Positions 1 through 64,000 of a DNA stretch of 64,000 nt are shown here, one piece after another. The position numbers and the translations under genes are program-made. Under the pieces are notes generated by a model. It searched no databases. It was not told where the DNA came from and saw only the letters and a list, made by a program, of their open reading frames with translations. Positions within the stretch are counted from its first letter, which is position 1, and every line of letters begins with the position of its first letter. Source of the stretch: Squalus acanthias (lineage: Eukaryota); the NCBI GenBank assembly GCA_030390025.1, contig CM059431.1, positions 143,222,001 through 143,286,000 of the forward strand, given 5' to 3'.

Positions 1-432
1 GACAGATTGAGTGGACTAGGCCTATATTCTCGAGAGTTTCGAAGAATGAGATTTCATTGAAACATACAAAATTCTTACAGGGCTTGAAAGGCTAGATGCA
101 GTGAGGATGTTTACCCTGGCTGGTGAGTCTAGAACCAGGGATCACAGTTTCAAAATAAAGGGTCGTCCATTTAGGACTGAGATGAGGAGAAATGTCTTCA
201 CTCAGAGGGTGATGAATCTTTGGAATTCTCTACCCCAGAGGACTGTGGAGGCTCAGTCGCTGAGTATATTCAAGACAGAGGTAGTTAGATCTTTGAATAT
301 TAAAGGGATTAAGGGAGATGGAGATAGTTTAGGAAAGTAGAGATGAGGTGGAAGATCAGCCATGATCTCATTGAATGGCGGAGCAGGCTCGAAAGGCCAA
401 ATGATCTACTCCTGCTCCTGTTTCTTATGTTA
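1..432 (+). mobile_element. CR1-clade LINE 3' end (ORF2 C-terminus, 3'UTR and tail)
   Basis: ORF 101..340 (...SRTRDHSFKIKGRPFRTEMRRNVFTQRVMNLWNSLP...) is the typical CR1 ORF2 C-terminus. It is followed by the GATCAGCCATGATCTCATTGAATGGCGGAGCAGGCTCGA 3'UTR and a TTCTTATG tail. Confidence 0.93.
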
Positions 433-879
433 TATTGTTTATAGGATTGAAAGCTAAAGAAGCCCTTCCATAATTATCCGATAATCTGCCCGCTGTGTGT
501 GTGAGACTCCGGGGATGGGGCAGGTCTGGAATGTCCCAACACTGGAGTAGACAAGCGGAATTTAATTAAGAAAGTTTTAGCGAGTGTGGAATTAAAATGT
601 ATTTATCCATTTAAAAGAAAATAGGAGTCATTATGCAGGGAGCAATATTAAGGATAAAGTAAAAGCATTTTAATTATCCAAAAATCTAGCAGGTAGATAG
701 TAAGGAGTAGCCACGACTGTTAGGTAAATATTCGAAGTAGAACACAAGTGAATCATTGAAGGAGGGCTTGAATGAGCGACGGAGAACAACGGTTTTGAAA
801 TATAGTTACATTGTTCAACCACATAAAATGGGAATCTGGAATCCAGGGACCCAGATACCGGGAGATAATGGAATGGGGA

Positions 880-2110
880 CTGACCGGCGTGAAGGTTTAC
901 TTACACTGGTACAAATTTCCTCAATTAGAGAAGATTCCTGAGGATCCGACAGTGGCTGAAATAATCCCAGTGTTTAAAATAAGGCCAGGAGAGATCTAAT
1001 GGGTGAGCACCTTGGAAAAGATGAAAGTAAATGGGAATTATATGGCTTTGAGGGACGATGTGTCATCTTTAACTAACCTGCTGGAGTTTCTGAAACACAT
1101 CACTGGCCTGTAGGGCAGGGGAAATGCAGTTGGAATGACCCAGTCTGATTTTAACGAAGCAGCGGACAAGGTTCCACATCTACAAATGGTGAGGAATTAT
1201 GGGATGGGTGGGAGATCTGGCACTGCACTGACAGCTCATTACAAAATGAAAGTAGGTTATCGACAAATGGGAAACTGTAAGAGACAGGTGACGATTGAAT
1301 CTCCGTGATCTTCCTTGGTATCAGTTTATTTTTAATCTTTTGTTCAATTGAAGCTCAACGGGGATGAGTGTATCTTAAAAAAATGAAAATGATACCAACA
1401 GCGATAAAACTATAAAACCATATAAATTTACTGGGCGGGAGTAATTAATTTGACCCATTCAATCTGTATTGGGTTCGTTGAGAGAGCAATGAAAAACTAT
1501 CGGCACTGTCCTCCTCTCTCTCCACAGACACTTATTTTCTCGTTTTTAAATATTCACCTAACTGTCCTCAAAATATTCTGTGAGGTAAAACATTCCATGC
1601 TCCAGCACCCTTTGCAGAAATAAGTTTCTTCTAAACTCTCTGCACATTCCCATTGTGACCATTTTAAGTCGAATACCCTTTAATGCTAGCTCCCTTACGA
1701 GATGGAATAATCTCTCCCTCTTGACTCTGACGAAACTGTTGATATTTTATAGAATCTCTAATAAATCTCCTCTTAGCTTTCGCTGCTCCAGTGCAAATAG
1801 TCCCAACATCTTGACCCTCATTACCAGTATAGTTCTGATCCATGGCACCATCCTGGTGTGTCTACACTGCCCGCTCTCAGTGGATTTAATTGCCTTTCCA
1901 CAATGAGGGACCGAAGCTGTACCTGGTGTTCTAATGGTGGCCTCACCATTTTGTAAAGATTCATCATCACTTGTTTATTCTTGTGATTAATGTCCCTGTC
2001 GATAAAACCGTAATTCCTGTTGGTTTACTCATGAACTTTCTAGAAATGGAATATTTGTATTCCTATCTGTCGCTGTCCATCCACAACATTCAGCTCCTTC
2101 CCATTGAGAC
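880..2110. mobile_element. Highly decayed CR1-like relics in the 3' flank of receptor gene 1 (mirrored at about 35990-37200)
   Basis: Remnant peptides IPEDPTVAEIIPVFK, SLTNLLEF and DKVPH on +, and 3'-end-like sequence on -. Many stops and indels. Confidence 0.6.
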
Positions 2111-3106
2111 TCTTCTCCCATTCCTTGACGTTTCTCGCACAATCGGGCGATTTCCCGATGAACAATTTGTAACAGATTCAAAGTTGCTGTGATTATTCAA
2201 TTATTATTTGAACAATGTGTAAACGCCTAATAAAACGGTAATTACCAAAGATTTTTTCTGACCGTCTGCAAATGTTCATCCAAACACAGAAGACTTAATA
2301 TTAGTTGTATTGTATCTGAATTTCTGGCAGTGTTTTTAACAGATCACTTGCAATAATTGTAATAATTAATAACTTATTGAAAAATCATTCATTTTACATT
2401 CCTTTCCAACTTTGTTTGGGTGCCTGATTGAGACAGAATATCAATAATTTTATCGACTGCACAAAACAAGAGCAGACTCCATCTTTGTGCTGAGTGATAG
2501 ACACCGGTCGGCGCACCACCGAGATTTTATGTCAGAATCTGTGAAAAAAGAGGTGAAGGTTCACATCGATAAGCCGGGTTCCGACTCTTTCCTACATTCG
2601 AACACTGATCACGTGACAAGAGCAGGCTCTATTTGTCAATGAGGAATGGAGTCCGATAGAGAGACCCACGCCTGCAATATTCACACCAAACTTCCATGAA
2701 CGTTACCAATATCGGCGATCGCAAGACCTTTGATTGTTTCGGCTCCGAATGAATCTTTATTGATGATTTTAAAGGGGCGCGCCCGATCCCAGTATCTGCA
2801 GTGTGAGGTGGATTCCTCTGTTGTTCACATGTCCGACTCCACTGCTGAATCTCATCATTGTTATCTTTGATCCCTGGACTTGAAATGTGCTTAATTTGCA
2901 GGAATAGGATATGTTTACTCAACAAAAGAAGCATGCACAATTAAGAACTGAACACATCAAACACATGCTGCAAAATGGAAGAAATGTATACACAAGTTCA
3001 CTCCCAATTTCACATTACCGGAAAGAAGGACGTTCTACTGTGAGAAAAGAGTTCAAACGGAGATTTACTTACGAGGAAGCTTTCGTTTGACTGATTCTTT
3101 TCATTC

Positions 3107-4528
3107 TCATTTTCTAACTAATCTCAGAATGAGTGCCCAAGGGGGATTTCACCACCTTCTTCAGCTCTTCTCTGAATTTCCTCTGGGTCGCCACATAAAT
3201 ACATGGGTTTTGAAAGCAACTCAAAAACTTCAATATTGTTCCGGTTTCAGTGGCGATATATCCAGGGTCTGTGCGGTCACCTCGGTAATAAGTGGGTTTG
3301 TCAGTCTGGTAGTTACAAAACTCACGGCAGTTGTCAGCCACAGCAATATAAAACTGCCCGATACAGTGAACAGTAAAATGATGGATTTCCTTCGGTTCTC
3401 CATCTCTGGATCGCTCTGATTTTCACTTCTGTGACCCCGGAGTCCCCTGCAGGCTCTGCTGGCCACTAAAATACGTCTGACTGTCAAATAATTAAACAAG
3501 GCGATTAAAGTAAAAGGAAGCCAAACTAACCAGGCGCTGTAAAACCAGATGTAGGCTGCACCTGGAGGTGAGGAAACAAAAGTCACACTGTTCCGGCAGC
3601 CCCATTGCACCTTGTTAATTATTTGTTCAGCTTCAAATGCAAACAATACGGGGATGTCCTTTAAAAAGATTAGGACTGAGAACGCTGTTATAATCGCGGC
3701 CGCAGTTTTCTCGGTGCAATACTTTGCTTTAAACTTCTGGCAGCAGATAACTACAAATCGATCAAATGTGAAGGAGACGGTGAACCAAACAGACAAATCG
3801 AGGGTGACAACAGTCATGTATAGAACGAACTTACACATGTGAGTGTGATACAGGAAGTAAAGTGGAAAGTGATAATTGAAAATATGATACACGATTACAT
3901 TGATGATCAAGACCAGTAGATCTGCTGTTGCCATGGCCACCATGTAGACAGAGATACACTTGGAAAGACCGCAGTTTCCCCGGGAAAGAATTACCATTGC
4001 CACCAAGTTCGCTGTAAGAAAGAGAGAGCAGAGAAATAATGTTCAAGTGTCTGATTGAAATATATATGGAGATCCCTCTGGAGAGCATTTTACTCCATTC
4101 AGTGTGATTATCAACACGGAGCAGTGTGAGAACAGGATTAGTATTGGAGCCATTACCTGGGAAACCCACCCACACATTTTAATGAGCTGCTGCAGCGCTC
4201 ACTCTGCACGGGGGGACAAGACGATCCGGAAATCCGCTAAAATCCTTGTGTTGTAGCTTCAAAGATTATTGTATCATCAGTGAGTTTATCGGAAGAAGGG
4301 GAATGCGGTAAGTGAGGACACGCGGTTTACGATTTGGTTCCACGCACTACCGACTGTGCAATGCTGCCATCTAGAAAACCAGTTACCTTATCAAACAGGC
4401 TGTATGTACATGGATACAGTTAACCCCGATTAACAACAAACAGGTTAAAATGGCTCACCAGGGACAGCGACGACCACGAGAATCGGGTAGTAAATCTCTT
4501 TGATCAGCAGAATAGTTGATTGCCCCAT
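3107..4528 (-). pseudogene. GPR139/GPR142-like class A GPCR, gene 1, frameshifted. Exon 1 4528..4459, exon 2 4011..3107
   Basis: Exon 1 encodes MGQSTILLIKEIYYPILVVVAVP plus G, then a GTGAG donor; the acceptor is TTACAG at 4012. 7TM motifs are ATADLL, TFDRFV, FILLW and NPCIY. Relative to gene 3 there is a 1-nt deletion near 3294 (premature stop at 3230) and a 1-nt insertion near 3140. The C-terminal part lies in ORF 3114..3341. Confidence 0.88.
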
Positions 4529-4605
4529 TCTCTGTGAGAATGGATGAATTCTGTCGGAACAAAATGACTCTGACTGGCGCACGGCTGGGGCAATGGAAGG
4601 GAACC

Positions 4606-4685
4606 TATATTTATCCACACATCAAACCTCCAGGGAGTCCATCAGGTTAAATCATAATTAGCATTAGTTACAGTCATTTAACAAA
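4606..4685 (-). promoter_or_regulatory. Putative proximal promoter of gene 1
   Basis: GATAAATATA lies about 80 bp upstream of the ATG. On the + strand: CTCCAGGGA at 4628-4636, TAATTA at 4655-4660 and GCATTAGTTACAGTCATTTAACAAA at 4661-4685. The layout is positionally conserved in the paralogs. Confidence 0.65.
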
Positions 4686-4970
4686 TAGACTCAGGTAAGT
4701 TGTTTTTTTATCTGATACGTCAGATTAAGAGAAATCTGTGAAATTGTTGTTGGATAGTTTTACAAAATACAGCTTTTGAACATTGTTTACGAGTAGGAAG
4801 TGCAATCTCCCAGTCCTGGTGCTGACCCTATTCCTACAGGCCTGGTGAATGCAGCTCCCCAGGCAACAATTGTCATGACCCTGCCCTTGATTCACTCCTA
4901 GTGCACCAACTCCTCCAGAACAGGCAGTGAATCAAATCCTGCAATACTGGTGAAGAGCCCAGTCTGGCAG

Positions 4971-6990
4971 CATTAGAGGTGACAGGGCTCCTCCAGTACT
5001 AGTTGTACCCTACATTTAGATTAGAGGGACAGTTCTCCTCCTGTAATACTGGCAACATAAACTTAGGCTACATGTGTCCGAACTCCTGAGGTACAAGTAC
5101 CGTGTACACTGATGTTGAACGTGCTGATATGGTAATAGTGGTAGCACAACACTAACACTACTATTGACAGTGCTACTCCTCCGATGCTAGTGGAATACCC
5201 CTCATACACTAGATGTGCGTGTGCTCCTCGTGTACAGTAGTATCTCTGCACTTACATTAGATGTGACCGTGCCCCTCCTGTCCCAGTGCTACCACTCCAC
5301 TGACACTAGATGTGACCGTGCCCCTCCTGTCCCATGGTTACCCCTCCACTGACACTAGATGTGACCGTGTCCCTCCTGTTCCAGTGTTACCCCTACACTG
5401 ACACTAGATGTGACCGTGTCCCTCCTGTCCGAGTGTTAACCCTACACTGACACTAGATGTGACCGTGTCCCTCCTGTCCCAGTGTTACCTCTACACTGAC
5501 ACTAGATGTGATCGTGCCCCTCCTTTCCGAGTGCTATCCCTACACTGACACTAGATGTGACCGTGCCCCTCCTGTCCCAGTGCTACCCCTAAACTGACAC
5601 CTGATGAGACCCCTCCTGTCCCAGTGTTACCCCTACACTTACACTAGATGTGACCGTGTCCATCCTGTCCCAGTGTTACCCCTACACTTACACTAGATGT
5701 GACGGTGCCTCTCCTGTCCCGGTGTTACCCCTACAATTACACTACATTTGACGGTGCCTCTCCTGTCCCAGTGTTACCCCTACACTTACACTAGATGTGA
5801 CCGTGTCCCTCCTGTCCCAGTGTTACCCCTACATTTACACTAGAGGTGACCGGCCTCCTTCTGTACTAGTGGTGCCCCTACAATTGCACTAGAGATGACC
5901 GGGCTCCTCCTGTACTAGTGGTGTCACTATACTTACACTAGAGGTGACCTGGCTCCTCTTATACTAGTGGTACCTCTACCCAAATTCTAGCTTTGATCGT
6001 GCTCCTCCTGTACTAGTGGTACCCCTACACTTACACTCAAGGTGACTGTGCTCCTCCTGTACTAGTGGTGCCCGTAAACTTACATTAGTTGTGACCGGGC
6101 TCCTCCGGTACTAGTGGTTCCTTCCACTTACACTAGAGGTGACCGGGCTCCTCCTGTACTAGTGGGACCATCCACTTACACTAGAGGTGACCGGGCTCCT
6201 CCGGTAATAGTGATTCCTTACACTTGCACTAGAAATTACCGGGCTCCTCCTGTACTAGTGGTACCCCTACATTTATACTAGAGGTTACCGGGCTCCTCCT
6301 GTACTCGTGGTACCCCTACACGTACACGAGTGGTGACCTGGCCCCTCCTGTACTAATGGTACCCCTACACTTACACTAGAGATGACCGGGCTCCTCCTGT
6401 ACTAGTGGTACAACTATACTTACACTAGAGGTGACTCAGCTCCTCTTATACTAGTGGTACCTTTACCCTAACACTAGCATTGCCCGGGCTCCTTCTGTAC
6501 TAGTGGTGCCCCTACACTTACACTAGCGTTGACCATGCTCCTCCTGTACTAGTGGTGCCCCTACACTTACACTCGAGGTGACCGTGCTCGTCCCGTACTA
6601 GTGGTGCCCCTACACTAACACTAGAGGTGACCGGGCTCCTCCTACATGAGTGGTACCCCTACAATAACACTACTGTTGACCGTGCTCCTCCTACACTAGT
6701 GGTACCCCTAAAATTAATCTAGAGGTAACCGTGCTCCTCCGGTACTTGTAGCACCGTCACGGTTAAGCAAGGTGTCAGCAAGTTACTCTTGTATTAGTGG
6801 TACCCCTACAATTACATTAGAGATAATAGTGCTCCTCCGGTACTAGTCGTACTCCTACATTTACACTAGTTTTGACCGTGCTCCTTCCGTACCTGTGGTA
6901 CCCTACACATACACTAGAAGTGTACCTGCTCTTCCGGTACGACTGTTACCCTTACACTTACACTAGTGGTTAACGAGCTACCATACACAT
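4971..6990 (+). repeat. Minisatellite of about 49 bp (ACACTAGAGGTGACCGGGCTCCTCCTGTACTAGTGGTACCCCTACACTT) upstream of gene 1, first part
   Basis: Tandem units are directly visible. The array resumes briefly at 7760-7810 and again at 10355-11740. Confidence 0.95.
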
Positions 6991-6991
6991 A

Positions 6992-7757
6992 GGTCCTGAA
7001 ATTCGCCTCTCCGGCTTGCCGCGGGGGTAAGGGTCGCACGCGCACTTACCTACCACGCCTGCCATTGACCTCTGGGCCCACGGTAACTTCAGCTCCTGGG
7101 CCTCTCCCAACTGCCGGCGCGCAGTGCTTGCGTGTCCCAGGGGCGCAGTTAGTGCGATGCGTCCCCTGGGTTCACGTGGGCCATGGAGAGCCAATGGCAG
7201 CAGACCATCTTTCATTCATAGATTTGACAGGAAGACCTGTCAAATCTATGAATTGAAATCGGCCCCAAAGGAACAGCTAAACTTAAAATATTTTTTTTAA
7301 AAAACCATCACATTTATAAAACAACTGTAAGTTATATAAATTAACTACTTTAAACAAAAATTTAAATTTTTGAAAAAATTAAAATTCTTTTTAACAGTGC
7401 TAAAAATAAACTTACCTTTCTTTAACGTATCTAAAAAAGATAAACCTGTTGAAAAAATGTTTAAATTATAATTAATTAACCACTCACCTTGTTGAAAACT
7501 GGTCCTGCGCCTCCTTTTTAAAAGCGCAGGTTCTACAATACTTACCCTCCCGTAGAAACCTGAAAAAAAACCTGAGTTTGCTGCGTGCGCGCAGCATCTA
7601 CCGCGCACGCGGTTCACCTCTGAACCCCTCCCTTCACCAGACCGGAAGTTCCGGTTTCCCGCGCATGCACAGTGCATGCAGGAAACCGGCACTTTAGCAC
7701 GCCTAACGGCTGAGTACAGAGTGCGTCCTCACCCGGGAAGCATCGAATTTTTGGCCC
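6992..7757. mobile_element. Non-autonomous PIF/Harbinger-like DNA transposon (MITE)
   Basis: Terminal inverted repeats GGTCCTGAAATTCG and CGAATTTTTGGCCC, a 3-bp ATA duplication on both sides, GC-rich arms and an AT-rich core. A related inverted copy lies at 19233-19970. Confidence 0.8.
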
Positions 7758-7809
7758 ATACACTAATGATCATCCTGAATCTACAGTACTCGTGGTAGCC
7801 TTACACTTA

Positions 7810-8794
7810 ACAACAACAACAACTTGAATTTTTATGGTGCTTTTAATGTCGTAAAAGGTTAGTATGCAGGTACAGCAAGTAAGGAGGAAAGTTGGTGGTT
7901 CGTAAGTTCGTAAAACCTCCCAATTAGCTTCACAGGAGCATTATCAAACAAGAATTGACACAAAGACACATAGGAAGATGTTAGTTTAGAAAACCAAAAT
8001 CTTGATCAGAGAGACAGGTTTTAATGAGCGTCTTTAAGGAGGAAAGAAAAGTAGAGAGGCGGCGAGCTTTAGGAAGGGAATTCCAGCGCTTAGGGCCTTA
8101 GCAGCTGAAGACACGGCCGCCAATATTTGAGAGATTAAAATGAGCGAAGCTCAAGAGGCCGGATTTGGATAAGCTCAGATATTTCGGAGATTTGTGGGGC
8201 TGGAGGGGATTACAGAGATAGGGAGGGGCCAGGCCATGTAGGACTTTGAGAACAAGGATGAGAATTTTAAAATCGAGGCTTTTCTTAACCGGGAGCCAAT
8301 GTTGGTCAGCGAGCACGGGGATAATGTGCGAATGGGGCTTAGTGCAAGTTAGGACAATGGCAGCAGCGTTTTGGATGACCTCAAGTTAACAGAAATTACA
8401 ACGTGGGAGACCGGCCAGGAGTGCGTTGGAATAGATATGTCTGGAGGTAAGAAAGGCTTGTTTCAGCCGGAGATGAGCTGAGACAGGGGCTTGGACGGGG
8501 GATGTTCTAGAGGTGGAAATAGGCGGTCTTGGTGATGCTGCGGTTATGTCGTCGGAAGCTCATCTCGGGATTAAATATGACATCCAGGTTTACAAACAGT
8601 CTGGATCAGCCTCAGACATTTGCCGGGGTGAGGAATGGAGTCCGGTGCTAGGGAACGGTGTTCCTGTTGGGGACCGAAGTAAATCGCTTTGGTCTTTCAT
8701 ATATTTAATTGGAGGCAATTTCTGCTCATCCAGTATTGGATGTCGGACAAGCAGCGTGTTAATTTAGAGAAGGTGGAGGGGTCGTGAGTGGTGT
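7810..8794 (-). mobile_element. L2 LINE 3' fragment
   Basis: Peptides LSDIQYWMSRNCLQLNI and LADQHWLPVKKSLDFKILILVLKVLHGLAPPYL, with an (AAC)n tail at 7810-7823. Confidence 0.88.
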
Positions 8795-10140
8795 ACATAA
8801 GAACATAAGAACATAAGAAATAGGAGCAGGAGTAGGCCAATCGGCCCCTCGAGCCTGCTCCGCCATTCAATAAGATCATGGCTGATCTGATCGTAACCGC
8901 CAATCTACTATCTATCACAGAACCATCTCCTGCATCTAACAGAATTGCACACACGAAATAGGAGCAGAATCAGGCTACACGGTCCCTGGGCCCGCTCCAC
9001 TACCCACAGGGCCATGACCGATCCGAACCTAGACTCATGTCCAAATTCCTGCCCGCTCCCCGTAACCCTTAATGCCCTTTACTTCTAGGAAACTGTCTAT
9101 TTCTGTTTTAAATTTATTTAATGATGTAGCTTCTACAGCTTTTTGTGGCAGCATATTCCATGGACCTACCACCCTCTGAGTGAAGTAGTTCCTCCTCATC
9201 TCAGTTTTGAAAGAGCAGCCCCTTATTCTAAGACTATGTCCCCTAGTTCTAGTCTCACCCGTCATCGGGAACATCCTCTCCGCATCCACCCGATCCAACC
9301 CCTTCACAATCTTATATGTTTCAATAAGATCGCCTCTCATTCTTCTGAACTCCAATGAGTAGAGTCCCAATCTACCCAACCTCTCCTCATATGACCACCC
9401 CCTCATCCCCGGGATTAACCGAGTGAACCTTTTTTGCACTGCCTCGAGAGCAAGGATGTCTTTCCTTAAGTAAGGACACCAAAACTGTATGCAGTATTCC
9501 AGGTGCGGTCTCACCAATACCTTGTACAACTGAAGCAATACCTCCCTATTTTTATATTCTATCCCCCTAGCAATGAAAGCCAACATTCCATTTGCCTTCT
9601 TAATCACTTGCTGCACCTGCATACTAACCTTTTGAGTTTCGTGCACCAGGACCCCCAGATCCCTTTGCACTTCAGTACTCTCCAGTTTCTTGCCATTAAG
9701 ATAATAAATTGCTCTAGGATTTTTCCTGCCAAAGTGCATCACCTCACACTTTCCAGTGTTGTATTCCATCTGCCAAATCTCTGCCCACTTACTTAGCCTG
9801 TCTATGTCCCCTTGCAGGTTTTTTATGTCCTCCTCACTCACTACTTTCCCTCCCATCTTTGTATCATCTGCAAATTTTGATATGTTACACTTGGTCCCTT
9901 CCTCCAAATCGTTAATATAGATTGTAAAGCGTTGGAGACCCAGCACTGACCCCTGTGGAACACCACTAGTTACTGATTGCCAGTCTGAGAATGAACCATT
10001 TATCCCAACTCTTTGCTTTCTGTTAGATAGCCAATCCTCTATCCATGCCAGAATATTACCCCCAATCCCGTGATTTTTACCTTAAGCAATAATCTTTTGT
10101 GTGGCACCTTGTCAAATGCCTTTTGGAAGTCTAAATACAC
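8795..10140 (-). mobile_element. Young 5'-truncated CR1 LINE with an open RT C-terminal frame (ORF 9035..9946)
   Basis: Peptides YINDL, KFADDTK and LVRPHLEYCIQFW, with a (TTCTTATG)n tail at 8795-8820. Confidence 0.95.
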
Positions 10141-10189
10141 TGATGATGTGTCTTCGGATGGGGCACATGTACGCTGTAAATCACCAGCA

Positions 10190-10355
10190 CATCTCCCGAC
10201 ACCTCCACTGCCTCTAAATTGACACGCTGCTTATCCGACATCAAGCATTGGATAAGCAGAACTTTCCTCCAACTAAATGTTGTGAAGACCGGAGCCATAG
10301 TGTTCGGTTCTCACCACAAACCCCGTTCCCTAGCCACAGACTCAAGCCCTCTCCC
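10190..10355 (+). mobile_element. Short L2 RT fragment
   Basis: Encodes STASKLTRCLSDIKHWISRTFLQLNVVKTGAIVFG and is homologous to 8620-8795 in the opposite orientation. Confidence 0.75.
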
Positions 10356-11740
10356 TACACTAAATTTGAGTGTTCGCCTCCGTTACTAGTTGTACTCGAC
10401 ACTTACACTAGATGTGACGAGCTCCTCCGTTACTAGTTGTACTCGACACTTACACTAGATGTGACGAGCTCCTCCTGTACTAGTGGCACCTACACTTACA
10501 CTAGATGTGACGAGCTCCTCCTTTACTAGTGGCACCTACACTTACACTAGATGTGTGCGAGCTCCTCCTGTACTATTGGCACCTACACTTACACTAGATG
10601 TGAGCATTCTCCTCCTGTACTATTGGCACCTACACTTACACTAGATGTGTGCGAGCTCCTCCTGTACTATTGGCACCTACACTTACACTAGATGTGAGCA
10701 TTCTCCTCCTGTACTATTGGCACCTACACTTACACTAGATGTGTGCGAGCTCCTCCTGTACTATTGGCACCTACACTTACACTAGATGTGAGCATTCTCC
10801 TCCTGTACTATTGGCACCTACACTTACACTAGATGTGTGCGAGCTCCTCCTGTACTATTGGCACCTACACTTACACTAGATGTGAGCATTCTCCTCCTGT
10901 ACTATTGGCACCTACACTTACACTAGATGTGTGCGAGCTCCTCCTGTACTATTGGCACCTACACTTACACTAGATGTGAGCATTCTCCTCCTGTACTATT
11001 GGCACCTACACTTACACTAGATGTGAGCATTCTCCTCCTGTACTAGTGGCACCTACACTTGCACTAGATGTGAGCGTTCTCATCCTGTACTAGTTGCACC
11101 TACACTTACACTAGATGTGAGCATTCTACTCCTGTACTAAAGGCATCTACACTTACGCTAGATGTGAGCGCGCTCCTCCTGTACTAGTGGCACCTACACT
11201 TACACTAGATGTGAGCACGCTCCTCCTGTACTAGTGGCATCTACACTTACACTAGATGTGAGCGTTTTCCTCCTGTACTAGTGGCACCTACGCTTACACT
11301 GGATGTGAGCACGCTCTTCCTGTACTAGTGGCACTTACACTTACACTAGATGTGAGCGTTCTCCTCCTGTACTAGTGGCACATACACTTGCACTAGATGT
11401 GAGCGCGCTCCTCCAGTACTAGTGGTACCCTACACATCGACTAGTGGTGACCGGGCTCCTCTGGTACTGGTGGTACATGTCAATTACACTAGATGAGAGC
11501 GTTCACCTCCTGTACTAGTGGCACCTACACTTACACTAGATTTGAGCATTCTCCTCCTGCACTAGTGGCACCTACACTTACATGAGAAGTGACCGTGCTA
11601 CTCCGGTATTAATCGCACCAGTACCTTTGCACTAGAGGTGACCGCAATCCTGCGGTACTAGTGCAACCACTGCACTTCCTCCAGATATGACTGCGCTCCT
11701 CCGGTACTGGTGATACACGACACTTACACAAGAGGTGATC
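10355..11740 (+). repeat. 46-47-bp variant of the receptor-associated minisatellite
   Basis: Units are CTGTACTATTGGCACCTACACTTACACTAGATGTG(TGCGAG/AGCATT)CTCCTC. Confidence 0.95.
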
Positions 11741-12344
11741 CATGCGGAATGTGTGTTGTAAATGTCTGGCACTGATTTTCCGACGGTGCAAAATTTCCAG
11801 CACCCACTCTGCCCGCTGGATGACAATGGCATTTTAAAACTATTGGAATTTCCTCCTTATCGTCCGTATTCCGACTCACAAACCCCCACCAAAGCGATGC
11901 TGCTTGTTGCTCGGTGGCGGTTGTCAGGAGCGATTCCTATTGGATCCACTTTATTAGGATTGTGTACTTGGGGAAACTTTCTTTCTGAAGTGTCCATGTT
12001 TGTGGCCTTTTACTATCTCCAGCTCGTGAACGGTTTCTCCATCACGCTGAGGGGATATTTTGGACCTTCCCCTTTACCTGTTTCTATGGAGAGCAGGAAG
12101 AGGGAAATGATGAGGAGCAGCAGGGCAAGCAGGAAGCTGGAGACTCGCTTCAGGAAGAAGTCGCCCAGGAGAGCCCAGTGCCCGCTGTCAGATATCTGTG
12201 ACCGCAGGTCAGAGGGGGCACCGGAACAGAACTAAGATCAGAGACATCTGAAAAATAAAGCAGTCACACTATCATGGAGCTCTCTTCCACAACTACCGAG
12301 CCTCCCGTCGGAAAACATTCTGATTCAATTTTTACAAACAATTA

Positions 12345-12815
12345 CATAGAATCTACAGCAAAGAAACAGGCCATTCGGCCCCACTGATACTGATCCAGGC
12401 CGCTGTTTATGATCCAGACGAACCACCTCCCACCCTACCTCATGTAAACCTATCAGCATATCATTTTTTTCCTTTCTCCCTCATTTATTTATCTAGCTTC
12501 CCCTTAAATGCATCTAAGCCATTTGCCTCATTTATTCCATGTTGTAGGAATCTACATGCTCACAACTATCTGACTAAGGAAGTTTCTCCTGAATTCCCTG
12601 TTGGATTTATTAGGGAATATCCAATGTTTCGGATACTCCAGCAAGTGGAAACATCTTCTCTACATCTCCCCTACAAAGCCCTTCATAAGTTTAAAGACTT
12701 TACTTGAGAAAAAAGCCCAGCCTGTTCAAATTTTCGGGATAGTTATAACCTCTCAGTTCTGGTATAAACATTGTAAATATTTGTTGAAACTTCTCCAGTG
12801 ACTCCCTATTCTTTT
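12345..12815 (-). mobile_element. Decayed CR1-like 3' end
   Basis: Terminus ACATAGAATCTACAGCAAAGAAACAGGCCATTCGGCCC followed by degenerate ORF2 C-terminal sequence. Confidence 0.7.
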
Positions 12816-14262
12816 AGTCATACGTCTATCTCACCGGGACACTCCACATTGCCCAAATTATTTCCCCTTATCCAAATAGTGCTAACAGTGAAAGGAAACC
12901 ATTCTGTGTGCTTTCCTATTTTGATAACCCCCGGTGCCCCTGCCGATTCCTACAATTATAGTCCCTTTCATCCCAGACTCTCCCCTCTCCTCAGTGGGCC
13001 TTTTCCAATAGGCGGCTGTGAGCTGATTCACTGTTGCTGGCCAGCGCGTTTCTTGTAGACTGAGGCGGCACTTCCTTATATTTGGTGTTGGGTTGTTTCC
13101 CCTTTCAGAAGAAACTGCAGAGATTGAAGCCGCTCCGTTTGGCTTTACCTGTAATGTAACCCAGGGGCCAGAAAGCGGTCCTTAATGTGGGTGATAACAG
13201 GGGCAGAAAGCAAACAATATTCGTCATGTGAATCTTCCACTGATTTCCGACATGTCGGTCTTATTGAAGGAAATCCTGTCGGGAGAGGATGGGGTGGGCT
13301 GAAGGTATTGAGGACCCTCCTGCACTTTGCTATCCAGTTATCTGGTGATCAATGAAATGAGGCGCGGGGCTTGTCAAAGGTGAACATGGTTATTATAGGG
13401 CACTGTTACATGGGGCACTGACTGATGTTACCCTGGCTGCTCCGGGGAGGTCTCTGATCATCGCCTGCCTTTCAGTTGTCATTGGATTGTAAGATTGGTA
13501 GTTGAGAGCCTTTCCTTAGTCCACTCACCACAACCTCCCAGCCCGACGCCGCACACTCAATGCCCATTTAATGTTATTGTTTGGATTGCCGGAGACCTCA
13601 GGGTTCTTTGCTCTGAGTGTTATGGATCCAGTGTCAGTGCTCTGGGTTCTCGTGACTGAATTCGGCCCGTTTCATCACTACATGTGATTGACCAATAAAC
13701 GGGGGCTCTCGGTTTTCTACCCACCAGGCGGGGTTTTAGTGTAAACTCATTTTTTCCCTCTGGCAAGGAAAGCGCGTGCGCTTTTCATGCAGAACAGTCG
13801 GATATTCAACATAACACCGCAAGCTGGAGCTGGCCTCATCCAAAGGGTGGAGTGTTCTGCACATCTGGATCCTTCCCATCACGCTCCCGTTTATGGTCAG
13901 GGATATCGTTGCTCCGTTGATCAATCCCGGGTTTATTCTCCCTCAGCTAGTAGATTATCTGGACAGTGGGATATTAAAGTGAGGCGTCACATTCCTCCCT
14001 TTCGTTTTACCATTACAGCAAACCCTTTCGGAGCCAATATTTTCCATCATCCAAACGGGGCAGATTGAGTCCGGCCTGACATGGTGGAGTCTGTAGCGAG
14101 CAGTTGAGGGCCCATTAGTTGAGAACAGTCACTAAGCTGTGACACTCTCTGCCCCAGTGCTGATTGCAGATGAATGCTTTGTGAATCGGGGTCAGATTCC
14201 TTTCCTGTGCTGAACCAGGAGATTGTGATGATCAGCGGTTCAGTCCCACTGATGGAATCAGT

Positions 14263-14455
14263 ACAACCCAACCCCACGGATCATTGTAAATGGACCGAAC
14301 CACCTAGATACATGTGAGTGACGGGATTGGCCAGGATGGACTGGTTATGACAAGATAATCATCACCACAGCCCAACCCCACTGATCATTGTACATGGACC
14401 GAACAATACAGATATGTGTGGGTGACGGGACTGGCCAGGAAGGACTGTTCATTAC
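14263..14455. repeat. Two diverged tandem copies of a unit of about 105 bp
   Basis: CCCAACCCCAC-GATCATTGTA-ATGGACCGAAC...GTGACGGGA-TGGCCAGGA-GGACTG occurs twice. Confidence 0.8.
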
Positions 14456-16050
14456 AACAACAACGTTCATTTACGTAGCGCATTTAACTTATTAAAATAC
14501 CCCAAGGCACGTTACATGAGCGTAATCAGACAAAATAGGATAGCGAACGAAAGAAGGAGCCATGAGTACAGGTGACCAAAAGCGGGGTCAGAGGTAGGTT
14601 CAAAGGAGAGTCTTAAAGGAAAGAAATGGAGAGGCTTAGGGAGGGGATTCCAGAGTTTAGGTCCTAGACAGCTAAAGGCACGAACTCCAGTGATGGGGCG
14701 AAGGAAGTGGAGGATACACAAGAGGTCAGAGAATGAGCAATGCACAGTTCTCGGAGGATCGTAGGGCTGGAGGAGGTGTCACAGATTGGGAGCGGCGAGG
14801 CCATGGAGGGATTTGAACAGGAGAATGAGAATTTTTAAATCGAGACGATGCTGGAACAGGATCCGATGTAATTCACCGAACAGAGGGTGATGTGTGAATG
14901 GGACTTGGTGCGAGTTCGGATCTGGGCAGCAGTTTTCGGTTGAGCTTCACAGTTTATGGAGGGTGGAAGATGGGAGTCGGGACAGGATAGCATTGGATAA
15001 ACCAGGTCTGGAGGCGGCAAAGACTGGAGGGGTTTAGAGGCAGAATGGGCGGAGCTGGGTGACGTTACACGGTCTTTGTGACGGAGACGATCTGGGGTCA
15101 GAAGGTCAGATGGATGGTCAAATGTGAGACCGAGACTGTGAACAATCTGTTTGAGCCTGAGACATTGGCCAGGGAGGGAGATGGAACCGGTGGCTAGAGA
15201 ACGGAGTTTGTCGCTGGGACCAAGGTCGATGGATTCAGTCTGCCCAATATTTAATTGAAGGAAATGTTGACTCTTCCAGGACCGCATGCCAGTCAAGTAC
15301 TTTGATATCTCAGAAACAGGGAGGTGTGGAGAGAGCTGTTGGTGAGGTAGACAGATGCGTCGTCAGTGTATATATGGAATCTGACGTTGTATTTCCGGAT
15401 GACGTTGCTAAGGGGCAGAATATAGATAGGAGGGCAAAAGAATATAACATTCGGAGACTCCAGATGTAACGGTGCGAAAGCTCGAATTTAAGCCATTGGA
15501 AGATATTCTCTGGCTGTGACTGCATAGGGAGGAGTGGAACCAGGTGACTGCAGTTCACTCAGCTGGAAAATGGAGGAGTGTCATTGAAGAAGGATGGTGT
15601 CGTCAACTGTGTCAAAGTCGGGAAGAATGAGAATGGAAAATACACCATGGTTACAGTCCCATAAGAATATCATTTGTGACTTCAATAAGGACGGTTTCAG
15701 TGCAGTGACAAGGGCAGAAACCTGACTGGAAAAATTCAAACATGGAGCTGCCAGAAAGATCTGGGAGACGGCTATAACTTCAAGGAGAAGAATAGGAGGT
15801 TAGAAATGGGGCGGCTGTTTGCAAAGACAGAGGGGTCAATTGTGGATTTGTTAGGTCGGGGCGATGACCGCAGATTTGAAAGGCTGCGGAAAGTGCTTGG
15901 CTGACGGAATCGTTCATAACATCAGCTAGAATGAGGGCTAGAAAGGGAAGCTTGGTGATCTGCAGTTTAGAGGGAATAGGGTCGGGAGAGCACGAGGTGG
16001 GGCTCGTGGTCAAAATGAGCTCGGAGAGGACACACATGGAAATAGGGAAC
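14455..16050 (-). mobile_element. Decayed L2 LINE
   Basis: (AAC)n tail at 14454-14464. Peptides RAFSCLGPKLWNPLP, FLQLNIGQTE and TSCSPDPIPSKL. Confidence 0.85.
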
Positions 16051-16860
16051 AAAGGGGAATTCCCGATAATACAGTAACTCTTTAATTCCAAACACAGAGC
16101 AGGCGAATTTAGAGGAATACGCCAACTGTTAATTAGAAGTAGAATAAAGGTGACTTTAGTTGAAAACAGTCATTGTTATAATACAACTAAAGTACAGTGA
16201 AACTTAGGAGACTACAGTAACTGGTTAAATATAAATGTGTAATGGTGTATATAGGTGAACACAGTAACTGTTTAATAATAAATGGGGCGCGGTGGATATA
16301 CGGGAACAGATTAATTGTTTAATTATAAATGGGGAATAGGGTATTATAGGGGAACTTAGTATCTGTTTAATTATAAACGGGGAATAGGGAGATTTAGGTG
16401 AACACAGTAATTGTTCAATTAGAATAAGAATGAAGTTGAATGTAATGGAACAGAGTAACTCTTTAATTAGGAATAGAATAAGGTTGAATGTAGTGGAGCA
16501 CAGTAACTGTATAATTATAAATGGGGAATAGGAGGGTATAGGTGAAAATCGTAACTGTTTAATTCAAAATTGGGTACACGGGGATTAGGAACAGAGAACT
16601 GGGGAACTCAGGGAAATAAAATATCTATTTAATTATAAATAGAGAACTGTAAATTTAGGAGAACGCAGTACCGGTTGAATTAGAAATTGGCCTCGTGGAA
16701 CATGTATATAGAAGGAGGACACAGGGGAACATAGTTACTGTTTAATAACAAATAGAATGCACGGAATGTCATGGAACCACAGTATCTGTTTGATTAGAAA
16801 CAGAGAAACTCAAGGGAACACAACAACTGAATAATTAGAAACAGGGACAGGAGAATCATA
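16050..16860 (+). repeat. Degenerate AT-rich tandem repeat of about 42-43 bp
   Basis: Recurring GAACACAGTAACTGTTTAATTATAAATGGGGAATAGG-like units. Confidence 0.8.
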
Positions 16861-19232
16861 GCCATATGGGACTAGATTTGACCCGGTAATGTAATGGGTA
16901 AATTGTTCATGCCTTTGCTCTCTATTTTACTTGCTGATATTAGATGATGTGGTTGATTACACATCGCCGTCTCACGATTGTAACTGGTTGCAGATACATC
17001 GCTGACTGATGGAATTAAAACCTCTGCCTGGTTCCTGACTCCTGCCTTAAATACAGTTGGCCGTCTGAATCCAGTTAAATGAGAATGTGCCGATTACAAA
17101 AAAAACTGCCCACAATTCGCCACCCTTCCCAAAGAAGCTGGATGCCAGCAGGATTGGCAGAGCCTGGGATCACGGGAAATGAAACCAGGTGGCGTTTGGC
17201 TTTTTGAACCTTAGGATGACGCGAGACGTTAAAAAGTGACGGCTAAAGGGGGCGCTTAATCAGAATTAATAAAAAAGCCCAATCACATTTAAAGAACTGA
17301 GGCTATTGTTAGATTAAGGGTTTTCAATAAGATTCGTGAACATTGTAGTGGGGTGTCATCGGTTTATTGAGCATGCAGTACATGCAATAATATTAAACAC
17401 ACACTTAAAAGGCACAAAATAAAGACGCATCTGATGATCGTTGGTTGGGAATTCAAAAGCGTTTCAAATGCTCATTACAACAGCTCGTTTTTATATATTT
17501 CTCTCACTACCTCTACTTCGAAATCCACACAATTCTGTATTACATAAATATATAATAGTTAAAATTCAACTCAATATATACGGTGAATTAATTTACATAT
17601 ATTCATCAATCACGATAGCTTTGTTTACTAAACAAGCTGTGTTTCTCCATTGGGCTTATAATTATTTTCACCTTAGTTCTTTATATAATCAATAGTTTCA
17701 CTCTTGATCCGTATAATTACAATTCTACCAAGTGAAATATTGAATTATAGGTCTTGCTTTGTTTCTGTGTCACTGATGTCAATTAAAAATGACGATGTAT
17801 GTCCAGACGAATTCCTTTGCAGAAGTAACACTTTCTCACACGTTATCAAATGATTAAAGTTCTCTAAAACATTATGAATCACTTTGGGATGGCATGTCTG
17901 TAATTACATATCTGATTACTTCATCCTGAAACTGACCATTGCTGCAGGGTCAGCCCTGGCCCATCAGCCAGCGTAATCATATTTAGACTGACTTCTACTT
18001 CCCTACTTAACACGCAAGGGCTAAAGATTGAAATTACTACAATATAAAGATAAACCAATACAATACAGTATAACATTAACAGAGTTCAGGACAGTCTGAT
18101 TAACCCTATGTTCATAGTGTCCCCTCTGTTGGTGTTAGAGTAATTAAAGCCATCACTAAACAATATCTCATCAGCACCAAATATGTATCTCGACCGACTC
18201 ATTTGCGCAGATCTCTACCCATTGGTTTTACACGTGTTTTCATTCTCTAGAGACGAATTACCCATTTTACACAGTGGTGTTATCAGCGTGACTAACCATG
18301 TTATTACCCGTTCTTCTGCGCATCTTCATCAAATGTTCCACATGCTGGTTGCTTCACGGGCCACACAACATTTCTGCTCACACAGCGATATCCCAAGATC
18401 ACCCAACACAAGATATCCGCTACAAGACACTCCTGCCCTTTCTGGAAATCTATCAATGGATCGGGTGTCTGGAGGTGTTTCATTAGAATCTCTCCCTGCA
18501 TGTCCCGATGTTACAGATAGTGAAAAGCTAACCAATACATTCTCCTCATTGTTCAGTACAAACAAGGACACAACCATTTCCCTCAGAAAGCTATCAATTG
18601 GCCATTGTAACTACACTTTCCTGACTTTTACTATATTGTCTATTAATATCAGGTTACTCAGGTGATTTAAGTAAACCAGGGATGGGTACTGATAATAGTA
18701 TCAGACTGCTTCCATTAATTGAGGGATCTGTAAAAAATGGCCATTGATTAAATAATAATCGTAAGAGATTTAGAACTGAGGGTAGGTGACACCTCTTTAC
18801 ATGGAAAGTTGAGAGACTGTGGATTTAACGGAGGCAGAAATTATATCAATGTTCAATTGTACAGATGGATGAATACAAAAATATTGAAGGGATGTTGAGA
18901 AAGAGCGGGTACAGTGATTGGAAGTAATTGTTAGGGTGGAGGGTAATCGCCGGCTAGGACTGGTTGGGTCGAGCAGCCTGCTCCCCTGTCGTAGCATTCC
19001 AACATGTTGATGAACCGTTGAAATTTTAAGTAAATATCTGTGAACAAAGATGTCTATTGTCACATTGACGAGTCAAGTTCCTACTGTCTCCATCATTCGA
19101 CACTGATCAGGAGACAGGCCCCGTTTTATTGGTCCAGGAGACAATGGGGGGCGGAGTCTGATGGGGAGACCAGCGCCTGCAACATTCACACCGAGATTAT
19201 AGAATTACAAATAACCACCATTGTAACACAAT

Positions 19233-19970
19233 GGCCCAAAAATTAGTGCCGCTACGCGAGAGTACGCACTGCGTACTCTCGCGTATTCTGTCTCCAGTTG
19301 CCGGTTTTCTGCATGCACTGCGCATGCGCTGAAACTGGCACTTGGTGAATGGAAATGGGGGCGGTTCCTAGCTGAACCGCGTGCACGCTACAGGCTGCGC
19401 GCATGCAGTGCACTAAGTGGTTTCAACGCGCAGGTAAGTACGGAAGATTTTACACATAAAAAAAGGAGTAAGACCCACTTTTAACAAGGTAAGTAGTGAA
19501 TTAAGTATTATTTTGAATTTTTTTTAACAGGTATATCTTTTTTAGAGACTTTAAAGACAGGTAAGTTTATTTTTATAACTTTTTAAAAGATTTTAAATTT
19601 TTTCAAAAATTTAATTTTTTATTTAAAATGGTTAATTTATTTAACTATACTTATTTTATTAATGTGATGGGTTTTTTTTTAAATTTAATTGAGGTTTAGC
19701 TGTTCTTTTGGGGGGTATATATTCATAGCTTTCACAGCACTTATGTGAAAGTTATGAATGGAAGATGGTGTGCTGCCATTGGCTCTAACTGAGTCACGTG
19801 ATCCCACAGCGCGCACGAATTAACTACGCCTGTGGGATACGCAATCCCAGCACAGCAGCTGTCCAGAACATCAAGTTCGTGCGAGCTGGAACTGAAAAAG
19901 CCAACGCGCAGTCAGAGATCGCGGGGAAGCCTTACCCTCGCACGAAGGCTTCCTCACGAATTTTTGGGCC
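19233..19970. mobile_element. PIF/Harbinger-like MITE, same family as 6992-7757, inverted
   Basis: TIRs GGCCCAAAAATTAG and CGAATTTTTGGGCC with AAT/ATT flanks. The interior is reverse-complement similar to 6992-7757. Confidence 0.8.
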
Positions 19971-20340
19971 ATTGTTTCTACATTAACGGAAACTGTATAT
20001 AATTATTAAACTGGAGCGTCTCATTGCAGTACCTGCGGTGTGAGGTAGTTATCGCTGACGCCCACATGTTCCACTCCACTGCTAAAGCTCAGTCATGACT
20101 GTTCTCTTTGGATCTTGAGCGGGAAGCGCGCTGTTTTAGCTGAATCGATTCTGTTCACCGGGGAAAGCGATAGACATCAAACACACGGCACAAAGTGGAA
20201 GAAATGTTCTCTGATACCTGTTTGTTTTAACAACAACAACCCATTTCCTTCTTAAAGGACAGACGGCTATTCTGAAATGGAACACCTGCTGTAATTTAAT
20301 TCTAGTTAGAACATGATGCTTCAGATAACTTTTTTATTTT

Positions 20341-22047
20341 TTAACCAAAAAATGTGCAAGGCCATTTCACCACATTCTTCAGCTCTTCCCTGAATTTACT
20401 TTGGGTAGCTGCATAAATACATGTGTTTGTACAGGAACTCAAATACATGAGCATATATCCGGTTTCAGTGGCAATATAGGCAGGAGCTGCATAATCACCT
20501 CGATATTGCGCGGTGTTTGTCAGTCTGGTAGTTAAAAAACTAACGATAGCTGTTAGCCACAACAATATAAAACTGCCCGATACACTGAACAGTAAAATAA
20601 TGGATTTCCTCCGGTTCTCCATCTCTGGGTCGCTCTGATTCTCACTGCTGTGACCCCGGAGTCCCCTGCGGGCTCTACTGGCCACTAAAATGCGTCTGAC
20701 TGTCAAACAATTAAATAGTAAGATCAAAGCAAAAGCAAGCCAAGCAATGAAAATACTTTCCAACCAGGAGTATGCTGCACCTGCAGGCGATGAAAAAAAC
20801 TCCACTCTGGCGCGGCAACCCCAGTGAACATTGTTAATTATTCTCTCAGGTTCATATGCAAACCAAAAAGGGAGGCTCTGTAAACAGATCAGGAGAGAGA
20901 CCGTTGTTATAATCGCGGCCGCAGTTCTCACTGTGCAATACTTTGTTTTAAACTTCTCACAACATATAGCTACAAATCGGTCAAATGTGAACGAGACTGT
21001 AAACCACACCGACACATACAGGGTGACACATTGCATGTACATAATGATCTTACAGACGGCAGTGTAGGACAGGAAGGAATGTGGAAAGTGATGACTGATA
21101 ATGCGGTTCACTGATATATTGATGATCATTACCAGTAGATCTGCTGTTGCCATGGCCACCATGTAGACAGAGATACATTTGGAAAGGCCGCAGTTTCCTC
21201 TGGAGAGAATCAGGATTGTCAGTAGGTTCGCTGTGAGAAAGAGGTGGAAGAGGTCAGTAACGGAGACACTCGGATAAATCTCACAGCTTATTGTGGGGAA
21301 ATGTGCGGATCTGTCCTTATTCAGCGTTATGCTCACGGATCTTTTATCATTAATATAAGCGAGGGTAAAGACACTTTATTTAAAGAAATGAAATCATTGA
21401 GAATACAATATCGAGGGACTGAAAATCCGCCGTCCTTCCAGCAAACTTCAGTCAAATACTAAATATAATTTCACGGCATTTCATTGAAAGATATAATTCA
21501 AATAAAACATTCAGCTGAGAGAAAACAGTTCAATTTAATTCGAAACGCTTCCGAGAGGAGGGGAGCAGCTCCCCGAGCAACAATTATTTCTAAAATTACC
21601 TTCCAAAGTCCAGTGTTGGGTGGAGGTGGCTGAAGTGCCAGGAATGATCAACTTAAAATAGACAGAGCACAAAGGTACGAATCAGATGATTACTATGGAC
21701 AATGAGCAACACCGTCTGAGTGATCTATGTACTGTAGGAGGGCCGGGGAATCCGCCTCGCCCTCCCTCCGTATAGGGATGACAGTTGAGCGCCCGGTGCC
21801 CACGATCTTGCGACCAGAACAGCGCCTCAGCGGCCGCGCGGACTGCCAGAATTCCCGCTGATATTCACCGACTGATCCCGGTGGATCAATGATTCTGCAA
21901 TGAGGACATTCTCGGATTCTGTTACATTAACACTGAGATAGTCAACAACTATTCGACAACAGGATACATTGACTTACCGGGAACACCGAAGGCTGCGAGC
22001 ATATGGTAGTAAATGTCCCTTATCTGTAGAATTGTTGGCCGTATCAT
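20341..22047 (-). CDS. GPR139/GPR142-like class A GPCR, gene 2, intact, 319 aa. Exon 1 22047..21978, exon 2 21230..20341
   Basis: Exon 1 encodes MIRPTILQIRDIYYHMLAAFGVP plus G, then GTAAGT; the acceptor is TTCTCACAG. 70+890=960 nt in frame. Motifs are ANLLTIL, ATADLL, TFDRFV, FILLW and NTCIY. Confidence 0.92.
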
Positions 22048-22125
22048 TATTTTGAATAATGTGTGAATTCTGTCCCGCTTTACGGTTCGGACTGGAGTTT
22101 ATCTGAGATCCGTAAATGCTCCCAA

Positions 22126-22200
22126 TTTATACAAAAATCGTTGCCCCGTGAGAAAATCAGGTGACACAATAAGTGGCGTTAGTTACAGTCACTTAACAAA
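22126..22200 (-). promoter_or_regulatory. Putative proximal promoter of gene 2
   Basis: TATAAA on - at 22126-22131. On +: CCCCGTGAGA at 22144-22153, ATCAGGT, and GCGTTAGTTACAGTCACTTAACAAA at 22176-22200 (23/25 identical to gene 1). Confidence 0.65.
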
Positions 22201-22449
22201 CAAGGAGCGATTTTCCACTTCAGTGCGCCCGGGCCACCACTGGCGAAATTGTAAAGCTCAGTCCATGAAACTCATTCCATTAAAATCATTGAGCGGAAAG
22301 TAATCCCAGAGGGAATGTTTTCTGTGCATGCCCCCTGAACGCTGAAGGGAACATCCCTCCCGGACACCGCGTTAGTTCTTGTGACCTCATTTTAATTCTC
22401 TGAAAACATCAGTCATCCATTGCATAAATTAAATTTGTTATGTACTGTA

Positions 22450-25151
22450 ATGATTACTAGTGGTGACTCAGCTCGAACATGGCTAGTGATGATCCTACTT
22501 TAACACGAACAATAATGACCATATTCTAACATTCATGGTGGTGATGTTATTCTAACATTACTGGTGGTGAATGTACTCCAACATTAGCAGTGGGGACTCT
22601 ACTATAACATTACCGGTGGTGACATTAATCCAGCATTAGAAATTCTGACCACACTCGAACATTACTGGTGATGCCCTACACTAACATTACTGAAGGTGAT
22701 CCCACTTTAACGTTACTGATGGTAGCTATAGACTAACATTAATTGTGTTGGCCCTATCGTAACATTACTGGCGGTAATCCTATTCAAATATTATTGGTGA
22801 TGACCCTACACTAACATAACTGGTGGTGATACTACTCTGAATTTACTGGCGGTGATCCTATTCAAACATTACTGGTGGTGACCCTACTCTAACATTAATG
22901 CTGATGACCTTACTCTATCATTAATGATGGTGGCCCTACTGTATCCTTACTGGTGCTGATTCTACTCTAACATTACTGGTGGTAACCCTAGTCAAATATT
23001 ACAGGTGGATGACCCTACTCTATCATTACAGGTGGGTGAACCTACTCTAACATTACTGGTGAAGACCCAACTCTAACATTACTGGTGGTGACTCTACTCT
23101 ATCATTACTGGTGGTGAACCTATACTATCATAACTGGGGGTGACACTGCTGTAACATTTCTGGTGTAGACCATACTCTAACATTACTGTGGTGAATCTAC
23201 TTTAACATTACTGGCGATGATTCTATTCTAACATTTCTGGTGTTGATGTTAATTTAACATCAATAGTCGTGACCCGCACTAACATTAGTGATGGTGAATC
23301 TATTCTAATTTTACTGCTGCTGCCACTACTAAAACGTTAATGGCAGCAATCGTACTGTTATATTACTTGTGTTTATTCTGCTCTAAGACTGATGGTGACC
23401 CGAATCTAACATTAGTGGTGGTGACATTACTCCAATATTATTGGTGGTGCATCTGCTCTAACATTGCATGTGGTCTCCATATTCTGACGTTAATGATGAG
23501 TACTGTACTCTAACATTACTGCTGGTCATCGCACTGTAAAATTAATAGTGTTAATCCTATTCTAACATAGTGGTGATAATAATCTAACAATTTGGCGGCG
23601 ACCCACTCTAACTTTACTGATGGTAACTATACGCTAACATTAATGGTGTTAGCCCTATCCTATCATTACTGGCGGTAATCCTATTCAAATATTATTGGTG
23701 TTGACCCTACACTAACATTAAGGTGGGGATAGTACACTAATATTAATGGCGGTGATCCTATTCTTTGATTACTGGTGGTGACCATACTCTAACATTAATG
23801 GTGATGACCTGACTCTAACATTACTGATGGTGGCCCTACTCTATCATTACTGGTGGTGAGTCGATCCTAACATTCTGGTGATGACCCTACTCTAACATTA
23901 CTGGTGGTGACCTTACCCTAACATTACTGGTGGTGACTCGACACTACCATTACTGATGCTGACCCTACACTAATATTACTGGTGGTGACCCTACCCTAAC
24001 ATTACTGGTGGTGACTCGACACTAACATTATTGTGTTGACCCTACACTAAAATTGCAGCTGGTGACCCTAATCTAACATTACTAGTTGTGACCCTACAGT
24101 AACATTTCTGGTGATGACTCTACTATATCATTACTGGTGGTCATCCTACTCTAACATTACTGCTCGCGAGCCTACTCTATCATTACTTTTGGTTACCCTA
24201 CTCTAACCTTACTGGTGGTGACCCTACTCTTTCATTACTGGTTGTGAACCCACACTATCATTACTGGTGGTGACCCTACTGTAACCTTACTGTCGGTGAC
24301 CCTGCGCTTACATTACTGCTGATGACCCGACTCTATCATTAATGGTGGTGTCTCTACTCTAAAATTATTGGCAGTGATTATATTCTAATATTACTGGTGA
24401 TGACCCTACTCTATCATTACTGGTGGTGACCCTACTTTATCATTACTGGTGGTGACCCTACTCTAACATTACTGCTGATGACCCTACTTTATCGTTACTG
24501 GTGGTGACCCTACGCTAACATTTCTGGTGTTGACCCTACTCTAAATTTACTGGTGAGGACCCGACTCTAACATTACTGTTGATGACCCTGCTCGAATATA
24601 ACCTGTGATGACCCTACTCTATCATTACTGGTGGTGACCCTACTCTATCATTACTGGTGTTGACCCTACTCTATCTTTACTGGTGTTGACCCTACTCTCA
24701 CAGTACTAGTGATGACCCTACTCTATCATTACTGGTGTTGACCCTACTCTATCATTACTGGTGGTGAGCCTACACTATCATTAATGGCGGTGACCCAATA
24801 TAACATTACTTGTGCCTCCCCGACTCTAACATTACTGGTGTTCATGTTAATTTAACATCAATAGTCGTGACCCCGCACTAATATTAGTGATGGTGACACA
24901 ATTCTAATTTTACTGCTGCTGCCACTACTAAAACGTTACTGGTGGAAACCCTACTGTAATATTACTTGTGTTTATTCTACTCTAAGACTGATGGTGACCC
25001 GGATCTAACATTAGTGGGTTGTCCTTACTCCAATATTATTGGTGGAGCATCTGCTCTAAATTTACATGTGGTCTCCATACTCTGACGTTACTGATGAGTA
25101 CTGTACTCTAACATTACTGCTGGTGATCGCACTCTAAAATGAATAGAGTTA
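22450..25151 (+). repeat. 26-bp minisatellite (AACATTACTGGTGGTGACCCTACTCT) upstream of gene 2
   Basis: About 100 degenerate tandem units are visible, with an internal long-range duplication. Confidence 0.95.
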
Positions 25152-25495
25152 ATGAAGGATGTTCCCGATGGCGGGGAGTCCAGAACCAGGGGTCACAGTC
25201 TAAGGATAAGGGGTAAGCCATTTAGGACTGAGATGAGGAGGAATTTCTTCACCCAGAGAGTGGTGAACCTGTGGAATTCTCTACCACAGAAGGCAGTTGA
25301 GGCCAATTCATTAAATATATTCAAGAAGGAGTTAGATATATTTCTTAAGGCTAAAGGGATCAAGGGATATGGGGAAAAGGCAGGGACAGGGTACTGAATA
25401 TGTATGATCAGCCATGATCTCATTGAATGGCGGAGCAGGCTCGAGGGGCCGAAAGGCCTACTCATGCTCCTATCTTCTATGTTTCTATGTTTCTA
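25152..25495 (+). mobile_element. CR1 LINE 3' end fragment
   Basis: Peptide ESRTRGHSLRIRGKPFRTEMRRNFF and a (CTATGTTT)n tail. Confidence 0.92.
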
Positions 25496-28175
25496 AGGGC
25501 TCAAGTCGTCGTTGTTAAAAATTCTCTGAAGCAACACAAGAAACGTCTTTGCATCGATTACTCGCAAACTATTAACCAGTATACCGACCTGGATGCCTAC
25601 CCACTACCACGCAACGATGACATGGTCAATAACCTTGCTAACTACAAGGTATTTTCAACTTTTGACTTAAAGAGCGCATACCATCAAGTACCGGTAAAGG
25701 AATCTGATGAAAGGTATACGGCTTTTGAGGCCAATGGTCTGCTTTACCAGTTTCGTCGCCTTCCATTCGGGGTCACCAATGGGGTGGCCGTCTTTCAACG
25801 GGCAATGGATAGCCTAGTCAAACAGGAGAACTTAACAGACAGCTTTTCCATATCTTGGTAATATCACCATTGCTGCTCATGATCAGAAGGAGCATGATGC
25901 CAACCTCCAGAAATTTCTTGACGTTCTCCGTCGTCGCATCTTAACCTTAAATGAGTTCAAATCTGTGAAATCAGTACCATCAGTCAACATCCTTGGCTAC
26001 TGGGTGGGCAATGGTGTCATCAAACCGGATCCGGAGTGACTTCATCCGCTTCAGGAGCTCCCTCCTCCTACGAATCTCAGCTCTCTTCGTCGGGCCCTCG
26101 ACATGTTCGCCTATTATGCGAAGTGGATACCTCACTTTCCTGACAACATCCAGCCCCTGCTTCATACAAAGTCATTTCCGTTGGAGGCGAGGGCTAGTTT
26201 AGCTTTCGACCTCCTCAAGCAACAACTGGAAAAAGCCGCTCTTCATTCCATCGATGAAAATTTCCCTTTTGTGGTCGAGTGCAATGCATCGGAGGTGGCG
26301 ATCTCTGCTACCTTGAATCAAGGCGGTCGACCCGTTGCCTTTCTGTCTAGAACTTTGCAGGGTAGCGACCTGCATTACCCTCCTGTCGAGAAGGAGGCTA
26401 TGGCTATCATTGAGGCACTATGTAAGTGGAGTTATTTTCTCGCCCGTCGCCATGTCACGCTCATAACCGATCAGTGCTCGGTGGCCTTTATGCTGGATAA
26501 CCGGAAATGCACTAAAATAAAGAATAACAAAATACAGCTCTGGAGGATGGAATTGGCCGCTTTTGACTACACCATACAATATCGACCCGGCAAGGAGAAT
26601 GTGGCCGTGGATACACTCATGCTTGCATTCTGCTCTTCCATATCAACTTCGACTCTTGCGGGTCTTCATACTGCCTTATGCCATCCTGGCGTTACCCATA
26701 TGTTGCACTTTGTGCGATCTAAAAATCTCACATTTTCTACGGAAGACATGAAAAGAACATGCTCCACTTGTAGAATTTGATCGGAATTAAAACCGCAATT
26801 CTTCCGTCCGTCGGATGGCTCACTCATACACGCTACACAGCCTATGCAGCGACCCTGCATTGACTTTAAAGGGCCATTGCCTTCCTCCACGCGAAACACC
26901 CACTTGCTTACTATGGTGGATGAATATTCACGCTTTCCCTTTGCTTTCCCCTGTCCCAATATGCTTACTTCCACAGTGATCAAATGCCTCGATCAGGCCT
27001 TTTCCCTTTGCGGTATGGCCAATTTCATCCACTCTGATCGGGGTCCCTCCTTCATGTCAAGTGAATTCAAAAGTTATCTTTCCCAACGGGGAATCACCAC
27101 AAGTAAATGGACACCGTATCATCCTATTGGAAACGGACAGGTTGAGAGATACAATGTGATCATTTGGAACACTGTTCGTCTTGCACTGAGATCACCCAAT
27201 CTACCAGACCAGCAGTGGGAAACTATGCTCCCTGACGCGTTGCATTCCATCAGGTCTCTTCTTTCTGCATCCACCAATGTTACTCCTCACGAACGATTCT
27301 TCGGGTTCCAGCGTCGCTCCACTCATGGGACGTCCTTACCATCATAGTTGGCAGCTCCTGGCTCCGTGCTGCTCCGAAGATTCGTCCGATCCTCCAAGAG
27401 TGATCCCCTCGTCGACCATGTGGAACTAATGGATGTCAATCCTACATACGCGTACGTGCGGTACCCTGATGGCTGGGAGTCCACAGTTTCACTTCGGGAT
27501 CTGGCTCCCTGCCCAACCGGTCCCACGGACCCAATCGATAGAGAGATCCGTATTAACGACGCCGATACTCCGCGCTCCTCCGAGGATGACGCCCTACCCG
27601 GCACATAAAGGGATCTACCAGCTACTTTGCTGGATCAACCCGGGGAACAGAGCGCTCCCCGCCGGATGGCCACACGAAGCCAGGACGCCGGTCAATCACC
27701 GGCTACTGAGCAGGATGAAGCCAGCTCTGCACCTGTGGTGGCTCGCACCCGGAGCCAAGGTCTCCCCAGTCCCCCTCAGGTCGATCCAGGCGACACGAGC
27801 TCTGTCAGCCCGCCGGTACGAACCAAGTGACCCAGCGACCAAAACACAGTCCGAGGAGACGTGCCTTCCGGCCTCCAACGGAAATCCAAAGGACTGCATC
27901 TAATCTTAGTCCAGCTAATTCGGTAGAAGGAAGCCGCTGGACTTCCAATCTTTCAGGCGGGAAGAATGACATCAATCTTGTATGAAGTAATACTGGGTGG
28001 CCTGCTGGTGGCGCTGTCCAGGGAGAGTATAAATACTAGTGCATGAGCCCAACTTGCTTAGGGTATGCCTCAACTGGAACTAGTAAAGGACAGAACTAGA
28101 TCTCCATGTTGAAAACCAGTTGATTAAAGCTTTGTTTAACACTTAGACCAAGTGCCTAGTAGTTTTCTTACATCA
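25496..28175 (+). mobile_element. 5'-truncated, decayed Ty3/Gypsy LTR retrotransposon (RT, RNase H, integrase, 3' LTR)
   Basis: RT: RLCIDY...DAYPLP, FDLKSAYHQ, LPFGVTN. RNase H: VVECNAS, EKEAMAII. Integrase: IDFKGPLP, HSDRGPSF, GNGQVERYN. Polypurine tract AGGCGGGAAGAA at 27955-27966. Several stops and frameshifts. Confidence 0.92.
27967..28175 (+). repeat. 3' LTR of the Gypsy element (about 209 bp)
   Basis: Starts with TG right after the PPT, ends ...TTACATCA, and contains TATAAATA and ATTAAA. Confidence 0.7.
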
Positions 28176-29443
28176 ATAAGTATATTAAGAGCAAGAGGAT
28201 AACCAGGGAAAGAGTAGGGCCCATTAGGGACCAAAGTGGCAATCTGTGTGTAGAGCCGGAAGATGTAGGTGAGGTTTTAAATGAATATTTTGTATCTGTG
28301 TTCACTATGGAGAAGGACGATGTAGGCATAGAAATCAGGCAGGGGGATTGTGATGTACTTGAACAAATTAGTATTGAGAGGGAGGAGGTACTAGCGGTTT
28401 TAGCAGGCTTAAAAGTGGATAAATCCCCAGGCCCTGACGGGATGTATCCAAGGCTGCTTTATGAGGCAAGGGAGGAGATTGCAGGGGCTCTGACACAAAT
28501 TTTCAGAACCTCTCTGGCCACAGGGGAGGTGCCAGAGGACTGGAGGACAGCTAACATAGCACTATTATTCAAGAAGGGTAGTAGGGATAAATCAGGGAAT
28601 TACAGGGCAGTGAGCCTAACATCAGTGGTAGGGAAATTATTGGAAGCAATTCTGAGGGACAGAATTAGTCTCCACTTGGAGAGGTAGGGATTAATCAGCG
28701 GTAGTCAGCATGGCTTTGCCAGGGGGAGATCATGTCTGATCAATTTGATTGGATTTTTCGAGTCGGTGACTAGGTGTGTGGATTAGGGTAGTGCAGTTGA
28801 TGTAGTCTACATTGAATTCAGTAAGGCATTTAACAAAGTCCCATATGGGAGACTGGTCAAGAAGGTAAGAGTCCATGGGATTCAGGGCAATTTGGCATGT
28901 TGGTTCCACAATTGACTTACTGGCAGGAGGCTGAGGGTGATGATCGAAGGTTGTTTTGGTGACTGGAAGCCTGTGTCCAGTGGTGTACCGCAGGGATCGC
29001 CGCTGGGTACATTGCTGTTTGTAGTGTACATTAATGATTTAGATATGAATGTCGGAGGTATGATCAGTAAGTTCGCAGATGACACAAAAATTGGTGGATT
29101 GTTAAATAGCGTGGAGGGAAGCCTCAGGCAACAGGACGATATAGACGGTATGGTTAGATTGTCAGAACTGTTGCAATTGGAATTTAACACTGAAAAGTGA
29201 AAGGTGATGCATTTTGGGAGTACAAACAAGGCAAGGGAATACACAATGAATGGTAGGATCCTAGGAATTACAGAGGATCAGTGTGACCTTGGTGTGCATG
29301 TATATAGATCCCTGAAGGCTGCAGGACAGGTCGACAAGGTGGTTAAAAAGGCATATGGGATACTTGCCTTCATTAGCCGAGGCATAAAATATAAGTGAGA
29401 AGTCGCACAACACCAGGTTATAGTCCAACAGATTTATTTAATT

Positions 29444-29481
29444 TTACAAGCTTTCGGAGCTATCGCTCCTTCGTCAGGTAA
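29444..29481 (-). ncRNA. Mirror copy of the hammerhead ribozyme in the left Penelope arm
   Basis: Exact reverse complement of 31215-31252. Confidence 0.8.
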
Positions 29482-30342
29482 GTTAGCAATGAGAGAATCT
29501 CCCAGAATTCACAATTTAAACCCAGACAAAATCTATTCACATTATTCGCTACAACAAAGAGCACAGCCAAGACAATGAGATGTGTCCCAGGGGGTCCAGC
29601 GTGTCAAACCACCTGCTGGCTGCATATCCTGTCAATTTGTGTTCTTGTGTTTTTAAAAAAAAAACAAAAACAAAAACAAAAAAAAAAAAAACACCTGGGA
29701 AGACCGGCCATGATGTCAAGTCACGTTCTGTATCGTGACATGAACCCGATATCGCGATTGAGGCCATCCTCATGAGTGCGGAACTTGGCTATCAGTTTCT
29801 GCTCTATGATTTTGCGCTGTCGTGTATCTCGAAGGCCGCCTTGGAGAACGCTTACCCGCAGATCCGAGGCTGAATGCCCCTGGCTGCTGAAGTGTTCCCC
29901 GACTGGGAGGCAACCCTCCTGCCTGGCGATTGTTGCGCGGTGTCCGTTCATACGTTGTCTCAGTGTCTGCATGGTCTCGCCGATGTACCATGCTCTGGAG
30001 CATCCTTTACTGCAACGTATCAGGTAGACAACGTTGGCCGAGTCACATGAGTATGTACCGTGTACCTGGTGGGTAGTGTCCTCACGTGTAATGATGGTAT
30101 CTGTGTCCATGATTTGGCATGTCTTGCAGAGGTTGCCGTGGCAGGGTTGTGTGGTGTCTTGGTTGCTGTTCTCCTGAAAGATGGGTAATCTGCTGCGAAC
30201 GATGGTACTTTTGAGGTTAGGCGGCTGCTTGAAGGCGAGTAGTGGAGGCGTGGGGATGGCCTTAGCAAGGTGTTCGTCGTCATCGATGACATGTTGAAGG
30301 CTGCGAAGAACATGGCGTAGTTTTTCCGCTCCGGGGAAGTCC

Positions 30343-30975
30343 TACGTCGTCCAGTACTTCCCCGGAGCGGAAAAACTACGCCATGTTCTTCGCAGCCTTC
30401 AACATGTCATCGATGACGACGAACACCTTGCTAAGGCCATCCCCACGCCTCCACTACTTGCCTTCAAGCAGCCGCCTAACCTCAAAAGTACCATCGTTCG
30501 CAGCAGATTACCCATCTTTCAGGAGAACAGCAACCAAGACACCACACAACCCTGCCACGGCAACCTCTGCAAGACATGCCAAATCATGGACACAGATACC
30601 ATCATTACACGTGAGGACACTACCCACCAGGTACACGGTACATACTCATGTGACTCGGCCAACGTTGTCTACCTGATACGTTGCAGTAAAGGATGCTCCA
30701 GAGCATGGTACATCGGCGAGACCATGCAGACACTGAGACAACGTATGAACGGACACCGCGCAACAATCGCCAGGCAGGAGGGTTGCCTCCCAGTCGGGGA
30801 ACACTTCAGCAGCCAGGGGCATTCAGCCTCGGATCTGCGGGTAAGCGTTCTCCAAGGCGGCCTTCGAGATACACGACAGCGCAAAATCATAGAGCAGAAA
30901 CTGATAGCCAAGTTCCGCACTCATGAGGATGGCCTCAATCGCGATATCGGGTTCATGTCACGATACAGAACGTGA
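30343..30975 (+). CDS. Penelope GIY-YIG endonuclease domain with a Cys-rich linker (fragment; mirror copy on - at 29721-30340)
   Basis: PPLLAFKQPPNL, CHGNLCKTC, NVVYLIRC...WYIGET...RQRMNGH, VGEHF, EQKLI and GLN. Confidence 0.9.
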   Translation, partial: YVVQYFPGAEKLRHVLRSLQHVIDDDEHLAKAIPTPPLLAFKQPPNLKSTIVRSRLPIFQENSNQDTTQPCHGNLCKTCQIMDTDTIITREDTTHQVHGTYSCDSANVVYLIRCSKGCSRAWYIGETMQTLRQRMNGHRATIARQEGCLPVGEHFSSQGHSASDLRVSVLQGGLRDTRQRKIIEQKLIAKFRTHEDGLNRDIGFMSRYRT

Positions 30976-31214
30976 CTTGACATCATGGCCGGTCTTCCCA
31001 GGTGTTTTTTTTTTTTTTGTTTTTGTTTTTGTTTTTTTTTTAAAAACACAAGAACACAAATTGACAGGATATGCAGCCAGCAGGTGGTTTGACACGCTGG
31101 ACCCCCTGGGACACATCTCATTGTCTTGGCTGTGCTCTTTGTTGTAGCGAATAATGTGAATAGATTTTGTCTGGGTTTAAATTGTGAATTCTGGGAGATT
31201 CTCTCATTGCTAAC

Positions 31215-31252
31215 TTACCTGACGAAGGAGCGATAGCTCCGAAAGCTTGTAA
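31215..31252 (+). ncRNA. Minimal type-I hammerhead ribozyme in the Penelope pLTR
   Basis: UUAC-CUGACGA-A-GGAGC(GAUA)GCUCC-GAAA-GC-UU-GUAA. Stem I is UUAC/GUAA, the core is CUGANGA plus GAAA, and the palindromic AGCU forms stem III. Confidence 0.8.
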
Positions 31253-31894
31253 AATTAAATAAATCTGTTGGACTATAACCTGGTGTTGTGCGACTTCTCA
31301 TTTTTGTCCACCCCAGTCCAACGCCGGCATCTCCACATCATAAAATATAAGAGCAGGGAGGTTATGATGGAGCTGTACAAAACGCTAGTTAGGTCACGGC
31401 TGGAATACTGTGTGCAGTTCTGTTCACCACACTATATGACGGATGTGATTGCATTGGAGAGGGAGCATAGTAGTTTCACAAGGATGTTACCTGGGCTGGA
31501 GCGCTTCAGCTATGAGGAGAGACTGGACAGGCTGGGATTGTTTTCCTTGGAGAAGAGAAGGCTGAGGGGGGACCTGATTGAGGTGTACAAAATTATGAGG
31601 GGCATAGATAGGGTAGGTAGAAAGGAACTTGTCCCCTTAGTAGAGCGGTCAATAACCAGGGGGCATAGTTTCAAGATAAGGAGCAGGAGGTTTAGAGGGG
31701 ATTTGAGGAAAAAACTTTTCACCCAGAGGGTGGTTGGAATCTGGAACTCACTGCCTGAAAGGGTGGTAGAGGCAGGAAACCTCACAACATTCAAGAAGTA
31801 TTTAGATGAGCACTTGAAACGCCATAGCATACAAGGCTACGGACCAAGTGCTGGAAAATGGGATTAGAATATACACGGCTTGATGGCCAGCGCT

Positions 31895-33195
31895 TTGAAG
31901 GAGCACAGTCACTAATAGTGTAAATGTAGGAGTATCACTAGTATCGGAGGAGCACTGTTATTTCCAGTGTAATTATAGGGGTACCACTAATGCAAGAGCA
32001 TCATGGTCACACCTAGTTTAAGTGTAGCGGTACTACTTGTACCGGAGGAGCACGGTCACCGCTAGTGTTAGTGTAGGTTAGCACTAGTGTAGAATGAGCA
32101 TTGTCAACACTAGTGTTAGTGTAGGTTACCACCAGTTTAGGAGGAGCACGGTTTACATTAGTGTAAGTGTAAGTTACCACTAGTGTAGGTAGAACACGGT
32201 CAACACTAGTGTTAGTGTAGTGATTCCACGAGCACCTGAGGAGGACGGTGACTGTAAGTGTAAGTGTAGGCATGCCACTAGTGAATGCTCCTCTGTAGTA
32301 TAAGTGTATGTACAACAAGTACCAGAGGAGCAAGGTCACATAAAGTGCCAGCACATCTTTTTGAGCAGCACGTGTACGTGTCGGGGACCACAAGTACGGG
32401 AGGAGCACGGTTAAATCTGGTCTTAGTGTAGGGGTATCACTAGTACCGAAGGAGCACAGTCAAACTTAATGTAAATATAGGGATACCACTAGTACAGGAG
32501 GAGCACAGTCACATCTAGTGTAAGTGTAGGGTTTCCACTGGTACTGGAGGAAAATTTTCACCACTGGTGTAATTTTACTGATACCACTATTACCAGAGGA
32601 GCTTGCACAAATCTAGTGTAAGTGTAGGGGTAGCACTGGGACAGGATGGGCACGATCACATCTAGTGTAAGTGTAGGGGTAGCACTGGGACAGGAGGAAC
32701 ACGATCACATCTAGTGTAAGTGTAGGGGTAAAACTGGGCCATGTGGGGCACGGTCACATCTAGTGTCAGTGTAGGGGTAACACTGGGACAGGAAGGGCAC
32801 GGTCACATCTAGTGTAAGTGTAGGGATAACACTGGGACAGGAGGGGCACGGTCACATCTAGTGTATGTGTAGTGGTAACACTGGGACAGGAGGGACACGG
32901 TCACATCTAGTCTCAGTGTAGGGGTAACACTGGGACAGGAAGGGCACGGTCACATCTAGTGTCAGTGTAGGGATAACACTGGGACAGGAGGAGCACATGC
33001 TCATATAGTGTATGAGGGGGGTTTCCACTAGTACCGGAGGAGCTCTGCCAATAGTAGTGCTAGTGTAGTGCTACCACTATTACCATAGCAGCACGTTCAA
33101 CTCCAGTGTAGGCATGTTACTAGTGCCTGATGAGTACGGACACATCTAGCGTAAGTGTACAGTGCCAGTAGCCCAGGAGGAGAACTGTCACCTCG
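31895..33195 (-). repeat. Receptor-associated minisatellite of about 49 bp upstream of gene 3 (reverse orientation)
   Basis: CACGGTCACATCTAGTGTAAGTGTAGGGGTAACACTGGGACAGGAGGGG units are the reverse complement of the gene 1 array. Confidence 0.93.
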
Positions 33196-33475
33196 AATGC
33201 TGCCGGACTGGGTTCATCACCAATATCGCACGATGTGATTCTGGAGGAGTTGGTGCACTAGGAATGAATCAAGGGAAGGGTCATGACAATTATTGCCTGG
33301 GAAGCTGCCTTCAACAGGCCTGTAGGAATAGGGTCAGAAATAGTCCTTGGAGAATGCACTTCATACACGTAGACAATGTTTTAAATCTGCATTTTTTTTG
33401 TAATTGTCCAACAACAATTTCACATATTTCTCTTAAACTGACGTATCAGATAAAAAAACAACTTACCTGAGTCTA

Positions 33476-33555
33476 TTTGTTAAATGACTGTAACTAATGC
33501 TAATTATGATTTAACCTGATTTACTCGCTGGAGAATTGATGTGTGTATAAATATA
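33476..33555 (+). promoter_or_regulatory. Putative proximal promoter of gene 3
   Basis: TTTGTTAAATGACTGTAACTAATGC at 33476-33500, then TAATTA, ACCTGAT, TCGCTGGAG and TATAAATATA at 33546-33555. Confidence 0.65.
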
Positions 33556-33632
33556 GGTTCCCTTCCATTGCCCCAGCCGTGCGCCAGTCAGAGTCTTTCA
33601 ATTCCTACAGAATTCATCCATTCTCACAGAAA

Positions 33633-34992
33633 ATGGGGCGAACAATTATTCTGCTGAGCACAGAGTTTTACTACCCGATTCTCGCGGCCGTCGGTGTCCC
33701 CGGTGAGCCATGGTAGCCTGTTTTTTGTTAATCGGTGTTAATTGTATTCATGTACATACAGCCTGTTTGATAAGATAACGAGTTTTCCAGATTTCAGCAG
33801 TATACAAATCCGATAACCTCACTGATGTTGCAATGTTCTTTGAAGCTCCAACACAAGGATTTCAGCAGATTTCCGGACCGTCTTGTCTCCCCGTGAAAAG
33901 TGAGCGCTGCAGTAGCTCATTAAAATGTGTGGGTCGTTTTTTCACGCAATGGTTCCAAAGCTAATCCTGTTCTCACACTGCTCCCTATTGATAATCACAC
34001 TGAATGGATTAAATTGCTCACCACAGGATCTCCATATATATTTCAATCAGACACTGGGATATTATTTCTCTCCTCTCTTTTTTACAGCGAATTTGGTGAC
34101 AATTGTGATTCTCTCCCGAGGAAACTGCGGCCTTTCCAAGTGTATCTCTGTCTACATGGTGGCCATGGCAACAGCAGATCTACTGGTCATGACAGTCAAT
34201 GTAATAGTGTGTCATATTTTCAATTATCGCTTTCCACTTTCATTCCTATCCCAGACTCCCGTGTGTAAGTTCATTCTATACATGACTGCTATCAACCTCG
34301 ATTTGTCTGTTTGGTTCACCGTCTCCTTCACATTTGACCGATTTGTAGTTATCTGCTGCCAGAAGTTTAAAGCAAAGTACTGCACCGAGAGAACTGCATC
34401 CGCGGTTATCACAGCGTTCACGGTCCTGATCCTTTTAAGGGGTATCCACATTTTGTTTGCATTTGAACCACAGCAAATAATTAACAAGGTGCAGTGGGGC
34501 TGCCGGAACAGTGTGACTTTTGTTTCCTCACCTCCAGGTGTTGCCTACATCTGGTTTCACAGCGCCTGGAGCGTTTGGCTTCCTTTTACTTTAATTGCCT
34601 TGTTAAATTATTTGACAGTCAGACGTATTTTAGTGGCCAGCAGAGCCCGCAGAGGACTCCGGGGTCACAGGAGTGAAAATCAGAGCGATACCGAGATGGA
34701 GAACCGAAGGAAATCCATCATTTTACTTTTTACTATATCCGGCAGTTTTATATTGCTGTGGCTGACAACTGCCGTGAGTTTTGTAACTACCAGACTGAAA
34801 AACACCACCTATTACCGAGGTGACCGCACAGACCCTGGATATATCGCCACTGAAACCGGAACAATGTTGAAGTTTTTGAGTTGCTTTCAAAACCCGTGTA
34901 TTTATGTAGCGACCCAGAGGAAATTCAGAGAAGAGCTGAAGAAGTTGGCAAAATCCCCCTGGGCACTAATTCTGAAATTAGTTAGAAAATGA
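33633..34992 (+). CDS. GPR139/GPR142-like class A GPCR, gene 3, intact, 324 aa. Exon 1 33633..33702, exon 2 34088..34992
   Basis: Exon 1 encodes MGRTIILLSTEFYYPILAAVGVP plus G, then GTGAG; the acceptor is TTTACAG. 70+905=975 nt in frame. Motifs are TFDRFV, FILLW and NPCIY. Confidence 0.92.
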
Positions 34993-37879
34993 GCATTAAA
35001 TTAATCAATCAAACGAAGGCTTCCTCATAACTAAATCCCCATTTCAACTCCTTTTTCACAATAGAACGTCCTTCTTTCCGGTAATGTGAAAATGGGAGAG
35101 AACTTGTGTAAACATTTCTTCCATTTTGCAGCATGTGTTTGATGTCTGTAATGCTTAATTTTTCATGCTTCTTTCGTTGAGTAAACACATCCTATTCCTG
35201 CAAATTAAGCAAAGTTCAAGTTCAGGAATCAAAGATAACAATGATGAGATTCAGCAGTGGAGTCGGACATGTGAGCAACAGATGAATCCACCTTACACTG
35301 CAGATACTGGGATCGGGCGCGCCCCTTTAAAATCATCAACAACGTTTCATTCGGAGCCGAAACAATTAAAGGTATTGCGATCGCCGATATTGGTAACTTT
35401 CCTGGATGTTTGGTGTGAATATTGCAGGCGCGGGTCACTCTATCGGACTCCATTCCTCATTGACAAATAGAGCGGGCTCTTCTCACGTGATCAGTGTTCG
35501 AATGAAGGAAACAGGCGGAACTCGGCTCATCGATGTGACCTTTCACCTCTTTTGTCCCAGATACTGACATAAAATCTCGATAGTTCACTGACTGGTGTCT
35601 CTCGCTCAGCACAAAGATGGAGTCTGCGCTTGTTTTGTGCAATCGATAAAATTATTGATATTCTGTCTCAATCAGTCTCTCAAACAAAGGTGTAAAGGAA
35701 TGTAAAATGAATGACTTTTCATAAAGTAATTACTTATTACATTTGTAACAAGTGATCTGTTAAAAACACTGCCAGAAATTCAGATAAAATACAACTAATA
35801 TTAATTATTCTGTGTTTGAATGAATATTTGCAGACGGTCAGAAAAAATCTTTTGTAATTACCGTTTTATTCTGCGGTTACACATTGTTCAAATAATAATT
35901 GAAAAATCACAGCAACTTTGAATCCGTTACAAATTGTTCATCGGTAAATCGCCCGATTGTGCGAGAAACGTCAAGGAATGGGAGCAGGCTAACAATGGGA
36001 AGGAGCTGCAGGGTATGGATGGACAGCAAGCGATTGGGATCAAAATATTCAATTCGTCGAAAGTTCATAAGCAAACCTACAGAAATTACTGTTTTATACA
36101 CAGGGACATTGATCACAAGAATAAACAAGTGATGACGAATCTTTACACCATACTGGTGAGGCCACCGTTAGAAAACCAGTACAGCTTTACCCCCACATTT
36201 TGGAAAGGCCATTAAATCCACTGCGAGCGGGCAGTGTTGATACACCAGGATGGTGCCATGGATCAGAACTATACTGGTTATGGGGGGCAAGATATTTGGA
36301 CTATTACCACTGGAGCAGTGAAAGCTAAGAGGTGATTTAATAGAGGATTTATAAATTATCAACAGTTTCGATAGAGTGAAGAGGGAGAGATCATTCCATC
36401 TAGTTGGAGAGCGAACCATAAAGGGTGATCGATTTTAAATGGTCACAAAGGGAATCAGCAGAGTTTAGCAGAAAGTTCTTTATGCAAAGGGTTGCTGGAA
36501 CTGGAACGTTTTGCTTCAGAGAATAGTTAATGGAAAATTAGAAAAGTGTTTGAAACAGAGGAAAATAAACAGTCGTGGAGAGAGGAGGAAAATGTGGATA
36601 GTTTTCGATTGCTGTATCAAAGAACTCAGTAGAGATAGAATTGGTCACATAACCTACTCCCACCAAGTAATTTTTTATGGTTTGTAGTGTTACCTATTTT
36701 CGTTTTATTTTAATTGTTTTTGTTTCTAAATTACCCTCATCGCCGTTGAGATTATATTTTAGAAAACATTAAAAATAAACTGGTACCAAGGAAGATCCCA
36801 GAGGTTCAATAGTCACCCGTCCCTTACAGGTTCCCATTTGTCGATAATCTAGTATCATTTTGTAATGAGCTGTCTGTGAAGAGCCAGATCTCCCACCCAT
36901 CCCATAATTCCTCACCGTTTGTAGATGTGGAACCTTGTCCGCTGCTTCGCTAAAATCAGACTAGGTCGTTCCAACTGCCTTTCCCCTGCCCTACAGGACA
37001 GTGATGTGTTTCAGAAACTCCAGCAGGTTAGTTAAAGATGACACATCGTCCCTCAAACCAAGATAATTCTGTTTTACTTTCCTCCTTTCCCAGGTGCTCA
37101 CTCGCTGGATCTCTCCTGGCCTTGTTTTAAACACTGGGATTATTTCAGGCGCTGTCGGATCTTCAGGAATCTTCTTTAATTGAGGAAACTTGCTGCAGTG
37201 CCAGTAAAGCGTCATCCTGTCAGTCTCCATTCCTTTATTTCGCCGTGCCTGGGTCCCTGGATTCCAGATTCACAATTTCCATTTGAAAATCGCCTTATCG
37301 CTGCCGTTCCAACAATCACTCCTTCGATGATTCACTTGTGCTATACTCGGGACACTAATTAAACGGTCTTATTTAAACATTATAGTCTACGTGCTTAATG
37401 CTTTATATTCTGAAATATCTTTGCCTTTATCCATAATATTACCCCTATATAATGATTGGACCTCTGGTACATTTTATTCTTTTTTAAATGGATTAATACA
37501 TTTTAATTCCACACTCCAGTGCCGGAGTCCCACACGCACAAAGGTGGTTTATAACAAATTATGGATGCACTTCCTCAGCTTTCATTCCTTTGATAATAAT
37601 GGGCGGAAGATCGCGCGCAATGCAAGATGTGTAGAATCATAGAGCAGAGACAGAAGCCATTCGGCCTGTTGTGCTTCTGCCGGCTCTTGGAAATAGGCAG
37701 TCAATTAGTCCAACTCCCCTACTCTTCCCCCATCGACCATCAAACATAGGTACATAGGATCGGGAGGAGGTCATTTACCCCCTCGAGCCTGTTCCGCTAT
37801 TCAATGAGGTTTCGTCTGAACAAACTTTGTTTTTTCAAGTATGAATCCTAATCGCTTTTGAAAGCTACTATTTTATAAA

Positions 37880-38353
37880 GCTGTCAGCAGTGGCTCAGTG
37901 GTCGAACTTTCTCTGAGTCAAATGATCGGGCGGGAGGGGCGTTGTCAAAGTCCTGCTCCAGAAACTTGAACCCAAAATCTATGCTGACAAGTCAGTGCAG
38001 TACTGAGCTTGTGTTGCACTGTCGGAGGTGTCGGCTTTTGTGTGAGACTTGACCGATGCCACTTGTGGCCTCGCTGGTGTTGGTAAAAGATGTTGTGGCA
38101 TTATTTCGAAGACGGGCAGGGGAGTTCTCTACAGTGTCCTGGACAATATTTATCCCTCAACCAACATCACTAAGACCGATAATCTGATCCTCATCACATG
38201 GGTGTTTGAGGGACCTGCTGTGCACAAATTGACTGCCGCCTTTCCAACATTACAAAAGTGACTCCACTTCAAAAGTACCTCATTGGCTGTAATGCGAATT
38301 AGGGCGGCCTGAGGTAGTGAAAGGCGCTATAGAAGCGCATGTCTTTCTTTTTT
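37880..38353 (+). mobile_element. Deu-domain SINE (SacSINE1/AmnSINE1-like) inserted in a decayed CR1 3' end
   Basis: tRNA-like head TGGCTCAGTGGT, central CAGTGCAGTACTGAG...GCACTGTCGGAGGTG, and L2-like tail GAAAGGCGCTATAGAA...TCTTTCTTT. Confidence 0.8.
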
Positions 38354-41300
38354 ATTGAATCTGTTTCCATCAAATATTTAAGCAGTTCATTCCAGATCAT
38401 AACAAATCACAGCGTTAAAAAGTCTCCTAATTTCCCCACGATTCTTCTGCCGATTACCTTAATTCTACATCCTCTGTTTACCGACCCTACTGCCAGTGGA
38501 AGCAATGTTTCCTCATATACTCAAACCAGTCATAACTTTAAACACCTCCAGTAAATCTCCCCTTAACTTTCCCTGCTCTATGGAGAACTCTCCCAGCTTC
38601 TGGCCATGTCGCAATTTTCAGGTCATTCACCCGCTGTGGTCGAGGCTCCGCCCAAGACCTCACACGGGAAACTTCAGTTTGAACTTGATCAATTTCATGC
38701 TCAGTTTATAAGATTATTCTTTAATTTTTATGTATAATCAACAATTCAATATTAAGCAAAACACTTCTAAGGTATGTTATTCAGCTTTGAAACGGATCCA
38801 ATCTCTTCCTTTAACGATTTTATCGAATGGGTAATATTGTTTCGCCGATCGGTATTTAAAAGCTAAAAACTAATATAATTGATATTTTATGAATTCAAAG
38901 TGAAGCTGTCTCCGTCTATTGATATTTTCTAATCTTCCCGCTCTCCCTCCTATCATTGCCCCCGCTCCCTTGGCTCCTTTTCTTTCTATCGAATCCCACA
39001 CTCTACCAGATCCCAGTCCCACAACTTCCCGCACTCTGCCAGTTCCAGATCTCCGCTTTGCTCGAGAATGGCTCCTTGAATATCAGAGGTATAGAGTTCA
39101 AATCAAATGTATTATTGTTGTTACAAGAAGTATTGTTCTCACCCCGTTTCGACTGTGTGTTCACTTCTGGGAACCTAATCAAGGAAAGGATATTTCCGCA
39201 CATTATAGGTCACACAGCTCAGCAACCGAGATGCCAGGAATTCACAAATCCAGCTTTGAAGAATTTGTAGGAAATCGTGCTTTTACCATCAGAAAAGAGG
39301 ATACCTACAAGCTATCTAATGTCCGGTTAAACTTACGAGGAGAATATACGAATTTCTTTGCTCAAATTATTCATCGTGGCAAGGAGTTCAATCATAAAGA
39401 TCTATTAGTTCAAAATGTGAAATTAGGAGTTAGGAGGGATGGCGGGCGGATCATTTCAGCTCATTGGGTAACTGTACTCTGTATGTTTTTTTATTGAATT
39501 ACCAGGAGGTTCGTTCAGAGCAAACCTACTTACTTGCCGGTGAAGTAGAAAATTAAATTAAGGAAAGTTGGTCACAGAAAAAACATTGCCGTTTGAAACC
39601 TACCCTGCTGTAAACAAACTGCAATCTCCAGGTGCTGCGTAGCAAAGACCAACATGGATTTAAACTGAGGAAGTTCGATGTTGGGAGTTTGACAATCAAG
39701 ATTTATAAAGAAGAAAACAAGCAAGTTTTCTTGAAAGTAGAGATGAGCATCAAAAACACACTTTTAAAAGGAGTAATCCTCTCACTACATATACTGCAGT
39801 TTAGCAGGCATGAATGAGAACTCTATTGTTTAACATTATTTGGTTCAGTTCCATATTTATCCTGGCAGTTTTTAAGTGGAAAGCCTTTGTCGCAAATCAG
39901 AAGCTGGCGATCCAGTTATATGCGTTCTATTAAAGAACAACAAAAGGATTCTCCCTGTGTAGTGTTCAAGGGCCCAGACACAGCATCAAACGCACGGAAT
40001 CTCCCGTGCTGTGAATCCAGGTATTTTCCCAAGTCCTGGAGATCCCCTTGTTGGAAAGCTGTGTTTTTGTATTTGACAGAGATATGCTGAGGAATCAGAC
40101 GACTCCTTTTTTCCCTCCTTTATCTCTTTACTAAGGAATTGTCTGGGTTGTTTCCACCCAGTGTAGGTCTAGGAATAAATGATGTTCGGGTCCCGAACTC
40201 TCTTACATTTAACCCAGTTCTGATCAAAGTTAATTTAATTTACTAACACTCGATTAGGAATTCCTCAAGCTGCAAAACCGTCAAGGCAGACGCCAGACCA
40301 GACGCCTTGTACTAAACGCCGTTTCACGGTAAACATAAACAGCCTAAAGTTAAAGTTGGGCACACGGGCGCTTAATAAGCGGGAAGACATGTAATCGCAG
40401 TTATTCATTCATTGAGTAGGATATCATTAATGGGGGGAGTCTCTTAACAAGATTAAGTAGCAAATTTGGACAGGCAATTATGTGTTTCGCTGTAAATCAG
40501 CACCAAAGGATACTGAACATTAATTACAAAAGGGACAATAGTCTGAGGTTCTAAGTTGTTGAGACTGGTTTAAGTGTAATTGCTTAGACTGCTGGTAAAT
40601 AAACCACTTTCGATAGGCTGTTTACTTAATAGCTCTATACCACATGTGAATAAGTACATGCAGAGCTTGGAGGACCTCGTCTTTACCAACAGTGTCGTTT
40701 GTTATATTTAGTAATGGACTGTGATGATTGTTTATAGATATTGATGCGCTTCATTTGATCCACTAACCTTAAATAAAAACACTGTTATGCGTTTCCGATT
40801 CACTAAACTTTCTCTTATATGGAATGGAAACTATTTACCACTTACTTCACTGTTTGTGGTTATTGCGGGAAAAGGCCTTGCAGAAGGCTCTCGTCACTTT
40901 ATGTCGTTCTTTGCAGTCTGAGCTCTTCACTGTGAGCCCACATCTCCCAAAGTTAGGTCAAGATCCCAGATCCGATTCCCATTGCCAGTCTCTCCCCGTC
41001 CTTAGTACCAAATTTGCTAAATTTACACACAGCCCTGCAACTCACTACGAACAATGACATTGTGGTTATCAATGTAAATTGTTACATCTAAATTAAACAG
41101 AGTCAAAATCGCAATGGCAGCTTAAAGTCAAGTTGAAGATAGAGTAAGTTAAAATAAAATGAAATACAATAAAATAAAATAGAACCTGTCGTGATATATG
41201 GCTTTTTAGGCATTACTGCGCATGGACGTTGGTCGGAACAGACTCAATGTCCGACTTGCACTGACTTGTGTTCCAATTATTTGATTTTCTTTGCTGGAAT

Positions 41301-43217
41301 AGTTGTAGAGTGAACTGATATCCGGGGCTGACGGACTTGATGTTGGGTTTTACTCCCCTAATTTGGTGGTCTGGTAGATTTCCGGGACTGGGGAAAATGA
41401 TATCTGGTCACTGAGAAAGCCGAAGCATTCAGACATAGACACAGACCAACGGCACATTTCCTGTTCTTAGACAATCAGACTGTGACCTCATTTCCTGCGG
41501 CTCATCCTGAAGAACGCCAAATTCTGGAGTACCGGTTCCCTGCTGACATAGGCGAGGTGTTTAAAAATTAAATCTGATTCGTCACACTTCTGACACTAAC
41601 AGCCAATGGGTGCAACGATCAGCCGATTCTGTGACGTGTCACCAATTCTATTCAGGAGCTCCTGCATCTTTCACTCCCTGCAGTTTGTTTGTTCAGCTGT
41701 TTTATTTTACTTTTGTAGTTCAAGGATAACAAATAAATCGCTAATATTTATGTTTACTGTTTTTGCGCGATGATTAACCTTGTGGGCAATAGCGCTAGGC
41801 ATTTAATTGCTTTCCTTTAATATAACGCAAAATGTAATTAATTCCGGCTGAGCTAATGCTCCCTTTAGATTCTTCTACCATTGAGTGGAACAATTTGCAG
41901 ATTCCAATGCTAAGTGCCGCCGTCAGACTCAGGACGGAGCCGTGTAATCCTCCAGTAACAGTCTACAACCACAGAACTCTCTGCACTGTTATACAAACAC
42001 ATCCAACGCGATCATCGTGTACCGACTTGAAGATATACGATTGAGAACTTCACGCGATTTACACGCGAAATAATCAAGTCGTTCTTGCTTCTTCATTATG
42101 CAATAGAATTATAGCAAACATTTAAATCTGTTACTGCCTCTAAGAATTTATGAGAGACTAGGTTGCATCTAAAAGAACCAAAAGTTGATCCACAATCCAA
42201 ATACTGCCACTGCACAAGTGATTTTGATTGTAAAGAGGCTTTAAACAGTAGCTGGCTGCTTCAACAGTGTCGGTATTTTAAAATTAGTATTCCGAAAATA
42301 GGAAACAATTCAATAATTCTGTTATTTAACTGAAATTTCCTCAGCTTTAGTGAAATCTGCCGATTGGCAGCAACGGATTTTAAACAACCCAAATGACTTT
42401 TCATTATAGTCAATGAAAAGGGAATTTCGGGTGCAGTGTATGACTGGCGGACAGTCCGCTTCAGTCACATTTCCGGCCAGGCCGAAATTGAAAATGCTCG
42501 TCATTCAGAATATTCAGATTCTACCAAACCTAAATGGACTTTTCAACTTGTGCTAAAAACAGATAATATTGGTGACACTGAATTACTCCTTCTAACCAAT
42601 TCAGGAGATTTGGCTGGAAATAATGAACTTGGGTTAACTTGGCCACGGGCGGGTCACCTATTACACCATCCGCCGGATCTTCACCGCAATATTGGCCGGG
42701 TCCTATAACAGGCGGTGATATGATTTTCCGCTACTGCACAAGACGAGCCTCCAGCCCCTTGCATTTATATAGCACCTTTCAAACAATAATTTTGACTTAT
42801 AGTCAATGTTGTAAAGACAGGAAATACAAAATCAATGTGAACACAGCGAGGTCCCACACACAGCAATGAGGTAAATGACCAGATAGAGTGAAATTGGGCA
42901 TGGGCGGGTGTCGCAAAATTGGCGGTATCGCATCGCTCACCTATTACACGCTTCACCCGATATTCAATTCCAATGAATTCAATACAATTGAATATCGGGC
43001 ATGTGGTATGGCGGTCGGTTAAATGGGATTCCGTTAATTTTACATTTCCGCCCAAGTCGAATTTCACCCGAAAATCTGTTGTAAACTCTCAATCTGCTTG
43101 TATTTCTGCTCGTTGAGTGTTAAATACTGACCAGGACACCAGAAGTTCAGAGATACCAAACAAGGCCTAATCCTGTAACTGTGCGAAATTCTTTACCGAA
43201 CTCCAATCTCGGTTAGA

Positions 43218-43610
43218 TAGAAATAGAAACATGGAAAGATAGGAGCAGGAGTAGGCCATTCGGCCCTTCGAGCCTGCTCCATCGTTCAATATGATCCTGG
43301 CTGATCCTCTATCTCAATACCTTATTCCCGCTCTCCCCCCACGGTCCTTGATGTCTTTTGCGTCTAAAAATCTATCTATCTCCTTTTAAATATATTCATT
43401 GACTTGGCCGCCACAGCCTTCTCTGGTAGAGAATTCCAGATGTTCACCATCCTCTGAGTGAAGAAATTTCTCTTCATCTCAGTCCTATATGTCCTACCCC
43501 TTATCCTGAGACTGTCACGCCTCGTTCTAGACTTCCCAGACAGGGGAAACATCCTCCCTGCAGTATGTCTGTCTAGCCCTGTCAGAATTGTATACGTTTA
43601 AATGAGATGT
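43218..43610 (-). mobile_element. CR1 LINE 3' end fragment
   Basis: Tail and 3'UTR TAGAAACATGGAAAGATAGGAGCAGGAGTAGGCCATTCGGCCC, plus ORF2 C-terminal sequence. Confidence 0.9.
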
Positions 43611-45068
43611 TACTGTTTTTCACTTGGACGCTAACCCATGATAGACAGGCGACGGAAGAGCTGTTACAGTAATCACCCACGCTCCTTCCCCCACCGTCCC
43701 CTTTTATTGTGGGCGGGTGATTCCGGCACTGGGCGGAAAACAACATCATCAGGAAAACTACAGGCATGCAGTAGATGGAAGGCACCGCGAAAAAATACAA
43801 CCCAGCTGTCGAAAATAAAACACATGCAAGCCAATCAGTTTAAAATTAATGTAAACCAACAAAGCAATTAATATAACAGTGTTCTCTGTTTATATGCGCA
43901 AACCGGTAAACTGAATAGAACAGCGGAAGCAGTCAGAGACAGTCCTCTGACTTTCTTACACATCCTGCAGTGTGAACAGTGGATTTACCCAGTTCGAGGA
44001 ACAGCTTCTCCACATCATCTTCCAATCTCCAATCAATATACTGCAGAATAAATTGGTATACAGCTTCTACCGAGGCTCAGATATTGTCGGGCGGAAAAAA
44101 ATCGATTTAAGTCGTTCAAATCTTCCACTGAAGCCTTTGCCTCGAGCAACGCTCTCAAACCTAGGTCCCCAGTGGTGCTGGACAGAGCTCCGAATACACC
44201 GCCTTGCACTGGGGATACCTGGTCAACATCAGTTGGTAAAACAGTCTGGGTATTAAGCGGCACTCTCTGTGCACCAACACACAGAGCAGGTTATTTCATA
44301 TTAATATATGTGATTCCTGGATACTGATCCATGCCTGAAATGCCCCGATTAGGAATTTGTATTTCTTACTCTGTGCTTCCAGGTTACAGGGTCTCTGATT
44401 CACATTTATAGCAGTCAGATTCACCATCATACATTTAGTAACAGCAAGTAACAACTTTATTTGTTGCTGGGCAGCCTTCAACTATTTCTCATTGATAGAG
44501 TCATCAGAAAAAACAGCTAAAGCGAGGCAACGCCAGTAAACATTCAAAAAGTGGTAAAACATCCCAACACTGTGAAGGGGACAGCGGCACCGCTCCTTAT
44601 TCCCTGGAGAAGGGGTGAAGCGGCCCTTGCAGCTGCAATCAGTCCAAGCAACATTTTCACCAGACCTGCTAGAAATAGTAAGGGAAGCGGGAGTTGTAAA
44701 CGACAAAATCTTTCCCTAAAACTGGTGAATTATCCGTTCAATATATGGTAGAATGGATTACACTTCTCGCAGAATCAGATATTTAACCAATTGGTAAACT
44801 ATTGTATCACACTATTGAAGTTCACTTCATTACTGACATTTTTCATACTTAATGACCTTGTTTGGGAGGAAACACTCGGTCAAAGAACTGCGGAAACCCA
44901 CAGTCCATGTTGGCGTAAATTCTACAAAGGGGCCCAAATATAATTCAAATATACTTGTGTACCTGTGAGGTTTTACAAGAACAATCCTTATGTAACGGTT
45001 AGCAGAGGGAACCCCAGTCTAAGTTGGAACACGAGCTGGAACGGAATTCTAATGTTCCAACCGAAGCT

Positions 45069-46476
45069 CTAGTTCAGCTTTCTTTCATGTTTAACCAATC
45101 TTAGAATCAGTGTCGAGGGAGATTTCATCAGCTTCTTCAGCTCTTCTCTGAACTTCCTCTGGGTCGCTGCATAAATACACGGGTTTATACAGGAACTCAA
45201 AAGCTTCAGCATGGCTCCGGTTTCAGTGGCGATATAAGCTGGGTTTGTGCGGTCGCCTCGGTAATAATTGATGTTTGTCATTCTGGTAATTAACAAATTC
45301 ACGGCAGTTGTCAACCAAAGCAATATAAAACTGCCCGATATAGCGAAGAGCAAAATGATGGATTTCCTTCGGTTCTCCAGCTCTGGATCGCTCTGATTCT
45401 CACTCTTGTGACCCCGGAGTCCCCTGCGGGTTCTGATAGCCATTAAAATACGTCTGACGGTCAAATAATTAAACAAAGCCATTAAGGTAAAGGGAAGCCA
45501 AACGAGCCATATGATGTGAAACCAGAGATACGCTTCACCTGGAGGTGCGGAAAAAAAAGCTACACTTGACCGACAGCCCCACTGCACCTTGTTAATTATT
45601 TGCTCAAATTCATATGCAAAAAAAGCGACAATGCCCTTTAAAAAACTCAAAATAGAGAACGATGTTATAACCGCGGCCGCAGTTCTCTCGGTGCAATACT
45701 TTACTTTAAACTTCTGGCAGCAGATAACTACACATCGGTCAAATGTGAAGGAGACGGTGAACCAAACAGACAAATCGAAGGTGACAGCATTCATGTATAG
45801 ATTTAACTTACACACGGGAGTCTGGGACATGAAGGAAAGTGGAAAGTGATAATTTAAAATATAATACGCCATTACATTAATGATCATGACCAGTAGATCT
45901 GCTGTTGCCATGGCCACCATATAGACAGAGATACACTTGGAAAGGCCGCAGTTTCCTCGGCAGAGAATCACGATTGTCACCAAGTTCGCTGTAAGAAAGA
46001 GAGAGGAGAGAAATAATGTTCCAGTGTCTGATAGAAATACATATGTAGATACCTGTTGAGGGCATTTTACTCCATTCAGTGTGATTATCAACGGGAGCAG
46101 TGTAAGAAAATGATTAGTATTGGAGCCATTACCTGGGAAACCCACCCACACATTTTAATGAGCTGCTCAAACGCTCACTCTGCACGTGTTGACAAGACTG
46201 TCCGTAAATCCATAAATACCTTGTGTCGGAGCTTCAAAGAGCATTGAACATCAGTAAGGTTATCAGATTAAAGGAAAAGCGCGGAGTGTGAAACGCGGTT
46301 CATTGTGCAATGCTGACATCCGTAAAACAGTTACCTTATGCAACAGACTGCAAGAACACAGAAATAGTTAACACCGATTAACAACAAACAGATTGCAATG
46401 ACTTACCGGGGACACCGACAGCTGCGAGAATCGGGTACTAAATCTCTTTGACCAGCAGTATAGCTGGTCGCCCCAT
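45069..46476 (-). pseudogene. GPR139/GPR142-like class A GPCR, gene 4, with a nonsense codon in exon 1. Exon 1 46476..46407, exon 2 45988..45069
   Basis: Exon 1 reads MGRPAILLVKEI*YPILAAVGVP; the TAG at 46438-46440 replaces the TAC of the paralogs. Donor GTAAGT, acceptor TTACAG. Exon 2 is fully open, with DRC instead of DRF. Confidence 0.88.
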
Positions 46477-46553
46477 TTTCTGTGAGAATAAATGAATTCT
46501 GCAACAGCTGAGGGAATCTGACTGACGCATGGCTGAGGCAATGGAAGGGAACC

Positions 46554-46633
46554 TATATTTATCCACACATCAATCCGCCAGGGAGTCAATCATGTTAACT
46601 CATAATTAGCATTAGATACAGTCATTTAACAAA
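46554..46633 (-). promoter_or_regulatory. Putative proximal promoter of gene 4
   Basis: GATAAATATA on -. On +: CGCCAGGGA at 46576-46584, TAATTA, and GCATTAGATACAGTCATTTAACAAA at 46609-46633. Confidence 0.6.
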
Positions 46634-46919
46634 TAACGTGAGGTAAGTTGTTTCTCTTGTCTGATATGTCAGATTAAGAGAAATATGAGAAATTGTTATT
46701 GGACAGTTTCAAAAAAACACACAATTCAATCATTCTTTACGAATGGAAACTGGAATCACCCAATACTGGTGCTGACCCTATTCCAGCAGGACTGGTGGAA
46801 GCAGCTACACTGGCAGCAATCGCTAGAACCCTGCCCTTCACTGACTCATAGCTCTCCAACCCCTCCAGAACCGGAGCTGAAATAAATCCTGCAATATTGG
46901 TGATGACACCCGTCCTGCA

Positions 46920-47265
46920 GCGTTAGAGGTGACCGTGCTCCTCCACTGTTAGTGATCAGCTACACTTACACTAGAGGTAATCGTGATCCTCTGGTACTAG
47001 TGTTACCGGCACATTTACACTAGAGTTGACCACACTCCTACAGTACTGGTGATACCTAACACTTACGTTTGAGATGATCATGCTCCTCCAGTACTTGCGG
47101 TAGCCTACACTGACACGAGTGGTGACCGTGCTCCTCCAGTACTCAGGGTATCCTACACTAACACTAGTGGTGACCGTACTCCTCCAGTAGTCAGGGTACT
47201 CTACACTAAACTAGCGGTGACCGTGCTCCTCCAGTACTCGGTGTTCCCTACACTAACACTAGAGT
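46920..47265 (+). repeat. Receptor-associated minisatellite of about 49 bp upstream of gene 4 (resumes at 50020-50390)
   Basis: AGAGGTGACCGTGCTCCTCCAGTACT...CCTACACTAACACTAG units. Confidence 0.9.
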
Positions 47266-50020
47266 TACATAAGAACATAAGAACATAAGAAATAATAGCA
47301 GGAATAGGCCACTTGGCCTCTCAAGCCTTTTCCGCCATTCAATAAGATCATGGCTGATCCTGGGCTCAAAGCTACTTCCCTGCCCGCTCCCCATAACCAT
47401 TCACTCCCGTATTTGTACAAATCTGTCTATCTCCACCTTAAATGTATTTAATGACCCAGCCTCCACGGCTCTCTGGGGCAGAGAATGCCACAATCTGCGT
47501 TAATAATTCTGAGAGAAGAAATTCCTTCTCATCTCAGTTTTAAAAGGGCGACCCTTTATTCTGAAACTTTGCCCCCGAGTTCTAGAATTCCCCACGAGGG
47601 GAAACATCCTCTCTGCATCTACCTTGTCGAGCCCCCTCAATATCTTATATATTGTAATAAGATCACCTCTCATTCTTCTTAATTCCAATGATTATAGGCC
47701 CAACCTGCTCAACCTTCTACTTAAGTCAACCCCCTCATCTGAGGAATCAAACGTGTGAATCGTCTCTCAACTGCCTCCAATGCAAATATATCCTTCCTTA
47801 AATAAGGAGACCAAAACTGTACGCAGTACTCAAGGTGTGGTCTCACCAATACCCTGTACAGCGATAGCAGGACTGCCCTGCTTTTATACTCCAACCCCCT
47901 TGAAATAAAGGCCAACATTCCATTTTTCTTTTTGATTACTTGTCGTCCCTCTGAACTGTACTATTTTGTAATCTCTCTCCATTTAAGTAATAGTTTGCTT
48001 TTTAATTTTTCCTGCCAAAGTGGATAAACTCGCACGTTCCCACATTATACTCCATCTGCAAAATGTTTGCCCACTTACTTAGCCTATCTATATCCCTTTG
48101 CAGATTCTTTGAGCCCTCCTCAGAACTTGTTTTGCCACCCATCTTTGTATCATCCGCCAACTTGGCTACATTACACCCAGTCCCTTCATCCAAGTCATTA
48201 ATGTAGATTGTAAATAGTTGATGCCAAATCACCGATCACTGTGGCGCTCCAGTAGTTACAGTTTGCCAACCGGAAAATGACCCATTTATACCGAATCTCT
48301 GGTTTCTGTTAGTTAGCGAATTATCTATCTATGCCAAAATATTACCCCCAATTCCGTGAGCTCTTATCTGATGCAGTAACCTTTTATATGGCACCTTCTC
48401 AAATGCCTTCTGGAAATCCAAATACACCACATCCAGTGGCTCACCTTTGTCCACCCTGCTCATTACAACCTCAAAGAAATCCAGCAAATTTGTTAAACTT
48501 GATTTCCCTTTCATAAAACCATGCTGACTCTGCTTGACTGCATTATGATTTTCCAAATGCCCTGCTCGTGCTTCCCTAATGAATGACTCCAGCATTTTCC
48601 CATCGACAGATGATAGGCTAACTTATCTATTGTTTCCTGCTTTCTGTCTCCCTCTTTTCTTAAATAGGGGTGTTACATTTGAGGTTTTCCAATCCGCTGG
48701 GACCTCTCCAGAGTCCAGGGAATTTTGATATATTGCAGACAATGCATCCACTATCTCTGCAGCCACTTATTTTAAGACCCTGGGGTGCAGGCCATCTGTT
48801 ACAGGGGACTTAACGTCTTTTAGTCGCATTACTTTAACAAGTACTATTTACTTAATGCGAGTGAGTGTCTTTAGTTACCCCGTACCTGTCGACCCTTGAT
48901 TATCCATTATTGGGATGTTGTTAGTGTCCTCTACCGTGAAGACAGATACAAAATATTGGTTCAGAGTCTCTGCCATTTCCCCATTCCCCATTATTAATTC
49001 CCCAACCTCATCCTCTAAGGGACCAACGTTTACTTTAGCTAGTTCTTCCTTTTTATATACATGTAGAAACTCTTACTATCTGTTTTAATATTTCTTGCCA
49101 GTTTACTCTCATAATTCATCTTCTCTCTCTTTATTTTTTTTAGTCATCCTTTGCTGTTTTTTAAAAATGTCCCAATCCGCTGGTCTCCCACCAATCTTGG
49201 CAACATTGTATGCCTTAGTTTGCAATTTGATACCATCCTTTACTTCCTTAGTTAGCCACGGCTGGTGCTCCCTTCTCTTAACATCTTTCTTTCTCACTGG
49301 AATTTATTTTTGTTGAGAGTTATGAAATATATCCTTAAATATACGACACTGCATTTGAACTGTCTTGCCAATTTATTTATTTTTTCAAGTCAATTTTAGC
49401 CAGTTCTGCCGTCATGCCATTGTAATTGCCTTTGTTTAAGATCAGGACACTCGTTTGAGATACATCTTTCTCACCCTCCAACTGAATTTGAAATTCAAAC
49501 ATGCTATGATCACTCTTTCCTAGAGGATCCTTTACTATGAGGTCATTTATTAATTATGTCTCTTTAAACAGTACCAGATCCAAGATAGCCTGCTCCCTGG
49601 TTGATTCCATTACATATTGTTCTAGGAAACCATCCCGGATGCTCTCTATGAACTCCTCCTCCAGGCTACCATGGCTTTTTTGATTTGTCCAATCAATATG
49701 GAGATTGAAATCACCCATTATTATTACCGTACCTTTTTAACAGGCATCCTTTATTTGCTAATTTACACTCTGTCCAACAGCATGGCTACTGATCGTGATC
49801 CTGTAGACTACGCCCACCAGAGACTTTTTCCCCATATTATTTTTATCTCCACCCAAACCGATTCTACATCTTGATGTTCTGAGCCAATATCACTTCTCAC
49901 CACTGTACTGATCCCATCCTTCACCAACAAAGCCACCCCACCTCCCTTTCCTTTCTGTCTATCCTTCCGAATTGTCAAATACCCTGGAATATTCAGTTCC
50001 CCGCACTGGTCACCTTGCCC
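47266..50020 (-). mobile_element. CR1 LINE, decayed, inserted in the minisatellite
   Basis: (TTCTTATG)n tail at 47267-47290. RT peptides QHGFMKGKS, YLDFQKAF and KLADDTK, plus endonuclease-side sequence toward 50000. Confidence 0.93.
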
Positions 50021-50434
50021 CTGCAGTACTATTTATAACCTACTCCTACAGTAGAGATGACCGTGCTCCTCTGGTGTTGGTGATAGACTGCATTACACGA
50101 GAGATGAGCGCGCTCCTGTGGAGCTCGAGGTTGGCTAAACATACAAAAGAGTGAAACATGCACCTTCACTACTAGTGGTACCTCAACACTTTCACAAGTG
50201 GTGCCAATGCTTAACTGGTACTGATGGTACCCTACACGTACATTAGAGGTGAACGTGCTACTCTGGTAGTATTGATATCCTATGCTTACAGTAGAACTGA
50301 CCGTGCCCCTCCGATATTTAGTGGTACCCTAAACATACACTAAACTTAACCTTCCTCCTCCGGTAATAGTTGTACCACGACACTTACATTGTTGCTCAAA
50401 GGCTCTGATTTTCATATTATGGAAAGGAAATAGT

Positions 50435-53400
50435 AAATAAGAACATAAGAACATTAGAAAGAAGAGCAGGCGTAGGCCAATCGGCCCCTTGAGCCATTCA
50501 ATAAGATCATGGCTGATGCAATCTTGGACTCAACACCACCTTCCCGCTATCTCCACATACCCCTTTACTCCCTTGTAGTTCAAATGTCTGTCAATCTCCG
50601 CCTTGAATATATTCAAAGACCAAGCCTCCACAGCTCTCTGGGGTAGAGAGCTCCAAAGACTCACAACCCTCTGAGAGAAGAAATTCCTCCTCATCTCCGT
50701 CTTAAATGGGCGAATCCTTATTCTGAAACGATGCCCCCTATTTCTAGATACCCCCACTATGGTAAATCATCTCATCATCCACCCTGTAAATCCCCCTCAG
50801 AATCGTATATGTTTCAATAAGATCACCTCTCATTCATGTAACCTCCAATGAGTATAGGCCCAACCACTCAACTTTTCATCATACGTCAACCCCTTATTCC
50901 CAGGAATCAACATAGTGAACCTTCTCTGCACTGCCTCCAATGCAAGTATATCCTTCCTTAAATATGGAGACCAAAATTGTATGCAGTACTCCAGGTGCCA
51001 TCTCACAAGCGCCCTGTAAAGTTGCATCAAAACTTCCCTATTTTTATACTCCATTCCCTTTCCAATAAAGGCCAACATTCCATTAGCCTTCCAAATGAAT
51101 TGCTGTACCTGCATGAGAACTTTTTGTTTTTCATGTACTAGGACCCCAAGATCCCGTTGTACCGCAGCATTTTGTAGTCTCACTCCATTTAAATAATTAT
51201 TTGCTTTTTCATTCTTCCTTCCAAAGTGGATAACCTCACATTTCCCCACATTATACTCAATCTGCCAATTTCCCCCCCTCACTTAGCCTGGCTATATCCC
51301 TTTGCAGTTTCTTCGTGTCCTCCTCAAAACTTGCTAACCCACCTACCTTTGTGACGTCAGCAAAATTGTCTAAAGTACACTCGGACCCTTCATCCAAGTC
51401 ATTAATATAGATTGTAAATAGTTGAGGCCCCAGCACTGATCCCTGTGGCACCCTAATAGTTACTGATTGCTAACCCGAAGATGACCCATTTATCCTGACT
51501 CTCTGTTATCTGTTAGTTAGCCAATCCCCTATTGATGCCAATATATTACCCGCAACCCCGTGCGCTCTTATCTTGTGCAGTAACATCTTACGTGGCACCT
51601 TATTGAATGCCTTCTGAAAATCCAAATACACTACATTTACGGGTTCCCCTGTATCCACCCGGTCAGTTACATCCTCAAAGATCTCTAGCAAATTTGTCAA
51701 ACACGATTTCCTTTCATAAAACCATGTTGACTCTGCTTGATTGTCTTATTATTTTCCAAATGCCCTGCTATTACCTCCTTAATAATGCATTCCAGCATTG
51801 TCCCAATGACAGATGACAGAGTATATTTCTACAATAGTAACTAAGGATATTAGCTCTGATGATGTGGAATCTGTATGGGTAGAGCTGAGAAATACCAAGG
51901 TGCAGAAAACGTTAGTGGGAGTTGTATACAGACCCCCAAACACTAATGCTGAGTTTGGGGAAGGTATTAAACGGGAAATTAGAGATGCGTGCAATAAGGG
52001 CACGGCTGTTATTATGGGTGACTTTAATCTGCATGTAGATTGGGCTAATCAAAGTATAACAATTCTGTGGAGGAGGAATTCCTAGTGTGGATACGGGATG
52101 GTTTCCTGGACCAATATATTGCGGAACCAACTCGAGATCAGGCCATCTCAGACTGGGTATTATGTAATGAGAAAGGATTAATTAGCAATCTTTTTGTGCG
52201 AGGCCCCTTGGGAAGGAGCGATCATAATATAATGACATTCTTTATTAAGATGGAGAGTGAAGTAGTTGACTCAGAGACTAGGGTCCTGAATTTAAATAAA
52301 GGAAACTATGATGCTATGAGGCGCGAGTTGGCTAGGATGGATTGGGGAGCATTACTTAAAGGGTTGATGGTGGACAGGCAATAGCAAACATTTAAAGATC
52401 GCATGGATGAACTACAGAATTTTTTCATCCCTGTTTGTCATAAAAATAAAACAAAAAAAGTGACTCAACCGTGGGTAACAAGGGTAATTAGGGATAGCAT
52501 AAGATACAAGGAGAGGACATTTAAATTGGCCAGAAAAAGCAGCAAACCTGAGGATTGGGAGCAGTTTAGGATTCAGCAAAGGAGGACAAAGGGGGAAAAT
52601 AGAATATGAGAGTAAGCTTGCAGGGGGCATAAAAACTGATTGTAAACGCTTCTATAGATATGTGAACAGAAACAGATTGGTGAAGTCAAGCTTAGGTTCC
52701 TTGCAGTCAGAATCAGGGGAATTTATAATGTGGAACAAAGAAATGGCAGACCAATTAAATACATACTTTGGTTCTGTCTTCAAAAAGGTCAACACAAATA
52801 AACTCCCAGAGATGTCGGGGAATATAGGGTGTAATGAGAGGGAGAAACTGAAACAAATCAGTATTTGTAGGGAAATGTTGTTAAGCAAATTGACGGGATT
52901 TAAGGCCGATAAATCCCCAGGGCCTGATAATCTACATCCTAGGGTACTTAAGGAAGTGGCCCTAGAAATAGTAAATGCATTGGTGTTCATCTTTCAAAAT
53001 TCTATAAACTCTGGAACAGTTCCCATGGATTGGAGGATAGCTAATGTAACCACACTATTTAAAAAAGGTGGTAGAGAAATAACAGGGAATTATAGACCGG
53101 TAAGCCTGACATCGGTAATGGGCAAAATGTTAGAGTCCATTATAAAAGATGTAATAGCAGAGCACCTGGAAAACAGTGAGAGGATCGGACAAAGTCAACA
53201 AGAATTTACAAAAGGTAAATCATGCCAGACTAATCTACTGGAATTTTTTGAGGATGTAACTGGTAGAATAGATAAGAGAGAACCAGTGGATGTGGTGTAT
53301 TTGGACTTTCAGAAGGCTTTCGATAAGGTCCCGCATATGAGATTAGCGTGAAAAGATCAAGCACATGGGATTGGGGGTAAGGTACTGACTTGGATAGAGA

Positions 53401-55200
53401 ACTGGTTGGTAGACAGGAAGCAAAGAGTTGGAATAAATGGGTATTTTTCCGAGTGGCAGGCAGTGACTCGTGGGGTACCGCAGTGATCGCTGCTAGGACC
53501 CCAGCTATTCACAATATATATTAATGATCTAGATGAGGGAACTAGATGTAATATCTTTATGTTTGCAGACGACACAAAGCTGGGTGGGCGTGTGTGCTGT
53601 GAGGAGGAAACAGAGAAACTCCAGTATGATTTGGACAGGTTGGGTTATTGGGCAGATGCATGGCAGATGCAGTATAATTTGGATAAATGCGTGGTTATCC
53701 ACTTTGGTGGCAAAAACAGGAAGACAGATTATTATCTGACGGCAATAGATTCGGAAAAGGGGTAGTGCAACGAGATCTGGGAGTCCTTGTGCACCAGTCA
53801 CTAAAGGTAAGTATGCAGGTGCAGCAGGCGGTTAAGAAGGCAAATGTTATGTCGGCCTTCATAGCAAGAGGATTCGAGTACAGGAGCAAGGATGTCGTGC
53901 TGCAGTTGTACAAGACCTTGGTGAGACCACACCTTGAGTATTGTGTGCAGTTTTGATCGCCTTATCTGAGGAAGGATGGTCTTGCCATGGAGGGAGTGCA
54001 GCGAAGATTTACCAGTCTGATACCTGGGATGGCAGGAATGACGTATGAAGAGAGATTGGGTCGATTAGGATTATATTCGCTAGAGTTTAGAAGAATGAGA
54101 TGGGATCTCATTGAAACTTATGAAATTCTAACAGGAATAGACAGACTAGATGCAGGAATGATGTTCCCGATGGCGGGGGAGTCCAGAACCAGAAGTCACA
54201 GTCTAAGGATAAGGGGTAAGCCATTTAGGACTGAGATGAGGAGGAATTTCTTCATCCAGAGTGTCGTGAACCTGTGGAATTCTCTACCACAGAAGGCATT
54301 TGAGGCCAATTCATTAAATATATTCAAGAAGGAGATAGATATATTTCTTAAGGCTAAAGGGATCAAGGAATATGCGGAGACAGCAGGGACAGGGTAGTGG
54401 ATTTGGATGATCAGCCATGATCTCATTAAATGGCGGATCAGGCTCGAGCGGCCGAATGGCCTACTCCTGCTCCTATCTTCTATGCTTCTATGCTTCTATG
54501 TTAGGCTAAATGGCCTATAGTTTCCTGCTTTCTGTCTCCCTCCTTTCCTGAATAGTGGCGTTACATTGGCGGTTTTCCATTCCGCTGGGACCTCTCCAGA
54601 ATCCAGGGAATTTTGATAGATTACAACCAACGCATCCACTATCTCTGCAGTCACTTCGTTTAAGACCCTAGGATGCAGGCCTTCAGGACCAGGGGACTTG
54701 TCGGCCTTCAGCACCCTTAGTTTGCCGAGTACTTTTTCTCTAGTGATAAAGATTGTTTTAAGTTCCTCCCTCCCTATAGCCGCTTGATTATCTATTATTA
54801 TTTGGTTGTTTTTAGTGTCTTCTACCGTGAAGACTGATCCAAAATAATTGTTTAGAGTCTCTGCGATTTCTCTATTGCCCATTCTTAATTCCCCAGTCTA
54901 ATCTTCTAAGGGACCAACGTTTACTTTAGCTATTCTCTTCCTTTTTATATACCTGTAGAAGCTCTTACTGCCTGTTTTTATAGTATTTGCTAGTTTACTC
55001 TCATAATCCTTCTTCTCCCTCTTTATCATTTTTTTAGCTTTCCTTTGCAGATTTCTAAACATTTCCCAATCATCTGGGCTACCACTAATCTTCGCAACAT
55101 TGTATGCCTTTTCTTTCAATTTGATACCATCCTTAACTTCCTTCGTTAACCACGGATGGTGCACCCTTCTCGTAGAGCCTTTCTTTATCACTGAAATGTC
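50435..55200 (-). mobile_element. CR1 LINE interrupted by a second CR1 on the opposite strand
   Basis: Tail at about 50437-50460, PQGSVLGP and YLDFQKAF. The + strand sequence CCCAATGACAGATG at 51802-51815 resumes as TTAGGCTAAATGGCC at 54501. Confidence 0.92.
51816..54497 (+). mobile_element. Nested CR1 LINE (APE endonuclease part, RT and 3' tail)
   Basis: GVVYRPP, MGDFN, GRSDHN, KSPGPDNLHPRVLKE and MFADDTK, with a (CTATGCTT)n tail and ATG duplicated at both junctions. Confidence 0.93.
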
Positions 55201-56237
55201 CCTTTGCTGAGAAGGCTGCCAAGGGCTATAGACAGGTTAAGTAACTGAGCAAGAACATTTCAGGTGCACTATAATGTGGAGAAGTGTGTTGGTACCTACT
55301 TTGGTAGGAAACATAAAAAAGCAGAATATTTTTTAAATGGTGAGAGATTGGGAAATGTTAGAATTTAAAGGGACCTGGATGCCTTGTACAAGAATCAAAG
55401 AAAGTTAACATGCTCTTTGTAGAGCAATCCAGTCAGTCCCATTCCCCCACGCTATCCCCGTAGCTGTGTTTCAGAAACTCCAACAGGTTAGTTAAAGATG
55501 ACACATCGTCCCGCAAACCAATTTAATTCCCTCAGGAATCTTCGCTAATTGAGGAACCTTGCAACAGTGTCAGTAAACCGTCAATCCTGTCAGTCTCATT
55601 CATTTATCTCGCGATGTCTTGGTCCCTGGATTACAGATTCCCATTTTACATTTGAAAATCGCCTCATCACTGCCGTTCCATCACTCCTTCGATGATTCAC
55701 TTGTGCTCTACTCCGAACACTAATTAAACGGTCTTATTTAAACCTTATAATCTACCTGCAAAATGCTTTATATTCTGAAAAATCTGTGCCTTTACCCAAA
55801 AGACTACCCCTATATATATTGGACCCGTGGTGCCTCTCATTCTTTTTTAAATGGATAAATGCATTTTATTTCCACACTCCACTGCCGGAGTCCCACACGC
55901 ACAGAGAGTGGTTTATTAGCAAATTGCGGATGAGCTTCCTCAGCTTTCATTCTTTGATATTAATGGACGGAAGATCGCGCGCAACGCAAGATGTGTAGAA
56001 TCATAGAGAAGAGACAGAAGCCATTCGGCCTGTTGTGCTTCTGCAGGCTCTTGGAAATAGGCAGTCCATTAGACCAACTCCCCTACTCTTCCCCTATAGA
56101 CCAACAAACATAGCGACATAGGATACGGAGGAGGCCATTTACCCACTCGAACCTGTTCTGCCACTTAATGAGATCATGGATGATACAACTTTTACTTTTT
56201 AATAATGTGTCCTATTCGCTTATGAAAGTTTCTATTT

Positions 56238-56698
56238 TATAAAGTTTCAGAAGTGGCTCGATGGTAGCACTTTCTCTGAGTGAAATGGTCGTGGGTTAAA
56301 GCCCCGCTCCAGAAACTTGGCGCAACATCTGTGCTGACACCTCAATGCAGTACTGAAGTTGTGTCGGAGGTGCGGTCTTTTGGGTGAGACTTAACCGAGG
56401 GCACTTCTGTCCTCTCTGGTGTACATGAAAGATGCTGTGGCATTGTTTCGATTGCGGACAAGGGAGTTCTCACCGGTGTCCTGGCCAAAACATTTTGTCC
56501 CTCAACCAACATTACTAAATCAAATATCTGATCCTCATTACATTGCCGTTTGAAGGACCGGCTGTGCATAAATTGACTGCCGCCTTCCCAGCGTAACAAA
56601 AGTGACTAACATATTATAAGTACTTCATTGGCTATAATGCGATTTAGGGCGCCATGAGATAGTGAAAGGCGCTATAGAAACGCAAATCATTCTTTTTT
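56238..56698 (+). mobile_element. Paralogous copy of the Deu-domain SINE, part of the segmental duplication
   Basis: Same SINE in the same flanking context as 37880-38353. Confidence 0.8.
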
Positions 56699-58208
56699 AT
56701 TGAATCTGCATCTAGCAACCTTTTAAGCAGTCCATTCCAGATCATAACAAATCACTGCGTTAAAAAAATCTCCTAATTTCCGCCCGGTTGTTTTGCAACT
56801 TACCTAAAATCCGTGTGCTTTGTTTAACGACCCTACTGCCAGTGGAATCAATTTCTCCTTATTTACTCTAATCCCTCATAAATTTTAACATCTCTATCAA
56901 ATCTCTCTTGATCCTACTCAGCTCTATGGGGAACCATCCCAGCTTCTCGTAATGTCGGCAATTTTCAGGCCATTCACCCGCTGTGCGCGAGGCCCCACCC
57001 GAGACCTCACATCTGGATACCTCCAGTCTTACCTTGATCTCTTTATTGCTCTGCTTAGAATATAATTCTTTAATTGCTTTTTATAATCAACAATTTAATA
57101 TTAAGCAAAATACATTTTATGTATGTCAACCAATTGAGCTTTGACACGAATCCAATCTCTTCCTTTAACGATTTTACCAAATCGCTGCTAATATAATTTC
57201 GCCCATCGCTATTTAAAAAGCTGAAAATAAAATATGATTTATATTTTATTAATTCAAAGTGGAGCTCTATAAGTCAATTGATTTATTCGACTCTTCCTGC
57301 TCTTCTTATCATGGCGCCGCTCTCCTGGATCCCTTTCTTTCTGTCAAATCCCACACTCTGCCAGATCTCAGTCCGTCTGGTTCCCGCACTCTGCCTATTC
57401 CCGATTTTTACTTTGTTCGAGTATGGACCCTTGAATATCAGAAGAAGAGAGGTTAAATCAAAAGGATTATTGTTGTTAGAGGAAATGATCTTACCCCATT
57501 TGGACTGTGTGTTCACTTCTGGTAAGCTAATCATTTAAAGAATACTTCTGCACTTTATAGGTCACATAGCTCAGCAAGAGAGATTCCAGGGATTCACAAT
57601 TCCAGTTTTGAAGAAATTGTAGGAAATCGTACTTTCTACTTTCAGAACAGAGGATACCTACAAGCCATCTAATGTCAGGTTTAACGTTATGAGAAGAATG
57701 TACAGAGTTCTTTGCTCAAATTGTTTATCCTGGCAAGGAGTTCAATCATAAAAATTTGCAAGTTCAAAATCTGAAATTAGGAGTTAGGAGGGAAGGCGGT
57801 CAGAACATTTCAGTTCATTGGGTAACTGTACTCTGTATGCTATTTATTAATTACCAGGAGGGTCATTAAGACCAAACCTACTTATCTGTCACTGAAATTG
57901 AAAATTGTATGATCGAACGTTTATCACATAACAAACATTGCAGTTGGAAAGCGCCACAACCTACCCTGCTGTAAACAAACTGCAATCTCCATGTGCTGCG
58001 TAGCAAAGACAAACTTCGATGTTGGTGGACTGCTTCCTTGGTCTTTTTCGTTTCGTTACTTTAAAAGATAGATTACACAGTCACGCAGTTGTAGTAATGC
58101 AGGATCAGGTGTTTATTGGAACCTCATACTATCCGCAACTAGTATGAGTGCATAAATTATTTCATACTATACAAAATCTTTCATACTATAAAAAAACAGT
58201 GTGAGGCC

Positions 58209-58649
58209 TCAGGTCTTTTCATATTACACTATCCCAGTATGAGCGAGCTCAGGTCTTTTCATATTACACTATCCCAGTATGAGCGAGCTCAGGTCTTTGC
58301 ATATTACACTATCCCAGTATGAGCGAGCTCAGGTCTTTGCATATTACACTATCCCAGTATGAGCGAGCTCAGATCTTTTCATACTACACTATCCCAGTAT
58401 GAGCGAGCTCAGATCTTTGCATATTACACTATCCCAGTATGAGCGAGCTCAGGTCTTTGCATATTACACTATCCCAGTATGAGCGAGCTCAGATCTTTTC
58501 ATATTACACTATCCCAGTATGAGCGAGCTCAGGTCTTTGCATATTACACTATCACAGTATGAGTGAGCTTAGGTCTTTTCATATTACACTATCCCAGTAT
58601 GAGCGAGCTCAGATCTTTTCATATTACACTAGCCCAGTATGAGCGAGCT
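58209..58649 (+). repeat. 40-bp minisatellite, about 11 near-identical copies
   Basis: TCAGGTCTTTTCATATTACACTATCCCAGTATGAGCGAGC head-to-tail, with no spacers. Confidence 0.97.
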
Positions 58650-60223
58650 GCTGGTGAGACATCACACTAATGAATTCCAGTGTGAGCCGTTAAAACACAA
58701 ACCCACTCACACTCCTATATCATTCTTTACCTTTGTTCACTACATTCCATGCATCCCGCCAATAAATCATGGTAAATCAAAGATACATACACTTGTCAAG
58801 AGAATAACAACATTAATTAAACAACCAGGCATTTAAGTCTTCTAATTCCTGCAATAAAATTCTTGCCATTCATGTTATTGCTCTGACATACACGGGATCA
58901 AGTTGACATATTCGGATCTGGCTGAATGACTCTCACACCTTCTAGTATCGCATTCCCTGTGACGATATACTTTGCTTTCAACTCCTCTTAATCAATTTAC
59001 AACTCATGCTCAGCAGAAATCTGTTTGAACTTTTAACTCAGCACGTGCTGATCTGACAGACTGTGCAGAAAGAATAGCGAGGTTCCCAAGTACTGTGAAC
59101 CCTTGTGACCACAGCCGTAAACTGAAGAAATTCGATGTTGGCAGTTTGAACATCAGGATTTATAAAGAAGAAAGCTAGCAAGTTATCCTGAAAGCAGCGA
59201 AGAACAACAAAAACACACCTTTAAAAGGAGTAATCTTCTCACTACATATACTGCAGTTAAGGAGGCAAGAATAAGAACTCTATTATTTAACATTATTTTG
59301 TTCATTTCCATATTTATCCTGACATTTTTTAAGTGAATAGTCTTTGGCACCTGCCCCTAATTTAACAAATCGCAAGCTGGCGATGCATTTATATGCGCTC
59401 TATTGACGTCCAACTAAAGGATTCTCCCTGTGTAGCGTTCAAGGCCCCATACTCAGCATGGAACGTACGGAATCTCCAGTGCTGTGAATCCAATTACGTT
59501 CTCAAGTCCTGGAGATCCATTTTTGGAAAGCTGTGTTTTGGTATCTGGACAGATATATGCTGAGGAATCAGACTATTCTTTATTTTCTTCCCTTATCTTC
59601 TTACTAAGGAATTGTCTGGGGTTTTCCTCCCAGTGTAATCCTCGTAATGAATGATGTCTGACTCGGTTCGCGAACTAACTTAAAGTTAACCCAGTTCGGG
59701 TCAAAACCAATTTAATTTACTAACCCTCGATTAGAGTATCCGCAAGCTGCTGAGTGAATGAATTATTTCTTTCTTGCAAAACTATCAAGGAAGAAGACAG
59801 ACCACACGCCATGTACTAAACGCTGTATCACGGTAACCAAAAACAGCCTAAAGATAAAGTTGGCTGCATGAGCGCTTAAAAAGCGTGAACCGAAATAATC
59901 AGAGTTATCTGTCAACTTATTAGCACATCAGTGACGGGTTGACTCTCTTAACAAGGTTAAGTAGCACAGGTTGTACAGGCGCCCATCGTCGTGTGGCTGT
60001 AGGCAAGAACTGCGATTGGTTGTCCTTAGGTAAAGGCTTCCTGAATTGTTTCTCTTTTTTATTGCATTATGTCTCGACGCCTTCCCTTCGTCTGCCTGCA
60101 AGGCAATGTGAAGTAAATACACGGGAAGAGAGAGAGCGACAGAGTGACAGACAGAATTCCAAAAAGTTTGGTGATTGAAAGCAGCGTGGATTTTCTACCC
60201 TGAGAGCACCCTCTGCGAGCACG

Positions 60224-60302
60224 AAAAGCCAATTACCCCTGGTATTCCCCGGCGGTCACCCATCCAAGTATTAACCTGGCCTGACTCTGCTTAAAAGATC
60301 AG
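60224..60302 (-). pseudogene. 5S rRNA gene 3' part (decayed) with a T-run terminator
   Basis: The - strand reads ...TAAGCAGAGTCAGGCCAGGTTAATACTTGGATGGGTGACCGCCGGGGAATACCAGGGGTAATTGGCTTTT, which matches the 3' roughly 70 nt of vertebrate 5S rRNA. Confidence 0.88.
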
Positions 60303-60896
60303 TGCTTCGCAATAAATCAGCACCAAAATATTCTTAGCATTAACTACAACGTGGATAATAGTCTGAGGTTTTAAATTGTTGAGACTGGTTTAAGAGTAAT
60401 TCCTTAAACTGCTGACAAGTGGAACACTTTCGATAGCCAGTTTACTAAATAGCTAAAGGCCACCTGTGAGTAAGTACATTCAGATCTTGGAGGACCTCGT
60501 CTTTACTAAAAGTGTGGTTGAATCAATCTCCTTCATTGCCTGGGACGCAGGCGTTAACTTCTGAAGAAACGAGTCGATGAGCCCACGTTCAACAGCGGGG
60601 CTTTCGTTTTCCACTTGGATCTCTATTCGCTGCGGGGCCTGAACATTATATTTCCCATTAAAGCTGTTGGGTGGCCTGAGATTCTCCGCGCTCCTTTCAG
60701 CTGTATTAATGTGTGCCAGGAGTGTGGTAAATGTAATTATTGGATACGATCAGGTAAATTCGAGTCATAGAGCCGTTCAGACATACAGAACCTCATGATC
60801 AGCCACACTCTATTGTTAAAACAACACTTAGCTACGCAATAGATATTCTCCTAAAAGAGATAATTTCAGCCAGCTTTTCTATCACGAAAAAAAATT

Positions 60897-63700
60897 TGTT
60901 TATTCATTCATGGGATGTAGGCGTCGCTGGCAATGCCGGCATTTATTGCCATTCCCTAATTGACCTTGAGAAGGTGGTTTTGAGCTTCCTTCTTGAACCG
61001 CTGCAGTTTTGGTGCTGAAGGTACTATCAGTGTTGTTAGGTATGGATTTCCACAATATTGGCCGAGCGACGATAAGGAATGGTGATGTATCTCCAAGTCG
61101 CGATATCACTTGGAGGTGAATTTGTACGTGGTGGTGTTCCAATGCGCTTGCTGCCCTTATTTTTCTATGTGGTAGAGGTTGCGGTTTTGGGAAGGTCTGT
61201 CGAATAAGACTTGGCGAGTTGCTGCAGGGCATTTTGTAGATGGTACACATTCAGCCAAGTTGCGCTGCTGGTGGAGGTTGTGAATGTTTAAGTAGTGGAT
61301 GAGGCACGGCTGAAGTGGGATGCTGTGTTCTTATGTCCTCGATGGTGTCGACCTTCTTGTGTGCTGTTGTAGCTTTATTTATCCAGGCAAGTAAGACGTA
61401 TTCCAGCGCACTAATGACTTGTGCCTTGTAGGTGTTGGAAAAGCTTAGTGGAGTCAAGAGATGAGACACTCGCCGTCGAATACCCAAACTGTGATCTGCT
61501 CTTGCAGCCATAGTATTTATGTGGCTGGTACAGTTAAGTTATGTTTCTGTTCAATGGTGGGGCCTTCGGCAATGGTAATGGCATTGACTGTCAAGGGAGT
61601 TGGTTAGATTATCTGAGGTATTGCGAATGGAACTGAACTATGCAATCATCAGCGAACATCCACACTTCTCACTTCATGTTGGAGGGAAGGTCATTTGTAA
61701 AACAGCTGAAGATGATTGGACCTAGGTCACTGCCCGGAGGAACTCCAGCTGCGAGGTCTTGGGTCTGAGAATATTGGCCTCCAACCATCACAAAAATCTT
61801 GTTTTGAACTAGGTGTGACTCCAGCCAGTAGAGCGTTGTCCTCCTGATTCCCATTGGATTCTTGATGCCACAGTCGGTCAATTGCTGCCAGAAGGGCAGT
61901 CACTCTCACCTCACATCTGGAATTCAGCTCTTGTGTCCGTATTTGGTCCAAGGCTGTAATGAGGTCTGCAGCCGAATGGTCCTGGTGGAACCACAGCTGA
62001 GCATCAGTGAGCAGGTTATTGGTGAGTAAGTGTCGCTTGATAGCATTGTCAGCAAAACCTGTCATCATTTTCCTGATGATTGGGAATATGCTACTGGAGC
62101 GGCAATTGGCCGGATTGCAGTTGTCCTGCATTTTGTGGACATGTGATGCCTGGGTTTGCGGCAGGTGATGCGAGAAACAATACGATGGCAAACCGACTCG
62201 AACTCGTCCTGTCACAGATGCATCTGTCCATGACAGTATTGGTCGGAGTGAACAAAGCACAGTCCTTGTGGAGACGAAATCCCGTCTTCACTCTGAGGAC
62301 ACACTCACTTTATCAGGTAGATGGCAGTGTTGTATCTGTACTGGAACAGCTTGGCTCGAGACGCAGCTACTTCTGGAATACGGGTCTTCAGCACGACAGC
62401 CGGGGTGTTGTTGGGGCCCCGACACTTTACTGTATCCTGAGTGCTGAGCCATTTCTCGATATCACGTTGAGTGAATCGAATTGGCTGAAGACTGGCTGCT
62501 GTGATGGTGGGGACCTCAGGAGGAGGATGGGATGAATCATTCACTCGGCACTTCTGGCTGAAGATGGTTGCAAACGCTTCAGCTTTGTCTATTGCACTCA
62601 CGTGCTGGGCTCCATCAATGTTGAGGATTGGGATATTCATGAAGCCTGCTCCTCCCTTTAGTTGTTTAATTGTCCACCACCATTCATGACTGGATGAGGC
62701 AGGACTGCAGAGTTTTTATTTGATCCATTGGTTATGGGATCGCATAGTTCTGTCTAGAGCAAGCTGCTCCCGCTGTGTAGTCCTGTGTGATACCTTCAAC
62801 TGTTTGGCACCTCATTTTCAGTTACGCCTCGTGCTGCATCTGCACGCTCTTCTGCAATCCACATTGAAAAAGGGCTGATCGCCTGGCTGGAATGTAATGG
62901 TAGAGTGAGGAATATGCCGGTCCATGAGGTTACATATTGTTGTGGAATGCAATTCTGCTGCTGCTAATGGCCCACTGCGCCTCATGGATGGCCAGTTTTG
63001 AACTGCTAGAACTATTCTGAATCTATCCCATTTAGCATGGTGGTAGTGACAAAAAATACGACGTAGAGTGTCCTCAGTGTTTAGACGGGATTTCGTCTCC
63101 ACATGAACTGTGCTTTGTTCACTCCTACCAATACTGCCATGGAAAGATGCATCTGCGACAGGTAGATTGGTTAGGACGAAATCGAGTAGGTTTTTTACCT
63201 CGTATTGGTTTTCGCACCACCTGCTGCAAACTCAGTCTGGCAGCTATCTCATTCAGGACTCGGCCAGCTCGGTCAGTACTAGTGCTAACGAGCCACTCTT
63301 GGTAATTGACATTAAAGTCCCCATGTTCAACATGAATGAGTATTTATTCATCAGCTGAAGCAAGTCGGTAGTTGCTGGTGAGCAGGAGATTTATTTGCCC
63401 ATGTTTGACCTGATGCCATGAGATTCATGGGGTCCAGAGACAATGTTGAGGATTACAAGTCCAGTCCCTCCCGACTGTATACCACTGTACCGCTATCTCT
63501 GCTGGGTTTGTCCTCGTGATGCGAGAGGCCATACTCAAGGATGGTGATGGAGCTGTTTGGGACTTTGGCTGAAAGCTATGATGCTCTGAGTATGAATATG
63601 TGAGGCTATTGCTTGTTTTGTCTGTTACACAGCTCTCCCAATTTTGATACAAGTCCCCAGATATTAGTGAAGAGGGATCTGCAGGTTCGCCTGTGCTCAT
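60897..63700 (-). mobile_element. Decayed CR1-group non-LTR retrotransposon of a second family (ATGAATGAATAA tail)
   Basis: Peptides AGVPPGSDLGPIIFSCFTNDLP, DKAEAFATIFSQKC and HYHHAKWDRFR. The 3' end of another copy starts at about 63953. Confidence 0.85.
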
Positions 63701-64000
63701 TGTTCTTTTTTTGTGTCCGTATTATTACCTGGTAAGCAGAGGAAAGCTTCAGACGAGTTTGAGATATATTTTAATGTTAGGAAGCTCTAGTGGACAGTCT
63801 ACTCCATTCCAAAATAAAAAGGTTAATAATGGAGGTGAAGGCTTTTGCATTTATTACATTAGTGTTAAGCATCTCCTGGGTGAATGCAATGCGGAAATTT
63901 CTTGGGGAACATCGGAAGCTGGTAAGAGAAACCAGGCGATTATTCTTTGTTGTTTTTTTTATTCAGCAAGGCCGGCATTTATTGCCCATCCCTAATTGCC

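Follow-up and report, generated by a model that had tools for sequence, protein, structure and literature searches.

An elasmobranch-expanded family of class A receptors from a GPR139-related lineage, a candidate chemoreceptor repertoire

Results

Four two-exon receptor genes with a common upstream architecture

The window, by which we mean the whole 64-kb stretch of DNA that was analysed, contains exactly four loci of one receptor family, termed A, B, C and D. All are two-exon class A GPCR genes. Gene A lies on the minus strand (exon 1, 70 nt, 4528-4459; exon 2, 4011-3107) and is a pseudogene: its reading frame shifts within ECL3/TM7 where 1 nt is deleted near 3295, and further on 1 nt is inserted near 3140. 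Gene B, also on the minus strand, is intact (exon 1, 70 nt, 22047-21978; exon 2, 21230-20341) and encodes a product of 319 aa. Gene C is on the plus strand (exon 1, 70 nt, 33633-33702; exon 2, 34088-34992) and encodes an intact receptor of 324 aa. Gene D (minus strand) carries a premature TAG at 46440-46438 in its 70-nt exon 1 (46476-46407) and is thus a pseudogene; its exon 2 (45988-45069) has an open frame with a DRC motif. The original prediction of four paralogous 7TM receptors, two intact and two disrupted, in mixed orientations, is thereby confirmed. It had further described exon 1 as identical in all copies. This holds for the length; the sequence differs, with 47-60 of 70 nt matching between pairs. 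The predicted DRF/DRC motif was also recovered, as DRC in gene D and as DRF in the family.

In all four genes the intron is of the GT-AG type and lies in phase 1 between P and ANL, exactly as proposed from the sequence. One contig from run X2 of another, related organism (presumed RNA; depth 3.4) joined exon 1 to exon 2 precisely at the predicted intron, and this single contig lends weak support to the splice model of the window genes. Three runs from one study of another organism (presumed RNA) yielded paralog fragments, one intron-spanning contig and this spliced contig.

Each gene is preceded by a promoter element, located at 4671-4687 for A (minus strand, 156 nt upstream of the ATG), 22186-22202 for B (minus), 33474-33490 for C (plus, with a TATAAA at 33546-33551) and 46619-46635 for D (minus). 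A satellite is likewise found upstream of all four genes: a 49-bp array for A (5132-6966), a 26/52-bp array for B (22522-25137), 48/49-bp arrays for C (32044-33068) and a 48-bp array for D (47017-47264). The array of B is related to the 48/49-bp arrays and, relative to its gene, runs in the same direction as they do. Exon 1 was located for 30 loci, and 27 of these have the promoter element, which usually lies 145-162 nt upstream of the ATG. It spans subfamilies on seven chromosome-scale contigs and is retained where introns no longer align. O/E-type motifs are a feature of OR promoters; none stood out by eye in the upstream alignment. Satellite, promoter element, TATA, 70-nt exon and 0.9-kb exon form a compact unit that spread by copying, the copies often being pseudogenised.

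The encoded proteins are class A GPCRs with a very short N-terminus

The exon-2 products of B, C and D (3/3) matched Pfam 7tm_1 alone (E 1e-20 to 1e-22; cut-off E<=0.1). Residue conservation was counted in 65 non-redundant family proteins, all of which have N1.50, D2.50, the DR of TM3 and N7.49. C3.25 is present in 64/65 and the ECL2 cysteine in 59/65. TM3 reads TFDRFVAIC, followed by CCQKL. N1.50 is residue 25 and the first helix of the AlphaFold model spans residues 3-34 (mean pLDDT 70); therefore the N-terminus is very short, in line with the roughly 10 residues before TM1 noted originally. Comparison of the predicted model with class A folds gave Z values of 25-27. The fold searches could not tell one type of class A receptor from another, with peptide receptors tied at the top. 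The model has an ECL2 hairpin of the peptide-receptor type together with the cysteine pair.

The family belongs to a third lineage beside GPR139 and GPR142

In a profile search of the PDB, the nearest relative with a solved structure was human GPR139 (E 4.8e-17, against 1.2e-12 for the runner-up). The profile alignment contained the TM1 pattern YY..L...G.PAN, and the phase-1 intron between P and AN is common to the family and this genome's own GPR139, which bears out the resemblance on which the original prediction was built. When the shark GPR139 was searched against this genome, nearly all matches next after GPR142 were family-like, and 37 of 40 such picks translated as open members. Intron position and best reciprocal similarity thus establish a broad kinship with the GPR139 superclade.

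The same prediction regarded the genes as duplicates of GPR139/GPR142, and this did not hold. The true orthologs of GPR139 and GPR142 occupy one locus each elsewhere in this genome (C18:26.7 Mb and C24:7.9 Mb). In a tree of a 26-row subset, GPR139 and GPR142 formed a clade (100/100) with the family outside, and a quick tree likewise kept them apart. An AU test on the same subset, for a group named after the quick tree had been inspected, rejected a clade of the family with GPR139/142 (p=0.0029). Orthology to GPR139 or GPR142 is excluded by these two results. The family resembles both receptors, which are vertebrate orphan class A GPCRs activated by Trp/Phe (PDB 7vug, 9m42), in W3.41, N5.58 and W6.48 and in that P7.50 is missing in most members. 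Identity is only ~26-33%, and GPR139 and GPR142 exist in one copy each as opposed to thousands. They also lack the C3.25/ECL2 cysteine pair that the family has, and carry DRY where the family has DRF; P6.50 is lost in the family.

The sister of the family is a 'probable GPR139' gene of amphibians and sturgeon (P0210 group; support 100/99). This group, the P0212 group (shark to squamates and turtles) and a C9 gene (L004) with its anchovy counterpart P0242 join the family with support of 99/96, and amphioxus genes fall outside the family and these three conserved lineages. The three lineages are apparently single-copy and conserved, keep R/K6.51 and are unexpanded among the matches seen. The family originated in a third, unnamed lineage within the GPR139/GPR142 superclade; it is distantly related to the brain receptor GPR139, yet separate. 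The PF10324 (Srw) profile matched three galanin-receptor-like loci and the single-copy C9 relative in this genome, and no family member.

The family comprises thousands of loci

A degenerate TM3 motif gave 2,445 exact matches across this genome (control: 0), and the common promoter element gave 1,306 (control: 10). The family has at least 2,445 loci in this genome and is an elasmobranch-expanded group of class A GPCRs. In a non-random sample of 100 loci, exon 2 was open in 57 and ~43 were broken; L129 and L130 were dropped from the sample as being without the motif, and L047, with an open frame but no acceptor found, was excluded from the intact class. Extrapolation of this fraction suggests ~1,100-1,600 intact genes. 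Median pairwise identity was 56%, with 20 groups at 70% (99 proteins). The nearest neighbour was at least 0.95 identical for 23 of 57 sampled members, so that near-identical neighbours are many. Further receptor clusters lie at C1:98-103 Mb, C3:206-208 Mb and C6:67-85 Mb. The lineage-specific birth-and-death expansion anticipated from four genes was thus real and understated. Size, clustering and turnover are those of a chemoreceptor repertoire.

Many members were found across 11 elasmobranch species within the best 120 matches. No chimaera was named among 150 matches with names inspected, one of which (P0206) was shown without an organism. In the portion of a batoid tandem-cluster survey that was consulted, Pcdh and V2R are named and the present family is not (10.1101/2025.06.08.657570), so that family size may vary greatly among species.

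The pocket is variable and the cytoplasmic face conserved

Entropy in the 65 non-redundant proteins was 2.28 bits for the pocket, 1.84 for other outer TM positions (p=0.008 against the pocket) and 0.74 for the cytoplasmic TM part. Pairwise counting in 26 disjoint paralog pairs gave a dN/dS of 0.24 (0.20-0.27) for the cytoplasmic TM part and 0.87 for the extracellular loops. The pocket value was also 0.87, with an interval (0.67-1.11) that includes 1. Young paralogs behaved alike: 18 pairs that are 92-99.5% identical gave a cytoplasmic TM dN/dS of 0.25. Positive selection was not detected in the pocket by this counting, its dN/dS not exceeding 1, and relaxed constraint therefore explains the pocket equally well as diversifying selection. 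Selection holds the G-protein face nearly fixed and leaves pocket and extracellular loops free to vary. A variable ligand pocket above a conserved transducer face is the pattern of chemoreceptor repertoires, and would fit an arrangement of many ligands and one transducer.

Discussion

Vertebrate chemoreceptor families are typically clustered and subject to birth and death, with many pseudogenes, compact genes and a short N-terminus. A variable pocket, a conserved cytoplasmic face and a shared promoter motif are further hallmarks. All of these features are common to the present family and to OR, TAAR, V1R/ORA, V2R/OlfC and T2R receptors. The family differs from these in matching only Pfam 7tm_1 and in a TM1 split by an intron. 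OR receptors match Pfam 7tm_4 and have a TM3 motif of the MAYDRYVAIC type and a coding region free of introns; with 7tm_1 as the only match at E<=0.1, TFDRFVAIC in TM3 and an intron in TM1, the family does not belong to them. Concerning TAAR, V1R and T2R, 7tm_1 was again the only Pfam match and no TAAR occurred in the best 60 PDB profile matches; the trees were built without these receptors.

We consider a ligand-discriminating repertoire with a chemosensory role the likeliest reading, and judge it about evenly balanced between right and wrong. The shared promoter element would drive expression in one cell class, and each receptor would bind a different external molecule while all use one common G protein. 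The likeliest cells are chemosensory ones, whether olfactory microvillous neurons, taste cells or the solitary chemosensory cells found in skin and gill, and the ligands would probably be a variety of waterborne peptides or of other organic compounds rather than specifically free Trp/Phe. Slightly more tentatively, the family could be an overlooked seventh vertebrate chemoreceptor family in elasmobranchs, fishes reputed to have smaller chemoreceptor repertoires than any other vertebrates, independently recruited from a GPR139-related lineage, with >1,000 intact genes (the scale of mammalian ORs) switched on by the shared element and hidden under the database label 'probable GPR139'. In the portion consulted of a catshark study, the top 50 genes of a 'brain & olfactory epithelium' library include no GPCR (PMC11979771); because per-gene expression is low in large families, this is weak counter-evidence. 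A further point against the chemosensory reading is that receptor expression in catshark OSNs is described as already accounted for by V2Rs and a V2R co-receptor (10.1101/2022.11.27.518102). The NLR genes described below, the broken loci and a pocket dN/dS no higher than 1 weigh on the same side.

The original prediction of a GPR139/GPR142-type repertoire for amino acids (Trp/Phe) is very improbable. Its attraction lies in GPR139 being the best PDB profile match and in the shared intron position. The Trp/Phe site of GPR139 is formed by F3.33, H5x43, W6.48, R6.51 and N7x38/39 (PMC5430874). W6.48 is kept in 59/65 members and the TM5 His in 25/65, but F3.33 is kept in only 10/65, N7.39 in 6/65 and R6.51 in 2/65, and all five together in none (0/65). 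The cysteine pair absent from GPR139 and the AU test also speak against inherited Trp/Phe sensing, and a thousand different pockets would far exceed the need of 20 amino acids. Amino-acid sensing by the family is not supported by its sequences.

A role in immunity or at barriers appears rather unlikely, though less so than the alternatives flanking it here. The receptors would then be carried by leukocytes or by sentinel cells of mast-like or epithelial type and would sense peptides and metabolites from microbes or parasites, their expansion going along with that of the NLRs; the MRGPR and FPR expansions would be a functional analogue. NLR genes are indeed intermixed with the receptor clusters. 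Of 481 NACHT candidates 95 were scored; 10 of these map to C7:138-147 Mb and 15 to C29, regions that hold both kinds of locus. In addition, a listed receptor is present on 19 of the 53 small NACHT contigs. Variable pocket and conserved transducer face would fit equally, as would the peptide-receptor-type hairpin and cysteine pair. However, co-location may merely reflect duplication-prone domains, and the clusters on C1, C3 and C6 are without NACHT among the scored matches. It is improbable that the expansion is mainly neutral, with a small satellite-flanked unit multiplied through segmental duplications within repeat-rich domains and most copies redundant or barely expressed, so that few matter. 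The broken loci, the common near-identical neighbours, the satellite upstream of every window gene and the batoid survey naming Pcdh and V2R rather than this family are what such amplification would leave. Against it stand the purifying selection seen even in young paralogs, the promoter element kept beside introns that no longer align, and the many members in 11 elasmobranch species.

Comparable expansions have occurred in a similar receptor neighbourhood (Atlas, by features). GPR139 groups with FMRFamide, MIP and sex-peptide receptors (PMC12208981), and the srw chemoreceptors of nematodes split from peptide-type rhodopsin receptors (PMC3963977). In Lymnaea, ~450 FMRFamide-R-like genes are expanded, which the authors tie to neuropeptide and reproductive roles (PMC11589774). 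These cases share lineage-specific tandem expansion with the present family, but the expansions are independent, mollusc-type rows falling outside the chordate clade.

Our literature search, in a coverage that left out most subscription journals, found no description of the receptor family. Three sawfish supplement files gave 0 matches to receptor 139, and a Greenland-shark preprint 0 mentions of GPCR. Known cartilaginous-fish repertoires are reported to hold only 20-62 complete olfactory genes (PMC10869828), and a shark genome paper describes these fishes as relatively poor in GPCRs (PMC8455134). More than 1,000 GPCRs, intact and with diversified pockets, in a single shark genome challenge this picture whatever their function, and bear on a standing puzzle, namely that sharks have a keen sense of smell but only a very small set of known receptors. 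A sensory role would make them a new vertebrate chemoreceptor class, and an immune one a GPCR-based innate repertoire alongside the NLR expansion. The sister gene was not found in amniotes or teleosts among 25 word-seeded matches. In amphibians it appears to be single-copy, with 66-74% identity over 20 amphibian clusters, and it is a potential genetic model.

Four paralogous receptors in the window

A search with diverse family members as queries identified exactly four receptor loci in the window (contig C7:143,222,001-143,286,000 of the 3.7 Gb Squalus acanthias assembly), where the long ORFs comprise four receptor exons and LINE, LTR and other retroelement debris. As originally predicted, two of the four paralogs are intact, gene B (22047-20341, minus strand, 319 aa) and gene C (33633-34992, plus strand, 324 aa), and two are disrupted, gene A (4528-3107, minus strand) by a 1-nt deletion near 3295 and gene D (46476-45069, minus strand; TM3 motif DRC) by a TAG within exon 1. 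The predicted phase-1 intron at P|ANL is present in all four genes and follows a coding exon 1 of 70 nt. This exon had been described as identical, which holds for its length but not for its sequence (47-60 of 70 nt matching). The exon 1-exon 2 junction at the predicted intron was found in a single contig (depth 3.4) of a different organism's sequencing run, tentatively taken to be RNA. In Pfam, family proteins matched 7tm_1 only. The AlphaFold model of P0001, a homolog 81% identical to gene C, shows a 7TM bundle in which ECL2 forms a hairpin and the N-terminus is minimal (pLDDT 70).

The receptor family is very large

Searching the assembly with gene C yielded 4,660 candidates; the 131 that were scored were all 74-100% identical. 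A 23-nt pattern of the window subfamily had 198 exact matches, while a degenerate pattern for W[FL]T[VIM]xFTxDR had 2,445 (control 0), a count that is too low because part of the homologs lack the motif (it was found in 104 of the 120 close homologs and in 56 of the 89 remoter ones). The family is real and far larger than first guessed; rather than few paralogs, the genome census revealed a birth-and-death expansion well beyond the one originally proposed. Among the first 100 listed pattern matches, a non-random sample from contigs C1-C7 only, 57 loci had an open exon 2 (54 with an acceptor recognized by script, three pattern misses added by eye), and some of the frameshifts in the sample could be assembly errors. 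Extrapolation gives about 1,140-1,630 such loci genome-wide, which is slightly too high because most sampled loci were judged by exon 2 alone. All totals count assembly copies and may include duplicated haplotypes. Few of the loci seem to be exact duplicates; by our count, 11 of the 131 gene C matches had identical score and frame length, in five groups, three of which span contigs.

Median pairwise identity among 99 family proteins was 56%, with 20 groups at 70%. Clusters lie on C1, C3, C6, C7, C12, C18, C21, C26, C29, C30 and many small contigs. NLR genes, recognized by their NACHT domain, and receptor genes are interspersed in common multi-megabase domains (C7:138-147 Mb, C29) and on small contigs. 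Outside this assembly 1,933 protein clusters matched, and the best 120 all came from 11 shark and ray species by our count, mostly labeled "probable G-protein coupled receptor 139". Members also occur in skates and stingrays, and the family may be far smaller in other elasmobranchs.

Family genes carry the automatic annotation "probable GPR139". In the literature covered, including passages of shark and ray genome papers, a description of the family was not found; subscription journals and some supplements (PMC11979771; Squalomix Fig. 5A, Table S4) lay outside this coverage. The available text of a whale-shark paper describes cartilaginous fishes as relatively poor in GPCRs (PMC8455134).

A common promoter element and upstream satellites

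A 17-nt element, T[GA]TTTGTT(C)AA[AG]TGACTGTAAC, precedes a TATA box, mostly 145-162 nt before the ATG. Of 30 loci with an identified exon 1, 27 carried it (17 by the strict pattern). Genome-wide, the strict pattern had 1,306 matches versus 10 in controls, an independent count in agreement with the motif-based one. The core TGTTTGTT resembles a forkhead site (predicted).

Mutually related satellites of 26 and 47-49 bp begin about 475-600 nt upstream of every receptor ATG in the window. The arrays (5132-6966, 22522-25137, 32044-33068 and 47017-47264) are all oriented alike with respect to their genes, and the 48-mer resembles two 26-mers joined and since diverged. At 10356-11738 a 47-bp array from this satellite family stands without an adjoining receptor, and 7128-7476 matches the gene B 3' flank (79%); together they suggest that a further receptor copy may have been lost here. 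At locus L046 (C3:206840476-206844376) the promoter element is tandemly duplicated upstream of exon 1 with a spacing of 48 nt, and adjoining bases resemble part of the 26-bp unit, hinting at a common origin of satellite and element.

The family is related to, but distinct from, GPR139 and GPR142

Against the PDB, the family profile matched human GPR139 first (4.8e-17) and CCR1 next (1.2e-12). In S. acanthias, GPR139 itself lies at C18:26.7 Mb, and a paralog with 57% identity to it, probably GPR142, at C24:7.9 Mb; the remaining matches to GPR139 are only 26-33% identical. The same phase-1 intron occurs in GPR139 and in a single-copy relative on C9. In a careful tree of 26 rows, rooted with three mollusc-type rows and containing no OR or TAAR rows, GPR139 and GPR142 form a clade of their own (100/100), with the shark family outside it. 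A salamander gene is sister to the family (100/99), followed outward by two conserved lineages (99/96) and amphioxus genes (96/84); a quick tree of 54 rows agreed. An AU test of a grouping chosen after the first tree was known rejected a forced union of the family with GPR139/142 (p=0.0029). The kinship originally proposed therefore stands by profile match and intron, but not as a strict GPR139 expansion. Separate own genes, the tree and the AU test argue against the family consisting of GPR139/GPR142 duplicates.

The sister gene, an unnamed amphibian "probable GPR139" gene, was found as a single cluster in each matching frog and salamander species and in a caecilian (66-74% identical), with a sturgeon match at 46%. 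One cluster per species and the sister placement point to one ancestral gene, apparently single in amphibians and present in thousands in this shark. Locus L004 (C9:120522000-120531900) and the P0212 protein group represent two conserved, apparently single-copy "probable GPR139" lineages that are distinct from both GPR139 and GPR142 and retain R6.51. One of them extends from sharks to squamates and turtles, with some models fused to TMEM183A, and the other is shared with teleosts.

The transducer face is conserved and the pocket is variable

Residue variation was analyzed in 65 non-redundant members of the 99. N1.50, D2.50, W3.41, DR, N5.58 and N7.49 are invariant and ICL1/ICL2 almost so, while 2.64, 3.29, 3.32, 6.51, 6.58 and 7.39 are hypervariable. 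Entropy averaged 2.28 bits over the 29 positions of the pocket, against 1.84 over the remaining 55 outer TM positions (p=0.008); for the 115 TM positions on the cytoplasmic side the mean was 0.74. The pocket list was taken from generic class A numbering and the comparison run after the site table was seen. Across 26 disjoint paralog pairs dN/dS was 0.24 in cytoplasmic TM, 0.31 in ICL/H8, and 0.87 in both pocket and ECLs; positive selection was not detected in these pairs, as the intervals include 1. Purifying selection was evident even between young pairs. The dS was likewise lower within conserved parts, which may reflect gene conversion.

The GPR139 Trp/Phe site is described as F109, H187, W241, R244 and N271 (PMC5430874, available text). 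In the family R6.51 was kept in 2 of 65 members, N7.39 in 6, F3.33 in 10, and all five residues in none. C3.25 (64/65) and the ECL2 cysteine (59/65) are typical of the shark family but absent from GPR139 and GPR142; D3.37 occurs in 51/65. The missing site residues and the cysteine pair argue against simple inheritance of amino-acid sensing, and the residues suggest that family ligands may be larger or cationic.

Possible functions of the receptor family

The family combines massive birth-and-death turnover and a common promoter with a transducer face that is conserved and a pocket that varies. Different receptors would bind many ligands, be expressed in one cell class and all signal by one pathway. 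A chemosensory repertoire is the leading reading, to which we give about an even chance. Olfactory repertoires of 20-62 genes are known in cartilaginous fish (PMC10869828), and relatives of this receptor neighborhood have expanded in nematodes (PMC3963977) and snails (PMC11589774; see also PMC12208981). The snail authors prefer neuropeptide roles, and for the catshark the available texts describe a nose already served by V2Rs (10.1101/2022.11.27.518102; PMC11979771) and top 50 olfactory/brain genes without a GPCR (PMC11979771), both of which speak against a sensory role.

An immune sensing repertoire is possible, if less likely, and gains from the intermixing of receptors with NLRs: 10 of 95 scored NACHT matches fall inside C7:138-147 Mb and 15 on C29, and a listed receptor is present on 19 of the 53 small contigs with NACHT. 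The C1, C3 and C6 receptor clusters had no NACHT among the scored matches. Neutral amplification seems unlikely, weakened as it is by the purifying selection on even young pairs. Least probable is GPR139-like amino-acid sensing; the originally suggested amino-acid role is not supported, with the full Trp/Phe site absent from all 65 members.

Other features of the window

At 29393-31303 lies a perfect inverted repeat of 951 nt with a 9-nt spacer, in which an ORF of 206-225 aa with poly-T tails occurs twice in mirror image. This ORF matched no Pfam family and presumably resembles the endonuclease end of a Penelope-type element; the repeat reflects either the recent insertion of a palindromic retroelement or an error of assembly. 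A decayed LTR-retrotransposon pol with RT, RNase H and integrase fragments (25427-27344) adjoins the satellite upstream of gene B.

Follow-up and report, generated by a model that had tools for sequence, protein, structure and literature searches.

Why should a short motif stand at almost the same distance ahead of four receptor genes when one of the four has an intron and a 5′ flank that do not visibly align with those of another? This question is raised by the window, a stretch of 64,000 nucleotides of the Squalus acanthias genome (contig CM059431.1) for which a preliminary description had reported such a 25-bp motif and read it as a family-specific cis-regulatory module under purifying selection. 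The comparisons described below support a family-specific cis-element under purifying selection, for which regulatory activity is predicted. We put at about 0.82 the probability that this element, called Box A here, is a real, family-wide, selected promoter element of shark GPR139-like receptors, situated about 48 bp upstream of a TATA box.

The four genes of the window are built alike: coding exon 1 has 70 nt, a phase-1 intron of 385-747 bp follows, and exon 2 matches 7tm_1. Genes 2 (319 aa) and 3 (324 aa) are intact and genes 1 and 4 are disrupted. The frameshift of gene 1 reflects either a broken gene or an assembly error, and the same two options apply to the stop at codon 13 of gene 4. 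A further element, Box B, sits between Box A and the TATA box. The features are the following:

22179..22202, minus strand: Box A of gene 2, with a Forkhead-like 5′ half followed by RTGACTG and TAAYTAA
22143..22160, minus strand: Box B of gene 2, a degenerate homeodomain plus O/E(EBF)-like composite, shorter by 1 bp than its counterparts in close paralogs
22124..22131, minus strand: TATA box of gene 2
21978..22047, minus strand: coding exon 1 of gene 2, 70 nt, with a phase-1 GT donor
20341..21230, minus strand: exon 2 of gene 2, spliced ORF intact, 319 aa, 7tm_1
4664..4687, minus strand: Box A of gene 1
4627..4644, minus strand: Box B of gene 1
4608..4615, minus strand: TATA-like box of gene 1, GATAAA variant
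4459..4528, minus strand: coding exon 1 of gene 1
3230..4011, minus strand: exon 2 of gene 1 to its first stop, frameshifted, 283 aa (stop at aa 284), the 7tm_1 match stopping at profile position 228/260
33474..33497, plus strand: Box A of gene 3
33517..33534, plus strand: Box B of gene 3
33546..33553, plus strand: TATA box of gene 3
33633..33702, plus strand: coding exon 1 of gene 3, its joint with exon 2 seen in a paralog contig
34088..34992, plus strand: exon 2 of gene 3, spliced ORF intact, 324 aa
46612..46635, minus strand: Box A of gene 4, one substitution off the consensus
46575..46592, minus strand: Box B of gene 4
46556..46563, minus strand: TATA-like box of gene 4, GATAAA variant
46407..46476, minus strand: coding exon 1 of gene 4, with a stop at codon 13
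45069..45988, minus strand: exon 2 of gene 4

All four genes have a minisatellite array upstream of Box A, beginning a few hundred bases away from it. A 47-49 bp unit is common to genes 1, 3 and 4 (5132-6966, 32399-33068 and 47017-47264), and the array of gene 2 differs in having a 26/52 bp unit (22525-25137); an array at 10356-11738 is also listed. Judging by ORF appearance, the intervals 25427-27903, 29655-31041, 9035-10081 and 52503-54897 appear to contain pieces of Gypsy-like retroelements (RT, RNase H, integrase), fragments of CR1-type LINEs, and an inverted GIY-YIG/Penelope-like ORF pair flanked by poly-A and poly-T.

The 25-mer is present where it had been described, at 4661-4685 (−), 22176-22200 (−), 33476-33500 (+) and 46609-46633 (−). 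The window has no other copy, even allowing up to 6 substitutions. The generalised 24-mer retrieves the same four sites, against 0.00 expected from 100 shuffles. The original bounds have to be shifted: the conserved unit extends 2 bp further 5′, and the last 3 bases of the 25-mer are not conserved across the family. The fixed distance to the start codon was confirmed, the A of the ATG being base +133, +129, +133 and +133 after the motif in genes 1, 2, 3 and 4. However, this spacing is correct only as a description of the window, and the real anchor throughout the family is the TATA box. The TATA-like boxes noted in all four genes start 84-87 bp before the ATG, and read TATAAA in genes 2 and 3 and GATAAA in genes 1 and 4. 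ATCAGGT (ACCTGAT on the coding strand) is kept, as claimed, in three genes (1, 2 and 3) and is absent from gene 4; its position overlaps the beginning of Box B, and it is restricted to the C7 subfamilies.

Although the four paralogs do share the motif, they amount to only two independent lineages. Because genes 1, 3 and 4 can be aligned throughout, the real evidence of the window is the comparison of gene 2 with the rest. Here the earlier observation held: the 25-mers of genes 1 and 2 are identical at 23/25 positions (0.92), whereas the flanks are at background, with identities of 0.50 in the upstream 300 bp (shuffled 0.49) and 0.41 in the intron (shuffled 0.39). The stretch from motif to ATG gives 0.57 (shuffled 0.47).

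The named proteins nearest to the family come from sharks and carry the automatic name "probable G-protein coupled receptor 139" (2,182 matches, the best at 82%). Human GPR139 is among the best PDB matches, but it is remote (E 8.5e-5). A DNA pattern for TM3, in exon 2, has about 2,800 matches genome-wide against 0 in the control, and an exact exon-1 pattern has 643 against 0, both counts including broken copies and possibly haplotigs. Strong 7tm_4 (OR) matches genome-wide are only three or four (C7:2.83 and 3.03 Mb, C1:262.4 Mb, C2:213.7 Mb). A literature search, with most subscription journals and some supplements outside its range, found nothing on this shark receptor family or on the Box A motif.

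A tree of 46 rows places genes 1, 3 and 4 in a clade that lies apart from gene 2 and includes a sawfish and a zebra-shark protein. Judging from this topology, the two promoter types are therefore older than the split between sharks and rays, dated to more than 270 My in the available text of PMC11979771. A long branch in the same tree connects a salamander protein to the expanded clade. Salamander proteins (P0225 group: Pleurodeles, Ambystoma, Lissotriton) cluster with the shark expansion at 100/98, again on a long branch, hinting that the family may predate sharks and survive in urodeles. GPR139/GPR142 and the auto-named shark proteins are the closest known receptors to the family, and two single-copy paralogs with bony-fish orthologs (C17:37.41 Mb and C9:120.5 Mb) fall outside the expanded clade, together with coelacanth and teleost proteins; no match to Box A above 7.5 bits was found around either of them.

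The consensus of Box A is TRTTTGTTMA(+0/1 bp)RTGACTGYAAYTAA. The genome-wide scan for enrichment next to the family, which had been suggested as a check, returned 2,064 matches with up to 2 mismatches against 4 in the control, a count that leaves out the class with one extra spacer base. The exact 25-mer of the preliminary description occurs 199 times (control 0) and the commoner C variant of Box A 696 times as exact matches (control 0); this variant and the 2-bp 5′ extension were found from loci picked by exon 1. A non-random sample of 65 distinct exact sites was taken from the first places among the matches listed. Sixty of them precede family coding sequence, a result at odds with the dispersed repeat that had been named as a possible refutation; three precede a Box B/TATA of the family type, and the last two are short promoter remnants within clusters.

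Box A was also sought in 146 genes picked independently of the motif, by protein, exon-1 or exon-2 pattern, and having exon 1 and 300 bp of upstream sequence. Within 520 bp of the exon-1 donor, 128/146 genes reached a score of 16 bits or more, against 0/146 in antisense; the PWM came from 24 lineages, with some of the tested genes among them, and paralogs are not independent. In half of the 18 genes below the cut-off, Box A lies beyond an insertion, further upstream (L037, L081-L084, L086, L111, L226, L248). The others are five C1 genes, a broken gene with a deletion inside Box A (L212), and three genes of one lineage (L247, L250, L256) in which parts of Box A are kept and the middle RTGACTG is lost. 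The C12 lineages differ from Box A at 5 positions. When loci were picked by exon 2, 13/20 had no visible exon 1 or Box A in 9 kb, and exon 1 was later found in two. Upstream of the four best OR-like genes, no Box A match above 12.6 bits was found within 20 kb; therefore, Box A is not a general shark OR signal. The idea that it is an OR gene promoter was likewise rejected, since genes 1-4 match 7tm_1 only and the OR genes lie elsewhere, without Box A in that range.

Box A is present across lineages whose flanks cannot be aligned and whose proteins are down to 44% identical. For instance, the identical 25-mer occurs in a C26 subfamily with a protein 44-48% identical to that of gene 3 in near-full-length matches. 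When 24 promoter lineages are compared in pairs, identity averages 0.81 for Box A, against 0.35 and 0.28 in two 24-bp blocks upstream and 0.41 downstream. The corresponding values for 18 lineages picked without the motif are 0.78, 0.36, 0.29 and 0.39. Positions 1-10 and 15-24 are nearly fixed, positions 11-14 vary, and one extra base follows position 10 in 10/24 lineages, which shows that Box A consists of two modules that tolerate a 1-bp change of spacer. Tandem copies of Box A exist in two unrelated lineages and are of independent origin: one has two or three units of 48 bp and the other two units of 51 bp (L132/L179 and L136, C3:206.8-207.9 Mb; L144, L154, L156 and L127, C7:148-149 Mb).

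The distance from Box A to the TATA box is 47-50 bp in 19/24 lineages, the other five having 22, 32, 36, 41 and 52 bp, while the distance from Box A to the exon-1 donor varies between 171 and 461 bp. Box A thus keeps a fixed position relative to TATA, as is proper to a proximal promoter, and both move together where retroposons have pushed them 1-3 kb upstream. In the C1 subfamily (C1:98.9-99.7 Mb), a LINE separates the promoter from the ATG. Loss of the motif was rejected for this subfamily, because Box A, Box B and TATA were located intact 1.9-2.7 kb upstream in 5/5 genes tested; the exon-2 frames are open in 4/4. The three elements are likewise displaced upstream in a C9 gene and in L037/L110, L226 and L248. 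In the same C1 subfamily (L281-L290), a GT donor-like site lies 112 bp after TATA and an AG directly precedes the ATG in 5/5, which suggests that a new 5′ UTR intron was created from the LINE insertion. Other loci (L126/L127 and L115/L116; C7:148-150 Mb, C17:64.3 Mb) have a long, repeat-extended exon 1 (N-terminal ectodomain), and here Box A and the donor can be as much as about 460 bp apart.

Selection was assessed by parsimony changes per site on a tree built from intron and exon 2. For the subfamily of genes 1, 3 and 4, 65 paralogs were aligned and 60 retained, the five in which other DNA has replaced the promoter being dropped (L024, L201, L202 and L240, broken; L226, intact). In the 38 intact genes, Box A shows 0.62 changes per site against 1.72 in the intron (p=0.00016), the other values being 0.50 for TATA, 2.13 for the 60 bp upstream and 1.88 for third codon positions. 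None of 819 24-bp windows is lower, so that Box A is the least-changed 24-bp non-coding window of these genes. In the 22 broken genes the difference shrinks to 0.92 against 1.18 (p=0.19), and 162 windows are lower. The subfamily of gene 2, from which L037 was left out for this comparison, gives 0.25 against 0.75 in 25 intact genes (p=0.002) and 0.29 against 0.58 in 9 broken ones (p=0.053). Relaxation of Box A in broken genes is clear in the former subfamily and weak in the latter, and exact-match rates of intact and broken genes differ at p=0.06 only. The objection that the motif might be no better conserved than neighbouring DNA was thus answered across the 24 promoter lineages and within two subfamilies; purifying selection on Box A exceeds that on its surroundings, another property of a proximal promoter.

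Three runs of one study, taken by guess to be RNA, contain joints between exon 1 and exon 2, in one contig each. The first base of the spliced paralog contig is 33576, which lies 30 bp beyond the start of TATA, and other contigs cross Box A. Contigs of two runs cross Box A and also cover the intron, and so these runs, which may contain DNA or longer transcripts, cannot place the transcription start or speak for an expression level or tissue.

Could the conservation have a different cause? The similarity might be passive, that is, the result of recent duplication or gene conversion, or left over from a transposon end or a dispersed repeat. Of the four window genes, three are indeed recent duplicates, the family is highly redundant, with some small-contig copies that may be haplotigs, and gene conversion has been proposed for the homogeneity of V1R promoters (PMC1955453, available text). 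However, between lineages on different chromosomes the flanks are no more alike than background, the homology of close paralogs runs more than 400 bp upstream, so that Box A is no element boundary, and 60 of the 65 sampled exact sites lie ahead of family coding sequence. The rate deficit is also stronger in intact genes, and Rfam covariance models have 0 matches in the window. As an account of the whole motif this explanation is refuted, and we give it hardly any credit. A role in splicing is largely refuted as well and appears equally improbable. Box A contains CTAAC/CTAAT and could be a distant branch point for an acceptor-like TCTCACAG found ahead of the ATG in many lineages, indeed most (33623-33635 in the window, and equivalents), the region being then a 5′ UTR intron. 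This TCTCACAG may be a relic of an acceptor, because the outgroup gene at C9:120.5 Mb has a true-looking one directly before its ATG. Nevertheless, the distance of Box A is fixed to TATA and not to the AG, many AGs lie in between, Box A shifts along with TATA after retroposon insertion, and the spliced paralog contig passes through TCTCACAG to 33576.

Long zinc-finger sites with variable spacers exist, and the whole 24-25 bp could be one site of a single multi-finger C2H2 protein (CTCF/REST-like), acting as activator, repressor or loop anchor. The unusual length, the 3′ half without a convincing known site and the near invariance over more than 270 My (date from the available text of PMC11979771) would suit such a protein. 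This reading is nonetheless unlikely: the halves decay independently, the 5′ half being kept where the middle is lost, there are two spacer classes 1 bp apart, the 5′ half matches the Forkhead consensus, and a distance to TATA kept so strictly points to contact with the basal machinery.

A promoter element made of two modules remains the preferred reading, and candidate factors can be proposed for its parts. The Forkhead consensus is RYAAAYA in the accessible parts of published Forkhead papers, and the 5′ half of Box A fits its reverse (TRTTTRY) in 21/24 lineages. At position 2, an interchange of G and A recurs in several clusters (13 cases among the first 100 C-variant matches listed). The 5′ half is thus probably a Forkhead site. 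On sequence grounds there is no secure factor for the 3′ half, because the TAAT homeodomain core is missing in lineages reading AACTAAC. The candidates would presumably include a Pax3/7 paired-homeodomain composite, a Pax6 RED half-site, an Nkx6/Lhx-type homeodomain, HNF1 and MEIS. A C/EBP-ATF composite is, we assume, one base too long, and a SIX/MEF3-like reading of ATCAGGT presumably fits the C7 subfamilies only.

The best fit to the O/E consensus, taken from the mouse OR promoter paper PMC3247239 (available text), peaks 21-22 bp before TATA, within Box B (6.46 against a median of 3.54). In 10/24 lineages a TAATTR-like hexamer precedes the pyrimidine-NN-purine half of Box B with a spacer of 2 bp, against 0-2 lineages at other spacers, and the homeodomain half is poor in 14/24. 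Both the 2-bp spacer and the pyrimidine/purine pattern are those of the Sfaktiria probe of the Greek Island Lhx2/Ebf composite (Monahan et al. 2017, PMC5608512, supplement 7, available portions); according to that paper, stretches of this kind are tolerated in the Ebf half, and the spacing matters critically. Binding of Box B by Lhx2/Ebf is, on these resemblances, slightly favoured. In the accessible text of the same paper, the mouse composite is enriched in intergenic enhancers over promoters, whereas the shark Box B is found in every promoter, next to TATA; moreover, Box A has no counterpart in the mouse composite. Foxj2 sites are reported for OR enhancers in the available text of PMC5318403.

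Box A with a Fox protein and a partner, and Box B with a homeodomain/EBF pair, would likely form a proximal-promoter platform active in one cell type. A predicted Forkhead factor would occupy the 5′ half of Box A and a second predicted factor its 3′ half; together with the homeodomain/EBF pair predicted for Box B, they would build a compact enhanceosome recruiting TBP. Transcription would start about 25-30 bp after TATA, and every member of the family would be switched on in one cell type. With its own Box A, Box B and TATA, each duplicated gene would carry the cell-type switch wherever it lands. By analogy, the expressing cell might be an olfactory or other chemosensory neuron, a speculative proposal that we hold at somewhat less than even odds. 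EBF and Fox factors also act in tissues other than the olfactory one. It is equally a matter of speculation that tandem copies of Box A could raise the chance of a gene being chosen.

One stereotyped element before each member of a large variable family is also found in the clustered protocadherins (CSE) and in the immunoglobulin V genes (octamer plus TATA); these are single-locus systems, whereas the shark family spans many chromosomes. The mouse OR genes are similar in being a huge clustered family of class A GPCRs with proximal O/E-like and homeodomain-like sites and TATA enrichment (PMC3247239 and PMC5318403, available text). However, TATA is described there in a subset only, and the available text of Young et al. 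2011 (PMC3247239) gives no further common motif, unlike the shark family, where a near-invariant 24-bp Box A and TATA stand at fixed spacing in most lineages. V1R promoters also resemble those of the shark family, being conserved within subfamilies and sharing short motifs across divergent ones (Stewart and Lane 2007, PMC1955453, available text). These cross-subfamily motifs have about 12 bp and about 10 bits and are invisible to alignment in that text, while Box A has 16-40 bits and is visible by eye. A motif of the length and rigidity of Box A is not reported in the accessible parts of these OR and V1R promoter papers (PMC3247239, PMC1955453). The promoter grammar would be unusually rigid for a receptor superfamily and more stereotyped than reported for OR or V1R genes.

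Cartilaginous fishes are described as poor in GPCRs and olfactory receptors in the available text of two papers (PMC8455134; PMC11979771). Yet in this genome about 2,800 exon-2 copies of one orphan family stand against the three or four strong OR matches. A bolder reading, which we consider tentative and somewhat doubtful, is that Box A, Box B and TATA might be the cis-code of an unrecognised chemoreceptor family, the fifth of vertebrates, exceeding every mammalian OR repertoire in size. Each gene would carry in its promoter a Greek-Island-like enhancer core plus a Forkhead module, the genes would be rivals for singular choice in shark olfactory neurons, and the outcome would be biased in lineages with two or three Box A copies. 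If true, this would overturn the view of sharks as having few GPCR chemoreceptors. Box A, which is common to about 2,000 copies of the family, offers a handle on the cell type, on the factors involved and on the promoters of the family in any shark genome.

What the first reader, a model, noticed from the sequence alone, without database searches (positions are those of the whole stretch)
22450..25151. Each receptor gene carries a homologous minisatellite starting about 0.4 kb upstream, in the same relative orientation
Genes 1, 3 and 4 have a 47-49-bp unit array and gene 2 has a 26-bp unit array. The 49-mer looks like a diverged dimer, and its second half (TACTAGTGGT-ACCCCTACACTTAC) aligns with the 26-mer (TACTGGTGGTGACCCTACTCTAAC). 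All arrays begin 400-450 bp upstream of the ATG and flip with the gene. The array therefore predates the gene 2 versus gene 1/3/4 split and persisted while its unit length changed. It could be a regulatory or silencing element, or a recombination substrate that drives the expansion.
Basis: partly seen in the sequence, partly recalled or inferred. Interest (0 to 1): 0.72.

Follow-up and report, generated by a model that had tools for sequence, protein, structure and literature searches.

The report
Ancient satellite before shark receptor promoters
Each of four neighbouring shark receptor genes has the same old repeat array just upstream of its promoter, most likely copied along with the gene and renewed in place, with no sign yet that it controls the gene.

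Summary
Observation confirmed and extended. Four two-exon 'probable GPR139' receptor genes (two intact, two broken) each carry an oriented minisatellite starting 407-418 bp before the ATG. The 49-mer equals two 26-mers minus 3 bp (34/49 identical; score 47, best of 100 shuffles 38). Decayed 26-bp units survive from about -285 in genes 1 and 4, so the 26-mer is ancestral. The gene 2 versus 1/3/4 split predates the two main shark superorders. The link holds in other species: contigs bridge promoter and array in 2 of 4 runs, and Heptranchias gene models translate the 48-mer in gene-sense orientation. Best reading (0.55): a self-renewing passenger in the duplicated gene-promoter-array cassette. 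Consensus divergence matches synonymous divergence, decay follows G/C-to-A/T bias, and gene 1/3 arrays are collinear with no extra homogenisation. A duplication-driver role (0.22) or regulatory role (0.18) is open; genome-wide co-location and expression could not be tested. The scan noted this cassette before, 7.6 Mb away in the same genome (e1-7939187). New here: the 26-to-48/49 switch, its direction and age, and cross-species linkage.

The parts
22454..25139 (+). Gene 2 array: 104 units of 26 bp, with internal block duplications (units 31-42 copied to 93-104, 92% identical; 11-16 to 46-51, 86%)
22372..22397 (+). Isolated decayed 26-mer unit at -325 from the gene 2 ATG
   Evidence: 8.9 bits, the highest score outside the defined arrays
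22175..22201 (-). Conserved promoter block shared by all four genes (88% gene 1 vs gene 2; 96-100% among genes 1/3/4)
22125..22131 (-). TATA-like element about 80 bp before the ATG, same place in all four genes; function inferred
   Evidence: alignment; sequence
21978..22047 (-). Gene 2 coding exon 1 (70 nt, phase-1 intron follows)
20341..21230 (-). Gene 2 exon 2, intact class A GPCR (7tm_1); 85% identical to a sawshark 'probable GPR139'
3107..4528 (-). Gene 1 (exon 1 4459-4528, exon 2 from 4011); frameshift near 3296, probable pseudogene or sequencing error
4813..4943 (+). Gene 1 proximal relic units in 26-bp register (-285 to -415)
4944..6985 (+). Gene 1 main array, about 42 units of 48-49 bp in distinct variant patches
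7786..7809 (+). Array relic between mobile-element insertions
   Evidence: nhmmer E 0.0075
10383..11745 (+). Distal 47-bp block, recently amplified (mean pairwise identity 0.91, alternating two-unit repeat); no promoter or exon beside it, probably the detached far end of the gene 1 array
31900..33346 (-). Gene 3 array (about 28 units of 48-49 bp plus proximal relics to -287); far end abuts a LINE fragment
33633..34992 (+). Gene 3 (exon 1 33633-33702, exon 2 from 34088), intact
45069..46476 (-). Gene 4 (exon 1 46407-46476 with an in-frame stop at codon 13; exon 2 from 45988), probable pseudogene
46763..47266 (+). Gene 4 array, proximal part: 26-bp-register relics from -287, then 48-49-bp units
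47267..50005 (-). LINE (CR1-like; family name recalled) inserted inside one array unit of gene 4
50020..50390 (+). Gene 4 array, distal part resuming after the LINE

Best explanation
The array is a self-renewing passenger inside the duplicated unit. Step 1 (inferred): a 26-bp tandem array lay directly upstream of the promoter of an ancestral receptor gene. Step 2 (shown for genes 1/3/4): the family multiplied as whole cassettes of gene, promoter and array, so position and orientation are inherited. Step 3 (shown): each array keeps turning over by slippage or unequal exchange, which rebuilds it while the unique DNA beside it loses alignability. Step 4 (unit relation shown, order inferred from relics): in the ancestor of the gene 1/3/4 clade a two-unit block lost 3 bp and was amplified into the 48/49-mer; the unrenewed proximal edge kept the old 26-bp register. 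LINEs later split or capped the arrays. The promoter proper is the separate conserved block near -150 and the TATA-like site near -80.
For: Gene 1/3 homology runs from 2.5 kb past the stop codon through gene and promoter (86-89%) into arrays that match unit by unit at both ends (gene 3 units 3-7 to gene 1 units 3, 5-8; units 29-30 to 41-42). The shared variant patch is 0.86 identical within each gene and 0.86 between them, equal to the flank, so it needs no homogenisation after duplication. Consensus identity between the unit classes (34/49, 69%) equals fourfold-site identity between gene 2 and genes 1/3/4 (0.67-0.72; dS 0.42-0.52). In 86 non-duplicated gene 2 units, C and G positions have changed in 21-24% of cells and A and T in 12%, as expected of neutral decay. 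Internal block copies and the young 47-mer patch show ongoing turnover. Both broken genes keep their arrays, and LINEs abut or split all four.
Against: Introns and the -170 to -400 zone do not align between gene 2 and genes 1/3/4 (35-46%), yet the array starts at nearly the same distance in 4 of 4 genes and is linked in other species. Pure drift should lose some arrays over that time (theory recalled). Fourfold sites may understate neutral divergence. Change per position is uneven within base classes (chi-square p 0.001 and 0.0003), though units are not independent. Four genes cannot show how often arrays are lost.
Confidence: 0.55

Rival explanations
1. Duplication driver. The arrays supply multi-register homology for non-allelic recombination, so cassettes that carry one duplicate or convert more often and come to dominate the family without any benefit to the animal.
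For: Arrays visibly recombine internally. Gene 1/3 homology ends at the far end of the gene 3 array, inside the span of the longer gene 1 array. The middle parts of the gene 1 and gene 3 arrays have no unit-to-unit match. It would explain retention in every copy. Precedent: trypanosome 70-bp repeats provide recombination homology upstream of VSG genes (PMC4858185, abstract).
Against: The gene 3 far end is a LINE junction, so the breakpoint is hidden. Genes 1 and 3 are inverted, and both array ends are collinear, so no hybrid array is seen. The only unusual run of shared sites among genes 1/3/4 (10 sites, p 0.0004, uncorrected for three tests) is a 30-bp intron patch, not at the array.
Confidence: 0.22
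2. Regulatory or chromatin element. A protein binds the repeat and sets a shared chromatin state next to each promoter, for example default silencing with one-receptor choice, or a homotypic enhancer.
For: Fixed position directly beyond a conserved promoter, fixed orientation, deep age, and linkage in other species. The -285 relic stays close to the 26-mer consensus in genes 1 and 4 (18 and 22 bits) while its neighbours score -26 to -2.
Against: Unit length, copy number and sequence vary freely. No motif is held: the two C positions of the shared TGACC pentamer are among the most changed (26 of 86 each). The 26-mer consensus has no CpG; array CpG o/e is 0.37-0.56 against 0.59 for the window; no G4 motifs. 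Folding is no better than shuffles (z 1.06 and 0.61). The -285 relic is no better kept between genes 1 and 3 (0.85) than the flank.
Confidence: 0.18
3. The satellite is a dispersed genome-wide family that lies beside these genes only because the region is rich in it.
For: Genome-wide distribution could not be tested (no assembly held). The 47-bp block lies 5.9-7.2 kb from gene 1 with no promoter beside it.
Against: Within 64 kb every block lies upstream of a gene and flips with it; a 49-mer profile finds 163 of 167 hits in the arrays, one in the relic at 7786 and three at E 0.75 or worse. Promoter-to-array contigs exist in other organisms. Among proteins of 222-707 aa only the receptor model P0069 carried the satellite peptide.
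Confidence: 0.05

Closest known systems
Beta-satellite blocks in the human 19p12 KRAB zinc-finger cluster (Eichler et al. 1998, Genome Res 8:791; only the title was seen, in reference lists of PMC8125562 and PMC2443715; text not held; content recalled; lead from e1-7939187)
   Same: A satellite block travels with each member of a tandemly expanded gene family and is discussed as passenger or driver of the expansion.
   Different: Unrelated sequence (beta satellite has a 68-bp monomer). Here the array abuts the promoter, is shared across shark orders, and changed unit length in one gene clade.
70-bp repeats upstream of Trypanosoma brucei VSG genes (PMC4858185, abstract and outline seen)
   Same: Repeat lies near the genes of a large surface-protein archive; direction and length were examined in that study.
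   Different: There a recombination role in switching is proven and genes move into a dedicated expression site. Here every gene has its own promoter and no switching or conversion at the array is shown.
GPR139/GPR142 class A receptors (PMC12208981, passages seen)
   Same: Automatic annotations call most relatives 'probable GPR139'; GPR139 is among the top solved-structure matches over the full length (E 3e-8).
   Different: The match is remote and PrRP receptor scores slightly better. The top 120 hits are all shark and ray paralogues, so this is a separate expanded family, not the conserved single-copy gene.
Higher-order repeat formation in satellite DNA (monomer to diverged dimer, old monomers at array edges; recalled)
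   Same: 49-mer from two 26-mers, relic monomers at the edge, and a newer two-unit alternation in the 47-mer block.
   Different: Happens in 1-3-kb arrays tied to gene promoters rather than in centromeric blocks.

Membership tests
Satellite co-duplicated with a gene cassette (19p12 type) | Same satellite at the same place and orientation at each paralogue | tested here: met
   4 of 4 genes
Satellite co-duplicated with a gene cassette (19p12 type) | Array lies inside the duplicated segment | tested here: met
   Gene 1/3 collinear units and continuous homology; gene 1/4 homology reaches the array edge
Satellite co-duplicated with a gene cassette (19p12 type) | Satellite largely confined to the gene family genome-wide | not testable with these tools
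   No assembly held; true within the window
Beta satellite itself | 68-bp monomer | tested here: not met
   Units are 26 and 47-49 bp
Recombination-guide repeats (VSG 70-bp type) | Conversion or duplication boundaries map in the repeats | tested here: inconclusive
   Gene 1/3 boundary hidden by a LINE; no conversion tract ending at an array among three genes
Recombination-guide repeats (VSG 70-bp type) | Single dedicated expression site receiving silent donors | tested here: not met
   All four genes carry their own promoter-like block
Regulatory tandem repeat | Constrained motif within the unit | tested here: inconclusive
   Decay follows base class; residual unevenness present but units are not independent
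Regulatory tandem repeat | Effect on expression or chromatin | not testable with these tools
   No raw RNA or chromatin data could be laid
Class A GPCR (7tm_1) | PF00001 above the curated cut-off | tested here: met
   4 of 4 exon-2 products, 67-82 bits against 30.5
GPR139 orthologue | One-to-one orthology with vertebrate GPR139 | tested here: not met
   Four paralogues here; only a remote match to human GPR139 (E 3e-8); no tree with true GPR139 was built

The most novel reading that the evidence does not exclude
The array is a working cis-element of a large, little-described shark receptor repertoire. It either holds each promoter in a shared chromatin state from which single receptors are chosen, or it is the homology block that drives the family's expansion. 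The 26-mer and 48/49-mer classes would then mark two subfamilies that are regulated, or recombine, separately.
Probability: 0.25. Interest if true: 0.85.

Novelty: new variant of a known kind. Interest (0 to 1): 0.5.

Why it matters
Even as a passenger, the array is a dated marker for the growth of a large shark and ray receptor family: unit class tracks gene clade, and variant patches record duplication order. It also explains false N-terminal repeats in public gene models. If arrays prove to be duplication breakpoints or chromatin switches, this would be a satellite-based mechanism for building or controlling a vertebrate receptor repertoire, kept across shark orders. My searches found no paper on the family's expansion or on the satellite, but the library lacks most subscription journals.

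Tried and rejected
Whole-genome co-location: no assembly held. Metagenome scans with the receptor (75 pattern matches, none confirmed) and with a 31-base satellite pattern (0) found nothing. Expression: no RNA holder listed; this says nothing either way. Coding role for the array: rejected; unit lengths of 26, 47 and 49 break the frame, the longest stop-free frame on the gene-sense strand is 99 codons (148 on the opposite strand of gene 3), and the Heptranchias extension is best read as a prediction artefact because 2 of the 4 members of its cluster start at the normal ATG. Search for other proteins with the satellite peptide: 0 of 212 candidates among longer proteins; six weak hits among 1.84 billion representatives (E 2e-5 to 2e-4) are unrelated repetitive proteins by inspection; that search also missed the known positive, so it is insensitive. 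Summed contig depth gives 160-1,300 array bases per gene-equivalent by hand arithmetic, no excess over a 2.7-kb array, but the tool states this depth is no copy number, so it is not used as evidence. Rfam: no match in the window. Hairpin or G4 role: not above shuffles. Nuclear-receptor half-site idea (motif recalled): not supported by column conservation. The first profile used only 10 units and was replaced by the 104-unit profile. Earlier-finding look-ups by sequence, relatives and near place returned nothing. Papers checked without a mention of GPR139: PMC10620051 and bioRxiv 2025.06.08.657570 (term passages); their supplements were not read, and the preprint's table of tandem clusters might list this family.

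Full report
Setting. The window holds four paralogous class A GPCR genes (7tm_1 in 4 of 4) among many LINE fragments. Each has a 70-nt first coding exon and a phase-1 intron; the ATGs are at 4528(-), 22047(-), 33633(+) and 46476(-). Gene 1 has a frameshift near 3296 and gene 4 a stop at codon 13. A protein search with gene 2 gave 2,077 hits among 3,337 candidates. The 120 listed are all from sharks and rays, mostly named 'probable G-protein coupled receptor 139', the closest at 85% from a sawshark. The match to human GPR139 is remote (E 3e-8). No whole genome is held.

The observation. Tandem Repeats Finder and a wrap-around decomposition give 104 units of 26 bp at 22454-25139 and 47-49-bp units at genes 1, 3 and 4. 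Continuous arrays start 407 (gene 2), 416, 411 and 418 bp before the ATG. A profile from the gene 2 units hits the other arrays only on the strand that follows the gene, with 4 hits of 5 bits or more in 110,416 outside positions. The reverse test, with a 49-mer profile, puts 163 of 167 hits in the arrays, 47 of them in gene 2's, and 2 of the 163 on the opposite strand. One 26-mer matches the gene 1 consensus at 20 of 25 bases (0 of 1000 shuffles). The figures are 7/1000 for gene 3, 16/1000 for gene 4 and 103/1000 for the distal 47-mer. Two 26-mers align to the 49-mer at 34 of 49 with a single 3-bp gap (47 against a null maximum of 38 in 100). The halves of the 49-mer are not significantly alike by themselves.

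Direction of change. Between -285 and -470 of genes 1 and 4, decayed units stand in full 26-bp register: chain scores are -10 and -43 against -131 +/- 13, maximum -86, in 2,500 null chains. Gene 3 keeps three such units in register but its chain does not exceed the null maximum, and gene 2 has one stray unit at -325. I infer that the 26-mer is ancestral and the 48/49-mer a derived dimer, with the old form left at the edge that is not renewed.

Age and other species. A tree of 116 of the 120 hits (four with internally duplicated models left out) plus the four window proteins puts gene 2 in a 53-row group and genes 1/3/4 in a 61-row group, both SH-aLRT 99, quick search, midpoint root. Both groups hold squalomorph and galeomorph sharks (assignments recalled), so the split is older than those superorders; the five ray proteins fall in gene 2's group. 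Two independent lines show the link outside this genome. First, contigs of four public runs with four organism labels (three studies) were laid on 20300-22700. All four show the same 26-mer consensus in their loose ends. Of 32 listed records (8,706 more not shown), 4 bridge promoter and array with at least 31 letters on each side: records 13 and 16 in X11 and 23 and 24 in X14, at roughly 80-90% identity. None of the listed records in X1 or X9 meets that bar. Second, Heptranchias perlo models P0069 and P0128 begin with four 16-residue repeats. This peptide hits only the window's 48/49-mer arrays in its top 23 matches, always on the gene-sense strand (55 bits against a maximum of 29 in 200 shuffles). 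P0069 sits in the gene 1/3/4 group. It was 1 of 120 proteins with such an extension; the rest say nothing, as arrays are normally not translated.

How the arrays behave. Gene 1/3 homology spans 582-4920 at 86-89% and continues into the arrays, which match unit by unit at both ends but not in the middle. Their shared variant patch is 0.86 identical within and between genes, the same as the flank. So the patch was amplified before the duplication and has since decayed at the background rate. Turnover continues locally: gene 2 has block copies of 12 and 6 units, and the 47-mer block is 0.91 identical with a two-unit alternation. A LINE of about 2.7 kb interrupts one unit of gene 4's array, which resumes at 50020; insertions also separate gene 1's distal block and cap the arrays of genes 2 and 3.

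Function. The consensus identity between unit classes (69%) equals fourfold-site identity between the gene classes (0.67-0.72), so it needs no selection. Changes in 86 non-duplicated units follow G/C-to-A/T bias. There are no G4 motifs, CpG is depleted, and folding is at shuffle level. Conservation between gene classes is concentrated in a 26-bp block at -156 to -131 (88%) and near a TATA-like site, not in the array. Against a pure passenger: the intron and the -170 to -400 zone no longer align between classes, yet the array persists at almost the same distance everywhere I could look, and change per position is uneven. For a driver role, the gene 1/3 homology ends in the array zone, but at a LINE junction, and the one odd run of shared sites lies in the intron. 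Expression and chromatin could not be examined.

Comparison and verdict. The arrangement works like satellite-bearing gene cassettes such as beta satellite in the 19p12 zinc-finger cluster (title seen only; content recalled) and resembles in layout the VSG 70-bp repeats (abstract), whose defining expression-site switching is absent here. Ten paper searches (listings seen) gave no description of this satellite or of the family's expansion. The scan itself noted the 26-bp cassette 7.6 Mb away (e1-7939187) and the family in another genome (e1-7813824); these are unchecked notes and are not counted as support. I rate it a real, old and previously unpublished-looking feature, a new variant of a known kind, most likely a self-renewing passenger (0.55), with driver (0.22) and regulator (0.18) open. 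Interest 0.5.

Noticed in passing
window 4692-4700 (+), and the matching sites in genes 3 and 4: A perfect splice-donor-like 9-mer on the antisense strand about 170 bp before the ATG of genes 1 and 3 (one change in gene 4), facing the array; absent from gene 2. Could mark a divergent antisense transcript.
   Followed up: no
window 4529-4545, 33616-33632, 46477-46493: An acceptor-like pyrimidine tract and AG end 3 nt before the ATG in genes 1/3/4; public models with upstream extensions may use it. A real 5' non-coding exon is not excluded.
   Followed up: partly
P0069 and P0128, residues 1-78: Two Heptranchias RefSeq models translate the 48-bp satellite as an N-terminal repeat; probably a gene-prediction artefact.
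   Followed up: yes
window 58208-58649: Unrelated young 40-bp minisatellite (11 copies, 95% matches) within a 1.1-kb stretch present in only one copy of a duplicated element (37163-40699 vs 55532-60519).
   Followed up: no
window 16214-16564: Unrelated, A/G-rich 48-bp array (7.4 copies); no hit to the 49-mer profile.
   Followed up: partly
window 25500-27900: Decayed LTR-retrotransposon-like pol (reverse transcriptase, RNase H and integrase-like frames; identification by eye) just beyond the gene 2 array and a LINE fragment.
   Followed up: no
window 29837-30859: An identical 26-base stretch occurs in inverted orientation at both ends of about 1 kb, like terminal inverted repeats of a small DNA element.
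   Followed up: no
gene 3 intron, near window 33945-33975: A patch of about 30 bp where gene 3 differs at 10 successive informative sites from genes 1 and 4; short conversion from another paralogue or a mutation cluster.
   Followed up: partly
gene 2 array unit: The 26-mer contains seven of the eight bases of the bacterial Chi site (motif recalled), as noted historically for minisatellite cores; no test made, low weight.
   Followed up: no
P0022, P0026, P0079, P0100: Several public models contain partial duplicate transmembrane segments, suggesting fragmentary tandem copies of exon 2 fused by annotation.
   Followed up: no
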